Notes under the pieces: generated by a model
Seen by the model: the letters and a program-made list of their open reading frames with translations, nothing else
Told to the model about the DNA's origin: nothing
Database searches by the model: none
NCBI GenBank assembly: GCA_963801745.1
Contig: CAWDFY010000002.1
Location: 294,931 to 358,930 of the forward strand
DNA length: 64,000 nucleotides
Direction: 5' to 3'
DNA from: an uncultured Chloroflexia bacterium
GTDB lineage: Bacteria; Chloroflexota; Limnocylindria; Limnocylindrales; CSP1-4
Shown: piece after piece, positions 1 through 64,000 of the stretch
How positions within the stretch are numbered: position 1 is the first letter of the stretch
Layout of the letters: every line of letters begins with the position of its first letter
Made by a program: the position numbers and the translations under genes

Positions 1-278
1 AGGCGCAGCCCGACCTGGTATGTCGCCGACAGGTGCAGGCTGGTCCGGTTGACACGCCCAGGGGTGATGTCGCTGCCGGCCGTCCGGGACGCCGCCGCTC
101 GCGTCGTTGACGAGCGCGCGCCGAGGTCCTGGCTCTCGACCGCGTCGGGCAAGGTCCGCGAATCGCGCAGGTCCGTCAGCCGCGGATCGCACGCGAGCGC
201 TGGCCCGATGATCGACAGGACGAGCAGGACCGCCAGCCCGAGCGAGGCGGCGACGCGGACGGATGTGCGCGGGGGCAT
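1..278 (-). CDS. Secreted protein, partial (runs off the left edge)
   Basis: Manual translation MPPRTSVRVAASLGLAVLLVLSIIGPALACDP... has a signal-peptide-like N-terminus; TACGAT -10-like hexamer 8 nt upstream of the ATG. Confidence 0.5.
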   Translation of the reverse strand, partial: MPPRTSVRVAASLGLAVLLVLSIIGPALACDPRLTDLRDSRTLPDAVESQDLGARSSTTRAAASRTAGSDITPGRVNRTSLHLSATYQVGLR

Positions 279-355
279 CGAGGGGAATCGTACCCTCGCC
301 GGTCCACCCGGCGTTCCCGGACCTTCGTCCGGTGCCGCCGCCTACACTGCCGGGC

Positions 356-1744
356 ATGGCCAGCGGCACCGTCAGCGACGCCTTCCTCGCGGCGATCCGC
401 GAACGGCTTCCCGCGGTCCGGCTGCTGACCGACGAGGCCGATCGCGAGACCTACCGACGCGACGAGACGGCGTACCTGCCGGCCGGTCTGCCGGGCGCGG
501 TCGCGTTGCCGACCGAGACGGCCCAGGTCGCCGAGCTGGTCCGGATCTGCGCGGAGTTCGACGTGCCGATCGTGCCCCGCGGCGCGGGCTCGGGCCTGAG
601 CGGCGGCGCGGCCGGCATCGACGGCGCGCTGACGATCGCCTTCACCGCGATGGACCGGATCCTCGAGATCGACGCACCCAACCTGTGCGTGATCACCCAG
701 CCCGGCGTCATCAACGCCCGGCTGAAGGCCGCCGTCGCGGAGCATGGGCTGTTCTATGCGCCGGACCCCGCCAGCTTCGAGATGTGCTCGATCGGCGGCA
801 ACCTGGGCACGAACGCCGGTGGGCTGTGCTGCGTGAAGTACGGGCAGACCCGCGAGTCGGTCCTGGCGCTCGAGGTCGTCATGGCCGACGGCAGCGTCAT
901 CCGGACCGGCGGCCGCAATGTCAAGGACGTCGCCGGCTACTCGCTGACCCACCTGCTCGTCGGGTCGCAGGGGACGCTCGGGCTCATCACCGAGGCGACG
1001 CTGCGGCTTCGGCCGACGCCGCCACCACGGGCCACGCTGCTGGCGTTCTTCCCGACGCTCGAGTCGGCCGGCGATGCGGTGGCCGGGATCGCCGCGGCGG
1101 GGCTGTCGCCGGTGACGCTCGAGCTGATGGACCGGTTCACGATCCGGGCCGTCGACGACGTGCACGCGCTCGGGCTCGACCGCGACGCGGCCGCGATGCT
1201 GATGATCGAGTCGGACCTGCCGGCCGCGGCAGCCGACGACGAGCTGGCCCGCGCCGACGCGGTCTGCGCGGGCGTCGGCGCGACGACGACGGTGCGCTCG
1301 CAGACGTCGGCCGAGGCCGACCTGCTGCGGCAGGCCCGGCGCGCCGCGCACTGGGCGCTCGAGAAGCTCGGCGACGTGAAGATGGAGGACGTCGGCGTGC
1401 CCCGCTCGCGCGTCCCGGACATGCTCCGGGCGATCGAGTCGATCGCCGCGCGGCACGAGGTCCGGATCGGGACGTTCGGCCATGCCGGTGACGGCAACCT
1501 CCACCCGGACCTCGTCCTCGAGCGCGGCGACCCGCGCGGCGAGGCGATCACCAAGGCGGTCCAGGCCGACCTGTACCAGGCGGCGCTCGACCTGGGCGGC
1601 ACGGTGACCGGCGAGCACGGCATCGGGTCGGCCCGACGCGAGTGGCTGGAGCCGCAGCGCGGGGCCGACGCCGTGCGGTTCATGCGCGCCATCAAGACGG
1701 CGCTGGACCCGCAGGGGCTGCTCAACCCGGGTCGGGTCCTCTAG
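356..1744 (+). CDS. FAD-linked oxidase (GlcD / D-lactate dehydrogenase family)
   Basis: PRGAGSGLSGG, PDPAS, SIGGNLGTNAGG, HAGDGNLHP, TGEHGIG, LNPG motifs; start set at ATG 356 downstream of TACACT. Confidence 0.9.
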   Translation: MASGTVSDAFLAAIRERLPAVRLLTDEADRETYRRDETAYLPAGLPGAVALPTETAQVAELVRICAEFDVPIVPRGAGSGLSGGAAGIDGALTIAFTAMDRILEIDAPNLCVITQPGVINARLKAAVAEHGLFYAPDPASFEMCSIGGNLGTNAGGLCCVKYGQTRESVLALEVVMADGSVIRTGGRNVKDVAGYSLTHLLVGSQGTLGLITEATLRLRPTPPPRATLLAFFPTLESAGDAVAGIAAAGLSPVTLELMDRFTIRAVDDVHALGLDRDAAAMLMIESDLPAAAADDELARADAVCAGVGATTTVRSQTSAEADLLRQARRAAHWALEKLGDVKMEDVGVPRSRVPDMLRAIESIAARHEVRIGTFGHAGDGNLHPDLVLERGDPRGEAITKAVQADLYQAALDLGGTVTGEHGIGSARREWLEPQRGADAVRFMRAIKTALDPQGLLNPGRVL

Positions 1745-1899
1745 GCCGCATCGCGGCGAGTCATCCGTCCGTCGGTGGGCTGCGCATGAACGGGCAAGCC
1801 CCGACGGAGGAGTCGCGACGACGTCGAGGGTGACCGATCGACCGGACCCGTGGAGGAGCCGGTCGCCATCCCCGACCAGAGGAGGGATCGCATCCCACC

Positions 1900-3075
1900 A
1901 TGAGTTCCAGAAAGCTGGCTGCGTTCGGCGCAGCGATCGTCGCCTTGACGGTCGGTGCCGCTCCGATCCTCACCAGCGCAGCCGATCACCTCGACGCGCC
2001 GGCCCTCGGCCGGACCACCATGAATGGCCAGATCGATATCGCCTCGTTCCGGGGCGACCGTGACATCAACGATGTCTACGTCTTCCGCGCTCCCGACAGC
2101 TCGAAGCGGACCGTGCTGGCGATGACCGTCAACCCGGCGATCAACCTGTTCGGCGGCAACTTCGGGACCAACGTCCGATACGTCTTCAACATCGACCGCA
2201 ACGGCGACAACAAGGCGGACACCGCCTACGTCACCCGCTTCGGCCGTGTCGATCGCGGCGACGACGACAAGTACCCGGAGCAGGACTACACGATCAAGAA
2301 GTACACCGGCAGCGATGCCCGCTCGCTCGACGACGGGAAGACCGTCGCGTGGGGCGAGTCCAACGAGGGCGGCGCCAAGACGAGGCAGAACCTGCGGGCA
2401 TGGGCCGGTGTCCGGTCCGACCCGTTCTTCTTCGACCTGCTCGGGTTCATCGGCACGACCACGTCGCTGACCGGGACCCAGGTCGGCACCGACACGCTCG
2501 GTGACGGCGACGCCGACAACGACTTCTTCAAGAACCTCAACACGAACGCGATCGTCCTGTCGATCCCGAACTCGCAGCTGCCCGACACCATCGGCGTCTG
2601 GGCGACGACGCAGTATCGGAGCGACGGGAAGTGGCGCGCCGCCGACCAGATGGGTCGACCCGCCATCAACACCGTGTTCAACCCATCGGCCGACAAGGAC
2701 CTGTTCAACCGGACCCCGCCGCATCGCCAGGCCACGGCCTCGGGCGGCAAGTTCCGAACGAACGTGATCAACGGCCTCAAGTTCTTCTCGAGCCTCGACA
2801 GCGAGGGTGCGTACTCGGATCCGCAGGCCGCTGCACTTGCCGGCGTCCTGATCCCCGATGTGCTCGTCTACAGCCGCTCGAGCTCGCTTCCCGCGCCGCT
2901 CAACGGCCGGGCGCTGGCCGACGACGTGATCGACGTCGAGCTCAACGTGACCACCGGCGGCGACCCGCTGGGCCTGTTCGCTGATCGCAACGCCACCGGC
3001 GCCGTGCCCAGCGACGGCGTTGGTCCGCACACCGACTACCTGGCGCGCTTCCCGTATCTCGGGCGGCCCCACTAG
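1900..3075 (+). CDS. Secreted DUF4331-family protein
   Basis: Signal peptide then ADHLDAP, DINDVYVF, GVRSDPFFFD, QMGRPAINT, NGRALADDVID, FPYLGRPH. Confidence 0.85.
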   Translation: MSSRKLAAFGAAIVALTVGAAPILTSAADHLDAPALGRTTMNGQIDIASFRGDRDINDVYVFRAPDSSKRTVLAMTVNPAINLFGGNFGTNVRYVFNIDRNGDNKADTAYVTRFGRVDRGDDDKYPEQDYTIKKYTGSDARSLDDGKTVAWGESNEGGAKTRQNLRAWAGVRSDPFFFDLLGFIGTTTSLTGTQVGTDTLGDGDADNDFFKNLNTNAIVLSIPNSQLPDTIGVWATTQYRSDGKWRAADQMGRPAINTVFNPSADKDLFNRTPPHRQATASGGKFRTNVINGLKFFSSLDSEGAYSDPQAAALAGVLIPDVLVYSRSSSLPAPLNGRALADDVIDVELNVTTGGDPLGLFADRNATGAVPSDGVGPHTDYLARFPYLGRPH

Positions 3076-3083
3076 CCGGATCC

Positions 3084-3116
3084 GTGGGCGGGCGACCCCT
3101 TGGGCCGCCCGCCCAC
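3084..3116 (+). other. GC-rich intergenic hairpin without U-tract
   Basis: GTGGGCGGGCG (3084-3094) pairs perfectly with CGCCCGCCCAC (3106-3116). Confidence 0.6.
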
Positions 3117-3140
3117 CCGCAGAAAGGGACGTTCTCACCC

Positions 3141-4545
3141 ATGTCCTCGCCGAGCCGCAGCATCCCCCTCCGCCGACCACGGGCGATCGGCCTCCTGGTG
3201 GCGGCCGCGCTCGTCGTCGTCGGTTCTTACGCCTCGATGGCGTTCCGCCCGGCTCCGGGCACGCCGGGGGTCCCCGCGGATCCCGCGACGGCCCCGGAGG
3301 TCGCGGCTCCCGAGGCTGCAGCCCCGATGGCCTCACCCGGCATGGCGGCGATCGACGGCGGCGGCAGCCCGGTCGGTTCGATCGCGCAGATCGATCATTC
3401 GATCGACGCGTGGTCGCGGAACCTCGAGGGCAACCCCAGCGACTTCCTGGCGTCGACGAACCTCGCCCTCCTGTATCACGGACGGGGTCGCCTCAGCGCC
3501 GACCTGACGGACTACGAGCGGGCGCTGGCCGCGGCCCGGACGGCGCTGGCCATCGTGCCGACGCATGCGCCGGCTCGCGCCGCGGAGGCCTCGATCCTGT
3601 TCTCGCTGCACGACTTCGATGGCGCCCATGCCGCGGCCGACGCGCTCGTCGCGCGACGACCCGTCCCAGCTCGGCGCGCTCGCGACCCGCTTCGATGCCG
3701 CGGTCGAGCTCGGGCGCATCGATGACGCGCGGGCCGACCTCGCCACGCTCGCCGACCTCGGCGGTCCGGCGGTCCGCATCCGCGAGGCGCGTCTCGCCTC
3801 GGTGACCGGCGATGCGGATCGAGCGCTCGAGTCCGCTCGCGCGGCTCGCGCCGAGGCGCTCGAGGACGACGCCGAGGATGTCGGGTTCTACGCCTACGCC
3901 GTCGGGGAGTACGCACGACTCGCCGGCGACGTCGTCGCGGCGCGCGCCGGGTTCGCCGATGCGCTCGCGGTCCGCGACGACGACCTCGGCGCACTCGTCG
4001 GGCTTGCCCGGATCGACGCGAACGACGGCCGGATCGATGCCGCGATCGACGGCCTGCGACGCGCCACGGCGATCGCCCCGCAGCCGGAGTCGCTCGCGCT
4101 GCTCGGCGACCTGCTGACGACGCGCGACGAGGCGGCGGCGACCGAGGCGTATGCCACCGTCAGGTTCATCGAGCGGCTGGGCGACGTGCAGGCGATCACG
4201 TTCGATCGGCAGATCCTCCGGTTCGAGCTCGATCACGGGGGCGCCACCGACGATCTGCTCGCCCGGGCGCGACGGTCCCTCGCCGAGCGGCCCGACTGGT
4301 CGGGTCATGACACGGTTGCCTGGGCGTTGTACCGGCTCGGGCGGTTCGACGAGGCGGCCGCGTCGATCGCCGCCGCACGCGCGCTCGAGGCGGACGATGC
4401 GCGCCTGCGCTACCACGACGGCGCGATCCGGATCGCCGCCGGCGACCGAGCTGGTGGGGAGGAGCTGCTGCGGTCGGCGCTCGAGCTCGGTCCGGCCCTG
4501 GATCCGATCGAGCGACAGGAGGTTGCCAGCCTGCTCGACCGCTAG
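3141..4545 (+). CDS. Membrane-anchored tetratricopeptide-repeat protein (one frameshift near 3650)
   Basis: N-terminal TM helix and Ala-rich TPR-like helices; joins ORFs 3084..3725 and 3565..4545; usual neighbour of DUF4331. Confidence 0.8.
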
Positions 4546-4796
4546 GGTCCGGCGTACAGGCGGATCCACTACGGCCTCGCGACCGCGGTCGTCACCGGCC
4601 GAGAGATCCGGGCCAGTCTCATCAGGAACGTCGGGGCGAGCGAGCGAATGCACGCCGTCGAGCAGGGGTACCGCACCGAGCGTGGGGAGTTCGGCACATG
4701 CCGGAGTCATGTTCTATTCGGGGTGTGGCATGACCGTGGTTTGTAGCGAGCCTTAGTTGCCGCTCGTCACCTCAAATCAGCACTCGCATCGATTAC

Positions 4797-5976
4797 CTAC
4801 CGAGGAGTCTCACCTACTCGGTCTGCAGCGGGAATCGCTGCGCTTCCTGTTTGAACCTGTGGGGAAGGGTTGGACGGTAACTGCGCAACGCCTTCGGCGG
4901 GGACTGCAATAGGTGTCGTCTGACCAAGTGGTGGGGTTTCCTTCGCCTCTTCCTTATCGTCATCGGTGGTTTGTTCGGCAGATCCTCGCGCGACAAGCAT
5001 GTCCTGAAAGAATCGCTCACTGAACCCCGCGAGGAATGCGAATGCTGCGTAGTACGAGTAGTCGCGGGCATTGCCCTCTGGCTTCTTGAGAATGTCGAAG
5101 GCTTCGCCGTCAATGAACAGGAACAGCCCGACGCCGGCTACGGCGCCTACAACCGGGCGTACGCCCCCCAGGATCCACAACATCCGCTTTCCGGCCTCTT
5201 GTCTGAGCCGGAGGCGACCCGCAGTCATCCGTGACAAAACGCTGAATATTGCCCCCAAGGCACCCCCGATGACACACCCGGCCACTATGTCGACCGCGTG
5301 CACATCCGTCCGCGGCAAGAAGGGCGCCACCAAGGCGAGACCTGCCGCCACGCCAGCAAGGGCAACTGCCCCGACCACCATGCCCTCGAAGTACGAGAAC
5401 TGCGCTCGTCGCTGTGCCAGGCGATTGAACAGCTGACGAGCTTCGCGGTACCGCTGCTGGCACGCGGCCAATGAGTCGCTGTAAAACTGGCTGGACAGAG
5501 GGGCCTTTGGCTTCTTGGCGTGCTCGGCCAATGATCGCTAAGTACAGGACGTTAGTCATCACTTCGAAGAGGGAACCTAGCAACCTGCTGCGGTCGCGAC
5601 CTTCGAGCAGTTCATCTGCAGCCACACCGAGGGCGCCGCAGTCATCGAGTAGTGCGACAAGTTCTGCGCGCGTCGTTTCATTGTTGTTGAGCGATACGTA
5701 AAGCTTCGGTTCGGTGGATAGCCAGACCCCGCCGGGGATGTATGCGCACCAGTATTCTCTGTCCAGACCCACGCGATCTATCAGCCGGCGACGGCCGGCT
5801 GCGAGCTCGTCCCATGCCCCAGCCCGAACGGCTGGAGGTGCCTTGATGACACCGTTCGCGACGTAGAACGAGTAGGCAATGTCGTTGAAAAGGGCTCCGG
5901 CCTGTCGGTCTTCAAAGTCGGCCGGGGCCGTTTGCGCGACCGTCTCATCCTCGAGTATGGCCGGCTCTTCATCCAT
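4797..5976 (-). CDS. Hypothetical membrane protein with C-terminal GFSER-type TM module (one frameshift near 5531), in a lower-GC segment
   Basis: ORF 5110..5976 (to ...VLYLAI) continues into 4797..5531; GALGAIFSVLSR, RPVVGAVAG, FAFLAGFSERF. Confidence 0.7.
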
Positions 5977-6253
5977 GGCGTCCCCCTCCGATCGATGGGG
6001 CTGCGCAAGGTGCTGATCTGACGGTCCTTCCGCACCTGCGCGCTAGTCAGTCTAGGGACGCTGGTCCATCGACTCCCCGCGCGGCACTCTTCATGGCTTA
6101 TGCCCGATGCTCGCGCTGGGCGGCGATCCAGTCCGGCCCGCCTGCTGCAGCACGCGGACCCGCCCTCGGTACATCGTCCGGCCGCATGCCTCCCCACGTC
6201 GCGATCCAAGCGCGGCGCGGCACACTGATCCGCTCTTTGAAGGCGTTGTATGA

Positions 6254-6295
6254 TGCACACCTCATGCGTGCACATCTGTTCTGCACATCTGTGCA
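6254..6295. promoter_or_regulatory. Probable operator of the SorC/DeoR regulator
   Basis: TGCACA at 6254, 6269 and 6282; TGCACATCTGT repeated 13 bp apart; TGCACA-TC-TGTGCA palindrome at 6282-6295, just upstream of the start codon. Confidence 0.55.
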
Positions 6296-6310
6296 ACGGC
6301 GACCGATCGC

Positions 6311-7234
6311 GTGACGGCCGACCACGACCTGCTCGTCCAGGCCAGCCGGCTCTACTACGAGCTGGGTGAGACGCAGAACGCCATCGCGGATCGGCTCGGC
6401 GTCACCCGTCCGCAGGTCAGCCGGCTCCTGAAGCGAGCGCGCGCCGAGGGCATCGTCGAGATCCGGATCGTCGACCGCGACACGGCCGAATCGCCGGCCG
6501 CGGCGGAGCTCCAGGCACGCTTCGGGCTCGACGCCGTCCACCTCGCCCCGACGTTGAGCGGGCCCGAGGACCTCACGCGTCGCATCGTCGGTCGTCTCGC
6601 CGCACAGGTCCTGCGGGCGAACGTCCGCGACGGGGCGATCGTGGGCATCGGCGATGGCGCATCGGTCGCTGCCGTCGCGGACGCGCTGGACGACGCGGCC
6701 ACGCCGGTCCGGGCCACGGTCGTGCCACTGGCCGGCGGCTACTGGTCGACCGGTCCCGACCGCGACCCGTATCGCCGGATCGCCGACGCGTTCGGTGCCC
6801 AGCCGCACGGGCTGATGGCGCCAGGGCTGCTCGACGACGCGGCCACGAAGCGGTCGCTCGAGTCGCACGCCGGGGTGCGCGCGGTCCTCGACCTGTGGGA
6901 CCGCCTCGACGTCGCGCTGTTCGGCATCGGTGGCCGGTCGTGGGGCGTCGCATCGCTCGGCGCCGATGTCGCCGGCTCCCTCGACGCGGCCGCCGCGATC
7001 GGGGAGATCCTCATCGCGCCGTTCGACGTCGAGGGGTCCTTCGTCTGTCCCGCCCTGCGCGAGCGCGTGCTCGCGTTCGATGCGCGCGATCTCGGCCGGG
7101 TGCCGGTGGCGATCGGCGTCGGGGCAGGGGAGCGCAAGGTGCTGCCGATCCTCGGAGCGCTGCGGTCGGGCGCGGTGCGGACGCTCGTGACCGACGTCGC
7201 CACCGCCGAGGCGGTCGTGGAACAGGCCGCATGA
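6311..7234 (+). CDS. Sugar-binding transcriptional regulator, SorC/DeoR/LsrR family
   Basis: ASRLYYELGETQNAIADRLGVTRPQVSRLLKRAR HTH plus sugar-binding domain ending GALRSGAVRTLVTD. Confidence 0.9.
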   Translation: MTADHDLLVQASRLYYELGETQNAIADRLGVTRPQVSRLLKRARAEGIVEIRIVDRDTAESPAAAELQARFGLDAVHLAPTLSGPEDLTRRIVGRLAAQVLRANVRDGAIVGIGDGASVAAVADALDDAATPVRATVVPLAGGYWSTGPDRDPYRRIADAFGAQPHGLMAPGLLDDAATKRSLESHAGVRAVLDLWDRLDVALFGIGGRSWGVASLGADVAGSLDAAAAIGEILIAPFDVEGSFVCPALRERVLAFDARDLGRVPVAIGVGAGERKVLPILGALRSGAVRTLVTDVATAEAVVEQAA

Positions 7235-8670
7235 CCACGCCGGCGACCGCCATCCTCGGCATCGATCTCGGGACGACCGAGGTCAAGGCCGGTCTCGTCG
7301 GCCTCGACGGTCGCCTGCTGGCGATGGCCCGCGCCGGCTACGGGCTCGATGTCGGCGGCGGGCCGGGCCGGGCCGAGCAGGACCCGGGCGCCTGGTGGGC
7401 CGCGGTGGTCGTCGCGGTCCGCGCGCTCCGGCCACCGGAGCCCGTCGACGTGGTCGCGATCGGCGTCGACGGTCATGGCCCCACCCTGGCCGCCGTCGAC
7501 GAGCTGGGCGAGGCCACCCACCCAGCCATCACGTTCCTCGACACGCGGGCGACGGCCGAGGCCGACGAGCTGGCCGCCGCGACCGGCATCCGTGGCTGGG
7601 CGCTCGGCCCGCTGCCCGCCGCGCTGTGGCTGGAGCGCCACGAGCCGGACATCGCCGACCGGACACGCTGGTACCTCGCGACCTGGGAGTGGCTGGCGTT
7701 CCGCCTGACCGGCGTCGCCGCCGCGCCGCAGGTGCCCGGCCAGGCCATCCCGGATCCGGCCGTCGTCGGCGCCGCCACCGGTCTCGCCACCGACCGGCGC
7801 CCGTTCCCGACACGGATGGGCGAGATCGTCGGGGAGCTCACCGGCCCCGCGGCCGAGGCGCTCGGGCTGCGTGCCGGCATCCCGGTCGCGGGTGGCACGA
7901 ACGACGCGTTCGCGAGCTACATCGGCGCCGGGCTGACCCGGCCGGGCGACGCCTACGATCCGGGCGGCTCGGCCGGCGGCTTCGGCGTGTACTGGCACGA
8001 GCCCCTGGAGGTCCCCGGCGCGTTCGTCACGCCCGCGCCCCTCGAGGGGCTGTTCAGCGTGGGCGCGGCGATGGCGGCGACCGGCCGGGCGCTCGACTGG
8101 TTCCGCGACGATGTCATCGGCGGTGGCGTGACGACGGAACGACTGCTCGAGGAGGCCGGCACGACCCCGGCGGGCGCCGACGGCGTCGTCTTCGTGCCGT
8201 ACCTCGCCGGTGAGCGGTCGCCCATCTGGGACCCGGCCGCCACCGGGGCATTCGTCGGCCTGACGCTGGCCCACGGTCGCGGCCACCTCGTCCGGGCGAT
8301 CCTCGAGGCGAGCGCGCTCGCGATCCGCCACGTCGCCACGCCGATGCTCGAGGCGGGCGTGAAGGTCACCGCGATGCGGGCCTGCGGCGGACCGGCCCGG
8401 AGCGAGACATGGAACCAGATCAAGGCCGACGTCACGGGCTTCGAGGTCCTCGTCCCGGCTGTGCTCGAGACGGCCGTGCTGGGCTCGACGATCCTCGGAG
8501 CCGTCGGGATCGGTGCCTGTCCGGATGTCCCGTCGGCCATCCGGTCGATGACGCGCATCGAGCGCCACCTCGAGCCGCGGCCGGAGTGCCGCGCGACGTA
8601 CGACCGTGCCTACGCCGTCTACACCGGGCTGTATCCGGTGCTCTCACCGCTGCTCGCAGGCACACGATGA
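7231..8670 (+). CDS. FGGY-family carbohydrate kinase (xylulokinase-like)
   Basis: LGIDLGTTEVKA, GGTNDA, PYLAGERSP, GGPARS; ATGA overlap with upstream gene. Confidence 0.9.
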   Translation: MTTPATAILGIDLGTTEVKAGLVGLDGRLLAMARAGYGLDVGGGPGRAEQDPGAWWAAVVVAVRALRPPEPVDVVAIGVDGHGPTLAAVDELGEATHPAITFLDTRATAEADELAAATGIRGWALGPLPAALWLERHEPDIADRTRWYLATWEWLAFRLTGVAAAPQVPGQAIPDPAVVGAATGLATDRRPFPTRMGEIVGELTGPAAEALGLRAGIPVAGGTNDAFASYIGAGLTRPGDAYDPGGSAGGFGVYWHEPLEVPGAFVTPAPLEGLFSVGAAMAATGRALDWFRDDVIGGGVTTERLLEEAGTTPAGADGVVFVPYLAGERSPIWDPAATGAFVGLTLAHGRGHLVRAILEASALAIRHVATPMLEAGVKVTAMRACGGPARSETWNQIKADVTGFEVLVPAVLETAVLGSTILGAVGIGACPDVPSAIRSMTRIERHLEPRPECRATYDRAYAVYTGLYPVLSPLLAGTR

Positions 8671-9450
8671 CCGCGTTTCCGGGCGCCATCTCGGTCGACG
8701 GCGTCGACCTCGCCTTCCCGACCCGCGGCGGCGGACACCTGCCGGTCCTCGACGGTCTCAGCCTCGCCGTGGCGGGCGGCGAGATCGTCGCGCTGATCGG
8801 TCCCAACGGATCCGGCAAGTCGACGCTGCTGCGCGTGATGGCCGGGCTGCTCCGGCCGGCGCGCGGCACCGTCACCCTCGACGGCGACCCGATCACCGCG
8901 CCCGACGCCCGGATCGGGCTGGTCTTCCAGGAGCCGCGGCTGCTGCCGTGGCGCTCGGCCGCGGACAACATCACCTACCCGCTCGAGCTGGCCGGCTGGC
9001 CGCGACCGCGCCGCGACGACCGGCTCGCGGCACTCACCGAGCTCGTGGCGCTCGATCCGAGCGTTATGGGCAATCGCCCGTCCGAGCTGTCGGGCGGCCA
9101 GCGGCAGCGCGTCGTCGCTCGCCCGGTCCCTCGCGATGGAGCCCGGGGTGCTGTTGCTCGACGAGCCGTTCAGCGCGCTCGATGCGCTGAGTCGCGAGCG
9201 CTTCGACCTCGAGCTGTTGCGCCTCTGGGAGCAGGCCGCCCCGACGATCGTGCTCGTCACCCACAGCATCAGCGAGGCCATCCTCGTCGCCGACCGGGTG
9301 GCCGTCCTGTCGGCTCGCCCGGGGCGGGTCGTCGCCGACATCCCCGTCGAGCTGCCACGGCCGCGGTCGATCGCGGATCTCGACGCCGCCGTCGTGACGC
9401 GCACGGCCCGCGAGATCCGCCGGCACCTCGGGGAGGAGGCGGCCGCATGA
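8667..9450 (+). CDS. NitT/TauT-family ABC transporter ATPase (frameshift near 9120)
   Basis: [26 protein letters not shown], then [10 protein letters not shown] and LVTHS in the second frame. Confidence 0.9.
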
Positions 9451-10196
9451 GCCGCAGCGCGCTCGCGTCGGTCGCCGTCGCGCTTGTCGTGTTCGTGCTG
9501 GTCTGGCAGCTGGTGGTGCTCGTCAGCGGGTTCCCGCCGTTCATCCTCCCGCCGCCGGCCGACGTCGGCGCCCGCTGGCTGGCCGCGTGGGGGGCCGGGA
9601 CGATCCAGCCGCACCTGCTCACGACGCTCGGCGAGGTCGCGCTCGGGTTCACGGTCGGGGCCGGGACGGCACTGGTCGTCGGCTACGCGCTGGCGCGCAG
9701 CGCCCTCGTCGAGCGCGTCCTGTCGCCCTATCTCGTTGCAGCGCAGGCCACGCCGATCCTCGCCCTCGCGCCGCTGATCGCCCTGTGGTTCGGACCGGGG
9801 CTGGCCGGCAAGGTCGTGATCTGTGCGCTGATCGTGTTCTTCCCGGTCGCCGTCGCCACGATGGTCGGCATCAGGTCGGTCGATGCCGGCCTGCTCGAGC
9901 TCGGCCGGGCGCTGCGCGCCACCCGTCGCCAGGTCCTGACGACGCTCGAGATCCCGGCCGCGCTGCCGAGCATCCTCGGCGGGATGCGCGTCGGCGTGAC
10001 GCTCGCGGTCGTCGGCGCCATCGTCGGGGAGTGGGCCGGTGCCGAGCGCGGGCTCGGCGTGCTGATCAACCTCGCCCGGGGGTCGTTGTTCGACATCCCG
10101 CTGATGTTCGCCACGCTCCTGACGATCGCGCTGGTCGGGATCGCGCTCTATCTCGTCGTCGTCGTCATCGAGCGCCGCCTGGTCGGCGCCCGCTAA
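9447..10196 (+). CDS. NitT/TauT-family ABC permease
   Basis: Hydrophobic; [31 protein letters not shown] motifs. Confidence 0.9.
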
Positions 10197-10220
10197 CCTG
10201 CCCTCTCCCTGGAGGTATCC

Positions 10221-11286
10221 GTGTCGTCGCTCCGCCCCGTCATCGTCCTCGCCGCGCTGGTCGCGGTCGTCGCCGCGTGCAACGCCGGCCCCGGGCGCGT
10301 CGACCGCCGCCCCGAGCGCGCCCGCTCCATCCGCCTCGGCCGGCGCTCCGCGCGACGAGCCGAGCCAGGCGCCGGTCGCGCTGAACGTCGGGCTCGGCTT
10401 CATCCCGAGCGTCCAGTTCGCCCAGTTCTACCTGGCCGACCAGGCCGGCTACTACGAGGAGGCCGGCCTCGACGTGACCTTCCGGCACGGCACCGACTAC
10501 GACGTCGTCGCGCTGGTCGGGCAGGGCGAGCTCGACCTCGGTCTCGCCGACGGCACCAGCGTCATCCCGGCCGTGAGCAACGGCATCCCGGTCAAGTACG
10601 TCGCGACGATCTACGGCCGCTTCCCGTCGGTCGTGTTCGCCAAGTCCTCGACCGGTATCGAGGAGGCGTTCGACCTGCGCGGCCGCAAGCTGGGCATGCC
10701 GGGTCGCTACGGGTCGTCGTGGATCATGCTCCAGGCGCTGCTCGGCTCGGCCGGTCTGACGCCGAACGACCTGGAGATCGTCGAATATCCCGACTTCGGC
10801 CAGGGCGCCGCCGTCGCCCAGGATGCCGTCGAGGCGGCGACGGGGTTCACCAACAACGAGCCCGTCCAGCTCCGCCTCGCCGGCGAGGAGGTCAACGTGC
10901 TGCGCGTCGACGAGATCGTGCCGCTGCCGGGTAACGGCCTGATCGCCGGGGAGGCGGCGCTCGGATCGAAGTCGGACGCGATCGCCGGCTTCATCGCCGC
11001 GACGCTCCAGGCCATGGAGGAGATCTCGGACGATCCCGCGGTCGGTCTCGACGCGGCCGTCACGGCCGTGCCCGATCTTGCCGCGAACCGTGAGACGCAG
11101 GCGGCGATCCTCGACGCGACGATCGAGGTCTGGCGCGGGCCCGTCCAGGAGGTCCGTGGGCTGGGGGCCATCGAGCCGGCCGACTGGGAGGCATCGGTCG
11201 AGTACATGACCAGCCTCGGCCTCGTCCCGAAGCCCGTGACGGTCGACCAGCTCATCGATCCGGGCCTGCTGCCCGGCACCGGCTGA
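10221..11286 (+). CDS. NMT1/THI5-family ABC substrate-binding lipoprotein, RibY/ThiY-like (frameshifts in the N-terminal linker)
   Basis: Lipobox VAAC; GFIPSVQFAQFYLA, DLRGRKLGMPGRYG, GFTNNEPVQL. Confidence 0.85.
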
Positions 11287-11291
11287 GCGCC

Positions 11292-12824
11292 GTGCTGGGT
11301 GGCGTCCGACCGAGCGGCGGCCGGCGCTCGTGGTGGCTGCGCGAGGCCCTCGCCGCGGAGGCGGCCGCGTCGCCCCACCTGGCGTCGGCCGCGCCGCCGT
11401 TGCGTGGCACGACGACCGCGGATGTGGTCATCGTCGGTGGCGGCTACACCGGGCTGTGGACCGCCCTCCGGATCACCGAGCTCGAGCCGGCGGCCCGAGT
11501 CGTGCTGCTCGAGGCGGACGTCTGTGGCGGCGGCCCGTCGGGACGCAACGGCGGCTTCGTGACGAACTGGTGGGACGACTTCCCGACGCTCATCGAGCGC
11601 TACGGCGTGGATGGGGCACGCGCGATGGGCGACGCGATGGAGGCCGCGGTCGACGAGGTCGGCGGGTTCTGCACGAGTAACGCGATCGATGCCTGGTACA
11701 CGAAGGCAGGTTCGCTGTCGGTCAGCGCCGCGCCGGCCCAGGACGGCTCGTGGACCGAGGCCGTGGAGGCGCTCCGCGGCCACGAACTGGGCGATCGGTA
11801 CGTGCCGCTGACCGCGGCGGAGGTCGCGGCGCGGGTCCGCTCCCCGGTGTTCCGCGACGGGGCGTTCATGCCCGGCGCTGCGACGGTCCAGCCGGCCACG
11901 CTCGCGCGCGGGCTGCGCCGCGTGCTGCTCGAGCGTGGCGTGGTGATCGCCGAGGGCAGCGAGGTCGTCGAGATCGACGGCCAACGGCCGGGCTCCCTCG
12001 GCGCGCTGGGAGCCGGCGCGCGCCAGGCACCGAGCCGGCGTGGCAACGGGGTCGGGTTTCGCCCGGTCCGGGTCCGGACGGTCTCCGAGGCGGGCGATGG
12101 CGAGGTCCTGGCCGGCGCGGCGGTCATCGCGCTCAATGCGTGGGCGGCGGGATGGCCATGGTTCGGACGGCGGTTGGTGACGTGGTCGTCGTACATCGTC
12201 CTGACCGAGCCGATCCCCGAGCGACTCGCCGACATCGGCTGGACCGGCGGCGAGGGGGTCGCGGATGCCCGGTTCACGCTCCACTACCTGCGGACCACGC
12301 CGGACGGGCGGATCGCGATCGGCGGTGGCGGCGGCCGGGCAGGGTTCGGCGGACGGATCGACGGCACGTTCACCGACGACCTCACCGCTGCCCGGCGGGC
12401 GGCCGCGGGACTCCGGCGGCTGTTCCCGTCGACCGCCGACGTCCGCATCGATGACGCGTGGGGCGGGCCGATCGACATCAGCGCCGACCACCTCCCGTGG
12501 TTCGGCTCGATCGACGGGCGGCCCGTCCACTACGGCCACGGCTACAGCGGCAACGGGGTCGCGCCGTCGCTGGTCGGTGGCCGGATCCTCGCCGCACGGG
12601 CGCTCGAGCGGGCCGATGACCCGGCGCTCGCCCTCCCACTCGCCGACGGCCGACCGCCACGCCGATTCCCGCCGGAGCCGGCGCGCTACGTCGGGGCGCG
12701 GCTCGTGCGCGAGGCGGCCGCCCGCCGCGAGTCGATCGAGGAGCGGGGCGAGGCGCCCGGTCGCCTGCTCCGCGAGCTGAGCCGGCTGCCGCGCCGACTG
12801 GGCTACCACCTGGGCCCGCACTGA
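11292..12824 (+). CDS. FAD-dependent oxidoreductase (DAO/PuuB-like)
   Basis: DVVIVGGGYTGLW, GGPSGRNGG, WGGPID, GYSGNGV. Confidence 0.85.
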   Translation: MLGGVRPSGGRRSWWLREALAAEAAASPHLASAAPPLRGTTTADVVIVGGGYTGLWTALRITELEPAARVVLLEADVCGGGPSGRNGGFVTNWWDDFPTLIERYGVDGARAMGDAMEAAVDEVGGFCTSNAIDAWYTKAGSLSVSAAPAQDGSWTEAVEALRGHELGDRYVPLTAAEVAARVRSPVFRDGAFMPGAATVQPATLARGLRRVLLERGVVIAEGSEVVEIDGQRPGSLGALGAGARQAPSRRGNGVGFRPVRVRTVSEAGDGEVLAGAAVIALNAWAAGWPWFGRRLVTWSSYIVLTEPIPERLADIGWTGGEGVADARFTLHYLRTTPDGRIAIGGGGGRAGFGGRIDGTFTDDLTAARRAAAGLRRLFPSTADVRIDDAWGGPIDISADHLPWFGSIDGRPVHYGHGYSGNGVAPSLVGGRILAARALERADDPALALPLADGRPPRRFPPEPARYVGARLVREAAARRESIEERGEAPGRLLRELSRLPRRLGYHLGPH

Positions 12825-12927
12825 CCGGGGCCGCCGCAGCGGGATCGGGCCGGAACGGCTAGAATAGGTGGGTCCCCCAAGCCCCCAGGCCCCCACGGAC
12901 GTGGTCCGTCCCCGCGCAGAGGTTCCC

Positions 12928-13110
12928 TTGAATAGCCGCCCGCCCGTCAAGCCTGCCAACGAGCCCTTCAAGCACGTGATCGACGAGTACAAGCACCAGG
13001 CCCAGACGATCACCTGCACCTGCGGCTGGCACGGCAGCTCGGCGACGATCGATCGCGCCGGGTCCGAGTGGACCGCCCACCTCGTCGAGGTCCGCGGCAA
13101 GAAGCGCTAG
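12928..13110 (+). CDS. Small basic protein with H..CxCGW..H putative metal site
   Basis: AGAGGT SD before TTG 12928; clean codon usage; TCTCGWHG...WTAHL. Confidence 0.55.
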   Translation: MNSRPPVKPANEPFKHVIDEYKHQAQTITCTCGWHGSSATIDRAGSEWTAHLVEVRGKKR

Positions 13111-13185
13111 CCGCCACCGCCAACGACCCACCCGCGACCCGGATTCGGATGATCCGGGTCGTTCTGTGTCCGGTAGCCTGTCGCC

Positions 13186-14511
13186 GTGGATCTGCCGACG
13201 GCGCCTCCGTTCGCTGTGCGCGGCCGGCTGCTGACCCCACTCGCAGCGGGCGCCGTCCTCCACGCGGCTGACGGCGTGGTCGAGGTCGATGCGGCGGGTC
13301 GGATCGCCTTCGCCGGTCCCGCCGCCGACCGCCCGGACGTCGCCGCGAGCGCGATCGACCTCCGACCGTGGGTCCTGCTGCCGGGCATGATCGACCTCCA
13401 TGCCCACCTGCCCCAGCTCCCGAACGCCGGGCTCGGTGCCGGCATGGACCTGCTCGCCTGGCTCGAGCGCTACATCTTCCCGCTCGAGCGTGGCTTCGAC
13501 GCCGAGACAGCGGAGCGCGTCGCGCCGGCCGCGTGGCGGGCCTTCGCCGCCGCCGGCACGACGACCGCCCTCGTCTACGGCGCCGTGTACGAGGCGAGCC
13601 TCGACGCGACGTTCCGGGCGGCCGAGGCGCACGGCATCCGGGCCGTCATCGGCAAGGTGATGATGGACCGCATCACCTACGACCCGACGATCGAGCCCTC
13701 GACCATCCTCGACCGATCGCTGGCCGAGAGCGCACGGCTCATCGAGCGGTGGCACGGCGCCGACGACGGCCGGCTGCGCTACGCCGTGACGCCCCGGTTC
13801 GCGGTGTCGTGCACGGCCGAGCTGCTGCACGAGTCGGCGGCCCTCGCGGCGTCGACCGGCGCCTACTGGCAGACCCATGTGTCGGAGGACAAGGGCGAGA
13901 TCGCGGAGGTCGCGCGGCTGTTCCCCGAGGCGATCGACTACGTCGACGTGTACGACCGGGCCGGCGGCCTCGGACCGCGGACCGTGCTCGCCCACGCCGT
14001 GCACCTGTCCGACCGAGAGCTGGGTCGATTGGTCGAGAGCGGGACCCGCGTCGCCCACTGCCCGCTCTCGAACCTGTTCCTCGCCTCGGGCGTGATGCCG
14101 CTCGGGCGGTACCTCGAGGCCGGGCTGTCGCTCGGCCTCGGCTCCGACGTCGCCGGCGGCCCCGACCTCTCGATCTTCAGCGTGATGCGAACCGGGTTCT
14201 ACGCGCAGAACGCGCGACGCGTCGCGGGCCTCGAGCAGGGGCCGGTGCTGGGTCCGCTCGACTGGCTCCGGCTCGGCTCGCTGGCCGGGGCGGAGGTGCT
14301 CGGGCTGGGCGACGTGACCGGATCCCTCGAGACCGGGAAGGAGGCCGACCTGATCGTCGTCGACCCGTCGTACGCGGCGCCGATCCCGGGCGTCGTCGAC
14401 GGCGAGCCGCACGACCTTGCCAGCCGCCTGATCTTCCGCGGCCATCCCGACATGGTGCGTGCGGCGTGGGTGCGCGGCCGCCGCCTGGAGGGGCCGGGAG
14501 CGCGAGGATGA
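13186..14511 (+). CDS. guaD: Guanine deaminase
   Basis: IDLHAHLPQ, YAVTPRFAVSC, QTHVSE, AHAVHL, HCPLSN, GLGSDVAGG. Confidence 0.88.
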   Translation: MDLPTAPPFAVRGRLLTPLAAGAVLHAADGVVEVDAAGRIAFAGPAADRPDVAASAIDLRPWVLLPGMIDLHAHLPQLPNAGLGAGMDLLAWLERYIFPLERGFDAETAERVAPAAWRAFAAAGTTTALVYGAVYEASLDATFRAAEAHGIRAVIGKVMMDRITYDPTIEPSTILDRSLAESARLIERWHGADDGRLRYAVTPRFAVSCTAELLHESAALAASTGAYWQTHVSEDKGEIAEVARLFPEAIDYVDVYDRAGGLGPRTVLAHAVHLSDRELGRLVESGTRVAHCPLSNLFLASGVMPLGRYLEAGLSLGLGSDVAGGPDLSIFSVMRTGFYAQNARRVAGLEQGPVLGPLDWLRLGSLAGAEVLGLGDVTGSLETGKEADLIVVDPSYAAPIPGVVDGEPHDLASRLIFRGHPDMVRAAWVRGRRLEGPGARG

Positions 14512-15333
14512 CGGTACTGCCACCCGAGGCCATGGTCTGGTTGTCGTCCCATGGGATCGCGCCGACGACGGTGCGTCGATTGGGCACGGCGCGCCACGGT
14601 GAGGTGTTCGCGGTCGATGGCCGCGTGTTCCGCTGGTACGGCAGCAGCTCGTTCCTCGAGCACGAGCCAGACGCCATCGCCCGCGAGGTCGCGGCCCTGA
14701 TGGCGCTCGAGGACACGCGGCGTACCCGCGCCGCGGCTGCTCGCGTCGAGCTTCGATCCACCGGCCCTGCTGACGACGATGCGACCCGGCCGGACCGAGC
14801 TCGACACGCGCGACACCGGGGCGATCCTCGCGATGCTCGAGGCCATCCATGCGACCGACGGGGTGCGACTGGCTGGGTGGTCGTACCGCGGCTACCACGA
14901 GGGCCGCGACCTGTCCCGACCCGGCTGGTGGCAGGACGAGTCGGTCTGGGCGCTGGCGATGGGCTCGTCGAAGGTCGGTCCCGGGACGACCGAGCCCGTC
15001 CTGATCCATCGCGACTTCCATCCCGGCAACCTCCTCTGGGGCGATGGCGGGATCAGCGGCGTCGTCGACTGGGCCAATGCCTGCCTGGGACCGGCGGCGT
15101 TCGACCTCGCGCACTATCGAGTCAACCTGGCGACCTTGTTCGGCCCGGAGGTCGCCGACGAGCGGTTCCCGGGCGATCCCGCGTGGGACATCGAGGCGGC
15201 GCTCGGCTTCATCGACCCATGGGACCCGGGGGCGCGCGACGCATGGGCGGGGCCCTGGCCGCATGCCTCGGCCGACGAGGCGCGGGCTCGGCTCGAGGAC
15301 TTCGTCGCTCGCGCGGTGGCCAACCTGCGCTGA
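14508..15333 (+). CDS. Aminoglycoside-phosphotransferase-like kinase (frameshift near 14720-14760)
   Basis: HRDFHPGNLLW and VVDW motifs. Confidence 0.75.
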
Positions 15334-15497
15334 CCCGGCGCGCCGGACAGTCCGGCTCGAGGTAGTCCGTCCCACATGCATGCGGTGGGTACGCTCGGTC
15401 TCACGCCCCGTTCCGCACCCATCGAGTGCACGTGGGACTACATCGTGTCGGAGGTGGCCGCCGCCCGCGGCTCCGGATGACCCGCTATGGTCGGAGC

Positions 15498-17091
15498 GTG
15501 ACCGACAGCGTCGACCTGATCATCACCGGCGGCACGATCGTCGACGGGACCGGGGGGCCAGCCGCGTGCGGGCACGGTGGTCGTCGAGGGCGACCGGATG
15601 CGCGAGCTCGGTCCGGCCGAGGAGCCGCCGCCGAACGCCGGCACCACGATCGACGCCACCGACCGCATCGTCGCGCCGGGGTTCATCGACCTCCACAGCC
15701 ACGGTGGCCTCGTGATCCTCGCCGAGCCGCGCCACGAACCCAAGGTCCGCCAGGGCGTCACGACCGAGATCGTCGGCGTCGACGGCAACGGCTTCGCGCC
15801 GTTCGCCCGGCGCGAGGACCTCGAGGCGTTCGTCCACCTCGACTCGGGCCTCGACGGTCGACCGGACATCGATCTCGGCTGGCGATCGGTCGCCGACTAC
15901 CTCGCCCGCTACGACGACAGCGTCAGCGTGAACATCGGCACGCTAGTCGGGAACTCGGCACTCCGCATCGACGCGCTCGGCTGGGACGACGTGCCCGCCG
16001 ACGAGCGGGCGATCGACCGGATGCGCGGCACGCTCCGCGATGCGATGGCCGAGGGGGCGGTCGGCGTGTCATCGGGGCTCGACTACCCGCCCGGCAGCTA
16101 CGCCACGACCGACGAGCTGGCCGCGCTGACCCGGGCCGCCGGCGAACACGGCGGCTTCTACCACACCCACGTCCGCTACCCGCTCGGCGACCGCTTCCTC
16201 GACCCGTTCAAGGAGGCCATCGAGATCGGCCGGCGGGCGGACGCGCCGAGCCACATCACCCACTTCTACCACCGCCAGACACACCCGGGCGGTCCCGAGC
16301 AGCTGCTCGCGCTCGTCGACGACGCGCGTGCCGAGGGCCTCGACATCACCTTCGACACGTACCCCTACGAGTGGGCGAGCACGCGCCTGCTGATCCAGCT
16401 GCCGCAGTGGATCCAGGCAGGCGGCCCGGTCGCCCTCAAGGAGCGCCTCGCCGACACGGCCACCCGGGCCCGGCTACGGACGGAGATGGGGCCCGCCTAC
16501 ACGAGCGCCGCCGGCTGGTCGGACCTGCGTCTCGGCAACTTCCGGCGGCCGGATCTGCTCCGCTGGGAGTCGCGCTCGCTCGCCGACGTGATGGCGGAGA
16601 CCGGCCAGGACGCGGTCGACGCGATCTGCGACCTGCTGCTCGCCGAGGATCTCGGCATCAGCCAGGTCACGAGCGGGCCGTGGACCGAGACGCTGCCCGA
16701 CTTCGTGAAGCACCCGGTCGGGATGGTCGGCACGGACTCGACGTTCCTCGGGGCCAAGCCCAGCCCCCGCACGTACGGCTCGTTCCCGCGCATCCTCGGG
16801 CAGTTCGTGCGGGACGAGCAGCTGTTGAGCCTTGAGCTGGCGATCCACAAGATGACCGGGGCCGCGGCCACCCGACTGAGCCTGAAGCAACGAGGCCTGA
16901 TCCGCGACGGCGCGTTCGCGGACCTCGTCGTGTTCGACCCGGCGACCATCCGCAGCAACGCGACCTATGACGAGCCGCGCCGCTTCCCGACCGGCATCGA
17001 CCACGTGATCGTCAACGGCACGCCGGTCGTCCGCGACGGGGAGCACACGGGCGCGACGCCAGGTCGCGGGATCCGTCTCGGGGTCGACTGA
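15498..17091 (+). CDS. N-acyl-D-amino-acid deacylase-like amidohydrolase (frameshift near 15560)
   Basis: APGFIDLHSH, GVTTEIVG, SSGLDYPPG, HPRTYG-like PRTYGSFPR, ADLVVFDP. Confidence 0.85.
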
Positions 17092-17106
17092 CCCGTCAGC
17101 GCCCGG

Positions 17107-17676
17107 TCAGGACCCCGGCGCGTAGTGGTGCCGGCGCTCCTCGGTGTACATCCGTTCCGTCGCCACGCGCACGACCGAGGCCATCGATGCATCGCCGGTC
17201 GAGCACGCCCAGCCGATCGACAGGCGCACGCCGATCGAGCCCGATTCGAGCCATTGCTCGCACGCGTGCCGGATGCGCTCGACGTAGTTGATCGCGAGGA
17301 TCTCGTCGGTCTCGGGAAGCATCACCCCGAACCGCCCCGGCTCGAGGCGAGCGACGTAGTCGGCGCGCCTGGCCAGACGGGCGATGGTGTCGCCCAGGGC
17401 AGGTTCGACCCGCTCGGCCGCGTCGGATCCCAGGCGCTCGGCCAGCCGGTCGAGACCGTCGAGGTGGATGATCGCTACGGTCGTCGCCCGGCGGTACCGC
17501 TGCTCGCGGGCATCCTCGTGGGCCAGCGCCTCTTCGAACGCGTCACGATCCAGCAGCCCGGTCAGGTGATCGCGTCCGCGCAGCGCGGGCAACGCGATCG
17601 AACCCGAGGCATATGCGTCGGGCTGGGCGCCACCTGCGGGCGGCGTGCCTCGTGCGGCGTGTTCGGATAGTTCCAT
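17107..17676 (-). CDS. Stand-alone degenerate GGDEF-domain protein
   Basis: DHLTGLLDR and RRADYVARLEPGRF (GGDEF replaced by EPGRF). Confidence 0.8.
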   Translation of the reverse strand: MELSEHAARGTPPAGGAQPDAYASGSIALPALRGRDHLTGLLDRDAFEEALAHEDAREQRYRRATTVAIIHLDGLDRLAERLGSDAAERVEPALGDTIARLARRADYVARLEPGRFGVMLPETDEILAINYVERIRHACEQWLESGSIGVRLSIGWACSTGDASMASVVRVATERMYTEERRHHYAPGS

Positions 17677-17813
17677 CTCGTGGGCCGGGATGATACGCGG
17701 GCCGACCCTGCAGAAATGCAAATCAAGCACGCTCGCGGCGGAAACGCGGTGACGTATCGCACCGAGCCATGCGGTCTGGTGAGGTCCGCGTCGGTGCCGT
17801 ATCGTCTCTGCGC

Positions 17814-20149
17814 ATGACGACCCGGACGTCGGCCCCTGACCCGCTCGTCATCCCGCCGACGACGCCCGTCCCCGGTCGAGCGCGCCCGGCCGGCCCGCTG
17901 CGACGCGAGGGGCCCGCCAAGCTGACCGGCACGGCCCTGTACACCGACGACATCGTCGTGCCGGGTGCCTGGTACGGAGCGACGATCCGGTCGACCGTCG
18001 CGCACGCCACGTTCGAGTCGCTCGAGCTCGACCCGACGTTCGACTGGTCGAAGGTCGTCGTCGTGACCGCCGACGACATCCCGGGCGAGAACGTCGTCAG
18101 CTCGATCAAGGACGACCAGCCGATCCTCGTGCAGGTCGGTGGCGAGATCCAGCACCACGCCGAGCCGCTCGCGCTCATCGCCGCCCCCGACCGGGCCACG
18201 CTGCGCGCGGCGTGCCGGCGGGCCGTGCCGCGGACGACGCCGCTGCCCGCGGTGTTCGACCCGGATGCCTCCGACCACGTCTTCGCCAGCTACGCCATCG
18301 AGCGCGGCGATCCGGACGCGGCGTTCGCCGCCGCGGACCTGATCCTCGAGGGCGAGTACCGGGTCGGCCACCAGGAGCAGCTGTACATCGAGAACAACGC
18401 GATGATCGCCGTCCCGACCGAGGACGGCGGCGTCACCGTCACGGGCTCGCTCCAGTGCCCGTACTACCTGCACGCCGCGCTCATGAAGGGCCTCGGGCTC
18501 GACGACCGGGCGGCGCGGGTCGTCCAGGCCGAGACCGGCGGCGGGTTCGGTGGCAAGGAGGAGTTCCCCTCGGTCATCGGGCTGCACGCGGCGCTGCTCG
18601 CCCGCAAGGCGCAGAAGCCGATCCGGATGATCTATGACCGCCACGAGGACATCGCGGCGACCACCAAGCGCCACCCAGCGATCGTCCGGCACCGCACCGG
18701 GGTGACCCACGACGGCGTGCTCATCGCCCAGGACATCGAGGTCGTGATGGACGGCGGCGCGTACTGCACGCTCACGCCGGTCGTGCTGTCGCGTGGCGCG
18801 CTCCACGCCGGCGGTCCGTACCGCTGTCCGAACGTCCGCATCCGGGCGAAGGCCACCCGCACGAACACGCCGCCCAACGGCGCGTTCCGCGGGTTCGGGG
18901 CGCCGCAGACCGAGTTCGCGGCCGAGACCCATCTCAACCGGATCGCCGAGGCGCTCGAGATCTCGCCGCTCGACATCCGGCGGCGCAACGTCTACCAGCC
19001 CGGCGACACGACCCCGACCGGCCAGGTGCTGCGCGACAGCGTCGCCGGCGAGGAGGTCCTCGAGCGCGCGGCGGAGGCCGCGGAGTTCGGGCACATGCGG
19101 ACACGGACCGGGGACGCGCGGCGGGCGCGCGCGGGTTCGGGCTCGGTACCCGGGTCGGCGCTGCGGACCGAGCGCGACCGGATCGCCTCGGGCGTCGGGC
19201 TCGCCCTCGCCTGGCACGGGGCCGGGTTCACCGGATCGGGCGAGGTCAAGCTGGCGTCGGTCGCCTCGCTCGAGCTGACCGCCGAGGGCCGGGTGCGCAT
19301 CCTGACCGCCTCGACCGAGATGGGCCAGGGCACCAAGACGATCTTCCCGCAGCTCGTGGCCGAGGCGCTCGACGTGCCCGAGGCCGACGTCGAGATCGCG
19401 CCGCAGGACACCGCCTACGTCCCGGATTCCGGGCCGACCGTCGCGTCGCGCACGGCGATGGTCGTCGGGGGGTTGCTCATCACGGCCGCGCGTCGGCTGC
19501 GCGAGCAGGTCGAGGCGGCGACCGGCGGCTCGTTCCGCGAGACGGCCGCCGCGTACGCCCGCGACCACGGCGCGACCCGCATCGACCAGCAGTTCGAGCC
19601 GTACCCCGGCGGCACGCCGTTCGACGACGCGACCTACACCGGCGACGCCTACCCGGCCTTCGGCTGGGCCGCGTGCGTCGCCCATGTCGACGTCGACCTC
19701 GACACCGGCGAGGTCCACGTCCGCGACGTGGTGGCCGCCGATGATATCGGCCGGGTCATCCACCCGGTCCTCGCCGAGGGCCAGGTCGAGGGCGGCACGT
19801 TGCAGGCCGTCGGCTACGCCACGGTCGAGGAGATCAAGCTCCGCGACGGCCGGTACCTGAACGACCGCCTCGCGACGTACATCATCCCGACTGCGCTCGA
19901 CGCGCCGCGCATCGAGACGATCCTCGTCGAGGCACCGTTCGGGGGCGTGCCCCACGGCGCCAAGGGGGTCGGCGAGCTGCCGATGGACGTCGGGGCGCCG
20001 GCGGTCGTCGCCGCGATCGCCGATGCGACCGGTACCTGGATCACGGACCTGCCGGCCAGCCCGGAACGGATCATGGCGGCGCTCGCCGGCCGGCCCGATA
20101 TCGCGGGACCGCGACCCGCGGAGTCCGAGCCGATCCGGGACGTCGCCTC

Positions 20150-20153
<4 letters not shown>
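17814..20153 (+). CDS. Xanthine dehydrogenase family molybdopterin-binding subunit
   Basis: GGGFGGKE, AFRGFGAPQ, EMGQG, TVASRT, QVEGG, KGVGE. Confidence 0.92.
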
Positions 20154-20617
<464 letters not shown>

Positions 20618-20621
<4 letters not shown>

Positions 20622-20879
20622 GCCCATCGGGTGACCGAGTCGCCGTCCCGACCAACGGACACCGCCCACCGCATGACCGACCCGGAGGTCGACAGCCACC
20701 TCGCCGAGGCGACGGATCTCGGCAGCGGCGCCCCCGATCTCGAGTCGATCGGCCCGTCGCGGATCGGCGTGGCGGTGGCCCCGCCCGCCGTGTCGCCGGG
20801 CCAGCTCGCGGTCGGGCTCGGCATCGTGGCCGGGGTGATCCTGCTGATCCTCGGTATCCGTCGCCCCCGGGGCGGCTGA
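20618..20879 (+). CDS. Small single-pass membrane protein inside the xdh operon (probable frameshift near 20670, or start at 20673)
   Basis: ATGA overlap at 20618; C-terminal helix GQLAVGLGIVAGVILLILGIRR. Confidence 0.5.
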
Positions 20880-20899
20880 GGTCCGAGCCGAACCCGTCG

Positions 20900-21760
20900 A
20901 TGCCGGTCGAGCCGCCCGTCACCAGCCCGCGCGACCTCGCGACCGCGTACGCCGCGCTCGGCGCGGGCACGCCCGCGATCCCGGTCCGACCCATCGCCGG
21001 CGGCACCGATCTGATGGTGGCACTCACCGGCGAGCTGGGACCACCGCCGGCGAGCCTCGTCGACCTGTGGGCCATCGACGCGCTGCGCGGCATCGCGATC
21101 GACGGCGACGCGCTGTCGCTCGGGGCGCTCACGACCTACACCGACATCCGCCGCTCGGCGCTGTGCCGCGAGCACGTGCCCGCCCTGGTCGAGGCGGCGG
21201 CGACGATCGGGGCGGCCCAGATCCAGAACCGGGGCACGCTCGGGGGCAACATCGCGAACGCCTCGCCGGCGGGCGACACCCTGCCGGTGCTGCTGGCGGC
21301 CGATGCCGTGTTCGTCCTCGGCTCGGAACGGGGTGAGCGTGAGGTGCGCGCCGACGAGTTCTGGACGGGCTACCGGCAGACGGCGCTCGCCCACGACGAG
21401 CTCGTGGTCCGGATCCGCATCCCGCTCGTCGCGGGCCGCGAGATGCGGTTTCGCAAGGTCGGCACTCGCCGGGCCCAGGCCATCAGCAAGGTCGTGATCG
21501 CGGTCGCGTGGCAGGGCGACGGGACGTGGCGCGATGTCCGCGTCGCGCTCGGGTCGGTGGCGGCCACCCCGATCCGGGCGACCGCCACGGAACGCGCGCT
21601 CGAGGGGCTCGCCCCGACGCCCGAGACCGCCGACCGGGCGGCGGAGATGCTGGCCGGCGAGCTGGCACCGATCGACGACGTCCGGTCGACCGCCGAGTAT
21701 CGCCGCCTCGTGGCGGCGCGGGTCCTCCATCGCATCGTGCGCGAGGCAGGCGGCTGGTGA
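20900..21760 (+). CDS. Xanthine dehydrogenase family FAD-binding subunit
   Basis: IAGGTDLMV, QIQNRGTLGGNIANASPAGD, DDVRSTAEYR. Confidence 0.92.
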   Translation: MPVEPPVTSPRDLATAYAALGAGTPAIPVRPIAGGTDLMVALTGELGPPPASLVDLWAIDALRGIAIDGDALSLGALTTYTDIRRSALCREHVPALVEAAATIGAAQIQNRGTLGGNIANASPAGDTLPVLLAADAVFVLGSERGEREVRADEFWTGYRQTALAHDELVVRIRIPLVAGREMRFRKVGTRRAQAISKVVIAVAWQGDGTWRDVRVALGSVAATPIRATATERALEGLAPTPETADRAAEMLAGELAPIDDVRSTAEYRRLVAARVLHRIVREAGGW

Positions 21761-22743
21761 ACCGGCGTGGGTTCGCGGCGCTGCTCGGCCTCGGCTTCCT
21801 GTCGGCCTGTGCCGCGCCCGCGGCGAGCCCGTCGGCGACGACCGCCCCGTCGAGTTCCGCGGGCGGGACCGCAACGCCGCCCGATGGACGGATCGCATTC
21901 GCGCGGACGGTATTCGACACGGCCACGAACACCCCGACCGGGGGCGACCTGTGGAGCGTCACGACCGACGGGTCGGATCTGCAGCCCCTGACCGACACGC
22001 CAGAGATCGAGCTGTTCCCGGCCTGGTCGCCGGACGCCACCAGGCTGGCGTTCGTGCGCCTCGAATCAACGACGAGCGGCGACATCTGGCTCATCGACGC
22101 CGACCCGACCGCCACCGACCGGCATCTCATCCAGCTGACCGACGGCCCCGGACTCGAGGCCGCCCCGGCCTGGTCACCCGATGGCCGCTCGATCGCCTAC
22201 GTCGACGACTGGCAGGAAGCGCCGAGCGTGTGGATCCGTTCGTCGGACGGAACGGACGACGCACGACGCGTCAGCGACGGGAACTGGCCATCGTGGACGC
22301 CGGACGGGATACGCCTGCTGATCACGGTCGGGGCCGACTTCACGGACACCGAGCTGGCCTACGTCAGCATCGAGGGTGGCGAGCCCGACGTCCTGCCGAT
22401 CCAGGTCCCGAACGCATCTGAGGGTGCCGTCAGCTCGGTCGGCGAGATCGCCTTCGTGTCGAGCGCGAACGACTACGCCAACAGCGATCCGACGACCTGG
22501 AACGAGGACGTCTACTCCGTGGGGTCCGACGGCACACGAGGCCCGACGCAGATCACGAACACGCCCGAGAACGACCACTGGCCGCCATCGTGGTCACCGT
22601 CGGGCGACTGGCTGGCGTACACGAACGACGGCGGCAGGGCCGGTTCGCGGATCGCGATCGTCATCGGGACGCAGGAGCCGATCTACCTGACCGAGGGCGC
22701 GTTCGACTCGTTTCCGGCCTGGCGACCGGAGCCGGCGCCGTGA
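21757..22743 (+). CDS. TolB-like PD40 beta-propeller lipoprotein
   Basis: Lipobox LSAC; repeated PAWSPD / PSWTPD / PSWSPS motifs. Confidence 0.78.
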   Translation: MNRRGFAALLGLGFLSACAAPAASPSATTAPSSSAGGTATPPDGRIAFARTVFDTATNTPTGGDLWSVTTDGSDLQPLTDTPEIELFPAWSPDATRLAFVRLESTTSGDIWLIDADPTATDRHLIQLTDGPGLEAAPAWSPDGRSIAYVDDWQEAPSVWIRSSDGTDDARRVSDGNWPSWTPDGIRLLITVGADFTDTELAYVSIEGGEPDVLPIQVPNASEGAVSSVGEIAFVSSANDYANSDPTTWNEDVYSVGSDGTRGPTQITNTPENDHWPPSWSPSGDWLAYTNDGGRAGSRIAIVIGTQEPIYLTEGAFDSFPAWRPEPAP

Positions 22744-23222
22744 CGGCCCGGGAGGCCGTCCCGGCCGAGATGGCGCCGCTGTTCGAGGGCGCGCCGCGCT
22801 TCCTGGCACGACTGCACGCCGCGAGCCCCTACGCTGACGACACCGCGCTGTTCGAGGCCGCCCGCCGGATCGCCCATCAGATGCCGGAGGATGAGCAGAT
22901 CGAGCTGGTCGATGCGCATCCGCGCCTCGGAGCGCCGTCTGGGACGGTGTCGGCCATGAGCTTCGTCGAGCAGGGCTACGACCGGGGAGCCGGCACGTCC
23001 GGCGACGTCGATGTCGCCGCCGAGCTGGAATGGCTCAACGATTCGTACGAGGCCCAGCACGGGTTCCGCTACTGCGTGTTCGTCGCAGGCCGGCCACGCG
23101 AGGCGCTGCTCCCCGAGATGGCCGCCGCGCTCGCGGCGGACCGGACGACCGAGCTCCATCGCGCCCTCGACGCCGTGGTCGATATCGCCATCGACCGGTA
23201 TGCCAAAGTGGTCCCGCGATGA
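22740..23222 (+). CDS. uraD: OHCU decarboxylase
   Basis: AHPRLG, SxxEQ, LNDSYEAQHGFRYCVFV. Confidence 0.85.
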   Translation: MTAREAVPAEMAPLFEGAPRFLARLHAASPYADDTALFEAARRIAHQMPEDEQIELVDAHPRLGAPSGTVSAMSFVEQGYDRGAGTSGDVDVAAELEWLNDSYEAQHGFRYCVFVAGRPREALLPEMAAALAADRTTELHRALDAVVDIAIDRYAKVVPR

Positions 23223-24067
23223 TCGAGCTCGGTGCCAATCGCTATGGCAAGGCCGCCATCCGGATCGTCCGCGTCGGCCGTGACAGCACCCCGCATCGGC
23301 TCCGCGACCTCACTGTCGCGATCGCCCTCGAGGGCGACTTCACGGCGGCCCACGCCGACGGCGACAACTCGCTGGTCATCGCCACCGACACGATGAAGAA
23401 CACGGCATATGCGTTTGCCGCGGAGCACCTGACCGGCTCGATCGAGGCGTACGCGACGGTCCTCGGGCGCCACTTCCTCGACAACGACCAGGTCGACCGG
23501 GCGGTCGTCAACGTCCGCGAGCACGGCTGGCGGCCTATCGATGGTGCGGCCGGCCCGGCGCCAGACGCGTTCCTGCGGACCGGCGAGGGCACCCGGGTCG
23601 CGACCGTCGCGGTCGGGCGTGACGGCGTCGTCGTCGATGCCGGCATCGAGGACCTCGTCGTGATGAAGACGACCCGCTCGGCATTCTCGGGCTTTCCCCG
23701 CGACCGGTTCACGACCCTGGCCGAGACCGAGGATCGGCTGATGGCCACGAAGCTCACCGCGATCTGGGCCTATGGTGCGCCCGACGTCGACTTCGACGCC
23801 ACGTGGGCGGCCGTCCGTGACACGCTGCTCGAGGTCTTCGCCGACCACGACAGCCCGAGCGTCCAGACGTCGATCTGGATCATGGCCAAGGCGATGCTCG
23901 AGCGGCACGAGGAGCTCGACGAGGTCCGGATGATCCTCCCGAACCTGCACCATTGGACGGTCGACCTCGACCGGTTCGGGGTCGCCAACGACCGGCTCGT
24001 GTACGTCGCCACGACCGAGCCGCACGGCCTGATCGAGGCGACGGTCCGCCGATCGGAGGTGTCCTGA
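23219..24067 (+). CDS. pucL: Urate oxidase (uricase)
   Basis: [29 protein letters not shown]. Confidence 0.92.
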
Positions 24068-25617
24068 TGGCCCCGCCCGGCGTCGTCGTCACCGGTCCGT
24101 CGGTCGAGGGGTCGGATCGCGTCCTGACCGACGAGGCCCTGGCGTTCATCGCCGACCTGCAGCGGCGGTTCGGCCGGTTCCGTCTCGACCTGCTCCAGCG
24201 ACGGCACCAGCGTCAGGCCGCACTCGACGCGGGGCAGCCGCTCGACTTCCCGGCCGGCACGCACGAGATCCGCGAGGCCGACTGGACGGTGGCGCCCGCG
24301 CCGGCCGACTTCGACGACCGCCGGGTCGAGATCACCGGCCCGGCCGAGCCGAAGATGATGATCAACGCCCTCAACTCGGGCGCTCGGGTCTTCATGGCCG
24401 ACCTCGAGGACGCGCTGTCGCCGACCTGGGCGAACGTGGTCGGCGGGCAGGCGGCATTGATCGATGCGGTGCGCGGCACGCTGGCGTTCGACTCGCCCGA
24501 GGGCAAGTCGTATCGGCTCGGCGACCGGATCGCGCAGCTGGTCGTTCGACCGCGCGGCTGGCACCTGGTCGAGTCGCACGTGATGGTCGACGGCGTGCCG
24601 ATGTCGGCGTCGCTGTTCGATGCTGGGCTGTACCTGTTCCACAACGCGGCCGAACGGGTGGCACGCGGGTCGGGGCCGTACCTGTACCTGCCCAAGCTCG
24701 AGTCGCACCACGAGGCGCGGTTGTGGAACGACGTGTTCATCGCGGCCCAGGAGGCGCTCGGTGTGCCGCGTGGCTCGATCCGGGCGACCGTGCTCATCGA
24801 GACCATCACGGCGGCGTTCGAGATGGACGAGATCCTGTACGAGCTGCGCGAGCACGCCGCGGGCCTCAACGCCGGCCGCTGGGACTACCTGTTCAGCGTC
24901 ATCAAGCGGTTCCGCGGGTCGTCGGCGCTGGAGTCGCCCGATCGCGCGCAGCTGACGATGACCGTGCCGTTCATGCGGGCCTACACCGAGCTGCTCGTCG
25001 CGACCTGCCATCGCCGCGGAGCGCACGCGATCGGCGGGATGGCCGCGTTCATCCCGAACCGGCGCGACCCCGAGGTCACCGAACGGGCGCTGGCCAAGGT
25101 CCGCGACGACAAGGAGCGCGAGTCGCGCGACGGGTTCGACGGGACGTGGGTGGCGCATCCCGACCTCGTGCCGCTGGCGACGGAGATCTTCGATTCGGTC
25201 CTCGGCGAGCGCCCGAACCAGAAGGAGCGCGTACCCGAGGCGCAGGCCGCCGCCGCCGACCTGACGCGGTTCGCGGTCGAGGGTGGCGAGGTCACCGATG
25301 CCGGCATGCGCGCCAACGTGCGCGTCGCGCTTGCGTACATCGACTCGTGGCTGCGCGGGACGGGCGCCGCGGCGATCGACAACCTGATGGAGGATGCCGC
25401 GACGGCCGAGATCGCCAGGTCCCAGCTATGGCTGTGGCGGGTCCGCGGGCGTCTGTCCGTGGAGCAGTACGCCGCGATCCGCGACGAGGAGCTGGAGCGT
25501 CTGGGCGGCGCGGGCGAAGGCCGGCTGAAGGACGCCTGGGACCTGCTGGACCACCTCGTCCTCGACGACGACTTCGCCGACTTCCTGACACTCCGGGCGT
25601 ACGCGGTCCTCGAATAG
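24067..25617 (+). CDS. aceB: Malate synthase A
   Basis: [56 protein letters not shown]. Confidence 0.95.
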
Positions 25618-25620
25618 GGG

Positions 25621-25668
25621 TTGACACCATCCGGCCACTGGCGTATATATCGGCCATCGATATATCGA
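25621..25668 (+). promoter_or_regulatory. Sigma70-type promoter plus palindromic operator for padR
   Basis: TTGACA (25621-25626), 17 bp, TATATA (25644-25649); perfect palindrome TCGATATATCGA (25657-25668). Confidence 0.75.
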
Positions 25669-25690
25669 ACGTCGTAAGAGTGGAGTTCGG

Positions 25691-26014
25691 ATGACCACCA
25701 AGTCCCCCGAGTTCGGACGGTTCACCGAGCCGTCGCTGCTCATCCTCGTCAGCCTGAGCGACGGGCCGAAGCATGGCTACGCGATCATGCAGGACGTCGA
25801 GTCCGGGACGGGCCGGCCTATGGGTGCCGGCACGCTATACGCGGCCATCGCGCGCCTCGAGGAGCAGGGCTTCGTCGAACCCATGCCGCCGATCGATCGA
25901 CGTCGGCCCTATCGCCTCACCGCGATCGGCGCGTCGATGCTCGCCGAACAGCTCCACGGCCTTTCCGAGTTCGCCCAGCGCGGGCTCCGACAGCTCGGCA
26001 AGACCCAGCCATGA
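25691..26014 (+). CDS. PadR-family transcriptional regulator
   Basis: GPKHGYAIM, GTLYAAIARLEEQG, RRPYRLT. Confidence 0.9.
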   Translation: MTTKSPEFGRFTEPSLLILVSLSDGPKHGYAIMQDVESGTGRPMGAGTLYAAIARLEEQGFVEPMPPIDRRRPYRLTAIGASMLAEQLHGLSEFAQRGLRQLGKTQP

Positions 26015-26784
26015 GAACCATCCTGGTCCGCTGCTATCCCGCCGCATGGCGGACTCGCTATGGCGACGAGTTCATGGCGCTCCTGGAGGAGCGCCCGCTC
26101 GGCCCGTACGACGTGGCGGACATCCTCATCGGCGCGCTCGACGCGCGACTGCGGTCGCATCGGGCTGCCGGATCACCTGAAAGGGGACTCCCAATGTCGC
26201 TCCGCCTCGGCGGCATCGCCGCCATCGTCGGTGCCGTGATCCTCGCCGTCTCCTGGATCGGGACGATCACGGGGGCCTTGCCGCTGGACGGACGCGCCCT
26301 CGTGGCTCTGATCTTCATCGGGCTCGTCGCCCTGCTCGTCGCGCTCACGATCCTGAGCGCCTTCCAGGCCCGTGCGTTGCCGCGCCTGGTCTGGACGGCA
26401 TTCGCTTTTGCGGCCTTCGGTGCGATCGCGTATACGGTCGGGATGGTCGCGCTGATCGGCGTGAATGAGGGCGACGTGACAGAGGATGGCCAGACGTTCG
26501 CGGCCGCGGCCTATGCGCTCGGTGGCGTGGCCGCCATCGTCGGCTTCGCCCTCTTCGGCCTCGCCACGATCCGCTCGGGCGTCCTGTCGCGGACAGGAGC
26601 CGTGCTGCTCGCCGTCGGTCCGGCGATGGGAGCGGTCGCCTGGGTGGCTTCGTTCACCATCGCCTGGGATTTCGGGGGGCTCATGATGCTGGGCGCCATC
26701 GCGTGCTTCCTTGCCGGCTGGATCGTCCTCGGGATCGCGGCCATCCGCCTCGACCAGCCGATGTCTGAAGCGCGGCCGGCCTGA
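26011..26784 (+). CDS. PadR-associated multi-pass membrane protein
   Basis: YPAAWRTRYGDEF N-terminal motif followed by about 6 TM helices; ATGA overlap. Confidence 0.8.
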   Translation: MRTILVRCYPAAWRTRYGDEFMALLEERPLGPYDVADILIGALDARLRSHRAAGSPERGLPMSLRLGGIAAIVGAVILAVSWIGTITGALPLDGRALVALIFIGLVALLVALTILSAFQARALPRLVWTAFAFAAFGAIAYTVGMVALIGVNEGDVTEDGQTFAAAAYALGGVAAIVGFALFGLATIRSGVLSRTGAVLLAVGPAMGAVAWVASFTIAWDFGGLMMLGAIACFLAGWIVLGIAAIRLDQPMSEARPA

Positions 26785-26816
26785 CCGGCCAGCTCGATCG
26801 AGTGAAGGAGCAGCCG

Positions 26817-27401
26817 ATGGCAAGTTCGCTGGCGGTATCGCCGTCCATGCCGACCCGGGTGCTCGGTGCGGTTGGGATCCTCGGCGGGGTCGTCCTGTTG
26901 GCGGCCTTCGTCGTCGCGATCCCGAGCGACCTGAACACGCTGCGACTCGCCCTGTTCAACCTCGGCGCGATCGCGGTCGCCATCGCCGTCCAGCGACGAC
27001 ATGCAGAGACGGGATCTCGGGTCGCCTTGCTCGTTGCTTCGGCGGTCGTCCTCGCGAATGCCTGGTACCTGGCGATGGTCGTGCTGTCCATCGGTCGCCC
27101 GATACCGCCCGCGCCGGATCCGGACTTCCGGCTTGTCATGTTTTACGCCGGGCTCGCAATGTGGCTGGCGGACTCGGCGTTCGGGTTCGTCACGCTGCGC
27201 CTCGGGCTCGTCACGCGTTGGGGCGCGCTCGCGCTCGGAGTCGGTTCGCTGCTGGCGATCCTCGGCATGAGTCACCTCGAGTTGACGTCGCCGACGAACC
27301 CGACCATCTTCGGACCGCTGTCCCTGCTCGGGATCGCCCTCAACGGGATCGGCTGGATCGTCCTTGGGCTCGACGTCGCACTACGGGGCCGCGAAGCCTG
27401 A
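26817..27401 (+). CDS. Multi-pass membrane protein, probable paralogue of the TM part of the upstream gene
   Basis: AAGGAG SD; about 6 hydrophobic helices with similar layout. Confidence 0.75.
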   Translation: MASSLAVSPSMPTRVLGAVGILGGVVLLAAFVVAIPSDLNTLRLALFNLGAIAVAIAVQRRHAETGSRVALLVASAVVLANAWYLAMVVLSIGRPIPPAPDPDFRLVMFYAGLAMWLADSAFGFVTLRLGLVTRWGALALGVGSLLAILGMSHLELTSPTNPTIFGPLSLLGIALNGIGWIVLGLDVALRGREA

Positions 27402-27430
27402 GCGGTCGCCCCCGGGGCGACGGGCGGAAG

Positions 27431-27867
27431 GGGGTGCCGAGCGATGCACACCGACCGCATCGCTGGTCGGCGGTAAAGGCGCAGTGAAGTCCGCTCGAAC
27501 CTCCGGGCAAGGGGTCGTCGCTACGGTCGGCCGATGGCCTGGTCAGCGGCGGATCGCGAGCGCTGGAAACCGGAGGTGCAGCGCGGCTGGGAGATCCTCG
27601 GGGCGATGGTCAAGCGCCGGCGCATCGCGCTCCACTGGTCGCAACGCGACCTGCAACGCGCGACCGGGATCCACCAAAGCGCGATCTCGCGCCTCGAGAC
27701 CGGGCGACTTTCGGGGCTCCGCATGGCTCGGTTCGCTGCGTTGGTCGCCGCGATGAAGGGCCTCGATCCCGACGCGCCGCATCCGAAACCTCCGCTCAAA
27801 CCCTGGCGCGATTGGGATTGACGCCGCCCCCACAGCGATGCGGCCGGTGTGCATCAACGACCACCCC
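27431..27867. repeat. Imperfect inverted repeat pair flanking an HTH gene
   Basis: 27443-27465 GATGCACACCGACCGCATCGCTG vs 27833-27855 CAGCGATGCGGCCGGTGTGCATC (22/23 complementary); GGGGTG / CACCCC extend outward at equal spacing. Confidence 0.8.
27534..27821 (+). CDS. XRE-family HTH protein
   Basis: RRRIALHWSQRDLQRATGIHQSAISRLETG. Confidence 0.75.
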   Translation: MAWSAADRERWKPEVQRGWEILGAMVKRRRIALHWSQRDLQRATGIHQSAISRLETGRLSGLRMARFAALVAAMKGLDPDAPHPKPPLKPWRDWD

Positions 27868-28006
27868 TCCGGCCGGGTGGCCAGGAATGTGCATCACCGC
27901 AGGCTCGGACGAAGTCGCGGCGTGATAGCGTGACGGCTGCGCCGCACCGGTAGCGGCCTCCATTCCGAAGACGCCCGTGCAGGGCCGTCCAGAAGGAGGT
28001 TTGCCC

Positions 28007-28433
28007 GTGTCATCGATCGAGGTGCGCCGCTTCCGCCGTGACGACCGGGTCCAGCTGACCGCGCTCGTCAACGCCCACGTCGCCGCCGTCATGCCCGGCG
28101 TGACCGTTTCGGTCAACGCGGTCCTGAACCAGCTCGAGCGGGAGCCGGGCGAGTTCATCGTCGATCCGTGGGTCGCCGAACGGCTCACCCTCGTCGCGGA
28201 GCAGCGGGGGCGCATCGTGGGCCGACATCGGCAACCTCGAGGTCGACGAGGCACAGCGCGGGCGGGGCGTCGGCCGCTGGCTCGTCGGCCAGGCAGCGGA
28301 GTGGCTGCGTCTCGGCCGCGTCGACCGGGTCATCGGCTACGCGCAAGGCGACGCGGACCCGTGTCTCGGGTTCCTCGAGCGCGTCGGCTTCCGCGTGCTC
28401 ACCCGGACCCGACGAGGGTGGTCGAAGCCCTAA
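28007..28433 (+). pseudogene. GNAT acetyltransferase with apparent internal deletion and frameshift near 28222
   Basis: AAGGAGG SD; N-terminus ...EQRGRIVG joined out of frame to DIGNLEVDEAQRGRGVGRWL... Confidence 0.55.
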
Positions 28434-29835
28434 CCCGCGATCGCACCCCGCTCGACGAACCGGCCGAACCCACGGCGACCGACGAACGCACCGTCGGCGA
28501 TGACCGGCTCGCCCCGAACGAGCACGTCGCGGACGGCACCGCTGACGTCGAGTCCCTCGTACGGCGTGTAGTCGCTCGTGTGGTGGAGGTCCACCGCGCG
28601 GATGGTCCGCCGTGCCGACGGGATCGAACACGACGATGTCGGCATCGCGACCGACCTCGAGCGCGCCCTTTCGCGCGAGCCCGAACCGCGCGGCCGGCGT
28701 GGTCGCGAGCAGATCGACCATGCGCTCCACCGTCATCCGACCGCGGGCGACACCCTCGCTGTACAGCAGCGTCAGCAGCGTCTCGATGCCGGGTGCCCCG
28801 TTGCTGATCCGATCGAAGGACACGCCACTCGCTGCCTCGGCCTTCTCGACGCCGAACCGGTCGGGGACGTGGTCGGTGGCGACGAGGTCGAGCGAGCCAT
28901 CGGCGAGGCCCTCCCACAACGCGGCCTGGTCCGCCTCGCTGCGCAGCGGCGGGGAGATCACGAAGCAGGCGCACCGGGCCGGATCGGGCTCGTCGTAGCG
29001 GTCCTCGGTGAGGACCAGGTAGTGCGGGCAGGTCTCGGCCGACACCCGGACACCGGCGGCCCGTGCCCGGCGCACCTCGTCGAGCGCCGCCGCCGAGGAG
29101 AGATGGACGACGTGGACGGGCGAGTCGGTGGCGCGCGCGAACGCCAGGGCCCGGGCCGTCGCGACCGCCTCGACGTACGGCGGTCGCGAGGTCGCGTGGT
29201 AGCGCGGCAGCGTGTCACCACGCTGCAGCGCGGCGGCCACGCCGGCGTCGAGCAGCACCGGGTCCTCGCAGTGGACCTGGAGCATCCCGCCGCGCTCGCC
29301 CATGACCCGCATCGCGTCGAAGAGCGCCTGGTCGCCGAGCCGGAAGTCGAACACCATGAACGCCTTCGACGTCGCGACACCCGCCTCGATCGTCGCGGGG
29401 AGCTCGGCGAGGGGGTCGTCGGCGTGACCTGACACGGCGAGCGAGAGGCCGTAGTCGATCGCGCTGTCCCCGTCCGTCGCGGCGCGCCATTCCGTGAGCC
29501 CGGTCCGGAGCGATCGCTCGGCCGCCGGCGACGACCCGGTTCCGGGGTTGTTGAACGACAGGAACGACGTCGTGCCGCCATACGCCGCCGCGACCGAGTC
29601 CTGGAAGAACCGGTCGGGCTCGGCGTCGCTCGCGACGCGGGTATGCGTGTGCGACGTCGACGACGCCGGGGAGGACCAGCATCCCGGTCGCATCGATCAC
29701 CCGGTCGGCTCCGGCTGCGAGGCCATCGAGGGACGGTTCGATCGCCGTGATCCGGCCGCCATCGGCCGCCAGGTCAGCCCGTCGCGATCCCCCGGCGGTG
29801 ACGACCGTGCCGCCGCGGATGACGAGATCGGTCAA
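28430..29835 (-). CDS. Dihydropyrimidinase / D-hydantoinase-like cyclic amidohydrolase, possibly allantoinase (frameshifts near 29650 and 28615)
   Basis: AAAYGGTT, QVHCED, VVHLS, ETCPHYL, SPPLR, ATDH, GAPGIET, DYTPYEG. Confidence 0.85.
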
Positions 29836-29990
29836 TCGCCCCCGTCCCCCCCGTCGCCGTCGCCACCGATGTCCTCGCCGTCGCGTCCCCGGTAGCCTCG
29901 GCTGCGCAGCGATCGCCCGACGACCAACAGGACGACGATGATCACCGCGAAGACCGCGAACTCGGCGATCGTCGAGGCGTCCAGCGTCAG
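29832..29990 (-). CDS. Possible small membrane protein; start uncertain
   Basis: [19 protein letters not shown] helix plus Gly/Asp tail, stop overlapping the next start. Confidence 0.35.
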
Positions 29991-30412
29991 GCCTCGACTT
30001 CCTCGATCCGGATCGCCTGGGCGCCCTCCCACAGCGCCCGCCGGCCGACCTCGCGCAGCCGGTCCCCCCAGCCGTCGTCGGGGACGATCGTCGCGAAGTG
30101 GTTCGCCGCCAGCTGGCCGACCTTCGACGACGTCGTACACGCGCCGTACGGGAAGAAGATCTCGCACTCGCTGATGCCGCCCGGGTACATCGCCAGCATG
30201 CCCGGGGCCGGATGCGAGGTGTGGTTCTCGTAGTCGATGCCGGGGCGGAAGTCGCCGTACGGGATCCATGTCGACTCGCCCGACCAGCGGCAGTGGATCA
30301 GCTTCGACTCGATGGGGAGCATCCGCCGGATCGCCTCGATCGTCTGGGGCGCCTCGGGCTCCCAGCGGGCGCTAAAGTGCAGGTCACCGACCTCGATCCG
30401 CAGGGTTCCCAT
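29987..30412 (-). CDS. DUF3830-family (cyclophilin-like fold) protein
   Basis: [34 protein letters not shown]. Confidence 0.8.
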
Positions 30413-30426
30413 GCCGGGAGGATAGC

Positions 30427-30778
30427 GTGACCGCCGACCCCGGACAGCCGCGCCCGACCATCTCGCACGCACGTCCTCGACACGGAACGTGGGGTGCCGG
30501 CGAGCGGCGTCCGCGTCACGCTCTATCGACTCGACGTCGGCGGCAACGGCCCGCTCCGGATGACCCAGGCGCTGACCGATGCCGACGGACGCGTCCGCGA
30601 CCTGCTCGAGCGGCCGCTCATGGTCGGCGACTACCGCCTCGAGTTCGATGTCGCCCACGAGGACGGCTCGTTCTTCACGAAGATCGCGGTCGACCTGCAG
30701 ATCACCGACCCGGAGCGGAGCTACCACGTGCCGCTGCTGCTGGCGCCCTATTCGATGACGACCTACCGCGGCTCGTAG
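30427..30778 (+). CDS. uraH: 5-hydroxyisourate hydrolase (frameshift near 30470)
   Basis: HVLDT, TDADGR, C-terminal [18 protein letters not shown]. Confidence 0.88.
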
Positions 30779-30790
30779 CCGCCGGTCGCG

Positions 30791-32788
30791 CTAGCGGATG
30801 ACGGCGAACCCGTCGACGTCGACGCGCGGACGGCCCGTCGTGCCGACCACGACCAGCCGCACCGCGTGCGTGCCGCGGCGTCGACCACGACCGGCTGAAC
30901 AGCACGACCCGGCTACTGCGCGGTGGAGCTGCGCAGGTCGATGGTCGAGGCGAGGACGCCGTCGACGTAGATGCGCGCCTGGCCGCTGGTCGGACCCTGG
31001 CGGCCGACGATCGACGATCGCCCTGACGCCGGACCGTCGGAACTCGACCGACGCGCCCGCCTGCGTCGCCGTGTGCAGGTTCCGGTGGCTGGCCGTGCTC
31101 GAGGTCGTGTTCACCCAGCGACCCGCGTAGCGCGCGAGGCTGGTGCCGTCCTGGTACAGCGTGGCGGTCACCGCGGGCGACTCGGCCTGGGCGCCGACGT
31201 TGCCGACGCCGTCGCGAGCGGCGATCGCGAACTGCGTCGGGGTGACGAACGCCATCGGGACCGTCAGTGACCGACCGGGCGACGGCACTCGCGATCACGG
31301 TCCACGGCCCGCTGCCGATCCGTCGCCGCACGACGTAGCTCGCGACGCCGCGACACGTCGTCGGTCGCGGCACGCCAGTACGATCGTCGTGCTCAGCGTC
31401 GAGCCGACCACGGTGCCGGCATTGATCCCGTGGTGGTACACGGGGAGTGCCGTCGGGCCCGCTGACGTCGATCGCCCGCGACGCGTTGACGAGGTAGCCG
31501 GTCACGGTCCTGCCGACCATCGACGGGAGCGCCGTGCCGCGCGACAGGATCCGCGACTTGAGGAGGCCGTGCGACACCGGCCCCTCGGCCACGCTCGCGA
31601 CGAGCGCCGCGACCCCGGCCACGTGCGGCGCCGCCATCGACGTGCCGTCCGACCACGCGTAGCCGCCGCCGGGATACGTCGAGAGGATGTTCGTGCCCGG
31701 TGCGCCGATAGTCGACCGTCGTGGCCCCGTAGTTGGAGAAACTGGCCCGGGCGCCGCGCTGGTCGATCGCGGCGACGCTCACGACGTTCGGCGACGGTCG
31801 ACTCGGCCGGGTAGAAGCTCACGCCCGGTTCGTTCAGGTCGAGCCCGTCGTTGCCGGCTGCGGCGACGAACAGCGCACCCGCGTCGGCGATCGCCGCATC
31901 GAGCACGGCGCTCGCGCCGGGACCGCCCCACGACGCGTTGATGATCGGGACGCCGAAGCTGCCGGCGTAGTCGATGGCGTCGATGGCCATCTCATCGGTG
32001 CCGCACGCGCCGTCCTCGATGAACTTCAGCGCCATGATCTTGATGCCGGGCGCGACGCCGACGACGCCGGTGCCGTTCAGCGACGCCGCGATCGTGCCGG
32101 CCACGTGCGTGCCGTGCCCACCCTGGCCGGCGTCGTACACCGACGCGTTGTTGTTGCAGAAGTCCCAGCCGTGGACGTCGTCGACGCAGGCCGTTCCCGT
32201 CGTCGTCGACGCCGTTGCCGGGCGATCTCGCCCGGGTTCGTCCACTTCCGGCCGGCGAGGTCGGGATGGCTGAAGTCGACGCCGTCGTCGATGACGGCGA
32301 CGACGATCGTCCGGAAGCCCGCGCGTGATGCGCAGCGCCTCGAGACCGTCGATGTCGACGTCGGCGATGCCGGTCTGCGTCCTGATGCCGTCGATGGTCT
32401 GGCCGCTGTTGTGGAGACCCCACTCGTTCGCGAAGAGGTCCTCGTCGGTGATCTCGTCGGTCAGCTCGCGCTGGTAGTTCGGCGCGACCGCGACGACCCG
32501 CGGGTCGGCCTTCGAGCTCGCGTCGGACGGTCGCCGGTGACACGCCGTCGCCGACGACGACCTGCGGTCCGACCGTCGGCACTCGTGGAGACGACCTCCA
32601 GGTCGTGCGTCGCGTGCGCACCGCCCGGCGCTGCGACGCGCGGTCACGTCGTCCGCGTAGCGGACGAGGATCTCGTCGGTGGGGGCGGGTGGCGGGGTCG
32701 GGTCAGCGGCGGTCACCCCGGACGGGATGACCGCGAAGGCCGCACGAGCGACAGCCGAAATCAGGAACGCGCGCCGGCGGAGATGCAT
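30791..32788 (-). CDS. Secreted S8 subtilisin-like protease with C-terminal beta modules (many frameshifts)
   Basis: VIDDGVD, GHGTHVAGTIA, AAAGND, GTSMAAPHVAG across frames. Confidence 0.8.
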
Positions 32789-32819
32789 CTGTCGTCATCG
32801 TACCGCCCCGCCGTAAATG

Positions 32820-32842
32820 CCGTGACAACCTAGATGTCACGG
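32820..32842. promoter_or_regulatory. 8-bp inverted repeat in a divergent promoter region
   Basis: CCGTGACA-N7-TGTCACGG. Confidence 0.5.
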
Positions 32843-32862
32843 GTGGGTCCTATGTTCGGTGC

Positions 32863-34112
32863 ATGGAAGCACACGTCATCCCGCTGCACTCGGCGGTCCG
32901 CCTCGAGGGCGATCGGATCGTCATCGAGCGCCTCGTCGCTCGCGGACCCGACCCTCGCCGCGTTCCTCGGGGAGCGGCCGGCGGACGATCGGGGCCCGCT
33001 CGTCGAGCGTGCGCTGCGCATCGGCCTCATCGCGCTCCAGGACGCCGGCGTGACCGTCAACGTCGATGCCGTCCGTTCCGAGTTCGAGCGGATGATCCGC
33101 CAGGCCGAGCAGGTCAACGAGCGCGCGGCCGCGACCCTCGAGCAGACGCTCCGCGCCAACTTCGCCGACGGCGACGGCCGGCTGCCGCGCACGCTCGAGA
33201 AGTTCCTCGGCGACCGCGGCGCGCTGCGCTCGATGGTCGACGAGCTGTTCGACGAGAAGAAGCGAGACAGCGCCATCGGCCGGATCGGGTCGATGCTCGA
33301 GCGCTACTTCGACGGCGACGCATCGAAGCTCGCCACGCTGCTCGACCCGACCCGTCTCAACTCGCCGATGCACCAGTTCCGCCAGGAGATCGCGGCCGGG
33401 TTCAAGAGCCTCGAGGAGCGCCTCGTGGCGATCGAGGCCGCGGCCGCTGCCCGGGGAGCCGAGCGAGCGCGATCCGCGGCCAAGGGCGCCGACTTCGAGG
33501 ACCTGCTCGGCGAGCTGCTCGGCGACATCGCCCGCGGCGCCGGCGACCTGCTCGACCGGACCGGCTTCGAGGCGGGCGCGGTCATCAAGTCCAAGAAGGG
33601 CGACTTCGTGCTGACGCTCGACGCCGGCGTCGACGCGCGGCTGCGACGTGCGGGTCGTCATCGAGGCCAAGGACCGCCCGATGTCGATGCGCGCGATGCG
33701 CGACGAGCTGCGCGAGGCCCGCGAGAACCGCGGGGCGGCGGTCGCGGTCGCGATCTTCACGCCGGCCCACGCCCCGACCGGGGTCGCGCCGTTCAACCTG
33801 GTCGGCGGCGACGTCTACTGCGTCATCGACCCGGACGCGCCCGAGCCGGCGACGCTCGAGGCGGCCATCCGCCTGGCACGGCTGCTCGCGCTGGCGTCGC
33901 TCGCCGAGCGCGAGGTGACCGTCGACGCGGCGGCCATCGGCGCTGCGCTCACCGCGATCCGCGAGCAGCTCGAGGTCGTGCGCCAGCTCAAGTCGCAGCT
34001 GACCTCGATCTCGAACGCCACCAAGGCCGTGTGGACCGGGCTCGACACGATGCGTTCCGGCATCCTCGCCCGCGTCGCCGAGGCCGAGCCGGAGATCCGC
34101 GCCGCCGAGTGA
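32863..34112 (+). CDS. Coiled-coil protein with PD-(D/E)xK nuclease-like C-terminal domain, RmuC/DUF2130-like (frameshifts near 32940 and 33640)
   Basis: KGADFE, KKGDFV, VVIEAKD motifs plus helical N- and C-terminal segments. Confidence 0.68.
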
Positions 34113-34276
34113 CGAGTCGCGCCGGTGTCGGTGCGGTTAGGACCCGTGCCGGCTATGCGTGACCGGGACCATCGGGTGCTGCGCGAGGCTTGCCAGGGGG
34201 CGAAGATGTAGGCGAGTCCAGCGCGGGTCTAGGCGAGCGGTCGGCTCATCCGAGACCCCACGACCCCGGAGAGTCG

Positions 34277-36771
34277 ATGCGTCGCCCACGCCGCCTTCGC
34301 CCTCGCCGCCCTGCTCACGCTTCCCCTCGTCGCGGCCCGTCGCCGCAGCCGATCCGAGCCGGCCTTCGGCCGAGCCGGTCGTTCCGATCGGCCGAGCCGT
34401 CGGCACCGCCCGAGGCCGACGCCCGAGCCGACTCCGGACGCCGACGCCGGCCCCGATCCGACCCGAGCCGCACGGTCGAGCCCACCCCGACCGCCGAACC
34501 GCCGACACCGTCCGCCGAGCCGCGCCGACCCCGCCGACCGGCGCCCGCCCGCGACGAAGCCCGCGCCGAACACCGACCCCGAGCCCACCGTCGACGCCGA
34601 ACGGCCGCCCGATCGCCACGGGTCGCTACATCGTGGTCCTCGACAGCACCGCCGACCCGACGAGGGTCGTGACCCGCCACCGTCAGCGTGACGGCCTGAA
34701 GGCGGACCGCTCCTTCAAGAACGCGTTCCGTGGCTTCACGGCCAAGCTCGACAAGGCGCAGCGCGCCGCACTCCTCGCCGATCCGAGCGTCGCCGCCGTG
34801 GTCCCCGACGAGGTCATCGAGATCGCGGCCCAGACCACGCCGACCGGCGTCTCACGGGTCGGCGCCCTCAGCTCGTCGCTCGCCAACATCAACGGCGTCG
34901 ACGAGCGGGTCGATGCCGACGTCGCCATCGTCGACACCGGGATCTGGGCGCACCACGACCTGGTCATCGCCGGCGGCTACAACTGCTCGAGCTCCAACCG
35001 CGCCGCGTGGGGCGACGGGAACGGTCACGGCACGCATGTGGCGGGCACGGTCGGCGCCCGCGACAACACGGTCGGCGTGGTCGGCGTGGCGCCCGGCGTC
35101 CGCCTCTGGGCGGTGCGCATCCTCAACTCGAGCGGCAGCGGGCTGCTGTCGTGGTACGTCTGCGGCCTCGACTGGATCCTCTCCCAGCGCGACCCGAGCG
35201 ACTCGTCTCGCCCGCTCATCGAGGCGGTGAACATGAGCGTCGCGAAGACCGGCCGGGACGCGACCGACTGCGGCGTCCGGAGCCGCGACATCCTCCACCA
35301 GGCGATCTGCCGCCTGTACAACGCCGGCATCACGGTCGTGGCGGCCGCCGCCAACGCGCGGACCAGCGCTGCGGCGTACGTGCCGGCCGCGTACAACCAG
35401 GTCATCACGGTCTCGGCGCTCGCCGACACCGACGGCCGCTCCGGCGGCGCCGGTGGCCGACGCTGCTACTCGTGGGGCAGCTACGACCGCGACGACACGT
35501 TCGCCGACTTCAGCAACTTCGGCTCCGACATCGACATCATCGCGCCGGGCAAATGCATCTGGTCGACGAAGCCCGGGCCGTCGTACGGCTACTCGTCGGG
35601 GACGTCGATGGCCGCGCCGGCCGTGACCGGCGCCGTCGCGCTGTACAAGGCCAGCCGGCCGCTGGCGACGCCGGCCGAGGTCCGCGAGGCCCTGCGCTAC
35701 CTCGGCAACTTCGGGTGGTCGACCTCGACCGATCCCGATGGCTATCACGAGCCGTTGCTGGGCGTGTCGCGCATCAGGTCGCTCGGCTCGTTCTCGCTGG
35801 CATCGTCCTCGGCGGTCACGATCTCGAGCAACGGCGGCACCGGCACCGTGCCCGTGACGGTCACGCGCAGCTCGACCTTCTTCGAGCGGATCCGCTTCCG
35901 GATCGACAGCCTGCCGTCGGGCTGGTCGGCGTCGATGCTCACGCCGAGCCTGTACGGCTGGACGTCCACCGCGGCCTCGGTCAGCGTCAGGGTCCCGGAG
36001 AGCGCCAGACCGGGCACGTACCACCTGCAGGTCTCGGGCACGAACTGGGGCCGGACGCGCTCCGCGACGCTCACGGTCCAGGTGGCGGCGGACCTGCCGA
36101 CCGCCGCGGCCCCGACCGTGTCGGTGCTGAGCGGCAGCAGCCTCGGGCTGACGTCGACCGGCCGGAACACCGTGACGCTCAAGGCGACCTGGGGAGCGGC
36201 CAGGGATCCGTCCGACGCGATCGTCCGCTACGAGGTCGAGCGCAGCTCCAACGGCGGCGCCTACGGCTCGACGCGCGCGACGTCGGGCTCGACCCGCTCG
36301 GCCACGTACTCGGGGCTGTCGTTCGGGACGACGTACCGGTTCCGCGTCCGGGCACAGGACGCCGACGGCACGTGGAGCCCGTGGGCGACCGCCGGCACGA
36401 CCGTGACGCCGATGGCCGTGAGCGATGGGTCGAGCCTCGTCTCGTATCGCGGCCGCTGGGTGCGCTTCAACAGCACGCTCGCGACGAACGCCTGGCACAT
36501 GACCTCGAGCCTCTCGGGTTCCAGCGCCAGGTTGCGGTTCACCGGTCGAGGCATCGCGTTCATCGCGCCGACCAACGTGAGTCGCGGCCGTGCCTACATC
36601 TACCTCGACGGCACGCGCCGGGCGACGATCGACCTGCGCACGCCCACCTCGCAGTACCGACGCGCGATGTACGTGGCCAACTGGAGCACGTCGAAGTCGC
36701 ACACGATCGAGGTCCGGGTCGTCAGCTCCGGCCGCAGCGTGTCGGTCGACGGCTTCGTCGTCCTGCAGTAG
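34277..36771 (+). CDS. Secreted S8 protease with I9 propeptide, Pro-rich linker, FN3-like and C-terminal beta modules (N-terminal frameshifts)
   Basis: IVDTGI, GHGTHVAGT, SGTSMAAPAVTG; GGAGAG SD before ATG 34277. Confidence 0.85.
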
Positions 36772-36899
36772 CGGCCGTCAGGCTCCCGCATCCCCAAGCC
36801 CTCACCCGTTAACGGGGCTGCTTGCCCGCGTGCGCTATCGTGGCCCTTCGATGCACCGGGCCGGAGACCCGGGCGCGCACGTTACGAGGTCGAACCGCC

Positions 36900-37840
36900 G
36901 TGGCACGAGCGATGTGGAAGGGTGCCATCCAGTTCGGACTGGTCACCATCCCGATCAAGCTCTATCTCGCGACCGAGTCCAAGGGCATCAGCTTCAACAT
37001 GCTCCACAAGGACGACCTGTCGCGGATCCAGATGAAGATCTTCTGTCCGGTCGAGGACGAGGTCATCTCCCGCGGCGAGACGGTCAAGGGCTACGAGTAT
37101 TCGCCCGGCGAGTACGTCGTCGTGACCGACGAGGACCTCGAGAACGTGCCGCTCAAGACGGTCCGCAGCATCGAGATCGAGCAGTTCACCAAGGCTGAGC
37201 GCGACGACAACGCGGTGCGGTTCGTGAAGTCGGCCTACTACGTCGAGCCCGACAAGATCGGCCGCAAGGCGTTCTACCTGCTCAAGTCGGTGCTCGAGGA
37301 CGAGGGGCTCACGGCGATCTGCAAGGTCGTGATCAAGGACCGTGAGGCGCTCGCCGCGCTCGATCCGTTCGGCGACACGCTGCTCATGTCGACGCTGCAC
37401 TGGCCCGATGAGATCCGCTCGACCGACGAGCTGGACCTGCCAGCAGAAGAGTTCGACTTCAAGCCCGCCGAGCTCCAGATGGCGAAGCAGCTCGTGTCGG
37501 CGATGACCGGCGAGTTCGACCCGGGGCAGTACAAGGACGAGTACCGCGAGGCGCTCGAGAAGATCATCGAGGCCAAGGTCGAGGGCAAGGAGACCGTCGA
37601 GATCGAGGAGCCCGAGGAGCCTGGCAAGCTGATCGACCTGATGGCCGCGCTCGAGGCGTCGGTCTCGGCGGCCAAGGCGTCGCGCGAGGCCGGTGCCGAG
37701 AAGCCCGTGTCGGTGGCCGAGGCGCGCGGGAGGCCCGCGAGACGAAGGCGGCCAAGAAGCCGGCCGCGTCGAAGTCACGTGCCAAGACGGCCGACGAGGC
37801 CAAGGCCAAGCCGGCAGCCCGCAAGCGCAAGACGGCGTAG
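36900..37840 (+). CDS. ku: NHEJ Ku protein (frameshift in basic tail near 37730)
   Basis: MWKGAIQFGLVTIPIKLY, VKGYEYSPG, DEYREAL, IDLMAALEASV, Lys/Ala tail. Confidence 0.95.
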
Positions 37841-37967
37841 GGGCGGCGCCCGGCGCCGGCGCCATCTCGCCCGCGTCTCTGCCATTTGCTCATCCCGCTG
37901 AACACGTGGCCGGCGGTCTTCGCCACCTGATCAGCTCGCTGAACGATCGGCAAGATCAGTAGGCCGC

Positions 37968-38707
37968 TCAGCCTTCGCCCGAGCGTGGACCGTGCGACGT
38001 GGTCGCGGCCACCGCCTCGATGCCTCGCCGCTTGTCGGCATGCTGAGCATCTGACACGAACAGCAGCCCTGAGATCGACCCCGTCGGTGCCTGGAGCCAG
38101 CGCTTGACCGCGACGTTCCGCGCCGGGAACGTCGTCTCGAACGTCGTCGAGTGCTCGGCCACCCGTCGCCGAGCGGTGCGGTCCTCGGGCAGCACCAGGA
38201 GCCGCGAGACCGAGGTCGCCTGCCAGCCCAGCTGCTCGCGGGCGATCTGCAGCGCCAGCCGGACCTTGCGGTCGAGGGTCATGAGCATGCCGCCGACGTC
38301 CGGCACCACGGACTTGACCTCGATGACGAGCAGCGCTCCAGTCGCCGGGTGCAGGGCGATGATGTCGATCGAGCCGCGCTCGCCGTAGATGCTGAACGAC
38401 ACCTCGGTCGCGACCAGCCATCCCTCCGGCGAAGCCTGGCGACGAGCGACTCCACGAGCGCCGCGTGGCGCCGGTCCCGGAGCCGGTCGAGGCCCTCGCC
38501 GTGGTACAGGATCCGGACCGACAGTCGCGCGCCGAGTGCTGCGGCGACCGCCGCGAGCCGCCAGACGGGCAGCCGGTCGCCACGCCCGGTCTCGATGGCG
38601 ACGATCACCCAGCGCGGCACCTTCGCTTCCGCGGCGAGGCGTGACTGCGTCCAGCCCTTGCGCCGTCGGAGCAGCCGGACGTCGCGGCCGAAGAGCACCG
38701 GATCCAT
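37968..38707 (-). CDS. XRE-HTH fused to PD-(D/E)xK nuclease-like domain (frameshift near 38430)
   Basis: [19 protein letters not shown]; [18 protein letters not shown]...VIEVKS. Confidence 0.75.
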
Positions 38708-38776
38708 CGTTCGCGAGTGTGGCCGGCGACGCTCACCCGCGGCTCAACGGACCGTCGGACTGGCACACTGACGGCG

Positions 38777-41496
38777 ATGCCCCTCGAGGAATACCGTCGC
38801 AAGCGCGACTTCGGCAAGACCCCGGAACCGGCGCCGGACACGACCACCGCCGCGAGCGGTCGGAGCGGGCGGTTCGTCGTCCAGCGCCACCGCGCGACGC
38901 GGCTCCACTACGACTTCCGCCTCGAGATCGACGGCGTCCTCGTCTCGTGGGCCGTCCCGAAGGGCCCGACCCTCGATTCGAAGATCCGGCGGATGGCCGT
39001 CCACGTCGAGGACCACCCGATCGAGTACTTCGACTTCGAAGGCGATCATCCCGGCCAAGCAGTACGGGGCCGGCGACGTCATCGTCTGGGACTGGGGCAC
39101 CTGGGACCCGGAGGCGCCGACCCTCGACGGTCGCAAGGCCGTCAAGGACGGCGAGCTCAAGTTCCGGCTCAACGGCGAGAAGCTCAAGGGCCGCTTCACG
39201 ATCGTGCGCACGAGCGGTCGCGGTGGGAGCCGCCCGTTCGAGGGCGACGACGGCGACCAGTGGCTGCTCATCCACAAGAAGGGCGACACGTCGGTCGAGG
39301 GCTGGGACGCCGAGGACTTCCCGAAGAGCGTCAAGACCGGGCGCACCAACGACGAGGTCAAGGAGAACCGCGACGCGATCTGGATCAGCCAGGCGCCCGC
39401 GGCGACCGCCGAGATCGACCTCGCCGGCGCCACGCCGGCGCCCGCTGCCCGACCAAGATCGAGCCGATGCTCGCCACCCTCGCGACCAAGCCGTTCGACG
39501 ACGACGACTGGCTGTTCGAGATCAAGTGGGACGGGTTCCGCGTCCAGACGCGTGGTCGACCACGGCAAGGTCCGGATCCTGACCCGCAACCTCCACGACG
39601 CGACGACCTACTTCCCGCGGCTCCTTGGCGTCGCCGGGGCGCTGGCTCGAGGCCGACCAGGCCGTCATCGATGGCGAGGTCGTGGCGCATCGACGAGGAC
39701 GGCCGGCCCGACTTCAGCCTCCTCCAGACCAAGCTCGGCGACAAGGAGGCGAACGGGCTGCTGTACCAGGCGTTCGACCTGCTCTACCTCGACGGTCGAT
39801 CGCTGCTCGACGTGCCCCTCGAGGACCGCAAGCGCCTGCTCCGAAGCGTGCTCAAGGACCACCCGCGGGTGCGCTTCGCGTCGCACGTGGTCGGGGAGGG
39901 GAAGGCGTTCTTCGACGCGGCCGGCACGCTCGGCGTCGAGGGGATGGTGGCGAAGCTCCGTCGCTCGCGGTACGAGCCGGGCCGCCGCAGCGATGCGTGG
40001 CTCAAGATCAAGATCCGGCCGGAGCAGGAGCTGGTGGTCGGTGGCTGGACCCCGGGGAGCGGCAACGCCCGGGACCTCGGTGCGATGGCCGTCGGCGTGT
40101 ACGAGGACGGCAAGCTGCGGTTCGCCGGCAAGGTCGGCAGCGGCTTCACCGGCGCGATCCGGGCCGACCTCCTCAAGCGCCTCAAGCCGCTGGTCCAGGA
40201 CGACGCGCCGTTCGACCCGCCGCCGCCGAAGGACTACCGTGGTCGATGGGGCGGCGACCTCAAGGACATCACGTGGGTCCGTCCCGAGATCGTGATCCGC
40301 GCCGAGATCGGTGGCTGGACGCGCGACGGCCAGGTCCGCCAGACGGCCTACAAGGGCATCGATGCGGCGCGCGACCCGACGACCGTGACGCGCGAGACCG
40401 CGGTCGCGACGGCCACCGCGGTCCGTGCCGCCGAAGCCGCCGAACCGCCAGCCACCCGAGGAGGCGCCGATGCCCTCGAAGACGTCGAAAACGTCAAAGT
40501 CCGCGAAGTCGTCGAGCGCGACCAAGCCATCGAGCTCGACGTTCCCGGGCGCGACCGCGGAGGAGCTCGAAGCGCTCGACGCGCTCGGCAAGGAGGGCGT
40601 GTGGCGCGTCGGCGGGCGCGACCTGAAGCTCACCAACCTCGACAAGCCGCTGTTCGAGGCCGACCCGCCGGTCACCAAGCGCGAGCTCATCCGCTACTTC
40701 GCGACGATCGCCCCGACGATGCTGCCGCACGTCATCGACCGGCCGCTCAACCTGCAGCGCTTCCCGAATGGGGCGGGCGCGCCCGGGTTCTGGCAGAAGG
40801 ACATCCCCGAGACCGCGCCGACATGGCTCAAGCGCTGGCACGAGACCGGGGTCGACGGGCGCACCGACCGGGACGCGAACGACCACCTGCTCGCGGTCGA
40901 TGCCGCGTCGCTCGCGTGGCTCGGCAACCAGGCGAGCTTCGAGGTCCATGCCTGGACCGGCAAGCTGCCCGAGCCGTGGCAGCCGACGTTCGCGCTACAT
41001 CGACATCGACCCGGGCGAGAAGACGACCTGGGACGAGACGCTGACGCTGGCGCGGCTCTACCGGACCGCGCTCGAGCACCTCGGCGTGCGCGGCTACCCG
41101 AAGACGACCGGCAAGCGCGGCATCCAGATCTGGATCCCGATCGTCCATGGCAAGTACGACTTCAGCCAGACCAGCGAATGGGTCGAGCGGGTGTCGAGGG
41201 CGGTCGGGTCGACCGTGCCGAACCTGATCTCGTGGGAGTGGGCGAAGGCCGCGCGGAAGGGCCGAGCGCGACTCGACTACACGCAGAACGCGTCGATCAA
41301 GACGCTCGTGGCGCCGTATTCCGTGCGACCGGCGCCGGGCGCGCCGGTGTCGACGCCGATCTCGTGGGACGAGCTGGACGACGCGGATCTGCGACCGGAC
41401 CGCTGGACGATCCGCAATCTGCCGGAGCGGGTGGCGGCGGTGGGTGACCTGTTCGCGGCCGCGCAGACCGACGCCCAGGAACTGCCGCCGGTGTGA
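38777..41496 (+). CDS. ligD: NHEJ LigD, order phosphoesterase - ATP ligase - polymerase (several frameshifts; polymerase may be a separate gene from ATG 40470)
   Basis: [16 protein letters not shown]; EIKWDG, EGMVAK, WLKIK; KLTNLDK, RFPNG, KTTGKRG, DYTQN. Confidence 0.9.
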
Positions 41497-41513
41497 GCAC
41501 AAGGGAGGATCGG

Positions 41514-41898
41514 ATGACGACATGGACGGCGGATGAGCTGGATCGCATCGGTGATGCCGAGGAGATCGAGATCGCGTCGCAGCGGCCGCGACGGGAGCCT
41601 GCGCCGTACGTGATCGATCTGGATCGTGCGGTCCGGCGACGACCTCTACGTCCGGTCCGCCCACGGGCGCGGCAACCCCTGGTTCAAGCACGGCGCTGGC
41701 GTCCGGTGTCGGCCGGATCCGTGTCGGCGGCGCGGAACGGGACGTCGCGTTGGAGGAGCCAGACATCGACCGTTGCCGGGGATCTGCATGCCGGTCGTAC
41801 CACGCGAAGTACGACCGGTTCGGCGCCGCAACCGTCGGACCCGGTCGTCTCGGCGCGAGCTCGGAACGTCGCCACCTTGCGGCGTCACGCCGCGATAG
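41514..41898 (+). CDS. DUF2255-family protein (several frameshifts)
   Basis: MTTWTADELDRIGDAEEIEI, DDLYVRSAHG, YHAKYDRFG. Confidence 0.7.
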
Positions 41899-41903
41899 TC
41901 CGA

Positions 41904-42870
41904 TCAGGCGAGCGGCCACCTCGTCGACCCACTTGACCCAGTCGAGGCCACGGCGGCCCGGGACGACGAGCCGGCACGGAGCGCCGTTCGCGACCGGGAG
42001 CGGGCCGCCGGCGACACCGGTCGCGAGCAGCGCCGTCCTGGCCTCGTCCGCGGTCAGCACCGTCGACCAGCCGGTCACCGACGAGACGCGGACGCTGCCG
42101 CGCTCGGGGACGTCGATCACCGCGCCGAGTGGCACGCCGCGCCACGTCGTCTCGAGCGCCCAGCCCGAGGTGCAGTCGAGGACGGCCGTCGCGTCGACCT
42201 CGCCGAGCGCGCGCAGCGCGGGCAGGTCGAGCTGGCGGGCGCCGACCGTCAACCGCCACGCCTCGGGGTCGATCGCCGGAGGCCCTTCGCCGTAGAACGT
42301 CGTCGCGGGCGGGATGCCGCCCGACGGCAGCCAGCGCGACCCGGTGAACCGCCGGACGCCGCCGCGCAGCTGGTCGACCAGCGCCGGCCACGCCGAACGC
42401 CGCGACGCCCGGCCAGCGCCAGCCCGCCGCCGGCGAGCAGCGTGCGCCGTCGAGATGCCGCCGCGCGGCGCCACGGTCGCCACCCGCCATCGACGCGGCA
42501 GCAGGTGCAGCACGACCACCGGCACGAGCACCAGCCCGAGCCAGGCGTGGAGCGTCATCACCGTCACCGACCCGACCGCCAGCAGCTCGCCCGACGCCAC
42601 CCACAGGAACCCGCCGGTCAACGCGCCGATCGTCAGGATCGCGACCAGCGTCGCCAGCGTGAGCCGCGGCCATCGACGCGCATCGACCGCCCGCGGCACC
42701 GATCGTCGCAGCTTCCAGACCGTGGCCGCGAGCAGCGCACCGCCCAGCACCCCGTGGAGCGTGAACAGCCAGGCCGCATCGGGCCCGCCGGCCTTGAGTG
42801 CCAGCAGCCCGGTCGCGGCCATCGCCACGACCAGCAGGGCGAGCACCCGGTCGAGCGTCGCGTGGCTCAT
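41904..42870 (-). CDS. Membrane-bound molybdopterin-dependent oxidoreductase (MsrP / sulfite-oxidase-like)
   Basis: Four TM helices then LDCTSGW, NGAPCRLVVPGRRGLDWVKW. Confidence 0.78.
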
Positions 42871-42931
42871 GACGCGGCCAGTGTGCGCCCGCATCTGCGA
42901 CGGGTCGATGACTCGTGGGACGATGCGCGGC

Positions 42932-44167
42932 ATGCCGAGCGACATCACCCTGCGCAGCCCACGCCCCGACGAGATCCGCGAGTTCTGGCAGCCGCTGGCC
43001 GATGCGTTCGGTGAGTCGATCACCGACGACGAGATGGAGCGCGAGCGACCGCTGCTCGACCTCGAGCGGTTCGTCGGCGCGCTCGACGGCGAGCGATGGG
43101 TCGGCACCGGCGGCGCCGTCGCGTTCCGGCTGACCGTGCCGGGCGGCGAGGTCGGCGCCAGTGGCATCACCGGGATCGGCGTCCGGCCCGACTACCGTCG
43201 ACGCGGCGTGCTCCGCCAGATGATGGACTGGGTGTTCGACGACGCGCGGGAGCGCGGTGAGCCGGTCGCGATCCTGCTCGCGACCGAGGCGGCGATCTAC
43301 CGGCGGTTCGGCTTCGGCCTGGCGACGACCCAGTCGTCGTTCAGCATCGCCACCGCGCTGGCCGAGTTCCGCGATCCGGTCGATCTCGGCGATGGCGCCC
43401 GGATCCGGATGGTCGACGTCGACGAGGCGGTCGATACGTTCGCGCGCATCTACGACCAGGTGCGGCCCGGTCTGCCGGGCGCGGTCGACCGGACCGAGCC
43501 GAAGTGGCGCGGCTTCATCGTCGGCGACGCCGAGTGGATGTATCACGGGATGGGGCCCAAGTTCCTGGCGCTCATCGAGGTCGACGGCGAGCCGCGCGGC
43601 TATGCGATCTACCGCATGGAGCAGGGTTGGGGCCCGACCGGACCGGCGTCGACGATCCACGTCCTGGAGGTGACCGGCCTCGACCCGTCCGCCGAGCAGG
43701 CGCTCTGGCAGTGGCTGTTCGAGCTGGACCTCGTGCGGACCGTGTCCGGCCCGCGAGGACCGGTGCCGCATCCGCTCCAGCAATGGATCGTCGAGCCGCG
43801 CCGGCTGGTGCTGTCGATCGGCGATGGGCTGTTCCTGCGGCTGCTCGACCTGCCGGCGGCGCTGTCGGCGCGCGGCTACGTCGGGTCGGGCTCGCTGGTG
43901 CTCGAGGTGGCCGACGACCTGTTCGACGCGAACGCCGGCCGATGGCAGCTGTCGGTCGAGGATGGCCGAGGCTCGGTGGCGCGGACGTCAGCGGCGCCCG
44001 ACATCGAGCTGGACGTCGGCACGCTGGCGCAGGCCTACCTGGGCGGCTTCCGGTTCGTGGACCTGGCGGTGGCGGGGCGGGTTCGGGAGTGCGTGCCGGG
44101 CGCGCTGGCCCGTGCCGACGCGCTGTTCACCCCGCCGCGAGCGCCGTACAACTCGACGCCGTTCTGA
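42932..44167 (+). CDS. Eis-family GNAT acetyltransferase with SCP2-like C-terminus
   Basis: VRPDYRRRGVL, ATEAAIYRRFGFG, LRLLDLPAALSARGY, LAQAYLGG. Confidence 0.88.
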   Translation: MPSDITLRSPRPDEIREFWQPLADAFGESITDDEMERERPLLDLERFVGALDGERWVGTGGAVAFRLTVPGGEVGASGITGIGVRPDYRRRGVLRQMMDWVFDDARERGEPVAILLATEAAIYRRFGFGLATTQSSFSIATALAEFRDPVDLGDGARIRMVDVDEAVDTFARIYDQVRPGLPGAVDRTEPKWRGFIVGDAEWMYHGMGPKFLALIEVDGEPRGYAIYRMEQGWGPTGPASTIHVLEVTGLDPSAEQALWQWLFELDLVRTVSGPRGPVPHPLQQWIVEPRRLVLSIGDGLFLRLLDLPAALSARGYVGSGSLVLEVADDLFDANAGRWQLSVEDGRGSVARTSAAPDIELDVGTLAQAYLGGFRFVDLAVAGRVRECVPGALARADALFTPPRAPYNSTPF

Positions 44168-44213
44168 GTTCAGGGGATCGACGATCTCGATCGATCTGAT
44201 CATGCTCCCGAGC

Positions 44214-44465
44214 ATGAGCGCGGCCGAGTTCACGACGCTCGACTTGATCCTCAAGCGTCACGAAGAGGAGCTGATCGAGGAAGCGCTGGCCGACTTGCCA
44301 GAGTTCGTCCTCGAACGCCAGCCACGCGTGATGTTCGAGAACACCGGCATGGCGCTAGGTCGGTGGCTGATGTTCGGTCGACCACCGCAGGTCGAGTGGC
44401 TCGAACTCAGCTCGATCTCGTACTACGTGCTAACGGAGCGGTTCGTGGTCGGAGACACCACCTAG
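44214..44465 (+). CDS. Small hypothetical protein at the edge of the lower-GC island
   Basis: 83 aa open frame with plausible composition; no recognised family. Confidence 0.45.
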   Translation: MSAAEFTTLDLILKRHEEELIEEALADLPEFVLERQPRVMFENTGMALGRWLMFGRPPQVEWLELSSISYYVLTERFVVGDTT

Positions 44466-44505
44466 CGGGCCGCCTCTGGCATACCCTGGCCGTCGGAGGG
44501 CGGCC

Positions 44506-45264
44506 ATGGACCTCGATTCGCTCCTCATTGCAGCGGCGGAAGCACCCCCGGACACTCGCATCAACTTCCGGGACCGGATCGCGGCCCACGGAGAGGTGGC
44601 CGTTGCCCGCCTCACGGAGCCGCCGTGGATCGGTGATCCGCAGTACGCAGCCTTCGCGATTCGAACGATCGCGAAGGCAAGCGAATTCGGAGCCCGCGAT
44701 GCTGCCATCAAGGCTCTAACCCATGCTTTGTCGCTCGTATCCGACGACTGGCACCGCCGCGATATCGACTCAGCTCTGAGCATGCTTGGTGCGAAGTCGC
44801 GACCGCAGTCCAAGAAGAATCACAAGGAAACGATCGCCAGAACCTCCGCTCCGATAGCTCCGGAGGACTTGACCGTCGGGCACTGCTATAGGCGATCGGA
44901 ACTACATGACGGTGGACTCGGCGGGAACCGACAAAAGGGCATCAGCTATCCGGCTCTCGGGACCCACTGCCTGCTGTTCAGCGATCCCAACAAAGTGAAT
45001 GAGTACGGCTACCGCGACCAGCCAATCGGCGAGGACCGCTATCGATACTTCGGTGAATGGGATGGTCCTGGCGATATGACGATGTCTGGTGGTAACAAGG
45101 TAATCGTGGATCGAAGTCCGGAGCTCTACCTATTCACTTCGGCTTCGTGTGGCCGCGTCTATCGAGGACGCTACAGGTTCGACTTTTCGGCGAATGAGCG
45201 AGCGACCCGCGACGGCCAGGAATTCAATGCCATCGTGTTCACGCTCGAGCGGGTCAGCGAATGA
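44506..45264 (+). CDS. Helical N-terminal domain plus SRA-like (McrA-type) modified-DNA recognition domain, no nuclease domain
   Basis: YRRSELH..GG.RQKGISYP, LLFSD, YGY.D, YFGE, GDM...GGNK, LYLF, IVFTL match the SRA module seen in SRA-HNH enzymes; GGAGG SD. Confidence 0.75.
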   Translation: MDLDSLLIAAAEAPPDTRINFRDRIAAHGEVAVARLTEPPWIGDPQYAAFAIRTIAKASEFGARDAAIKALTHALSLVSDDWHRRDIDSALSMLGAKSRPQSKKNHKETIARTSAPIAPEDLTVGHCYRRSELHDGGLGGNRQKGISYPALGTHCLLFSDPNKVNEYGYRDQPIGEDRYRYFGEWDGPGDMTMSGGNKVIVDRSPELYLFTSASCGRVYRGRYRFDFSANERATRDGQEFNAIVFTLERVSE

Positions 45265-47237
45265 CCGAGTCCGACTACCCACAATCGGCACACGGCTGGA
45301 GCTCTGACTTCCCGAGGTTCTCAGAGACCCCGGCCCCATACATTCGTCAGTCTCTTCTTGACTTCTTGAAGATCGTCTCGCCCGAACAAGTACGTGCTTG
45401 GGATGAGTCGATCCCGTCCCTTCAATCTGAAGTCAAGGAGGTGCTCGTCCACGACCCAGGGGCAACGGCATACACCGCCATCCTGGAATACCAACTCCCG
45501 ATGGAAAGTCGCCGACCGGATGTCATCCTCCTGATGGGCGGGGCAATCCTCGTGTTGGAGCTCAAGAGCAAGAGCCATCCAGAACTCGCTGATGTCGATC
45601 AGGCGAGCGGGTACGCACGGGATTTGCGCGCCTATCACAGCGCGTGCGCTGACCGACGGGTTCTGCCGATCCTCATGTTGATGCGAGCGTCAGGCCGCCT
45701 CGGTGACCTCGCGGGTGTGGACGTCATCGGCCCGGACGCCCTGGATCAGGTCATGGCCGCGATCGATGCCCAGGGTGTTGACCGCGTCGATGCCCGGACA
45801 TTTCTGGATCCGAACGCCTATCGTCCGCTGCCTACGATCGTCGAGGCCGCTCGAGAGCTCATGGAGTCGGGTGAGCTCCGTCGTATCGGGCGGGCAGACG
45901 CGGAGACCCGTCCGACTCTCGACTACCTCTCGCAGGTCGCTCACTTGGCGGCGCGGACGCACTCGCGCCACCTCGTCCTCCTAAGCGGGTTGCCCGGGAC
46001 GGGCAAGACCTTGGTTGGCCTGCAGCTCGCTCACGCACGGTTCTTGGACGATCTGTCGGTCGCGCGCGAAGGCCAGAAGCCGACGGCACCGGCCGTCTAC
46101 TTGTCTGGCAACGGTCCGCTCGTGCAGGTGCTGCAGTACGAGCTCAAGGCCGGAGGCGGCGGTGGCGCGACTTTCGTGCGTCCTGTCAAAGCCTACGTCG
46201 AACGCTATTCAAGGCAATCCCACCTACGACCACCCGAGCATGTTCTGATCTTTGACGAAGCTCAGCGCGCATTCGACGCTGCTCAAGTTGCTGCAACGCA
46301 TGGCGGGACCGGCGATGGGAAGTCCGAACCCGAGCACTTTGTGGAATTTGCGGAGCGTGTGCCGGAATGGTGCGTCGTCGTGGGTCTCATCGGTTCTGGC
46401 CAAGAGATCCACGTCGGAGAAGAAGCAGGTATCGGCCAGTGGCGAGACGCCGTCATGGGTGCTCCTAACCCGGACTCGTGGACTGTTCATTGCCCACCCC
46501 ATCTCGCGGACTCGCTTAGTGGCGTACCACGACTAGTCCAGGAGCCCCGACTACATCTGACCGCTGAACTGCGCTACCACCTCGCTGAAGACGTGCACCT
46601 GTATGTCCAAGCCCTACTCGGAGAAGCTGACCTGCCCGCGGCATCGTTGGCCGCACAACTGGAGGACAGCGGGTATCACGTCCGGATCACCCGTGACCTT
46701 GACGCGGCGAAAACCTACCTTCAGACCCGTTATGAGAGCGATCCAGATGCGCGCTTCGGGCTGGTCGCGTCGTCGAGAGACTCCAGCCTGCCGCGATTCG
46801 GAGTTCCAAACGACTGGCAATCGACCAAGCGGGTCCGTCACGGGGCCTGGTTCGGTGAGGGGGAGAATGACCCCGTAGGTCGTTCCTGCCGGCTGCTTCG
46901 TGAGTGCGTTACAGAGTTCGGCTGTCAGGGCCTTGAATTGGATGCGGTATTGCTGGCTTGGGGCACTGACTTCATTCGCGAGAGCGACCATTGGACGAAC
47001 CGCCACGCCAGGCGATACCAGAGTCCCGCGAGCATCAAGGACGCCTTCCAGCTCCGGCGGAACGCGTACCGCGTCCTCTTGACGCGGGCTCGAGACGTCA
47101 CCGTGGTCTTCGTGCCGCCTCTCGCCAGTCTCGATGAGACCTATCGCTACTTGCTCGATGCCGGCATGCGAGACCTAGACGCCGATCAACCCGAGTTGCG
47201 GCCCGCGAGTCGTGTGAACTCCTCGAGGCGTCCGTGA
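45261..47237 (+). CDS. PD-(D/E)xK nuclease fused to DUF2075 SF1-like helicase/ATPase
   Basis: EYQL..RRPDVILL...VLELK..QASGY; GLPGTGKT, IFDEAQR, QGLELD, NAYRVLLTRAR; ATGA overlap with the SRA gene. Confidence 0.85.
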   Translation: MTESDYPQSAHGWSSDFPRFSETPAPYIRQSLLDFLKIVSPEQVRAWDESIPSLQSEVKEVLVHDPGATAYTAILEYQLPMESRRPDVILLMGGAILVLELKSKSHPELADVDQASGYARDLRAYHSACADRRVLPILMLMRASGRLGDLAGVDVIGPDALDQVMAAIDAQGVDRVDARTFLDPNAYRPLPTIVEAARELMESGELRRIGRADAETRPTLDYLSQVAHLAARTHSRHLVLLSGLPGTGKTLVGLQLAHARFLDDLSVAREGQKPTAPAVYLSGNGPLVQVLQYELKAGGGGGATFVRPVKAYVERYSRQSHLRPPEHVLIFDEAQRAFDAAQVAATHGGTGDGKSEPEHFVEFAERVPEWCVVVGLIGSGQEIHVGEEAGIGQWRDAVMGAPNPDSWTVHCPPHLADSLSGVPRLVQEPRLHLTAELRYHLAEDVHLYVQALLGEADLPAASLAAQLEDSGYHVRITRDLDAAKTYLQTRYESDPDARFGLVASSRDSSLPRFGVPNDWQSTKRVRHGAWFGEGENDPVGRSCRLLRECVTEFGCQGLELDAVLLAWGTDFIRESDHWTNRHARRYQSPASIKDAFQLRRNAYRVLLTRARDVTVVFVPPLASLDETYRYLLDAGMRDLDADQPELRPASRVNSSRRP

Positions 47238-47241
47238 TGCT

Positions 47242-47986
47242 TCATTCCGAGATGCCAGGTCCCCGCCGGTAGACCCGCAGCTCGATCACGCTCGGCACGT
47301 GCCACTCGAGCGAATACAGCACTCGACGGCCCGCGGCGTCGACGTCGACCTGCTCGAGGTGCTGCAGCAGCGTTCCCTCCGGGATCGCCAGCACCGCCGC
47401 CAGCTCCGCGTCCGCCGACGGCCGGCTTGACCGCCGCCTCCCCGTGCCGCACCGGATGGCCCCGCGCGGCCAGCAGCGCGTAGATCGACCCGCCGAGCGC
47501 ATCGCGATCCCGCTTCGCGTCGACCACGTCGGCCGGCATCCGGTCGATCGAGTAGACCGCCGGGCGGCCGTCCGCCGTCCGGACGCGGATCAGCTCCACG
47601 ACCAGCAGGCCCGGCTCGACCTGCAGATGCTCCGCGACGTCGTCGTCGGCGGGGACGGTCTGCGACGCCCAGGATCCGCCGCCCGGCCGCGCACGCCGGT
47701 CGACTCGAGGTAGGCCGTGTACGAGAAGTTCGTGTCGAGCGAGTTGCGCAGCAGCGGCCGGGCCGTCACGAACGTGCCCGAGCCCTGCCGGCGGACGAGG
47801 TAGCCCTCCTCGGCCAGGCCGCGGACGGCCTCGCGGATCGTCGGCCCGGCTCACCGCGAACCGCTCGGCCAGGGCGTCCTCGTTCGGCAGCTTCGAGCCC
47901 GGCTCGTAGTCGCCGGTGATGACCGCCCGTCGCAGCCCGTCGCGGACGACATCGGCAAGCAGCGGCCGAGCGATGGCCCGCGCCAT
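47242..47986 (-). CDS. GntR/HutC-family regulator with UTRA domain (frameshifts)
   Basis: KLPNEDALAERFAVSR, RRQGSGTFV, LIRVRTADG. Confidence 0.85.
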
Positions 47987-48906
47987 CAGGAGGCGCCGTC
48001 GGCGGGCTGCGCCGTCGCCAGGGGAACGCCGGCGACGGCCGCGTCGCCCTGCTGCACGATCCCGACGCCGGCCCGCCGCTGGCCGCGCCGGTACACCAGC
48101 CCGGCCGTGACCATCGCCAGGATCGTGACGGCGAGCAGCACCGTGGCGATCGCGTTGACCTCGGGGCTGACCCCGCGCCGGATCGAGGCGAACAGGTAGA
48201 TCGGCACCGTCTGGTCCTGGCCCGAGGTGAAGAACGCGATGATGAAGTCGTCGAAGCTGAACGTGAACGCGAGCAGGGCGCCCGCCACGATCGCGGGCAG
48301 CAGCTGCGGCAGCGTCACCTGGACGAACGTGCGCCACGGCGACGCGAACAGGTCCTCGGACGCCTCGATGAGCGTCCGGTCCATGCCCCGCATCCGCGTC
48401 CGGACCAGCACGTTGACGATCGCCATCGTGAACAGCGTGTGGGCGGCGATGACGCTGGCGGTGCCGAGCCCCAGCTCCGGCCCCTGGCTCGACGTGAAGT
48501 AGGCGATCCACGGGTTCACCCAGTCGAGCGCGGTCACGATGAAGATCAGCGTCGCGATGCCGATGACGATGCCCGGCACGATGATCGCGACGTAGGTCAG
48601 CAGCTCGAACAGGAAGCGCAGCGCCGAGCCCATGCGGTCCATCGCCAGCGCCGACGCCGTCCCGAGGATCGTCGCCAGCACCGCCGTGATCGACGCGATC
48701 GTCAGGCTGTTGCCGAGCGACTCCATGAGGAACCGGTCCGACCACGCCTCGGCGTACCACTTCGTCGAGAAGCCGAGCAGCTCGGTCACGTGCCGGCCGG
48801 CGTTGAACGAGTACACGACCACGATGAGGATCGGCAGGAACAGGAACGCGAAGACGAGGGCCGTGTAGAGCCGCGTCAGCCGTTCGCCCCAGCGCTCGAG
48901 CCTCAT
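47986..48906 (-). CDS. PotC-like ABC permease
   Basis: FLPILIVVVYSFN, EASEDLFASP, FTFSFDDF, PEVNAIAT. Confidence 0.9.
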   Translation of the reverse strand: MRLERWGERLTRLYTALVFAFLFLPILIVVVYSFNAGRHVTELLGFSTKWYAEAWSDRFLMESLGNSLTIASITAVLATILGTASALAMDRMGSALRFLFELLTYVAIIVPGIVIGIATLIFIVTALDWVNPWIAYFTSSQGPELGLGTASVIAAHTLFTMAIVNVLVRTRMRGMDRTLIEASEDLFASPWRTFVQVTLPQLLPAIVAGALLAFTFSFDDFIIAFFTSGQDQTVPIYLFASIRRGVSPEVNAIATVLLAVTILAMVTAGLVYRRGQRRAGVGIVQQGDAAVAGVPLATAQPADGAS

Positions 48907-48907
48907 A

Positions 48908-49793
48908 TCAGGCTCGACTCACGACCCGGACCGCACGAGCCGGCGCGTCAGGGCCAGGTAGCCGGCGACCAGCACGATCATCCCGGCCACGAAGACCGCC
49001 GCCAGCGCCGACCCGAACGGCCAGTTGCGGGACTGCAGGAAGAGGTCGGCCAGGGCGTTGCCGAGGAAGTAGGTCTTGCCGCCGCCGAGCAGGATCGGGA
49101 TGAGGTACTCGCCCATCACCGGGATGAAGACCAGCACGATGCCCGACAGGATGCCCGGGCGCGGCGAGCGGCAGGACGATCTGGCGCAGCGTGGCGATCG
49201 GCCCGGCCCCGAGATCGCGCGACGCCTCGAGGAACGAGCGGTCGAGCCGCTCGAGGCTGACGTAGATCGGCAGGACCATCAGCGGCAGGTAGTTGTAGAC
49301 GATCCCCAGCGAGACCGCGAAGGGCGTGTTGAGCAGCTGGATGTCCTCGAACCCGAGCCATCCCAGCACGCGCGGGATGCCGTTTCCGCCGAGCAGCGTC
49401 ATCCAGGCGTACGTCCGGATGAGGAAGCTCGTCCAGAACGGGACGACCACCAGCGCGACGAGGACGAGCTTCCACGTGCCCCGGACCTTGAGCGCGAGCG
49501 TGTACGCCACGGGGAACGCCACCACGGCGCAGATCACGGTGTTGAGCGCGCGCCAGCCCCAGCGTGTTGATGAGCGGGGTGAACCGCGTCGGGAGCGCGG
49601 CGTACTGCTCGAGGGTGAAGCCGGGCGCGTAGCCGCCGTTCGGCGACCGCTCGCCGACCGACATCACGACGAGCACGACGAGCGGCGCGATGAGGAACAG
49701 CAGGTACCACAGCGCGGTGGGCAGGGCGAGCAGGAGGGCGGAGCCGCGTCTCGCGGTCCTCGCCCCGTCCGTCCCGCCCACCGTCGCCGCCAT
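48908..49793 (-). CDS. PotB-like ABC permease (frameshifts near 49550 and 49150)
   Basis: PFWTSFLIRTYAW, YNYLPLMVLPIY, EASRDLGA, NWPFGSA. Confidence 0.87.
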
Positions 49794-49813
49794 CGGTTCG
49801 CCTCAGGCGATCC

Positions 49814-51028
49814 CTAGGCGGACGCCTTGATGCGCGCCCATGCCTCGGCCCGCTCCGGGCTGTTGTACGTGGCGTTGACCGCGTACTCCAGGTTGGCCAG
49901 GGAATCGGCGGATGGGTAGATCACCGGGTTGGTCCGGACCTCCTCGCTGACCAGCGCCGTGGCCTTGTCGTTGGCGTGCGGGAAGAGGCAGAACTCCGTC
50001 TCCCGCGCGGCCTGTTCGGGCTGGAGTGATGCAGTTGAGGAACGCGTAGGCGGCCTCGCGGTGCGGGCATCCGCGGCGATCGTGAAGCTGTCGATCCAGA
50101 GCTCGCCGCCGTCGGTGGCGACGAGGTACTTCGCCTCGGCATTGTCGCGGACGACCTGGACGCCATCGCCGGTCCACGCGACCGACAGCCATGTGTCCTG
50201 CGCTCGCAGCGGCGGTTGGACGTCCGACGAGATCGCGAACAGGTTCGGCTTGAGCGCGATGAGCATCGCCTCGACCGCGGCCATCTCGGTCGGGTCGATG
50301 GTGTTGAGGGAGTAGCCCATCGCCACCGCCGCCGAACCGAACGAGCTGATCTGGTGGTCGACGATGAGCGTCTTGCCCTTGTAGGTCGTGCCGGCAACGT
50401 CGAAGAACTGCTTCCAGCTCGTGACGTCGGGGCTGACCTTCGAGCTCCAGAACGCGATCCCGGTCGTGCCCCAGTTCTTCGGGATCGACACCGCGTTGCC
50501 CTTGTCGAAGGCCTGGTCCATGAACAGCGGGTTCCAGTCCTCCTTCACGAAGTCGGGCAGCTTCGCGTAGTCGAGCGGCTCGATGAGGCTGTCCTTCACC
50601 CAGCCCTCGATGGCGTAGTTCGACGGGACGACGACGTCGATGCCGGAGTTGCCGGCCCGGATCTTCGCCTCCATCTCCTCGGTCGATCCGTACACCTGCA
50701 CGTCGATGGCCACGCCGGTCGTGGCGGTGAACTCGTCGAGGACTTCCTCGTCGTGGTAGTTCGGCCACGTGGCGAGCGTCAGCTCGGTCCCGAGGTCCGC
50801 CGACGCCGCGGCCGACGGGCTCGCATCTCCGCTCGCGGCAGGAGCGCTCGCGGCGGCGCTGCTCGGCGGGGCCGAGGCGGCCGGTGGCGCGCACCCGGCG
50901 AGGGCGATGGCACCAAGCCCGGCGCCCGAGCCCACCAGGAACCCGCGTCGCGACAGCCGTCGCTCGATGGCGAGCGCAGTGATCTCCGCCGGGTCGCGTG
51001 GTCCGATCGTCGTTGATCGCTTCGACAT
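49814..51028 (-). CDS. PotD/PotF-like substrate-binding protein with twin-arginine signal
   Basis: SRRGFL, TWPNY, DVVVPSNY, PKNWGTTGI, ELWIDSF; AAGGAGG SD. Confidence 0.9.
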   Translation of the reverse strand: MSKRSTTIGPRDPAEITALAIERRLSRRGFLVGSGAGLGAIALAGCAPPAASAPPSSAAASAPAASGDASPSAAASADLGTELTLATWPNYHDEEVLDEFTATTGVAIDVQVYGSTEEMEAKIRAGNSGIDVVVPSNYAIEGWVKDSLIEPLDYAKLPDFVKEDWNPLFMDQAFDKGNAVSIPKNWGTTGIAFWSSKVSPDVTSWKQFFDVAGTTYKGKTLIVDHQISSFGSAAVAMGYSLNTIDPTEMAAVEAMLIALKPNLFAISSDVQPPLRAQDTWLSVAWTGDGVQVVRDNAEAKYLVATDGGELWIDSFTIAADARTARPPTRSSTASLQPEQAARETEFCLFPHANDKATALVSEEVRTNPVIYPSADSLANLEYAVNATYNSPERAEAWARIKASA

Positions 51029-51080
51029 CTCTCCTCCTTGGATGACCGTTCGTCCCCCGTGATCGTCGTGGTCGGGTCGC

Positions 51081-51803
51081 TCAGGCACCGTCAGCGACCA
51101 CCTCCCTTCCAGCGGCCGCCGCCGTCATGGCAAGGGCGCACTCGACTTGTTCGCGGACGCTGTCGCCGGCCGGCAGCCGGCGCTCGAAGATGGCGCCACC
51201 GATGGTGAAAGCCCACGCGCCGGCTCGTGCCAGCGCGTCGATGCGCTCCGCCGAGTCGACGCTGCCTGCCGCGACGACCGGCCCGGACGCCGCGTCGACG
51301 ACGGCCCGGACCAGGGCAGGAACGTCGCCCTGCCAGCGGTACGCCAGCAGGTCGAGGCCATCGACGCCGGGGCGGGCCGTGAGCTCGCGCGCGCTGCCGG
51401 CGATCTCGTCGACCGTGCCCTCGAGGATGCTCGGGTGACCGACGACCCGGCCGGGGAACGGGCAGTACCTCGGCCGGCCCGGCGTGCCCGGCGGCCCGAC
51501 CTCGTCGAGGACGGCGAGCGCCTCGTCGGCGTGCGTGCCGCCCATCAGCCAGTCGACGCCGATGTCGAGCGCGGCCCGGACCGAGCGCAGCTCGTCCTCG
51601 GCTCGCTCCGAGACGACCTCGAGGAAGACCTCGCGGCCGTCGGCGCGCATCGTCCGGGCGAGCTCGCGGAGCTCGGCCGGCGGCAGGCCGATGTCCTTGA
51701 ACCCGACGTAGCGGAGGTCCGTGTCGCGGAGCGTCTCGTAGACCTGTTTCGCGTCCGACACCGTCGTGTCGTCGCGGGTCAGCATGAAGATGAACTCGAT
51801 CAC
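51081..51803 (-). CDS. Uncharacterised ribulose-phosphate-binding-type TIM-barrel protein
   Basis: FIFMLTRDD, GFKDIGL, LEVVS, PFPG.V.GHPS, GLDLLAYR, AGSVD, FTIG. Confidence 0.7.
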   Translation of the reverse strand: MIEFIFMLTRDDTTVSDAKQVYETLRDTDLRYVGFKDIGLPPAELRELARTMRADGREVFLEVVSERAEDELRSVRAALDIGVDWLMGGTHADEALAVLDEVGPPGTPGRPRYCPFPGRVVGHPSILEGTVDEIAGSARELTARPGVDGLDLLAYRWQGDVPALVRAVVDAASGPVVAAGSVDSAERIDALARAGAWAFTIGGAIFERRLPAGDSVREQVECALAMTAAAAGREVVADGA

Positions 51804-52622
51804 GACACCTCCTCGAGTCGATCGGCGGGCAGGACCTGGGCGACGCCGTCCAGGACGTAGTCGGGCGTGTAGGCGGCGCCGGCGAGCGCGGAACGCGGCG
51901 TGGCCCCGGTGAGCACGAGCGCCGAGGCCATCCCCGCCTCGTGGGCCATCCGCACGTCGGTCAGCAGGCGGTCGCCGACGAGCAGCGTGTCGGCCGGCGG
52001 CAGCGCGATGCGTTCGAGCAGCGTCTCGGCCATGTGGATCGACGGCTTGCCGACGATCGCCTCGGCCGTGGCGCCGGTCGACGCCTCGATCGCGGCGAGC
52101 ATCGCGGCGCAGTCGGGCAGGTCGCCGTCGGGCGTGGGGCAGAACGGATCGGGGTTGGTCGCGACCAGCCGGGCGCCCGCCCGGATCGCCCGGAACGCGG
52201 CGACCAGCTTGCCGTAGTCGAAGGTGCGATCCCACGACACGACGACGAGGTCGGCGTCCTCCGGGTGGTCGAGGTCGACGATCTCGAAGCCGGCGGCGCG
52301 CACGAGGTCGATGAGCAGCGGCTCCGCGATCGGCAGGATCGTGGCGCCCGAGCGCGTGCGCACGCAGGTAGCGGATCAGCGCATCGGTCGACGTGACGAC
52401 CTCGTCGGGCTTGGCCGGGATGCCGAGGCCGGTGAGCTTGGCGGCGTAGGTCGCCGGTGCATCGAGCGGCTTGTTCGTGAGGAATGCGACGCGCGACCCG
52501 TGGTCGCGGATCGCCGCCAGCGCGTCGGCGGCGCCCGGGAGCAGCCCGTCACCCAGGTACAGCGTCCCGTCGAGGTCGAAGACGTAGCCGCCGAACATCC
52601 GGTCGGGGCGGCGCGCGGTCAC
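51800..52622 (-). CDS. HAD-IIA phosphatase (NagD/AraL-like; frameshift near 52365)
   Basis: FDLDGTLY, TNK, ATNPD, GKPS, VGDRLLTD, VLTG. Confidence 0.88.
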
Positions 52623-54039
52623 GACGCGCCCTCCAGGATCCCCGATCGATCGAGCAGGCGGTCGATGGTCGCGGGGTCCCAGTCGCCGGCGAGGAAGCGC
52701 AGGTCGGCGACCGTGAACCGATCGCGCATCAGCGGGAGCGCCGTCAGCGCCCATCGAACGACGGCCGCGGTGGCCGGCGGATCGAGGTCGCCGACTGTCG
52801 CCGGCGCGCCAGCCTCGTTCAGGGCGGTCCGCAAGCGCTCCGGCGTGGCGACGAGATCTCGGAGCTCAGCCTTGTGGCGCTCCCAGTCGTCGACGAACGC
52901 CGCGACCTCCGATCGCTTCGCGGCCCAGCGATCGACCTTCCGGCGGACATCCCGCCAGCACTCGTCCGCCATGCGACCGCTCGGATCGATCGGGTCGAAG
53001 GCCTCGCGAACCTGCTCCTCGATCCGACCGGTGTCGGGCGCTGGTCGGCCTCGAGGACGTGCGGATCGAAGCGCTCGAGCGTGTCGTGCCAGATCGTCGC
53101 GGCCAGCACGCTGGCGACGCCGACCTGTGCCCCGTGCAACGCGGTCTCGCGTCCGCCGGCGGCTGCGTGCATGTCGAGCAGGTGGCTGACGAGGTGCTCC
53201 GTGCCCGACAGCGGCGCGGTCCGCCCGGCCACGCCCATCGCGATGCCGGTCAGGCCCATCCGCCCGGCCAGCTCGGCGAGCATCTCGGGGTCGCGGTCGA
53301 TCGTGCGCATGCGCGACGCCGAGGCGAGGACGTCGTCGGCGCCGTCGCGGAACAGCGCGACGACCGTGGGGTCGAACGCGTCGTCCATGCCGGTGGCGTG
53401 GGCGAGGTACCAGTCGGCGGGGGCGGTGAACATCGAGCACAGCTCGCCGAACCCGGCCAGGTGCATCGCGTGCGGCGTCGATGCGAGCACGTCGAGGTCG
53501 GCGATCACGACGTCCGGCCAGCGCGAGGGCACGGTCCGCTTGACGCCGTCGCGGAGCAGGACCGCCATGTCGTCGGTGAAGGCGTTGACCGAGGCGGCCG
53601 TCTGGACGACCACGAACGGGATGTCCCCGGCCCGCATCGAGGCGTCCTTGGCGAGGTCGGTGATCGTCCCCGATCCGACGGCCACGATGCAGCCGACGCC
53701 GGCGATGTGGGTGTCGAGCTCGGCGCTCGCGCTCTCGTCGGCATGTAGGTCCTCGCCCGTGGCGCCCAGGACCGCCGTGCGCGTCGGGAATCGATCGGTC
53801 AGGGCGGCCACGACCTCGCCTTGAGGTCGTCGCCGCGACGCTGCATCGGCGTGTGGTCCATCACGACCAGGACGTCGCCCGGCCGACGGATCTCGGCGAC
53901 GTCATCGGCCACGCAGTCGAGGACGTCGGGTCCGACCCGGATGCGGCGGATGCCGATCGGACGCGCGGTCGCCGCCGCGGACGCGCTCGCGCAGCTCGTC
54001 GAGCGCGGTCGGATCCGGGAGGCCGACGCGGCTCGTCAT
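52619..54039 (-). CDS. sn-glycerol-1-phosphate dehydrogenase-like protein (AraM/EgsA family; several frameshifts)
   Basis: VGSGTITDLAK, TAASVNAF, AGFGE, SGTEHLVSH, LHGAQVG. Confidence 0.82.
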
Positions 54040-55528
54040 GCGGGCGTCCCCGAGAAGCCGGGCTCGACGGCGTCGAACAGCTCGCGGTACCGGCCGTAGG
54101 CGTCGGCGTACGCGGTCGTCGTCGTCGGGTCGGGCTCGTACGCGACCGGGCCGAGCGTCGGCGAGGCGGTCCACGGCCTCGTCGAGATCGGCGAACGTGC
54201 CGGCCCCGACGCCGGCGAGCATCGCCGCGCCGAGCGCCGTCGACTCGTCGGAGGTCAGGACGCGGACCGTCCGCCCGGTCACGTCGGCCTTCATCTGGAG
54301 CCAGAGGCGGCTCCGCGCCCCGCCACCGACGACGCGGATCTCGTCCGCCGCCGAGCCCCATCTCGTCGAGCCGATCGACGATGTCCCGCAGGGCGAACGT
54401 GCAGCCCTCGAGCACGGCGCGGTACAGGTCGGCCCGGCCGTGGTTCAGGGAGAGGCCGGCGAAGACGCCACGCGCGCGATCGTTCCAGCGCGGTGCGGTG
54501 GCCCCGGACAGGGTCGGCAGGAACGTGACGCCATCGGCGCCGGGGGTGGTGTCGGTGGCTGCCTCGGCGTCGAGGTCGGCCACGGTCACGCCGCCACCGA
54601 ACAGGTCCTGGAACCAGCGGACGCTGCCGCCCGAGACGAACCCGGGTTCTCGACCAGCCAGACGCGCGGGTCGGCGTGCCCGTGCGTCTCGACCAGCCCG
54701 GTCTCGTCGATGACGGGCTCGGTCGCGGCGACCGCCACCGGCTCGGCGGTGCCGGTGATGTCGATGACGATCCCGGGTCGGATGCCGCCGGCCCCGAGGC
54801 TGGCGCCATGCTCGTCGCCGGTGCCGACGACGACTCGTGTCGACGGCGTCAGGCCGATCGCCGTGGCCGCAGGTGGCCGCAGGGTGCCGACGACGGTCGA
54901 GGCCGCCTCGATCGAGCCCAGTCGGGTCGTGTCGAGCGCGGTGGCGTCCAGCATCGGCGACGACCAGACACGCTCGGCCACGTCGTAGAGGAGCGTCGAG
55001 GAGGCGTTCGCGTGATCGAGGACGCGTTCGCCGGTCAGCCAGGCGACGAGCGCGCTGCCGGGGAGGAGGAGTCCGACAGCGCGCTCGAAGACGTCGGGAT
55101 GCGCATCGCGAAGCCACAGGATCTTCGGCGCGACGTGCGAGGCATCCAGGTTCAGCCCCGTGATCCGGCGGATCGATGCCGGGTCGAGACCGTCGATGGC
55201 ACCGGCCTGGGCGACCGCCCGCCGGTCGAGCCAGATGATGGCCGGGTGGAGCGCCTCGCCATCGGCGTCGACGGCGACGAGACCGTCGACCTGCGAGGCG
55301 AGGCCGAGCGTCGCCACGTCCGACGGCGCGACGTGCGCGCGTCTCGAGCAGGCCACCGACGACGCGGCCCAGCGCGACGCGCCAGTCGCGCACGTCCTGC
55401 TGGGCCCAGCCGGGGTGGGGGTAGTCGACGTCGTACGCGGCCGAGGCCTGGGCGACGACCGCGCCCGACGGATCGAGCAGCGTGCCCTTGAGGCTCTGCG
55501 ATCCCACGTCACAGCCGATGGCGTACAC
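54036..55528 (-). CDS. FGGY-family carbohydrate kinase (several frameshifts)
   Basis: IGCDVGSQSLK, IIWLDRRA, GTGDEHG, GTAE, FLPTLSGA. Confidence 0.88.
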
Positions 55529-55564
55529 CGTTCGGCGCGCCCTCCCGGGAAGTGCAAGGTCGTC

Positions 55565-55579
55565 AGTCGTCTGACGACT
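55565..55579. promoter_or_regulatory. Probable GntR/HutC operator next to a TATCCT -10 element
   Basis: Perfect palindrome AGTCGTC-T-GACGACT upstream of the kinase operon that ends in the GntR gene. Confidence 0.6.
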
Positions 55580-55626
55580 TAGGATAGGGCGCGCGGGGTC
55601 GGTGTCAACCGCGACGGCGCGTCAGG

Positions 55627-56259
55627 TCAGAGGCGGATCAGGCCCATCAGCGGCTCGCCGGTCGACTGGCGGAAGGTGCTCCGCGATAGGGTCAGCGACA
55701 CGTCGTCGCGGTCCGGATGGTTCGGGTCGTAGAGGCGGAGGGTGGTCGAGCGCGACGCGGTGTCGACGTCGTAGCCGAACGCCAGGACCGTGTGGTCCTT
55801 GGGCAGGTGGAACGGGTTGATGCCGTGGTGCCGGATCAGGCCGACCAGCGCCAATCGGCCACCGTCGATCGAGGATCGGATCTGGGGCAGCTCGACGTCG
55901 AGGGTCCGGCGCTGGAGCCGTTCCGGTGACGACGACGCCGCCAGCCAGAACCGCAGCGGGCCGCGCATCCAGTCGAGCGACAGGACCTGGCGGCGGACGA
56001 TCGACCGGAACAGCGGGGAACCGTTGTCGGGTGCGGTCGTCGTCGACGGGATCGGCAAGCCCGCCTCGAAGCGCTCGCGCACGAACCAGCTCATCCCGCC
56101 GCACAGGCCGGCGTCGGCGTCACCGACACCGACCACGCGTGGGTCGATGAACCCGAGCCGGACCGTCGGGCCGGGCGCGAACCGGTTCGCGAAATGCAGC
56201 CCGTTGCTCGACGGGAGGAAGCCTCGGACGGCGTTCGACACGGGCATCTCGTCGCGCAT
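55627..56259 (-). CDS. Hypothetical protein with papain-like Cys-His-Asp signature
   Basis: GLCGGMS, DHTVLAFGY, LYDPNHP. Confidence 0.65.
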   Translation of the reverse strand: MRDEMPVSNAVRGFLPSSNGLHFANRFAPGPTVRLGFIDPRVVGVGDADAGLCGGMSWFVRERFEAGLPIPSTTTAPDNGSPLFRSIVRRQVLSLDWMRGPLRFWLAASSSPERLQRRTLDVELPQIRSSIDGGRLALVGLIRHHGINPFHLPKDHTVLAFGYDVDTASRSTTLRLYDPNHPDRDDVSLTLSRSTFRQSTGEPLMGLIRL

Positions 56260-56280
56260 CGTACGGCGAGAGCGCCGGTG

Positions 56281-58082
56281 TCAGGGGCGGCTGGGCGCTG
56301 CCTCCGGGGCCGCACTCGCCTGCGGCGGACGGCGCCGCGCTCGACTCGGCGGACGGCTGCCGGCGTGGCCGCGGGCGCCTCGGCGACATGGACCCGGACG
56401 ACCGTCGGTTCGACGCCCTGTGCCGCGAGCGAGCCGATCTCCGGCGTGAGGATGTCGACGAGCAGCAGGTAGTCGCCGGGCGTGGTCGGGGCGTACATCA
56501 CGAGCTCGGCCCGGATGACGTCGCGCGGCGCGAAGCCCGCCGGCAGCTCGGTCGGCGTGACCGCCGCGGCCGCGGCGGCTTCGACCTGGGCGGGATCGTC
56601 GACGCCACCGAGCGGCACCCACGTCCCGACGATCCGTGCGTGGGTCGCCTGGGCGATCGTGCTCGGGTTGCGGGCGTTGTCGACGGTCCGCTCGCCGGGG
56701 ATCGCCGCGTGGCCCCAGTCGCCGCGGCCGAGGTTCGTCACCCAGACCGACAGCTTGTGCGTGTCGCCGGGCGCCAGGTCGACCGACGCGGGCGCCACGA
56801 CGCCGGCGTCGTGCGGACCGGTCAGCCGGACGATGAGCGACCGGACCATCGCCTGGCTGACGTCGTCGAACGCCACGCCGTCCTTGTCGTGCAGCGTGAC
56901 GGACAGCCGGTAGCGACCGGGCGCAGCCGGGGCGGTGACCTTGATCGACAGGTACTTCTTCGACACCTCGAGCCCGACCGGGGCGACGACGTCGCCGACG
57001 CGTTCCGCCATCACGAGCCCGAAGTCGGGCTGGGCCTCGGGATCGGCAGGTGCCGCGATCCGGGTCGAGCGGGTCCCAGCGCACGCTGGCCTGCAGGTCG
57101 TCGGGCAGCTGGTCGCGGTCCGCGATCGCGTACGGGATGCGGTACCACAGCGGCCGGCCGGCGGCGTTCCGCGGGAGCCGCGGCGTCTTGATCGCCAGCC
57201 CGGTCCCGGCCAGGCTCGGGACGAGCTCGGCCGGGTCGACGCGCGACACGGCGCTGCGGCTCGCGCTGCCGCGCGCGTTGCGCAGGACGTCGGTCGCGGC
57301 CAGCCCGCGCTTGAGGACGATCGAGCGATGGAAGCCGGAGTCGCCGTTCTCGGGGTCCATCTCGGCGACGTAGCCCGTCGCTTCGGAGGCTCTCGAAGGC
57401 GAAGCTGTTGCCGTTCGCGGTCGGCGCCTTGCGCCACGCCGTTTCGATGCGCGACCGACCGCCGAGCACCGTCTCGCACCATGTGGTTCGGCGTCCCGTA
57501 CGCCTCGGCGACGACGGCCGCGGCACCCGCGGCGATGAAGCCGGCGGCGAAGTTGTCGACACGCTGCCTGGCGTCCTCGAGCGAGCCCTCGGGCAGACCG
57601 GGCTCGGTGTTGCCCGACGCGTAGCACAGGTGGTTGAGCAGGACGACCGCGTTCCGGGCGAGCTGGATGCTCTCGGCGATCTTCGCCTCCCCGAAGTACT
57701 GATGCGTGCCGTCGCCCCCGCCGGCCGACGGGTTCAGGCCGAAGCCGTTCTGGGTCGGCGGGTACAGCTCGTCGCGGTAGCGGCTCGGCCAGCCGTTGCC
57801 GTGGCCCATGTACACGACGAGGCTCGCGCCCTGGAGGGCCTGCTTGACGGCCGGCCAGGTGGCGTCGGGCGAGTAGATCTCGGTGACGTCGGGGGTGTAG
57901 CGCCGGGCCAGCTTGGCGGCCTCGCGGGCCTGGGCTCGGTAGCGGTCGGTGGCGGCGCCGGCGGGTCCGACGATCAGCACGACCTTGGCGACCCCGGTGG
58001 GCGGAGCCGCGGCGAGCGCCGCGGGCACAGCGATGCCCGACCCGAGCAGAGCGGCGAGGAGTCCGATGATCAGCCGTCTCAC
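56281..58082 (-). CDS. Secreted protein with putative clan-CD (gingipain/caspase-like) peptidase domain and C-terminal Ig-like region (frameshifts)
   Basis: Signal peptide; VVYMGHGNG and LLNHLCYASG. Confidence 0.62.
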
Positions 58083-58287
58083 GACGGCGCGTTCTCCACC
58101 ACGGGCAGCCCCCACTGACCGGCGGTCACTCCATCAACGCGCCTGGCCGGAATGAGCCTAGACGTGCGGAGCGACCTACACCATATCTCAAGGGCGTTAT
58201 CTGCGGCGTATCCGTTCGATATCTGTGAGTTGCGGTGCCGATACGCACCACCGAGGGACGCCACGGCGTCGGGCGTACCATCGGACC

Positions 58288-60324
58288 ATGCCCAACCTCC
58301 TCGCGGGCGAGACCAGCCCGTACCTGCTCCAGCACGCGTCGAACCCGGTCGACTGGATGCCATGGGGAGGTGACGCGCTGGCGCGCGCGGCGTTACTCGA
58401 CCGCCCGATCTTCCTGTCGATCGGCTACGCCGCCTGCCATTGGTGCCACGTCATGGAGCGCGAGTCGTTCGAGGACGAGGCGACGGCACGGCTGCTCAAC
58501 GATCGGTTCGTGGCGATCAAGGTCGACCGCGAGGAGCGGCCCGACCTGGACTCGATCTACATGGGCGCGGTCCAGGCGATGACCGGCAGCGGCGGCTGGC
58601 CGATGTCGGTGTTCCTGACGCCCGGCGGCCACCCGTTCTACGGCGGGACGTACTTCCCGGACGAGCCGCGCCACGGGATGCCCTCGTTCCGGCAGGTCCT
58701 CGAGGGGGTGTCGGAGGCGTGGCGGACCCAGCGCGGTGAGGTCACGGCGGCCGGGCAGCGACTGGTCTCGGCGCTCGTCGAGCAGCAGCGGGCGGCGGCG
58801 CCGGGTGGCGAGGTCGTGATCGACGCCGGGTTCTTCCAGGGCGTGAACGCGGCGCTGGATGCCTCGTTCGACACCCGCAACGGGTCGTGGGGCGGGCCCC
58901 CGAAGTTCCCGCAGCCGATGACCCTCGAGTACCTGCTCCGACGGATGGCGGCCGGGGATCGTGCGCCCGAGTCGATGGTGCGCTTCACGCTCGACCGGAT
59001 GGCCGACGGTGGCATCCGCGACCAGCTCGGCGGCGGCTTCCATCGGTACGCCACCGATGCCCACTGGCTCGTCCCGCACTTCGAGCAGATGCTCTACGAC
59101 AACGCCCAGCTCGCGCGCACGTACCTCCATGCCGCGGCCGTGGTCGACGGCGAGACCGGCGAGCGGTATCGGGACGTCGCCGTCGGCGTGCTCGACTACA
59201 TGCTCCGCGAGCTGCGCCGCGACGATGGCGCGTTCGCCGCGAGCCAGGACGCCGACACCGAGGGCATCGAGGGGCTCACCTTCACGTGGCGCGCGCCGGA
59301 GATCCGCGAGGCGCTCGGGGCGGAGGACGCGACGGCGTTCGCCACGGCGTACGGCGTCACCGAGGAGGGCAACTGGGAGGACGTCACGATCCTGTCGCGG
59401 CTCGGGCCGCGCGGTGACGCGGCGGCCGAGGCGGCGCTGGCCGCGTCGCGGGCGACGCTGCTGGAGCGGCGGTCGGGCCGCGCCCAGCCGGCCCGCGACG
59501 ACAAGGCGCTGGCAGCCTGGAACGGGCTGGCCATCGCGGCGTTCGCGGAGGCCGGTCGACTGCTCGGGGAGGAGCGGTACACGGCCGCGGCCGTGGCCGC
59601 CGCCAACGCGATCGTGGGTGGGCTGCTCGGTGACGACGGTTCGCTTCGGCGGTCGTGGAAGGACGGCCGGGCGGTCGGAGCGGGCGTTCTCGAGGACTAC
59701 AGCCACCTCGCCGAGGGCCTCCTCGCGCTGTACGAGACGACCTTCGATGAGCGTTGGTTCACGCTCGCCCGGGGCCTCGCCGACGCGATCCTCGACCGTT
59801 TCGCCGACCCGGCCGGTGGCTTCTTCGACACGGCGTCCGACCACGAGCGGCTCATCACCCGGCCCAAGGACCCGCAGGACAACGCGGTGCCCTCGGGTGG
59901 CGCGATGGCGACGACGGTCCTGCTGCGGCTGGCGGCGTTCACCGGTGAAGGCCGCTACCGGGACGCGGCGGAACGGGCGATCGGCACGGTCGCGCCATAC
60001 CTGGCCCGCTATCCGACCGGGTTCGCCCAGTGGCTCGTGGCGGCGGCGTTCGCGGCGGGCGATGCGGTCGAGGTCGCGGTGGCCGGCGATCCGGCCGTAC
60101 CCGCGACCCGGGCGCTGCTCGAACCGGTCTGGTCGGCGTGGCGGCCGTTCCAGGTGTTGGCGGCCGCTGCCCCCGATGTCGCCGGCGCATCCGAGATCGC
60201 GCTGCTGCACGACCGTCCGATGATCGATGAGCGGCCGACCGCCTACGTCTGTCGCGACTTCGTGTGCGCGCTGCCGGTCACGACCGCCGAACGCCTGATC
60301 GAGCAGCTAACCGTCACGCCGTAG
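58288..60324 (+). CDS. YyaL/SSP411-family thioredoxin + (alpha/alpha)6 barrel protein
   Basis: NLLAGETSPYLLQHA, ACHWCHVMERESF, KVDREERPD, PHFEQMLYDN, RDDKAL. Confidence 0.92.
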   Translation: MPNLLAGETSPYLLQHASNPVDWMPWGGDALARAALLDRPIFLSIGYAACHWCHVMERESFEDEATARLLNDRFVAIKVDREERPDLDSIYMGAVQAMTGSGGWPMSVFLTPGGHPFYGGTYFPDEPRHGMPSFRQVLEGVSEAWRTQRGEVTAAGQRLVSALVEQQRAAAPGGEVVIDAGFFQGVNAALDASFDTRNGSWGGPPKFPQPMTLEYLLRRMAAGDRAPESMVRFTLDRMADGGIRDQLGGGFHRYATDAHWLVPHFEQMLYDNAQLARTYLHAAAVVDGETGERYRDVAVGVLDYMLRELRRDDGAFAASQDADTEGIEGLTFTWRAPEIREALGAEDATAFATAYGVTEEGNWEDVTILSRLGPRGDAAAEAALAASRATLLERRSGRAQPARDDKALAAWNGLAIAAFAEAGRLLGEERYTAAAVAAANAIVGGLLGDDGSLRRSWKDGRAVGAGVLEDYSHLAEGLLALYETTFDERWFTLARGLADAILDRFADPAGGFFDTASDHERLITRPKDPQDNAVPSGGAMATTVLLRLAAFTGEGRYRDAAERAIGTVAPYLARYPTGFAQWLVAAAFAAGDAVEVAVAGDPAVPATRALLEPVWSAWRPFQVLAAAAPDVAGASEIALLHDRPMIDERPTAYVCRDFVCALPVTTAERLIEQLTVTP

Positions 60325-60369
60325 GCGTCGCTCGCCGAATCGAAGCCCCGGGGACTCGATCGCCCCCCG

Positions 60370-60510
60370 ACGATGCGACGATTTCGTCGCTTTCCGGGTC
60401 GAGACGCGCGCGTCCGTGCAGGCGGCCTGTCGATCCCGCTCGTGCTGGCCCGAATTCGTGCACGGATGACCCCGGCTCGACGCCGAATCCGCCGATTTCG
60501 TCGCAATCGT
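60370..60510. repeat. REP-like intergenic palindromic repeats
   Basis: CGATTTCGTCGC at 60379 and 60493; GCGACGA-TT-TCGTCGC hairpin 60375-60390. Confidence 0.4.
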
Positions 60511-60544
60511 GTTGGGTATGTCCGCCGGAGGGCGCCCTCGTACG

Positions 60545-61801
60545 ATGGCTGACGTGCCCACTCCGCAACCGGCCGCGACCGTCGTGCTGCTCCGGGACGG
60601 CCCGGACGGGCTCGAGGCGCTGCTGACCCACCGGCCGGCATCGATGGCGTTCGCTCCCGACGTGCATGTCTTTCCGGGCGGCCGCGTCGATGGGTCCGAC
60701 ACCGATCCAAGGCTGCTGGTGCGCTGCACCACGACCGCCCGGGACGCGGCCGTGGCGCTCGGTGGTGACCTGCCACCGGACGAGGCGCTCGCGGCCCACG
60801 TCGCCGCCATCCGCGAGGCCTTCGAGGAGGTCGGCATCCTGCTCGCGGACCACGCGCGCGGGATCGACCTGGTCGGGGCGCGCGACCGGCTGCTGGCCTC
60901 GCCCGACGCGTTCGCGTCGATCGCCGACGAGCTGGACCTGACCCTGCGCACCGATCTCCTCGTGCCGTTGTCGCGCTGGGTCACGCCACCGATCCTCGAG
61001 CGCAGGTTCGACGCGCGCTTCTTCGCGGCGATGACGCCCGACGGCGCAGAGGCGTCGCTGGTCGGGACCGAGGTGACGGCACACGCCTGGCATCGACCGC
61101 TCGCAGCCCTCGAGTCGATGGCTCGCGGCGAGCTCGGCATGTGGCTGCCGACGTCGACGACGCTCGCGCAGCTCCTGCACGTCACGTCGATCGACGAGAT
61201 CCGGACGCGGCTGGCCCCGGGTCGACTCGGGGAGATCGTGGTCGAAGCCGTCGCCGACGAGATCGTGCGAATCGAGATGCCGGCCGGCGGCGGCGTCGCC
61301 GGCCAGCCGATCGAGTCGTTCCTGGTCGGGCGCGAGCGGTGCGTGCAGATCGACCCGGGTGACCCGACCGGTCCCGGGCTCGACCGGGCGGTCGACGAGG
61401 CGCGGACCCGCGGCGGACGGATCGTGGCGGTCGCCCTGACCCACGCCGACCCGGACCACGCTGCGGGGGCCGAGTCGCTCCGCGAGCAGCTCGGCGTCGA
61501 GGTGCTGGTCGGTTCGGGCGGCGGCCGGCACCTGCCATACCCGGTCGTCGAGGTCGGGGACGGGGCAGCGATCCCGGCGGTCGACGTTCCGATCCGGGTC
61601 GTGGCCACGCCAGGCCCGACGCCGGACCACCTGGCGTTCGTGGTCGGGGAGGGGCAGTTCGTCGTCACGGGTGATCTCAACGGTGTGCGCGGGGCTCGCT
61701 CGATCCCGGGTCCGGTCGACGAGGCGGCGCGCCAGGCATCGATCGAGCGGCTGCGGGCCGTCGCGCCAGACGCCCGGTGGCTCGGTGGACACCCTCGCTA
61801 G
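60545..61801 (+). CDS. Nudix hydrolase fused to metallo-beta-lactamase-fold domain
   Basis: VFPGGRVD, REAFEEVG, RRFDARFF; THADPDH, TPGPTPDH, GD. Confidence 0.82.
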   Translation: MADVPTPQPAATVVLLRDGPDGLEALLTHRPASMAFAPDVHVFPGGRVDGSDTDPRLLVRCTTTARDAAVALGGDLPPDEALAAHVAAIREAFEEVGILLADHARGIDLVGARDRLLASPDAFASIADELDLTLRTDLLVPLSRWVTPPILERRFDARFFAAMTPDGAEASLVGTEVTAHAWHRPLAALESMARGELGMWLPTSTTLAQLLHVTSIDEIRTRLAPGRLGEIVVEAVADEIVRIEMPAGGGVAGQPIESFLVGRERCVQIDPGDPTGPGLDRAVDEARTRGGRIVAVALTHADPDHAAGAESLREQLGVEVLVGSGGGRHLPYPVVEVGDGAAIPAVDVPIRVVATPGPTPDHLAFVVGEGQFVVTGDLNGVRGARSIPGPVDEAARQASIERLRAVAPDARWLGGHPR

Positions 61802-61811
61802 ACTTGCGCGC

Positions 61812-62877
61812 GTGAACGACCGCCTCACCGAGTCACAGCCGATCCCAGAGGCCCGTCCGCCACATCTGCCGGACGTCTTGACCCGGGTCGCGCCCGGGTT
61901 CTACGCGTTCCTGCTCGTCGCGCTCATCACCGGCTGGTCCGACATCCGCCGCTGGCTCGGCGACTTCCCGATCTTCGATCCGGCCAACCTGTGGCTCCTC
62001 GTGGCGACGCTCGTGCCATCGGTGGTCGCGCCGCTGCTCGGTGCGGTGCTGTTCCTGCGGCATCCGCGGGCGCACCGGACGATGCCATTGCTGGTCTTCG
62101 GCCTCGCACTCCTGACCGCGAGCGAACTGCTCCAGGCGTTCGAGCAGCCGATCCGGACGTTCCTGCTCTCGCTCTCGTCGCCGGAGGAGGTGACATCGCC
62201 GGCCGATGTCGCGTTCCTGGTCTTCTCGTCCTTGCTGGCGCTGTTCGCGATCCTCTATGTGGGAGCCGGGATGGCCGCGACGCGTCGGCGGGCACGGTCC
62301 CCGGCGGAGCGTCCGCTCCTGATCTGGGTCGTGGCGCTGTCGATCGTCGGTCAGATCCTCGCGCTCGCGAGCCTCACGCAGATGGAGTTCGATCGCGACA
62401 CCAGTGATCCTGGTCCAGCTCGCGATCGGCAGCATCCTCAGCTTGTTGGCGACACTCGCTTGGGCCTACCTGCTGATCACGTTGGTCGGCGGCTGGCTCT
62501 CGGGTGAGGCGCCACGCCGTGCGTGGAGGATCGGTGCCGTCGCGGTGGCCGCGCTGTACGCGGCTCCCTTGCTCGGTGGCGCCCTGCTGATCGTCGCGCC
62601 GCCTGGTGCCTCACAGGTCCTGGTGGCGGTCACGACCGTCGCGTGGGTCCTGCTCCTGGTGGCGTTCCTGCTTGGGCTGCCCGTCGCCTACGGACGATCC
62701 ACCGGCAGCGACACCGACAGGTTCCGCAGCAGGTTGAGACCCTCGTCGACCTGCTCGGTCGACGCGTACGGACCCGGCATCAAGAAGCACGGCCGACCAG
62801 CGAGCGCCACGCCCTCGATCCGACCCCACGGCTCGGCAAGGGGCCGGCCGGCGGCGATCTGTGCCGCGCGCTTGTAG
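61812..62877 (+). CDS. Multi-pass membrane protein (frameshift near 62400; true end probably near 62690)
   Basis: Hydrophobic helices in ORFs 61671..62507 and 62404..62877. Confidence 0.6.
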
Positions 62878-63290
62878 ATGAACACCACCGCGCCGGGGCG
62901 CCACAGCGCGATCTTCTGCCACAGCGGGCCGACACCGTGGCGCAGCTCCTCGTCGCTCGCCTCGTCGCGCGCCGACGGTCGCTTGATCATGTCGGTGATG
63001 CCATGGCCGGCCGCGACCAGCGCGTCGTCCGCCAGGTTGAGGTCGGTCCCTGCCGGGATGATGCCGATCTCCCTCAGGCGGCCCCAGAACCGATGACCGA
63101 GGCGGCCCTGGTGATAGTGACCGGCCTCGACGCTGACCGGCGACGGGTTGAGCCCGACGAACAGCAGCCCATCGCGCGTCGGCGGCAGGTCGGCGAGCGT
63201 ATCGGTCGCGATGCCGTCGACCTCGATGGTCGTCCGATGCGAACCCGGCTCCGGTCGCCGGGTGAGGGCGTCGAGCTCGTCGGGCGTCAC
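62688..63290 (-). CDS. mug: Mismatch-specific uracil/thymine DNA glycosylase (MUG/TDG family)
   Basis: LFVGLNPS, GHY, RFW, GITDMIKRPS, MPGP. Confidence 0.78.
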   Translation of the reverse strand: MTPDELDALTRRPEPGSHRTTIEVDGIATDTLADLPPTRDGLLFVGLNPSPVSVEAGHYHQGRLGHRFWGRLREIGIIPAGTDLNLADDALVAAGHGITDMIKRPSARDEASDEELRHGVGPLWQKIALWRPGAVVFIYKRAAQIAAGRPLAEPWGRIEGVALAGRPCFLMPGPYASTEQVDEGLNLLRNLSVSLPVDRP

Positions 63291-63532
63291 GCGCTCGGTG
63301 GGGGGCGGTCGGACGGGTCGGTCGGGGTCGAGTCCGGCGCCGTCGGGTCTGATGTCGTCTCTGACTCGTCGGACGTGCGGTTCTGGATGTCGGCCTGCAC
63401 CTTCGATGCCTCGTCGCGCGCCTCGCGTACGCCGCGCCCGAGCGCGTTGCCGAGCTTGGGGAGCGTCTTCGGGCCGCGCCACAGCAGCACGAGGACGAGG
63501 ACGATGATGAGGACGATGCCGAGGTCCTGCAT
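63287..63532 (-). CDS. tatA: TatA/E translocase subunit
   Basis: TM helix then GPKTLPKLGNALGRGVREAR, acidic tail. Confidence 0.85.
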   Translation of the reverse strand: MQDLGIVLIIVLVLVLLWRGPKTLPKLGNALGRGVREARDEASKVQADIQNRTSDESETTSDPTAPDSTPTDPSDRPPPSA

Positions 63533-63569
63533 GCGGGGATGGTAGCGCGGCCGTCGGTGCGAGCGGAGG

Positions 63570-63980
63570 TCAGGCGGTCGGGCGGAGGGCGCGTGGGATC
63601 ACCAGCCGGAGCGCCGTGTGCGTCACGGAGAACGACGCGACCTTGTTGTCGACCAGACCGGCCGACTTCGCGGCGTGGAGCAGTTGCTCGTATCGGAGCG
63701 TCGCGGCCATGCCCTTGCGTGACACGACCCAGATGGCGCCGTTGGGGCGGATGCGTGCGACGAGGCCGGACAACGGGGCAAGCTCGTCGGGCGTGTCGGC
63801 GCCGAGCAGCACGACGTCGGTGTCGGCCTCGGGCCAGCCCTCGGTCAGGTCGGTCGTTCGTTCGCGGATGCGCTCGCGGAACTCGTCGTTGACCTCGTCC
63901 GGGACCTCGATGATGGCCACGCGCATGCCCGGCCTGATGCCCAGCTTGTCGATGAGCGGCGTGGTGTAGACGCGTTCCAT
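63570..63980 (-). CDS. DUF3052-family protein
   Basis: PLIDKLGIRPG, GAIWVVSRKG, GLVDNKVASFS. Confidence 0.8.
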   Translation of the reverse strand: MERVYTTPLIDKLGIRPGMRVAIIEVPDEVNDEFRERIRERTTDLTEGWPEADTDVVLLGADTPDELAPLSGLVARIRPNGAIWVVSRKGMAATLRYEQLLHAAKSAGLVDNKVASFSVTHTALRLVIPRALRPTA

Positions 63981-64000
63981 CGGCGGGTATCGTGCCACGC

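Follow-up and report, generated by a model that had tools for sequence, protein, structure and literature searches.

Among the described systems that resemble the locus reported here, the allantoicase route (Alc, PF03561; of the Pseudomonas/Streptomyces type and present in 14 sampled Gemmatimonadota) follows a like cluster logic, in which xdh and allantoinase are joined, beside uraD and uraH, by a gene for allantoate degradation. The E. coli route proceeds via AllB, AllC, AllE and AllA/AllD, with AllC requiring ureidoglycine aminohydrolase as its partner. Besides, the 'hydantoinase process' pairs a D-hydantoinase with a D-specific decarbamoylase or deacylase. For the pHV3 cluster HVO_B0299-B0310 of Haloferax volcanii, the published reconstruction leaves the conversion of allantoate to ureidoglycolate unassigned, takes the M20 protein as ureidoglycolate hydrolase and leaves the DUF3830 gene unmentioned (Pfeiffer and Dyall-Smith 2021; PMC8305020). 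DUF3830 was not mentioned in the literature we searched.

Here, we describe a window (the whole stretch of 64,000 nucleotides analysed) that harbors a purine-to-malate catabolic island, whose allantoin-to-glyoxylate segment appears to be run by three non-canonical proteins. Judging from comparative genomics, we consider it fairly probable that one of them, DUF3830, replaces allantoicase and acts as an enzyme between allantoate and glyoxylate.

A purine cluster in a soil Chloroflexota genome

The source is a soil Chloroflexota (Limnocylindria-type) genome of 3.38 Mb that is 77% complete by marker genes. Its purine cluster (13186-30778) holds every gene that the initial annotation had listed, from guaD to uraH:

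13186..14511, plus strand: guaD, guanine deaminase-like amidohydrolase (PF01979; TIGR02967 344 bits, just below the cut-off of 375)
15577..17091, plus strand: Amh3, D-aminoacylase-family amidohydrolase (PF07969 99 bits; NF006560 181 bits, below the cut-off of 340)
17769..20153, plus strand: xanthine dehydrogenase-family molybdopterin subunit (PF02738, PF20256, PF01315; TIGR03196 (pucD) 479 bits, below the cut-off of 784)
~20178..20621, plus strand: xanthine dehydrogenase-family 2Fe-2S subunit (PF01799; tblastn with the L013 orthologue, 20178-20606)
~20891..21760, plus strand: xanthine dehydrogenase-family FAD subunit (PF00941, PF03450; tblastn match 20891-21757)
~22752..23222, plus strand: uraD, OHCU decarboxylase (PF09349 103 bits)
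~23228..24067, plus strand: pucL, factor-independent urate oxidase (uricase; TIGR03383 300 bits, above the cut-off of 168)
~24121..25617, plus strand: malate synthase A, glyoxylate sink (TIGR01344 692 bits, above the cut-off of 594)
28430..29835, minus strand: hyd, hydantoinase/dihydropyrimidinase-type cyclic amidohydrolase, probable allantoinase (three frames in the assembly)
29987..30412, minus strand: DUF3830 protein, 141 aa (P0001; PF12903 85 bits, cut-off 26)
30427..30778, plus strand: uraH, 5-hydroxyisourate hydrolase (PF00576, TIGR02962)

The guaD-like enzyme and the xdh-family subunits, uricase, UraH and UraD as putative makers of (S)-allantoin, and malate synthase A as the predicted consumer of glyoxylate were all assigned by family membership. 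The GTG start of uraH and the ATG of DUF3830 lie head to head, 14 bp apart, and in relatives' loci guaD adjoins Amh3 or xdh. Unrelated genes are also found within the cluster, namely an APH fragment, an opposite-strand GGDEF gene, a gene with PD40 repeats, PadR with two membrane proteins after it, and a small HTH gene.

Two +1 frameshifts (1-nt insertions near 29655 and 28618) interrupt hyd, a 1-nt insertion near 30463 interrupts uraH (frame comparison with L019), and a neighboring 421-aa gene carries a fourth frameshift near 33622. Since the corresponding genes are intact in the 94%-identical relative L019 (P0271 being the intact hyd orthologue), other long-read MAGs are frameshifted at other positions and short-read MAGs have no shifts, these single-base frameshifts look like long-read assembly errors rather than gene decay.

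Missing ureide enzymes and their candidate replacements

Late-step enzymes had gone unseen in the window when it was first annotated, and a genome-wide check for alc, allC, allE, allA and puuE found none either. Six-frame searches of the 3.38-Mb genome, which read through stop codons so that broken genes would still match, returned no match to allantoicase (PF03561), AllC (TIGR03176) or ureidoglycolate lyase (PF04115), and merely a 24-bit fragment for PuuE (TIGR03212) and 25 bits for ureidoglycine aminohydrolase (TIGR03214). The canonical enzymes were likewise not found in nine genomes of the same genus (91-94% complete), bar a weak ureidoglycolate lyase match (54 bits) on a small contig of G041, nor in ∼90 additional urate-positive genomes of the class. 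In the class survey of 151 genomes, allantoicase and ureidoglycolate lyase occurred once each and ureidoglycine aminohydrolase never, with DUF3830 present in 113 and uricase in 93. Ureidoglycine aminohydrolase was found in none of 302 genomes, and AllA was absent from almost all genomes searched; the positive controls (G083 within the class, plus named control genomes) were matched. Glyoxylate is the expected pathway product, because the cluster copy is the single malate synthase match in the source genome, in which no true isocitrate lyase was found. In most loci examined, malate synthase clusters with the urate genes.

For the first step, the suggestion that the HydA-like enzyme acts as allantoinase gains comparative support, and hyd is a probable allantoinase. 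In Limnocylindria of family f3 and in Gemmatimonadota, DUF3830 is immediately followed by a gene for a genuine AllB (TIGR03178 507-530 bits, cut-off 358), and the same slot in the window's lineage holds a hydantoinase-type paralogue instead (TIGR02033 401 bits and AllB profile 271 bits for the orthologue L013). Its metal ligands (HxH, Lys, His, His, Asp) are all invariant in alignment A4, and a separate true dihydropyrimidinase (575 bits) is encoded elsewhere in the source genome.

A later step for DUF3830, likewise anticipated in the initial annotation, is suggested by its neighborhood and its phylogenetic profile. The core of uraH, divergent from DUF3830 and the cyclic amidohydrolase, is invariant in ∼110 loci of Limnocylindria and Gemmatimonadota, whether the amidohydrolase is a true AllB (sister lineages) or of the hydantoinase type (window's lineage). 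Of the 44 genomes in family f1, to which the window belongs, 20 have DUF3830, and it is these very 20 that have uricase and an Amh3 orthologue. When profiled against the canonical genes as first proposed, DUF3830 and allantoicase proved mutually exclusive among 23 uraD-positive Gemmatimonadota genomes (9 and 14, respectively; overlap 0), and 0/1 allantoicase genomes of Limnocylindria carries DUF3830, although such lineage patterns represent few evolutionary events among related genomes and not independent samples. Allantoicase-type clusters of Gemmatimonadota have the same AllB with neither DUF3830 nor M20, whereas DUF3830-type clusters carry both, so two genes seem to replace one. The M20 of the latter scores 278 bits to E. 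coli AllC vs 197 bits to Arabidopsis UAH, a comparison of a bacterial with a plant enzyme that may mirror phylogeny rather than function. The DUF3830 protein itself is 77-95% identical across many Limnocylindria, with invariant polar residues. Its AF2 model (pLDDT 96) predicts a cyclophilin-like fold, and Foldseek searches with this model retrieved 3KOP (E 3e-9) and KslB/McbB (E 1e-6).

The deacylase, too, had been proposed for a later step, and comparative evidence favors this. The nearest solved structures to Amh3 are 9G5M (226 bits) and D-aminoacylase 1M7J (213 bits), with the Cys metal ligand of D-aminoacylase aligning to Asp. Amh3 orthologues (63-85% identity) are confined to urate-cluster genomes of families f1 and f4, where AllC-like M20 enzymes are missing, such that the two occupy complementary lineages; beside guaD and xdh, Amh3 sits in the place that M20 takes in family f3. 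This makes Amh3 a candidate stand-in for an amidohydrolase of allantoate or ureidoglycolate.

Order of steps and alternative assignments

The specific order hyd, Amh3, DUF3830 is proposed tentatively. The hydantoinase-type hyd, encoded directly after DUF3830, would open allantoin to allantoate, from which Amh3 would take one carbamoyl group to give ureidoglycine, CO2 and NH3, the job of AllC-like M20 enzymes in sister lineages. DUF3830 would then process ureidoglycine, an unstable alpha-substituted glycine, releasing NH3 like ureidoglycine aminohydrolase and possibly freeing urea as well, so that glyoxylate reaches malate synthase. We counted in favor of this role that AllC-like M20 enzymes occur without ureidoglycine aminohydrolase in the 302 genomes, and that enzymes of amine/carbonyl (imine) chemistry, namely the Pictet-Spenglerases KslB and McbB, are built on the cyclophilin-like fold modeled for DUF3830. 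On the other hand, the f3 genera g15, g18 and g20 have DUF3830-AllB without a cluster M20 or an Amh3 orthologue (a generic HD-M20 pair lies elsewhere), which fits better with DUF3830 acting on allantoate directly. In Paracoccus, two DUF3830 genes adjoin canonical allE and M20, where DUF3830 would be redundant as ureidoglycine aminohydrolase, and the proposed order gives the final ureidoglycolate cleavage no enzyme. DUF3830 is also found in non-purine contexts, so the family is not bound to one substrate.

It is possible, though on balance slightly less likely, that DUF3830 is instead a non-homologous allantoicase analogue that removes urea from allantoate to yield ureidoglycolate and perhaps goes on to free another urea, yielding glyoxylate, with Amh3 or M20 being a ureidoglycolate amidohydrolase or dispensable. 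The mutual exclusion with allantoicase, each adjoining AllB in urate clusters, would fit, as would the minimal invariant module of DUF3830 and cyclic amidohydrolase, to which some genera add neither cluster M20 nor Amh3 orthologue. In L111, the one Limnocylindria genome with allantoicase, AllB-like, Alc and M20 genes are adjacent, mirroring DUF3830-AllB-M20. The glyoxylate route would be complete if M20 or Amh3 acted as UAH, freed urea would be usable given that urease alpha was found in the source genome, and the H. volcanii reconstruction, with M20 as ureidoglycolate hydrolase, has its vacancy at exactly allantoate to ureidoglycolate (PMC8305020). Yet the f3 cluster M20 resembles AllC of E. 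coli more than UAH, its absence from the allantoicase-type clusters of Gemmatimonadota makes it look like part of the replacement rather than an add-on, and haloarchaeal operons, which carry AllB-like, M20, DUF3830 and D-2-hydroxyacid dehydrogenase genes in order (urate clusters there include DUF3830), place M20 ahead of DUF3830 in Halorubrum and Natrinema.

The remaining readings are less likely. That DUF3830 replaces only AllA as a ureidoglycolate urea-lyase, with ureidoglycine deaminated spontaneously or by another protein, would suit the near-absence of AllA and the Paracoccus gene pair beside allE and M20, where a lyase is still needed; it is unlikely, as a lyase would be expected alongside allantoicase (classical Alc plus AllA), with which DUF3830 occurs in 0/14 Gemmatimonadota and 0/1 Limnocylindria. 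We regard as quite improbable that DUF3830 is no pathway enzyme at all and instead racemizes allantoin/hydantoin, or else assists or regulates the cyclic amidohydrolase without being a catalyst itself. It does adjoin ring-opening amidohydrolases of two subfamilies, often with overlapping start/stop codons, and is found with hydantoinases outside purine clusters; however, neither role predicts exclusivity with allantoicase or the same AllB without DUF3830 in allantoicase clusters, the Rhizobium locus carries DUF3830 together with an Asp/Glu-type (hydantoin) racemase, and the very strong conservation of the protein, with its invariant polar residues, speaks against both. Least of all do we expect that there is no real gap, i.e. 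that canonical enzymes escaped assembly, or that the pathway goes no further than allantoin or allantoate, with malate synthase drawing on glyoxylate from elsewhere. While the incompleteness and indel errors of the source genome and the G041 lyase match could be read this way, the same enzymes are missing from the more complete congeners and the other urate-positive genomes, six-frame searches would catch broken genes and recovered the controls, and the clustering of malate synthase with urate genes, with no true isocitrate lyase found, argues against another source.

Relation to described systems

Compared with the allantoicase route, DUF3830 stands in the place of Alc beside allantoinase, and its clusters in most cases also contain malate synthase and an amidohydrolase (M20 or Amh3); the candidate enzyme, at 141 aa and with a predicted cyclophilin-like fold, bears no similarity to the double jelly-roll of allantoicase. 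With the E. coli route, sister lineages share true AllB and the AllC-like M20 by DUF3830, and the chemistry proposed here would be the same, but our searches found neither AllE, the bicupin, nor the lyase AllA, and the source genome has a hydantoinase-type paralogue for AllB and a D-aminoacylase-family enzyme for AllC. The model of DUF3830 shares its fold with PDB 3KOP (a cyclophilin-like protein of Arthrobacter sp. FB24 with no assigned function), KslB and McbB (TM ∼0.7-0.8) at 18-20% sequence identity, a likeness at the level of the fold; KslB and McbB, which make beta-carbolines, have twice its length.

The H. volcanii cluster has xdh-like subunits, M20 hydrolase, DUF3830, allantoinase-like amidohydrolase, uraD, pucL and uraH in common with these loci and also a nucleobase permease, but is archaeal and plasmid-borne, lacks malate synthase, and has DUF3830 following M20 rather than preceding allantoinase. 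Finally, hyd (scoring as D-hydantoinase/dihydropyrimidinase) and Amh3 (D-aminoacylase-family, yet with Asp for the Cys ligand of 1M7J and a score below the NCBIfam cut-off) co-occur in families f1 and f4 like the pairs of the 'hydantoinase process', here in a context of urate catabolism and with putative substrates.

Gene content and assembly quality of the urate island

The genome that carries the island comprises 3.38 Mb in 5 contigs at 72% G+C and is 77% complete by marker genes; going by their names, near-identical public loci come from uncultured Limnocylindria-type Chloroflexota, with numerous long-read MAGs from soil among them. Third-position G+C combined with Pfam and NCBIfam matches yielded the gene order below and confirmed as real every gene listed in the initial annotation.

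Genes of the island (window positions, strand)
13186-14511, +: guaD-like gene (Pfam/NCBIfam)
14779-15333, +: APH (phosphotransferase) fragment after guaD
15577-17091, +: Amh3, D-aminoacylase-like Amidohydro_3 gene (Pfam/NCBIfam)
17107-17730, -: GGDEF gene, between Amh3 and xdh
17769-21760, +: xdh Mo, 2Fe-2S and FAD subunits
20631-20879, +: 82-aa ORF between the 2Fe-2S and FAD subunit genes (third-position G+C 0.93)
21800-22743, +: PD40-repeat gene, between the xdh FAD subunit and uraD
22752-25617, +: uraD, uricase, malate synthase A
After malate synthase A and ahead of hyd: PadR and two membrane proteins, then a small HTH gene
28430-29835, -: hyd, hydantoinase-type cyclic amidohydrolase, downstream of DUF3830
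29987-30412, -: DUF3830, 141 aa
30427-30778, +: uraH, head to head with DUF3830
32834-34112, +: 421-aa protein without Pfam match, frameshift near 33622

The proteins of the urate-to-allantoin module are all present and clustered (PucL, TIGR03383, 300 bits; UraH, PF00576, 72 bits; UraD, PF09349, 103 bits), with one frame correction required in uraH, and malate synthase A exceeds its equivalog cut-off (TIGR01344, 692 vs 594.5 bits). The PD40-repeat gene, the GGDEF gene and the APH fragment appear to be insertions unrelated to the rest of the island. At the place of the 82-aa ORF, the relative locus L015 holds a 78-aa ORF without Pfam match, which tblastn did not align with the window ORF at E 1e-5. 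The ATG of DUF3830 (30412, -) and the GTG of uraH (30427, +) are separated by a 14-bp gap containing GGGAGGA (30410-30429), so that each promoter must sit within the opposite gene; in relatives, the two starts likewise lie head to head across a short gap.

The 421-aa protein is conserved and soluble, is rich in helices and has a PD-(D/E)xK-like motif; in relatives its gene is often the last in a uraH-uraD-uricase operon, next to Ku and LigD. We found no tie of this protein to ureide chemistry and rejected it as a gap-filler, as it points towards Ku/LigD and is missing from many DUF3830 clusters. The 257-aa and 199-aa proteins encoded after PadR were discarded as enzymes, both being multi-pass membrane proteins.

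Relative to its relatives, the window has four 1-nt insertions within 5.7 kb (28430-34112), which spread hyd over three frames (two insertions) and uraH and the 421-aa gene over two each, and the neighbouring genes for guaD, Amh3, the xdh Mo subunit and malate synthase are unbroken over about 7 kb. This clustering suggests a local low-quality stretch of a long-read assembly. In the closest relative (L019, ~94% DNA identity), hyd and uraH are unbroken; other long-read MAGs have shifts elsewhere in the same genes, and short-read MAGs have none. The breaks were therefore treated as consensus errors and not as gene decay, and the reading of hyd as a decaying pseudogene was dropped.

The gap between allantoin and glyoxylate

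No canonical later enzymes had been seen initially in the window, and a six-frame search of the whole genome found neither allantoicase, AllC, ureidoglycolate lyase, PuuE nor ureidoglycine aminohydrolase. For allantoicase (PF03561), there were 0 matches, and the same search was positive in one Limnocylindria genome (G083) and 14 Gemmatimonadota genomes; for the bicupin ureidoglycine aminohydrolase (TIGR03214), the best match reached 25 bits vs a cut-off of 200. As these searches read through stops, indel errors should not mask a family. Nine genomes of the same genus, 91-94% complete, presented the same gene picture; counts for the class are given in the table below. Among 151 Gemmatimonadota genomes, both ureidoglycine aminohydrolase and ureidoglycolate lyase scored 0/151.

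Matches among 151 genomes of class Limnocylindria. The tallies take in seven genomes flagged unpublished (G067, G087, G091, G096, G106, G112, G123), on which no conclusion rests and from which no locus was drawn.
DUF3830: 113/151
Uricase: 93/151
Allantoicase: 1/151 (G083, without DUF3830 and without uricase)
Ureidoglycolate lyase: 1/151 (G041, 54 bits, small contig)
Ureidoglycine aminohydrolase: 0/151

The pathway hole between allantoin and glyoxylate is thus real, and the alternative that the pathway has no gap appears very unlikely. Glyoxylate is the expected product, since the only malate synthase of the genome is the cluster copy and matches to the ICL family are limited to weak fragments in a 275-aa frame. 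Besides, the genome encodes urease alpha.

A conserved module around DUF3830

We compared reference proteins by tblastn with 80 loci from a public scan and 34 regions cut from the searched genomes. Common to every informative locus was a core of divergent uraH and DUF3830 followed by a cyclic amidohydrolase, in one of three configurations. A locus scan with a narrower DUF3830 alignment returned mostly Limnocylindria.

Configurations of the module (f1, f3, f4: families of class Limnocylindria; g15 to g23: genera in f3; M20: AllC-like hydrolase)
A, families f1 (that of the window) and f4: DUF3830-hyd (hydantoinase type), Amh3 beside guaD/xdh, malate synthase
B, f3 genera g17 and g23 and Gemmatimonadota: DUF3830-AllB-M20, guaD and xdh usually next
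C, f3 genera g15, g18 and g20: DUF3830-AllB-guaD-xdh, without cluster M20

The g15 locus that was examined (G001, L113 8259-9461) has, in place of uricase, a membrane urate oxidase of the PuuD type (PF06181, 386 bits) and retains the core (uraD-uraH, opposite DUF3830-AllB). In the sole allantoicase-positive Limnocylindria genome, AllB-like, Alc and M20 genes adjoin one another (L111, G083:C27); this genome has no uricase and no DUF3830, and its M20 is of another subtype (closest 5THW, 5I4M) than the AllC-like cluster M20. A generic M20 of f3 genomes adjoins an HD-domain gene, MerR, a thiolase and an acyl-CoA dehydrogenase, which is not a ureide-specific context.

The amidohydrolase slot argues for hyd as the allantoinase of the cluster, mainly through its in-place swap with AllB behind DUF3830. 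In configurations B and C this slot holds a bona fide allantoinase (TIGR03178, 507-530 bits), and hyd itself stays under the AllB cut-off of 357.85 bits, both in the frameshifted window copy (201 bits) and in an intact orthologue (L013, 270.7 bits). On the D-hydantoinase/dihydropyrimidinase model TIGR02033, this orthologue scores 400.8 bits, barely above the cut-off of 393.25, and the window copy only 315 bits, owing to its frameshifts; the true dihydropyrimidinase is a separate gene on another contig (575 bits). The binuclear metal ligands (HxH, carbamylated Lys, His, His, Asp; H62, H64, K157, H188, H244, D321) are invariant across an alignment of 29 orthologues, in hydantoinase-type and AllB-type enzymes alike, and are kept in the intact orthologue of L019 (P0271) and, after joining of the frames, in window hyd. 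A complex prediction for hyd and DUF3830, run without controls, scored 0.00 vs a mark of 0.32 and was counted neither for nor against an interaction.

Within the amidohydrolase superfamily, Amh3 falls into the D-aminoacylase branch (9G5M, 226 bits; 1M7J, 213 bits), with PF07969 over its cut-off (99 bits) and NF006560 under it (181 vs 340 bits). It keeps the HSH motif, and in the best PDB alignment an Asp aligns with the Cys metal ligand of D-aminoacylase. Orthologues (63-85% identity) occur in the 20 urate-positive f1 genomes and 49/50 f4 genomes, and f3 has only paralogues of 37-42% identity located elsewhere. The AllC-like M20, which in f3 clusters is nearest to E. coli AllC (278 bits vs 197 for Arabidopsis UAH), was found in 49/49 f3, 1/44 f1 and 2/50 f4 genomes. 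That the two enzymes share a neighbourhood and divide the families between them suggests a takeover of the M20 job by Amh3.

DUF3830 matches its family well above the gathering cut-off (PF12903, 84.6-86 bits vs 26) and is 77-95% identical across many Limnocylindria; W43, S44, G45, E62, N63 and H105 are invariant. The family counts >5000 database relatives (830 clusters at 50% identity), and our literature searches returned no paper mentioning DUF3830 or PF12903, and irrelevant papers only for cyclophilin-like proteins linked to allantoin. The AF2 model (pLDDT 96.2) is a cyclophilin-like barrel, to which Foldseek placed nearest 3KOP, the founding structure with no assigned function (E 3e-9, TM 0.73-0.81), followed by the Pictet-Spenglerases KslB and McbB; a PDB sequence search gave nothing meaningful, so that 3KOP was reached only by fold. 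Within f1, DUF3830, uricase and the Amh3 orthologue occur in the same 20/44 genomes, and all three are missing from the remaining 24, bar one distant Amh3 paralogue. When the DUF3830 profile was run against the canonical enzymes, it proved mutually exclusive with allantoicase among the uraD-positive Gemmatimonadota (23/151 genomes): uraD adjoins DUF3830 in 9/23 and allantoicase in 14/23, with no genome having both or neither. The two cluster types read malate synthase-xdh-M20-AllB-DUF3830 opposite uraH-uraD, and xdh-AllB-Alc-uraD-uraH. In clusters of the allantoicase type (L118-L127), OHCU decarboxylase directly follows the allantoicase repeats, adjacent or fused, and neither M20 nor malate synthase was found within 10 kb.

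Outside purine clusters, the neighbours of DUF3830 include other hydantoinases, GntR regulators and peptide-type binding proteins, and the family also forms paralogue arrays. Some Limnocylindria have arrays of 4-13 divergent paralogues (G031:C64 and C65, i.e. L138 and L139; G025:C136; G022:C15), those in the examined G031 array alongside solute-binding proteins of family 5, a GntR/FCD regulator, an MFS transporter and an aldehyde:ferredoxin oxidoreductase. The contexts of the G031 arrays and of solo Gemmatimonadota DUF3830 genes were uninformative on chemistry. The arrays point to a wider substrate use, and substrate range probably varies within the family.

Possible step orders and relation to known ureide routes

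On balance, we lean towards DUF3830 being a previously unrecognised enzyme family of cyclophilin-like fold that would cleave allantoate or ureidoglycine at a C-N bond of the alpha-carbon, as a non-homologous substitute for allantoicase and/or ureidoglycine aminohydrolase in soil Chloroflexota, Gemmatimonadota and haloarchaea. In the lineage of the window, where a hydantoinase and a D-aminoacylase would have been recruited alongside it, the whole segment from allantoin to glyoxylate would then consist of non-canonical parts. Tentatively, hyd would open allantoin, Amh3 or M20 would act as allantoate amidohydrolase, and DUF3830 would deaminate ureidoglycine, possibly followed by urea release to give glyoxylate. 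In the known route, ureidoglycine aminohydrolase is the partner of AllC; the failure to find this partner, together with the AllC-like character of M20, the two-for-one replacement of allantoicase and the haloarchaeal gene order, favours such a sequence of steps. An alternative that likewise fits the data, and is only slightly less probable, is that hyd is followed by DUF3830 as a urea-releasing analogue of allantoicase, with Amh3 or M20 then yielding glyoxylate as ureidoglycolate amidohydrolase. It would accommodate configuration C, with no cluster M20, as well as the AllB-like-Alc-M20 cluster of G083, and would give every step an enzyme. A role of DUF3830 limited to that of a lyase seems improbable, and still less probable is a non-enzymatic or racemase function: as a racemase or mere accessory of allantoinase, DUF3830 should not be exclusive with allantoicase, whose clusters hold the same AllB.

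The initial annotation had proposed that the hydantoinase-like enzyme acts as allantoinase and that DUF3830 and/or the deacylase perform later steps. Its observation was confirmed, and comparative genomics supports this first reading, through the exchange of hyd for true AllB with ligands kept and through the complementary lineages of Amh3 and AllC-like M20. As judged from these genomes, the cluster is a putative new variant of the ureide pathway, whose enzymes are recruited and in part uncharacterised. The degradation of purines and ureides is among the main routes by which soil nitrogen is recycled, and Limnocylindria are abundant in soil. If true, our reading would assign a role to DUF3830, a family of >5000 database proteins of no known function, and many genes of urate clusters auto-named 'dihydropyrimidinase' or 'amidohydrolase family protein' would need re-annotation.

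As in the window, DUF3830 lies within urate clusters on pHV3 of H. volcanii and in Halalkalicoccus, and Halorubrum and Natrinema have the overlapping genes M20-DUF3830-D-2-hydroxyacid dehydrogenase, with an AllB-like gene ahead in Halorubrum. The reconstruction of the H. volcanii cluster gives the step from allantoate to ureidoglycolate as unassigned and does not mention the DUF3830 gene (PMC8305020), which is HVO_RS01470, beside HVO_B0306. The proposed activity would close this acknowledged gap in haloarchaeal purine degradation and would represent a further non-homologous replacement in the ureide pathway, after PuuE vs AllB and allantoicase vs AllC plus UGlyAH.

Follow-up and report, generated by a model that had tools for sequence, protein, structure and literature searches.

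In the genome of an uncultured Chloroflexota bacterium, we identified two adjoining genes, here g1 and g2, that probably encode a two-part enzyme destroying foreign DNA with methylated-type cytosines. Our analysis covered a window of 64,000 nucleotides (from contig CAWDFY010000002.1), and all positions are given within this window (Table 1). As the best overall explanation, to which we assign a probability of roughly 0.55, g1 and g2 would constitute a type IV-like restriction module, ATP-dependent and split over two proteins, whose logic resembles that of SauUSI although its parts differ. In this explanation g1 would be a catalytically inert specificity subunit and candidate reader of modified cytosine, g2 would be the effector of the cassette, with a motor fused to a nuclease, and the insert carrying both would be a horizontally acquired two-gene cassette. 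The case is built from genome comparisons, profile searches and structure models.

Table 1. Positions of the insert, the genes and the predicted domains and motifs within the window.
Feature	Position	Strand	Basis
Low-GC insert, g1 and g2 only	44447..47252		homology borders and coincident GC trough
GGAGGG Shine-Dalgarno-like motif	44495..44500	+	read from sequence; 5 nt upstream of g1 ATG
g1, HEAT-like N-domain and SRA protein, 252 aa, without nuclease domain	44506..45264	+	ORF; homologues; AF2 model
g1 N-terminal helical-repeat module, aa 1-93	44506..44784	+	seven helices in model
g1 flexible linker, aa 94-118	44785..44859	+	residues 102-110 pLDDT <50; variable and gapped in alignment A1
g1 SRA domain, aa 119-252	44860..45261	+	Foldseek, domain profile, Pfam on homologues
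g1 predicted SRA pocket residues	Y169 45010-45012; D171 45016-45018; Y181 45046-45048	+	alignment with SUVH5
g2, predicted PD-(D/E)xK nuclease and DUF2075/Schlafen-type SF1 helicase, 658 aa	45261..47237	+	PADLOC, Pfam
g2 predicted nuclease core, ~aa 60-160	45438..45740	+	conserved motifs, profiles
g2 D87, E100, K102	45519-45521; 45558-45560; 45564-45566	+	invariant or nearly so in alignments A2 and A4
g2 Q114, Y118 (Q114xxxY118)	45600-45602; 45612-45614	+	invariant or nearly so in alignments A2 and A4
g2 DUF2075 (SLFN group-3) helicase domain	45966..47117	+	PF09848 E 9.7e-58, aa 236-619
g2 Walker A GLPGTGKT; Walker B DE	45987-46010; 46254-46259	+	GLPGTGKT and DEAQ invariant

A low-GC insert between conserved flanks

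The insert of ~2.8 kb stands out in composition, with a GC content over g1 and g2 of 0.57-0.65 compared to 0.70-0.74 in the flanks. On the left, homology with two genomes of the same genus (G318 and G176) stops at 44446 and, on the right, homology with a further genome (G041) starts at 47253; the flanking blocks are common to same-genus genomes that lack the pair. In a search for an empty site, the left flank was found in some genomes and the right flank in others, and in no relative did the two adjoin; G318 is without an 11-kb stretch. We found neither flanking direct repeats nor mobility genes at the insert, and no promoter or terminator consensus at the locus. g1 and g2 overlap by 4 bp (ATGA). 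The LigD, GntR and ABC-transporter genes nearby are broken across frames, while g1 and g2 are intact and align with their family profiles over the full length. The ORFs and the GC trough thus bear out the preliminary description of this DNA, which had reported an ATGA-joined pair of genes lower in GC than the flanks and free of frameshifts. That description had also placed the pair between an Eis gene and a convergent GntR gene. Both neighbors are as described, an Eis-type protein (Acetyltransf_9, Acetyltransf_17 and SCP2_2) on the left and a convergent GntR/UTRA regulator on the right, but a conserved 86-aa ORF (44205-44465) intervenes between Eis and g1. We considered this ORF as a third component and rejected it because it is also found in relatives without the pair, which assigns it to the core flank, outside the insert.

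g1 combines a helical N-domain with an SRA domain

The AF2 model of g1 was of high confidence (pLDDT 92.8) and, in a Foldseek search with g1 against the PDB, the best 40 matches were all SRA domains (40/40), with named matches to SUVH5 (TM 0.69-0.72), AspBHI, TagI, ScoMcrA, MspJI and UHRF1. The evidence from sequence profiles is weak yet consistent. A profile of the SRA region only matched the ScoMcrA SRA domain at E 0.003 and SUVH5 at E 0.32, with the GYxD and YxYxG motifs aligned, PF26348 (SRA_ScoMcrA) is annotated on most g1 homologues in precomputed assignments, and PF02182 (SAD_SRA) matches 3 of 36 members of the g1 family (best E 4.5e-5). The SRA signal emerged solely with the domain-only profile and the fold search: g1 alone had no match in local Pfam, NCBIfam or PADLOC, and searches of PDB sequences that used the g1 sequence by itself or the full-length profile returned helical-repeat designs and no SRA domain. 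The fold search and the model agree with the suggestion, made from the letters of the sequence, that g1 consists of a helical N-terminal domain and an SRA-like C-terminal domain and has no HNH nuclease.

Within the SRA domain, G168-Y169-x-D171 and Y181-x-G183 align with GGYND and IYTG of SUVH5 and are invariant in alignments A1 and A3. The aligned SUVH5 residues are ones that we take, from the known structures, to form the cytosine-flipping pocket. The 174 homologues of g1, each of ~250 aa, have 37 invariant columns, which include the pocket residues and motifs of the N-domain, and the domain architecture is kept down to ~40% identity. Outside the lineage, the nearest relatives of the g1 SRA domain are type IV enzymes with a winged-helix-SRA-HNH organization. 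Among the collections of mobile elements, g1 matched a single unannotated family in PHROGs, no relative was found in IMG/VR, and the sole relative in PLSDB was an SRA-HNH protein.

The N-domain, conserved at RIxFRDxIA and at W41, D44 and F50, matches designed helical-repeat/alphaRep proteins only, and HEAT_2 weakly. Proteins from 242 representative clusters contain it, joined to a variety of C-terminal domains, and its fusion partners within this family include SRA, an OGG-like glycosylase fold, PRTase-CE and a UvrD helicase as well as several unannotated domains, one of which has a PUA/EVE-like 'YWAMRTS...LRQGWGW' motif. A homologue search restricted to the N-domain region returned full-length g1 proteins only. 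Many proteins with the N-domain are encoded in genomes that lack g2, and several adjoin an AddA-like enzyme. We therefore rejected the idea that the N-domain is dedicated to docking on g2.

g2 is a predicted nuclease-helicase of the PDC-S41 family

g2 is a full-length member of the phage defence candidate family PDC-S41 of PADLOC-DB v2.0.0, matching model PDLC05014 at E 1e-122 (aa 38-628 on positions 32-633 of the 657-position profile). PDC-S41 proteins from plasmids of the B. cereus group share 31-32% identity with g2 across 94% of its length. The best Foldseek matches of g2 were SLFN11, RecD, Dna2, Sen1 and Upf1. The AF2 model was moderate (pLDDT 66) and the nuclease core was modelled poorly, so the nuclease is assigned from its motifs and from weak matches to profiles. 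The stretch ExK..Q..Y aligns with the catalytic motif of EndoMS/NucS (E 0.016), and HSDR_N matches 10 of 14 members of the g2 family (best E 0.0018). Together with PF09848, the conserved D87, E100-x-K102 and Q114xxxY118 favor the initial reading of g2 as a PD-(D/E)xK nuclease with a QxxxY motif in front of a DUF2075 helicase.

g1 and g2 are genetically linked

As judged from the genomic context, the pairing of g1 and g2 as one unit holds. Of 16 genome loci with g1, 15 have g2 next to it and the other is on a contig whose length does not permit a judgement. The two genes also adjoin in 4 further long metagenome contigs, and ~19 more metagenome contigs apparently carry both genes, given g1 and g2 contigs of equal size. 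Among 301 genomes of the class, we found no full-length g1 apart from g2. On the tree, the order of the two genes has flipped at least three times with adjacency retained. One protein (P0112) is an in-frame fusion of the form g2-linker-g1, the 4-bp overlap of start and stop codons is found both here and at a second locus (L065), and the divergence of g1 is correlated with that of g2 (Mantel r 0.63, p 2e-4). The preliminary description had treated the two genes as a unit, and this view was borne out, with the insert itself comprising exactly the two genes.

The linkage also bears on the most serious alternative, in which two independent defence genes travel together, g2 working alone in the manner of Nhi and g1 likewise, for instance as a coat or block on modified phage DNA, or together with another host enzyme. 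Such an arrangement would fit with the autonomy of g2 in relatives and on Bacillus and Exiguobacterium plasmids, with the many genomes that have the g1 N-domain family and no g2, and with the general tendency of defence genes to cluster. It is harder to reconcile with full-length g1 never having been found without g2 and with an adjacency that has outlived the order flips, and the fusion protein, the overlap, the correlated divergence and the two-gene insert likewise argue against it. We consider independent genes unlikely.

g2 occurs without g1 and has a patchy distribution

Seven of the 12 carrier genomes have g2 without g1, as do 2 of 3 long metagenome contigs that had been selected through g2; one solo copy (L064) is at the same LigD-Eis site. 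In this clade, an SRA partner is found beside g2 in ~40-50% of cases. Solo and paired g2 genes are interleaved on the tree, with repeated loss of g1, which suggests that g2 does not need g1 and that the coupling may be loose. Given that close relatives can have g2 alone, even where the chromosomal site is shared, the reader appears to be an accessory that is optional and limited to certain lineages rather than an obligate partner. Since relatives of g2 persist as single genes, g2 is probably active alone. Its solo copies are intact, also the one at the shared locus, and we therefore rejected a toxin-antitoxin arrangement with g1 as the antitoxin.

Carriers are scattered over 12 of 301 genomes and 9 of 57 genera of the class, and the paired system is confined to this one class of uncultured Chloroflexota. 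The PDC-S41 copies on Bacillus and Exiguobacterium plasmids are solo and match the model as the solo Chloroflexota copies do. Relatives of g2 adjoin McrBC on an Exiguobacterium plasmid, others are located among toxin-antitoxin genes, and some cassettes are found beside LigD/Ku and AddA-like genes. These last neighbors, as well as the fusion of the same N-domain to an OGG-like glycosylase fold, would be compatible with a module for DNA repair or lesion processing, with an SRA pocket that senses a damaged or unusual base and a helicase-nuclease that processes it. We regard this as quite improbable in view of the patchy distribution, the foreign composition and the frequent gain and loss, of the membership of g2 in a defence-candidate family found near McrBC and toxin-antitoxin genes, and of the SRA-HNH restriction enzymes that are the closest relatives of the g1 SRA domain.

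A proposed mechanism for modification-dependent restriction

In the restriction module that we propose, the SRA domain of g1 would flip a 5-substituted cytosine (5mC, 5hmC or a derivative) into the pocket formed by Tyr169, Asp171 and Tyr181. Modified foreign DNA would thus be marked by bound g1, and the motor-nuclease g2 would be directed or licensed to translocate and cut. The two polypeptides would in this way rebuild the reader, motor and nuclease of SauUSI-type ATP-dependent type IV restriction. We infer the physical interaction, the base that is read, the direction of control (recruitment or activation) and defence itself. No C5-methyltransferase (PF00145) was detected in the host genome or in any of the 12 carriers, and no methyltransferase was found within the insert, as examined from its ORFs and borders. 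With no C5 cytosine methyltransferase in the host, self DNA would be spared. The domain is present in 48 of 301 genomes of the class (16%), and its absence from the carriers is not significant, as ~12% of 12-genome samples are calculated to show none at the class rate.

The methyltransferase results are equally relevant to the inverse logic, in which g1 would be a brake that reads a self marker and keeps g2 off self DNA, leaving unmodified invaders to be attacked. A subunit that only reads might, in principle, serve for protection as well as for targeting, and a risk of damage to the host has been reported for Nhi-type enzymes. We give this logic little credence: no methyltransferase was found in the insert and none of the C5 type in the host or the carriers, solo g2 persists in close relatives and so is not lethal without g1, and modified DNA is the target of all characterized bacterial SRA enzymes. 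Finally, the repeated loss of g1 and its lack of a catalytic domain could indicate a decaying or inert pairing, with g1 the disappearing remnant of an SRA-HNH enzyme deprived of its nuclease, but the 174 full-length homologues with their invariant pocket and N-domain motifs, the architecture kept at low identity and an N-domain that is neither a decayed HNH nor a decayed winged helix make this very improbable.

Relationship to known systems

The preliminary description had considered the system a candidate undescribed one. g1 matches no PADLOC model. g2, however, already belongs to PDC-S41, and the association of PUA/SRA readers with DUF2075 was in print in 2019: PUA-superfamily readers of modified cytosine adjoin DUF2075 NTPases, and joint action has been proposed (Lutz et al., 2019, PMC6765204). 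In the DUF3427-DUF3883 proteins of that kind (McaZI group), a nuclease is part of the reader protein itself and the neighboring DUF2075 NTPase was left uncharacterized, whereas g1 is nuclease-free. PDC-S41 is defined as a single-gene candidate, while g2 here has a conserved HEAT-SRA partner. Our literature search found no paper that tests PDC-S41, and the name was absent from the papers searched.

A parallel with Nhi, drawn when the sequence was first read, proved apt at the level of organization. The anti-phage activity of Nhi (S. epidermidis SERP2475) and Nhi-like (B. cereus; Millman et al., 2022) has been validated and, like g2, both have an N-terminal PD-(D/E)xK nuclease and a DUF2075-overlapping SF1B helicase in one polypeptide. 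They act as single proteins with no reported partner that reads a modified base, whereas g2 here has such a candidate partner. The PADLOC Nhi model did not match g2 at E<=1 and gave no more than a weak P-loop match to the Bacillus PDC-S41 copies, so we rejected the assignment of g2 as Nhi proper.

As a pair, g1 and g2 have the parts of a type IV system: a predicted modified-base reader, a nuclease and an NTP motor, with no cognate methyltransferase. SauUSI, for which one account describes modification-dependent restriction without a cognate methylase (10.1101/2025.10.16.682607), has the same three functions, namely a nuclease, a helicase-like ATP motor and an SRA-type reader of 5mC/5hmC. SauUSI, however, combines all three in a single polypeptide, with a nuclease of the PLD type and a motor of SF2. 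In our pair they are divided between two proteins, the predicted nuclease is of the PD-(D/E)xK type and the motor of SF1 (DUF2075), and the reader g1 is separate and has an extra helical N-domain. McrBC is likewise a multi-subunit, NTP-driven type IV system with reader and nuclease on different polypeptides, but it joins its reader to an AAA+ GTPase and has the nuclease, McrC, as a separate protein, whereas in our pair motor and nuclease share one protein and the reader forms the other. Neither an AAA+ GTPase McrB nor McrC was found in the pair by Pfam, PADLOC or NCBIfam. The closest relatives of the g1 SRA domain in sequence and fold, SRA-HNH, ScoMcrA and TagI, carry their own HNH nuclease and do not need ATP, in contrast to the nuclease-free g1.

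Implications

The practical payoff would be modest, because the paired system is restricted to uncultured Chloroflexota and all of its functional steps are predictions. For Nhi, Nhi-like, PDC-S41 and the eukaryotic Schlafen relatives, how foreign is discriminated from self is poorly understood. An optional, separate SRA reader provides a clean genetic test, g2 alone versus g1 with g2, and makes it possible to ask whether a trans-acting reader of modified bases can retarget or license a motor-nuclease. If our reading of the pair is correct, g1 would be a rare bacterial SRA protein without a nuclease and type IV restriction would gain an architecture in which reader and motor-nuclease are separate proteins. 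A broader and rather doubtful possibility is that the N-domain defines a family of detachable reader or sensor subunits, which would act in trans to give helicase-nucleases, among them PDC-S41 and the AddA-like enzyme, their different specificities. The logic of such an exchangeable specificity subunit for motor-nucleases would be comparable to that of HsdS in type I restriction and, if true, would explain how otherwise 'blind' Nhi-like or Schlafen-type enzymes are aimed.

A low-GC gene pair between conserved flanks

The overlap of g1 (an SRA protein with a HEAT-like N-domain) and g2 (a PD-(D/E)xK nuclease plus DUF2075 helicase) consists of four bases, ATGA at 45261-45264, and GC content over the two genes is 0.57-0.65 versus 0.70-0.74 in both flanks, in agreement with the preliminary description. 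A GGAGGG motif precedes the g1 start codon, 5 nt upstream. As also described, the pair is free of the frameshifts common nearby: both reading frames are unbroken, while the LigD, GntR/UTRA and ABC-transporter genes (38717-41496, 47186-48760 and 48908-51088) are each split over several frames, probably reflecting assembly frameshifts of an error-prone long-read MAG (host genome G000; 5 contigs, 77% completeness). The proposed neighbours were likewise found, with an Eis architecture (Acetyltransf_9, Acetyltransf_17 and SCP2_2) on the left and a convergent GntR/UTRA regulator on the right, but Eis does not directly adjoin g1, since an 86-aa ORF intervenes. This ORF was rejected as a member of the cassette, being a core flank gene kept, with 77-80% nucleotide conservation, in same-genus genomes without the pair.

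Nucleotide homology with two same-genus genomes lacking the pair (G318 and G176) extends from 41927 to 44446, spanning the 86-aa ORF, and homology to another genome, G041, starts at 47253. Because homology stops at 44446 and resumes at 47253, the foreign segment is ~44447-47252, exactly g1 and g2. No relative with both flanks adjacent was found, and G318 lacks the stretch 44447-55630, with ~11 kb containing the cassette, GntR, ABC transporter and HAD-like genes replaced by ~1.3 kb; the region is therefore a mosaic. We looked for flanking repeats and for promoter and terminator consensus sequences around the insert and found none. This chromosomal neighbourhood recurs with the cassette among metagenomic relatives: in L065, LigD, a PIN/RHH pair and Eis precede g1 and g2, whose 4-bp overlap is the same, and in L060 the two genes come after LigD and the 86-aa ORF. 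L064 has the same neighbourhood with a solo g2 and no trace of g1.

Coordinates of the gene pair and associated features (window positions unless a locus, L, is named; P, proteins)
Feature	Location	Strand	Remarks
g1	44506..45264	+	252-aa ORF
g2	45261..47237	+	658-aa ORF
86-aa ORF	44205-44465		between Eis and g1; no family match
g1 helical N-domain, ~95 aa	44506-44784		relatives at L030-L047, P0241-P0385
'YWAMRTS...LRQGWGW' domain proteins	L030:4809-5840, L031:4734-5876, L033:4368-5414, L036:4455-5366
AddA-like gene next to N-domain gene, solo g2 or pair	L010:3782-7983, L020:6916-10653, L031:491-4279, L034, L039:1024-4866

g1 is a nuclease-free SRA protein

Local library scans gave no match for g1 in Pfam, NCBIfam or PADLOC. 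Most of its 174 homologues (~250 aa), however, have a precomputed match to PF26348, named SRA_ScoMcrA, and PF02182 (SAD_SRA) was reached by 3 of 36 family members (best E 4.5e-5). In an AlphaFold2 model built with 36 sequences (pLDDT 92.8), aa 1-93 form seven helices, which a disordered linker connects to a beta-rich domain at aa ~120-250. The best 40 Foldseek matches in the PDB were all SRA structures, from SUVH5, SUVH6, AspBHI, TagI, ScoMcrA, MspJI, UHRF1 and UHRF2, with a TM-score of 0.69-0.72 against the SUVH5 SRA; a profile of this domain alone matched the ScoMcrA SRA (E 0.003) and the SUVH5 SRA (E 0.32). The earlier assignment of a helical N-terminus followed by an SRA-like domain, with no HNH, is thus upheld by both model and fold search. 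G168-Y169-x-D171 and Y181-x-G183 of g1 are invariant across the family and align with GGYND and IYTG of SUVH5; the corresponding SUVH5/UHRF1 residues form the flipped-cytosine pocket.

Winged-helix-SRA-HNH proteins of 387-389 aa, from Gottfriedia, Chryseobacterium and a Roseomonas plasmid, are the closest g1 relatives outside the lineage. As classical type IV enzymes they carry HNH, whereas g1 is without any nuclease. No g1 relatives were found in IMG/VR. We also noted a 345-aa protein (L044:4446-5480) with a different N-terminal region and a g1-like SRA domain, ~2 kb from an AAA_23/SMC-type ATPase (L044:259-2253), which may be another split reader-plus-ATPase arrangement.

For the N-domain, the only similarities seen were to designed helical-repeat proteins and HEAT-like proteins. 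Within the class, g1 residues 5-100 recur in ~35 further genes, in no case near g2, which rules out a g2-specific dock. Worldwide, the domain is found in 242 representative clusters, almost without exception N-terminally in proteins 100-440 aa long, and mostly in genomes without g2. Towards the C-terminus it is joined, in different proteins, to an OGG-like glycosylase fold (PF21790, 1e-47), to PRTase-CE (PF24390), to a UvrD helicase and to a recurrent ~190-aa domain ('YWAMRTS...W.E...GRLRQGWGW...GHILPVE') that has no Pfam match, looks PUA/EVE-like by eye and may be another modified-base reader; the remaining partners have no Pfam match. Being widespread, with varied partners and away from g2, the N-domain is a module in general use among conflict-type or DNA-surveillance proteins. 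Several N-domain genes, as well as one solo g2 and one pair, adjoin an AddA-like gene (~1250 aa; UvrD and PDDEXK_1 with a C-terminal Cys cluster), an association that may stem from a variable hotspot or from a functional link.

g2 belongs to a catalogued nuclease-helicase family

The nuclease and helicase proposed for g2 were both confirmed. Residues 236-619 match PF09848, the SLFN group-3 helicase family once called DUF2075 (9.7e-58), and the PD...ExK...QxxxY motif (E76, D87, E100, K102, Q114, Y118), Walker A (GLPGTGKT) and Walker B (DEAQ) are invariant in 30 homologues. In N-terminal profiles the ExK..Q..Y stretch aligns with the EndoMS/NucS catalytic motif (E 0.016), and of 14 members, 10 match HSDR_N (best E 0.0018) and two match NERD. 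The AlphaFold2 model is of only moderate quality (pLDDT 66), the nuclease core being poorly modelled, and its best fold matches, SLFN11, RecD, Dna2, Sen1 and Upf1, are SF1B-type motors.

The suggested parallel with Nhi holds for architecture: Nhi (PD-(D/E)xK with a DUF2075-overlapping SF1B helicase) and Nhi-like (N-terminal nuclease with PF09848) are both validated anti-phage proteins. It does not extend to the PADLOC Nhi model, which g2 does not match. Instead, g2 matches the PADLOC candidate family PDC-S41 (aa 38-628, 1e-122, profile positions 32-633 of 657), so that, of the supposedly unnamed system, only g1 and the pair are unmatched there. Full-length g2 relatives (31-34% identity) stand as single genes on 47 Bacillus cereus-group plasmids, and one on an Exiguobacterium plasmid adjoins McrBC; these likewise score as PDC-S41.

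Linkage of g1 to g2 and distribution

A g1 profile scan over 185,579 species genomes returned 16 close loci, all from Chloroflexota (Limnocylindrales or 'Chloroflexia' MAGs). A g2 homologue adjoins g1 in 15 of these, the 16th being a 2.8-kb contig, and the pair is present on four further long metagenome contigs. Another 19 g1 and g2 matches, on identically sized contigs, very probably share contigs. Loci differ in gene order, some having g1-g2 and some g2-g1, and in a divergent subclade the two genes are convergent; on the g2 tree at least three order changes are required, with adjacency retained throughout. In one protein (P0112) the g2 C-terminus is fused in frame, through a ~40-aa linker, to g1. 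Pairs of loci that differ more in g1 also tend to differ more in g2 (Mantel r 0.63, p 2e-4), a correlation inflated by shared phylogeny.

In 301 class genomes, every full-length g1 either adjoins g2 or lies where a contig edge cuts g2. PDC-S41 is patchy (12 of the 301 genomes; 9 of 57 genera), and g2 is alone in 7 of the 12 carriers and in two of the three long contigs that were selected by their g2, solo and paired copies being intermixed on the tree. The linkage expected of homologues was therefore seen for g1, while g2 is often solo, and dependence appears to be one-way, g1 needing g2 and not the reverse. We also observed a g2-g1 pair (L061, ena:ERZ25039490 contig_25945) amid a NERD-UvrD helicase, HicA and ParE toxin genes and a Macro-domain gene, surroundings that look like a defence and toxin-antitoxin island.

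The C5 cytosine methyltransferase family PF00145 is absent from the host genome and all 12 PDC-S41 carriers; the same search found it in 48 of 301 class genomes and 9 of 14 control genomes. This absence is compatible with a 5mC-directed nuclease, although not significant at 12 carriers. That the methyltransferase-free carriers include seven with solo g2 hints, in a sample that is too small, that PDC-S41 itself may be incompatible with 5mC.

A candidate split restriction module

g2 is in an already catalogued candidate family and a validated architectural class, and the g1 SRA domain is in a known family. PUA-superfamily readers adjoining DUF2075 NTPases were remarked on in 2019 and left untested there (PMC6765204). 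For the HEAT-SRA and PDC-S41 pair we found no description in PADLOC, the literature searched or a 2025 restriction-systems review.

The pair is best read as a candidate split, ATP-dependent, type IV-like restriction module. This reading is preferred over those in which g1 and g2 are independent genes travelling together, g1 is an inverted, protective reader, or the pair has a repair role or is a decaying remnant. The proposed logic is that of SauUSI, which combines nuclease, motor and SRA, or of McrBC, in which the subunits are divided differently; the parts differ, with PD-(D/E)xK for the nuclease, SF1 DUF2075 for the motor, and a separately encoded reader that carries a helical N-domain. In such a module, the nuclease-free g1 would provide modified-cytosine recognition for the Nhi-like/PDC-S41 motor-nuclease g2, which would also be able to work alone.

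Follow-up and report, generated by a model that had tools for sequence, protein, structure and literature searches.

The window, the whole stretch of 64,000 nucleotides that was analysed, carries on its minus strand homologues of eight proteins in the order given below, as detected with Pfam and by tblastn with intact orthologues. This agrees with the earlier note, which had read eight minus-strand genes at this locus, and its family assignments stand for all eight of them. The features follow in the direction of transcription.

55581..55608, minus strand: sigma-70-type promoter, TTGACA-16 nt-TATCCT, the sole promoter-like site in 46900-55800.
55557..55580, minus strand: operator of 24 bp, a 10-4-10 inverted repeat AAGTCGTCAG-ACGA-CTGACGACCT that overlaps the transcription start region.
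54036..55528, minus strand: gene for an XylB-like FGGY kinase, GTG start at 55528 with a GGGAGG ribosome-binding site; FGGY_N and FGGY_C lie in different frames.
52619..54039, minus strand: gene for a glycerol-1-phosphate-dehydrogenase (G1PDH)-like Fe-ADH_2 protein, ATG start at 54039 (Pfam, tblastn).
51800..52625, minus strand: gene for a HAD-IIA phosphatase; Pfam places Hydrolase_6 in one frame and Hydrolase_like in another.
51081..51803, minus strand: gene for a novel 240-aa protein predicted to be a phosphate-binding (beta/alpha)8 barrel, GTG start, intact.
49814..51028, minus strand: gene for a substrate-binding protein (SBP) of the PotD/PotF family, ribosome-binding site AAGGAGGAG, ATG start at 51028, reading frame open.
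48919..49841, minus strand: gene for a PotB-like ABC permease with two frame changes (Pfam, tblastn).
47986..48906, minus strand: gene for a PotC-like ABC permease, intact, 306 aa.
47242..48037, minus strand: gene for a GntR/HutC-type repressor (GntR HTH and UTRA), with partial GntR and UTRA matches in one frame.

The overlapping stop and start codons described before are also present, namely ATGA at the junction of the kinase and dehydrogenase genes (54039-54036) and GTGA where the HAD gene runs into the barrel gene (51803-51800). A foreign low-GC defence cassette adjoins the 3' end of the operon. The earlier picture of intact genes has to be given up for the sequence as assembled: uninterrupted reading frames exist for only three of the eight (barrel, SBP and PotC-like permease), and the remaining five can be read only with frame changes, the splits being due to about 14 small indels, mostly of a single G or C. 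The kinase gene has about four frame changes, near 55340, 54646, 54350 and 54163, and its tblastn alignment with the intact orthologue of the relative G006 uses three frames. At least two to three are found in the dehydrogenase gene (near 53964, 53818 and 53044), one in the HAD gene (near 52352) and two in the PotB-like permease gene (near 49551 and 49156). The GntR gene contains at least three one-nucleotide insertions (47842, 47689, 47662) together with an indel at 47421, and the SBP frame holds a compensating -1/+1 pair of indels at 50066/50026, 40 nt apart.

Such breaks could mark a true pseudogene cluster, in which real mutations have cost this strain a pathway that its relatives kept. 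This is consistent with about 14 frame-disrupting indels in the 8.3 kb of the operon as against none in rpoB and rpoC (8.2 kb), which are unbroken in the same assembly, with a number of frame switches that puts the locus among the upper 3-5% of 9-kb windows, and with the abutting defence cassette. Decay is nevertheless improbable. The source assembly (a soil Chloroflexota genome, 77% complete, 5 contigs) contains about 1,045 stop-less frame switches genome-wide, or 3.1 per 10 kb compared with 0.24 in short-read congeners, and across species the operon is broken in 24 of 73 long-read gene instances but in just 1 of 116 short-read ones, with the breaks falling in different genes in different long-read MAGs. 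In addition, the indels are single G/C bases, GC3 in the operon is undiminished at 0.9-1.0, and neither premature stops within homologous segments nor large deletions were seen when the operon was searched with tblastn. Because of this roughly 13-fold excess of frame switches, and because the breaks track long-read MAGs, the frameshifts are almost certainly long-read assembly errors and not signs of decay. The organism itself therefore most likely has a working operon.

The repressor would bind the 10-4-10 operator, which is conserved and overlaps the start of transcription. Its GntR (8e-8) and UTRA (1e-14) domains are both partial in the window due to the frameshifts, and the full-length orthologue from the relative G002 matches the PhnF and HutC models, which bears out the HutC/UTRA-type regulator proposed before. 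The perfect palindrome reported in the earlier note is likewise there: the 15 bp AGTCGTCAGACGACT at 55565-55579 follow directly after the promoter and lie inside the operator. As a match alone this is not above chance, with 0.78 expected at up to two mismatches. The palindrome is taken as real because 12 other species keep the core TC(A/G)TCAG-N4-CTGA(T/C)GA at the same place 5' of the kinase gene, and most of their substitutions there are symmetric (G/A and C/T). A counterpart of the window promoter, TTGACG...TAGCCT, is found at the equivalent place in G006.

The operon had been described as an orphan, with gene-neighbourhood analysis named as a check, and it turns out to be anything but isolated. 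All eight genes stay together in at least 11 other Limnocylindria species, namely in G002 and at 10 more species loci. A core formed by the XylB-like kinase, the G1PDH-like dehydrogenase, the HAD-IIA phosphatase and the novel barrel reaches beyond the phylum into Actinomycetota (L056, L058, L060, L062) and Bacillota (L066), so that at least three phyla are covered, and the barrel family comprises hundreds of 50%-identity clusters (802 representative clusters). The PotDBC transporter is outside this conserved core and is a lineage-specific add-on. Five loci have just the dehydrogenase and barrel genes, set among housekeeping genes and with neither kinase nor transporter.

The kinase is an FGGY protein, as its G006 orthologue matches FGGY_N at 2.3e-56 and FGGY_C at 1.4e-30, while in the window the domains are split over three frames. 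The orthologue falls just short of XylB (367.2 bits against a TIGR01312 cutoff of 380), and among PDB entries the kinase scores higher with xylulokinases (220 bits) than with glycerol kinases (192). The dehydrogenase belongs to Fe-ADH_2 (79 bits) and carries the GSGT and HxxSH motifs; the best PDB match of its orthologue is the G1PDH 9h4x (6.8e-37), yet this orthologue reaches only 122.6 bits against the cutoff of 413 for AraM/EgsA (NF002022). The phosphatase is a HAD-IIA protein (orthologue 129 bits, TIGR01460 cutoff 100) with the catalytic DLDGT motif, which lies at about 52577 in the window and is also present in G006, a GDxxxTD motif, and the phosphoglycolate/PLP phosphatase family as top NCBIfam match.

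Two known systems resemble this arrangement. The araABDLMNPQ-abfA operon of Bacillus subtilis also combines an FGGY kinase (AraB), a HAD-IIA protein (AraL) and a G1PDH-family dehydrogenase (AraM) with an SBP and two permeases (AraNPQ), has no ATPase gene and is under repressor control. However, AraA isomerase and AraD epimerase are absent from the window operon and from the conserved set of 80 related loci, so this is no L-arabinose operon of the B. subtilis type; its importer is of the PotD/B/C type and not CUT1, its dehydrogenase orthologue is far below AraM grade (123 bits, where the G1PDH cutoff is 413), and there is an additional barrel enzyme. The erythritol pathway of Brucella and Rhizobium (EryA-EryB-EryC-TpiA2-RpiB) has the same logic of FGGY phosphorylation, oxidation of the polyol phosphate and isomerisation of the keto-phosphate by a barrel, but homologues of EryB, EryC, TpiA2 and RpiB are lacking in the window operon and its transporter is of the amine type.

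The barrel is the least familiar component, and the earlier description of it as uncharacterised stands: Foldseek and structure comparison return only generic ribulose-phosphate-binding barrels as neighbours. The AlphaFold model (pLDDT 96.7) has eight beta/alpha units with Z scores of 15-20 to HPS, OMPDC, RPE, ThiE, PdxJ and HisA, the best neighbours including HPS (Z 20.5, the top match), RPE, KGPDC and KDPG aldolase. With its conserved AGS and TIGGA motifs, the modelled protein falls into the ribulose-phosphate-binding (beta/alpha)8 superfamily, which is defined by a phosphate-binding loop after beta-7 and beta-8, and within it into the class of HisA, RPE, HPS and PdxJ. K36, P115, G149 and R156 are invariant. 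The Amadori-rearrangement isomerases HisA, PriA and TrpF are its top Foldseek neighbours and share the (beta/alpha)8 fold, a C-terminal phosphate-binding motif and a conserved Asp after beta-1. In contrast to these, its sequence match is confined to 47 C-terminal residues, with scores of 19-21 bits where the cutoffs are 229-243 (18.8 bits against 229 for HisA, TIGR00007; Pfam His_biosynth at 16 bits, below its cutoff), the TM-score is about 0.6 at an rmsd of about 5 A, and the conserved set differs (K36, E62, H123, R156). JGI labels the protein 'related to proFAR isomerase'.

One reading of the dehydrogenase and barrel would be a role in G1P-based ether-lipid or teichoic-type synthesis, with a true G1PDH making sn-glycerol-1-phosphate and the barrel as a divergent GGGPS/PcrB-like prenyltransferase, comparable to AraM and PcrB in Bacillus. 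G1PDHs are the closest relatives of the dehydrogenase, GGGPS is among the fold matches of the barrel, and the five stand-alone dehydrogenase-barrel pairs among housekeeping genes would suit such a role. Against this, the barrel has no Pfam match to PF01884 (GGGPS/PcrB), its likeness to GGGPS being one of fold only and low in rank (Z 15.4 against 20.5 for the top match), and a context of kinase, importer and repressor together with PdxA fusions does not fit lipid synthesis. This makes the lipid role hardly credible.

The genomic associations of the barrel family point elsewhere. In 37 of 41 proteobacterial loci its gene directly follows pdxA, and 24 of these also have a DUF1537 kinase gene. The barrel also occurs naturally fused to PdxA, to an MGS-like domain, to a PALP enzyme and to a cupin, and its rhizobial neighbours are a D-Thr-aldolase-like protein, RidA, DAO, LtaE and a gene pair of the amino-alcohol-phosphate phospholyase type. 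The proteobacterial modules of a DUF1537 kinase and PdxA2 for acid sugars and 4-hydroxythreonine, reportedly described by Zhang and by Thiaville in 2016 (as cited in PMC9997740), are similar in that a kinase and then a dehydrogenase yield a C3 2-oxopropyl phosphate, and the same barrel family occurs directly downstream of PdxA or fused to it. Unlike these modules, the window has an FGGY kinase and an Fe-ADH_2 protein, which are not homologous to DUF1537 and PdxA. In a literature search combined with general knowledge, the barrel was not found in published DUF1537/PdxA2 pathways.

These associations could also indicate a salvage or detoxification module related to vitamin B6, in which kinase and dehydrogenase supply 3-amino-2-oxopropyl phosphate (and/or DXP by way of the XylB-like kinase), the barrel takes the part of PdxJ and the HAD-IIA protein that of a PNP/PLP-type phosphatase. 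The adjacency and fusion to PdxA, the presence of PdxJ among the structural neighbours (Z 18.1) and the top NCBIfam match of the phosphatase agree with this, as do DUF1537 kinases, which according to work cited in PMC9997740 recycle 4-hydroxythreonine into PLP synthesis. Such a module is very improbable, as the genome encodes PdxS and does not need a PdxA/PdxJ route, the barrel is without sequence similarity to PdxJ, and the combination of repressor, operator and high-capacity ABC importer is typical of nutrient catabolism.

The importer is of the PotD/B/C type and not a sugar ABC system, as had been claimed from the start. The SBP matches PotD (6e-43), PotF (1e-38) and PDB entry 4gl0 (1.6e-48), which places it in the PotD/F cluster, although its 147 bits are far from the equivalog cutoff of 582, and the orthologues of the permeases match PotB (3e-60) and PotC (1e-54), both again far below equivalog grade. 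In PotD, the acidic residues contacting the polyamine nitrogens are, we assume, E36, D168, E171 and D257, in a numbering verified on E. coli PotD. The SBP retains D257, S83 and the aromatic box (W34, Y37, Y85, W229, W255), while three of the four acidic contacts are replaced (E36 to N, D168 to H, E171 to S), and this pattern is invariant in 10 orthologues. These residues suggest a pocket that has been adapted from binding a polyamine to binding a single amine. The likeness to E. coli PotABCD/PotFGHI (POPT family) thus covers SBP, permeases, aromatic box and D257; the differences are the three substitutions, a TAT signal on the SBP and the lack of a PotA gene. No gene for this ATPase lies between 47242 and 58115, at least five PotA-grade genes are found elsewhere in the genome, and PotABCD-type systems seldom lack one in the operon.

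The transporters encoded next to the core are of the amine type in three independent forms. One is PotD/B/C-like, as in the window; another, in a second clade of Limnocylindria, is an SBP_bac_6/PhnS-like ABC system; the third is an APC permease, whose L056 copy scores 458 bits as an ethanolamine permease, above the equivalog cutoff of 382. These forms, together with the re-tuned SBP pocket, make an amine-bearing small polyol the best-supported class of substrate. They also weigh on the alternative that the operon serves the catabolism of a neutral polyol or ketose (tetritol, pentitol or glycerol-like), where the kinase would give a polyol phosphate, the G1PDH-like enzyme would replace an EryB-type dehydrogenase in forming the ketose phosphate, the barrel would be an RPE/HPS-type epimerase, isomerase or aldolase, and the PotD-type importer would have been recruited for a non-amine ligand. 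A kinase that is nearly XylB-grade, the structural neighbours of the barrel from HPS to KDPG aldolase, the loss of three acidic polyamine contacts, and the Bacillota locus L066, with a GlpD/GlpO-like gene between barrel and kinase and a CUT1-type (sugar-type) SBP nearby, all fit a neutral compound. This alternative is nonetheless rather unlikely given the amine-type transporters of three unrelated forms, the retained D257 and cation-pi aromatic box, and barrel partners that are PdxA and amino-compound enzymes.

The proposal of the earlier note, an amine-bearing polyol or sugar conjugate, therefore holds in its first part. The barrel fusions with PdxA and MGS-like domains favour a C3/C4 amino-alcohol or a hydroxy-amino acid over a sugar conjugate or an Amadori compound. 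We see an about even chance that the operon, under HutC/GntR repression, serves to take up a small amino-alcohol or amino-polyol and to break it down by an undescribed pathway. As substrate we would guess first at 3-amino-1,2-propanediol or a close analogue, for instance 4-hydroxythreonine. 1-Aminopropanediol is among the metabolites listed for bean root exudates (PMC4192682). The gene families, their conservation and synteny, the operator, the types of transporter, the residues of the SBP, the fusions of the barrel and the error statistics are observed; the substrate, each reaction and the chemistry of the barrel are inferred. The PotD-derived SBP, with one carboxylate and its aromatic box, would import the compound through the PotB/PotC-like permeases, with an ATPase provided in trans. 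The kinase would then phosphorylate the terminal CH2OH and the dehydrogenase would oxidise the adjacent CHOH, giving an alpha-aminoketone phosphate of the 3-amino-2-oxopropyl phosphate type, as made by PdxA. The barrel would process this aminoketone phosphate, and may be an aldolase, epimerase, decarboxylase or isomerase-deaminase; we prefer a reverse-Amadori isomerisation with deamination, which would release glyceraldehyde-3-phosphate and ammonium. The HAD-IIA phosphatase may serve as a safety valve or a terminal step.

Several observations speak against an amino-alcohol. The kinase is closest to xylulokinases (C5) and not to glycerol kinases, a pathway ending in glyceraldehyde-3-phosphate needs no conserved HAD-IIA phosphatase, and there remain the five stand-alone dehydrogenase-barrel loci and the sugar-type surroundings in L066. 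The product of PdxA is 3-amino-2-oxopropyl phosphate, while that of PdxA2 is DHAP and not the amino analogue. The PdxA-family partner of the barrel could be PdxA2, since the analysis of the loci does not separate the two. PdxA2 also performs the PdxA reaction (PMC9997740).

It is possible, though we put it forward only tentatively, that the barrel founds a new enzyme family which converts 3-amino-2-oxopropyl phosphate into glyceraldehyde-3-phosphate and ammonium by reverse-Amadori isomerisation and deamination. In that case the current label of the family, '4-hydroxythreonine-4-phosphate dehydrogenase family protein', would be a misnomer. The barrel would then close two non-homologous upstream routes, one in Terrabacteria through an FGGY kinase and a G1PDH-like dehydrogenase acting on aminopropanediol, the other in Proteobacteria through a DUF1537 kinase and PdxA acting on 4-hydroxythreonine.

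The operon lies at 342-351 kb of contig C2, within the window (C2:294931-358930), a stretch of 72% GC. C2 is one of the 5 contigs of a 3.38-Mb genome (assembly G000, 77% complete), and close homologues are labelled Candidatus Limnocylindrales / Chloroflexota. All of the gene families named in the earlier note were detected by Pfam on the minus strand, namely GntR with UTRA, BPD_transp_1 (twice), SBP_bac_8, Hydrolase_6 with Hydrolase_like (HAD-IIA), Fe-ADH_2 and FGGY_N/FGGY_C. The region is organised as follows:

44506-47237, plus strand: two-gene insert of low GC content (62-66%), adjoining the 3' end of the operon
47242-55579, minus strand: operon of kinase, G1PDH-like dehydrogenase, HAD-IIA phosphatase, barrel, PotD-like substrate-binding protein (SBP), PotB-like and PotC-like permeases and GntR regulator
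51081-51803, minus strand: the barrel gene within this operon
55557-55580: 10-4-10 inverted repeat, adjoining the promoter
55608-55581: TTGACA-16-TATCCT, the sole sigma-70-like promoter in 8.9 kb
55627-58115, minus strand: two high-GC3 ORFs of 210 aa and ~670 aa, upstream of the operon

The perfect operator palindrome described earlier was borne out, with a length of 15 bp and a position inside the inverted repeat. The short-read congener G006 has an equal layout of promoter and operator (AAATCATCAG-ATGA-CTGATGATTT), and a TC(A/G)TCAG-N4-CTGA(T/C)GA core lies ahead of the kinase gene in 12 further species, with most substitutions in one operator arm (G/A, C/T) mirrored in the other. Judged from the sequence, this pattern is as expected for the site of a dimeric HutC-type repressor. 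The overlapping stop and start codons of the earlier note were found again as ATGA between the kinase and dehydrogenase genes and as GTGA between the HAD and barrel genes, and both pairs are translationally coupled; the SBP gene has its own ribosome-binding site, with a gap of 52 nt before it. At the G006 locus (L009, 3919-3957), tandem 13-mers (TGTGCACAAGATA / TGTGCACAAGATA / CGTGCATCCGAT) lie ~50 nt upstream of the -35 box and may be the site of a second regulator; such repeats are not present in the window. Beyond the 3' end, the low-GC insert encodes a Schlafen-group-3/DUF2075 helicase domain in its second gene, and a near relative (L034) carries different DNA at this place.

As assembled, the operon is frame-broken. 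When the window was read by tblastn with the intact orthologues of two short-read congeners, G006 and G002 (L002), three frames each were needed for the kinase, the dehydrogenase and the PotB-like permease, two for the HAD phosphatase and several for the GntR gene, with open ORFs limited to the barrel, the SBP and the PotC-like permease. Pfam domains are divided among frames as well, FGGY_N 1-55 and 58-245 being found in separate ORFs and both HAD halves in different frames. The breaks amount to ~14-17 small indels, mostly of a single G or C, in three-way and pairwise DNA alignments. Their sites in the window are 55340, 54646, 54350, 54163, 53964, 53818, 53358, 53044, 52352, 50066, 50026, 49551, 49156, 48929, 47689, 47662 and 47421. 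The eight genes and the operator of the earlier note are real; in its assembled form, the copy is broken.

These breaks are very probably assembly errors in an operon that is intact in nature. A GC3-phase HMM, which scored same-strand frame switches without a nearby stop codon, found 1,045 such switches in G000 (3.1 per 10 kb) compared to 6 in 246 kb of three short-read congeners (0.24 per 10 kb). Across species, the operon shows 24 frame changes in 73 gene instances from long-read MAGs (16/65 excluding the window) and 1 in 116 from short-read MAGs, the long-read class being assigned from record names (MFD..., contig_N naming, Mb-size contigs). The rival reading is true pseudogenisation in the window's strain, and the operon locus does rank in the top 3-5% of 9-kb windows for frame switches. 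Yet the broken segments keep a GC3 of 0.9-1.0 and a normal identity to their orthologues, neither premature stops within homologous segments nor large deletions were seen in the broken genes, and the genes that are broken differ from one MAG to another. It is the frame-switch rate, the contrast between long and short reads and the undiminished coding signal that lead to the reading as assembly errors. A uniform sequencing-error model is ruled out by the clustering of the switches, with none in rpoB and rpoC and a maximum of 19 per 9 kb at C5:~102 kb. Recoding of in-frame stops, by selenocysteine or otherwise, is ruled out as well because homology switches frame instead of running through the stops. 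The upstream ORFs of 210 aa and ~670 aa had zero matches in a Pfam search; a GC3 phase shift at 57046-57372 within the longer one is probably a further pair of indel errors. With ~1,000 indel-type frame errors in G000, any “pseudogene” or “split gene” call in this assembly requires read-level support.

The description of the operon as an orphan is contradicted by its neighbourhoods. Among 80 species-representative loci, collected by a related-locus search with a 7-sequence alignment plus tblastn and clustering, the genes are found together across species: the full eight-gene operon occurs in G002 and 10 further Limnocylindria loci, and the core of FGGY kinase, dehydrogenase, HAD-IIA and barrel extends to Actinomycetota and Bacillota. 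In a second Limnocylindria clade, the GntR gene and the core are combined with a PhnS-like SBP_bac_6 ABC system, an opine-oxidase-like DAO/BFD/Pyr_redox_2 protein and a second FGGY kinase. Both operon types, with PotDBC and with PhnS-like ABC transporters, are present in a single genome on contig CAWEHL010000001.1 (L055, L057), and this coexistence suggests two related yet distinct substrates. Another locus, L042 (OY970218.1), has the dehydrogenase, HAD, barrel and GntR genes with no kinase or transporter match, for which either a deletion or a gap in the assembly may account. The actinomycetotal core lies beside APC permeases, one of which exceeds the ethanolamine-permease equivalog cutoff (458 vs 382 bits), and one Bacillota locus adds a GlpD/GlpO-like gene to the core. 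Five loci contain the dehydrogenase and barrel only, amid housekeeping genes.

In Proteobacteria, the barrel directly follows a PdxA-family dehydrogenase in 37 of 41 loci, 24 of which also encode a DUF1537 four-carbon acid-sugar kinase; the regulators are of the LysR or MocR type. On rhizobial plasmids its neighbours include a D-threonine-aldolase-like enzyme, RidA, DAO-type oxidases, LtaE and a trio of phosphotransferase, class-III aminotransferase and aldehyde dehydrogenase. Salvage of B6 precursors, a rival reading of the operon, is weakened by the genome of the window, in which PdxS is present and PdxJ was not detected.

The barrel, a protein of 240 aa, belongs to a family of 802 representative clusters (50% identity, E <= 1e-3) with members in cultured Sinorhizobium, Burkholderia, Ralstonia and Gluconobacter; carriers include Burkholderia ambifaria and Sinorhizobium fredii NGR234, in the latter on pNGR234b. 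K36, P115, G149 and R156 are invariant, and D12, E62 and the AGS and TIGGA phosphate loops nearly so. Its likeness to HisA is confined to 47 residues at the phosphate-binding end, the sole and below-cutoff match, and a sequence search of the PDB gave nothing under E = 0.03. The AlphaFold model is an eight-fold barrel (pLDDT 96.7) whose neighbours by Foldseek and VIA-align are generic ribulose-phosphate-binding barrels, led by HPS (Z 20.5) and followed by PdxJ, OMPDC, KDPG aldolase, ThiE, KGPDC, RPE and HisA. No family stands out, so that a function cannot be transferred by fold. HisA, PcrB/GGGPS, NanE and PdxJ are ruled out as identities, as a family-level sequence match is absent. Two public names are in use, “related to proFAR isomerase” and “4-hydroxythreonine-4-phosphate dehydrogenase family protein”, each a placeholder or misnomer. 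The barrel also occurs naturally fused to PdxA, an MGS-like domain, a fold-type-II PLP enzyme or a cupin. The cupin fusions (L116, 6989-8023; protein P0136) lie on plasmids of Bradyrhizobium, Mesorhizobium and Aminobacter, with “cupin domain-containing protein” as their sole annotation. A distant homologue (31% identity) stands alone between IS257 copies on the Staphylococcus warneri plasmid NZ_CP054016.1 (L115, 10519-11181), beside a gene whose annotation is HAD-IIIA phosphatase of the YqeG family and which PLSDB also flags as vanW-like.

The importer is clearly of the PotD/PotB/PotC family. The operon itself encodes no ATPase. PotA-grade genes are found at other places in the genome, and the one in a paralogous PotBCD-like cluster at C2:55.7-59.8 kb, outside the window, is a candidate source of the absent subunit. 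Ten SBP orthologues were aligned to E. coli PotD at 13 positions which we take to be its ligand contacts, all present at the expected numbers in the E. coli sequence. W34, Y37, S83, Y85, W229, W255 and D257 are kept in the orthologues, whereas the contacts E36->N, D168->H and E171->S, and further T35->P, Y293->F and Q327->A, are changed. From these kept and replaced residues, the pocket is predicted to retain one ammonium site, with hydrogen-bonding residues in place of the other two amine sites. A genuine polyamine importer is ruled out by the same residues.

Of the core enzymes, the kinase reaches 367 bits on the XylB model, slightly below the cutoff of 380, and in the PDB xylulokinases outscore glycerol kinases only marginally. 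The HAD-IIA protein scores above the cutoff for its subfamily, and its nucleophile motif reads DLDGT. The dehydrogenase has nucleotide and metal motifs and is nearest to G1PDHs (9h4x, 6.8e-37), with the equivalog cutoff far from reached. Synthesis of G1P lipids is a rival role, against which stands the lack of a PcrB signature.

The presence of two non-homologous kinase/dehydrogenase pairs beside one barrel, together with the PdxA and MGS-type fusions, argues that the barrel acts on the dehydrogenase product, a C3 2-oxopropyl phosphate. The MGS type of domain binds DHAP, for which a dedicated enzyme is unnecessary, and the established product of PdxA is 3-amino-2-oxopropyl phosphate. The kinase would yield phosphorylated 3-amino-1,2-propanediol, which the G1PDH-like enzyme would oxidise to 3-amino-2-oxopropyl phosphate. 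The barrel could then perform a reverse-Amadori isomerisation, in which the alpha-aminoketone is converted by way of an enaminol into the imine of GAP, and this imine is hydrolysed. The reaction is preferred over others as a tentative and rather doubtful assignment; it suits a phosphate-binding barrel that resembles HisA, as well as the presence of RidA nearby, and the role may instead be that of a decarboxylase, aldolase or epimerase.

That the substrate is an amino-alcohol or hydroxy-amino compound is reasonably likely, as this fits the three unrelated forms of amine-type transporter, an SBP pocket with a single amine site and, in Proteobacteria, neighbouring genes for amino-compound enzymes. 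The rival is catabolism of a neutral, erythritol-like polyol. Points that the amino-alcohol route does not account for are the C5-like affinity of the kinase, the conserved HAD-IIA, which a route ending at GAP leaves unexplained, and the dehydrogenase-barrel pairs that stand alone in some loci. The earlier proposal of an undescribed pathway for an amine-bearing compound stands in that the pathway is undescribed and an amine on the substrate very likely; its sugar conjugate gives way to a C3/C4 amino-alcohol, which is probably the substrate. PdxA2 is documented in acid-sugar catabolism and can also carry out the PdxA reaction (PMC9997740), and 1-aminopropanediol is found in a table of root-exudate metabolites (PMC4192682). 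The literature searched contained no bacterial aminopropanediol pathway, no match for the combination of FGGY kinase, HAD-IIA and G1PDH, and for COG1411 a single, unrelated Butyrivibrio paper.

If true, the amino-alcohol route would show how a polyamine-binding protein became re-tuned to a mono-amine, and would be a clear-cut example of convergence, with two non-homologous kinase/dehydrogenase pairs feeding a single downstream enzyme. A widespread family of ~800 clusters (50% identity), now wrongly annotated as PdxA-type dehydrogenases, would gain a function, and small amino-alcohols or 4-hydroxythreonine would gain a degradation route in soil and the rhizosphere that is absent from pathway databases.
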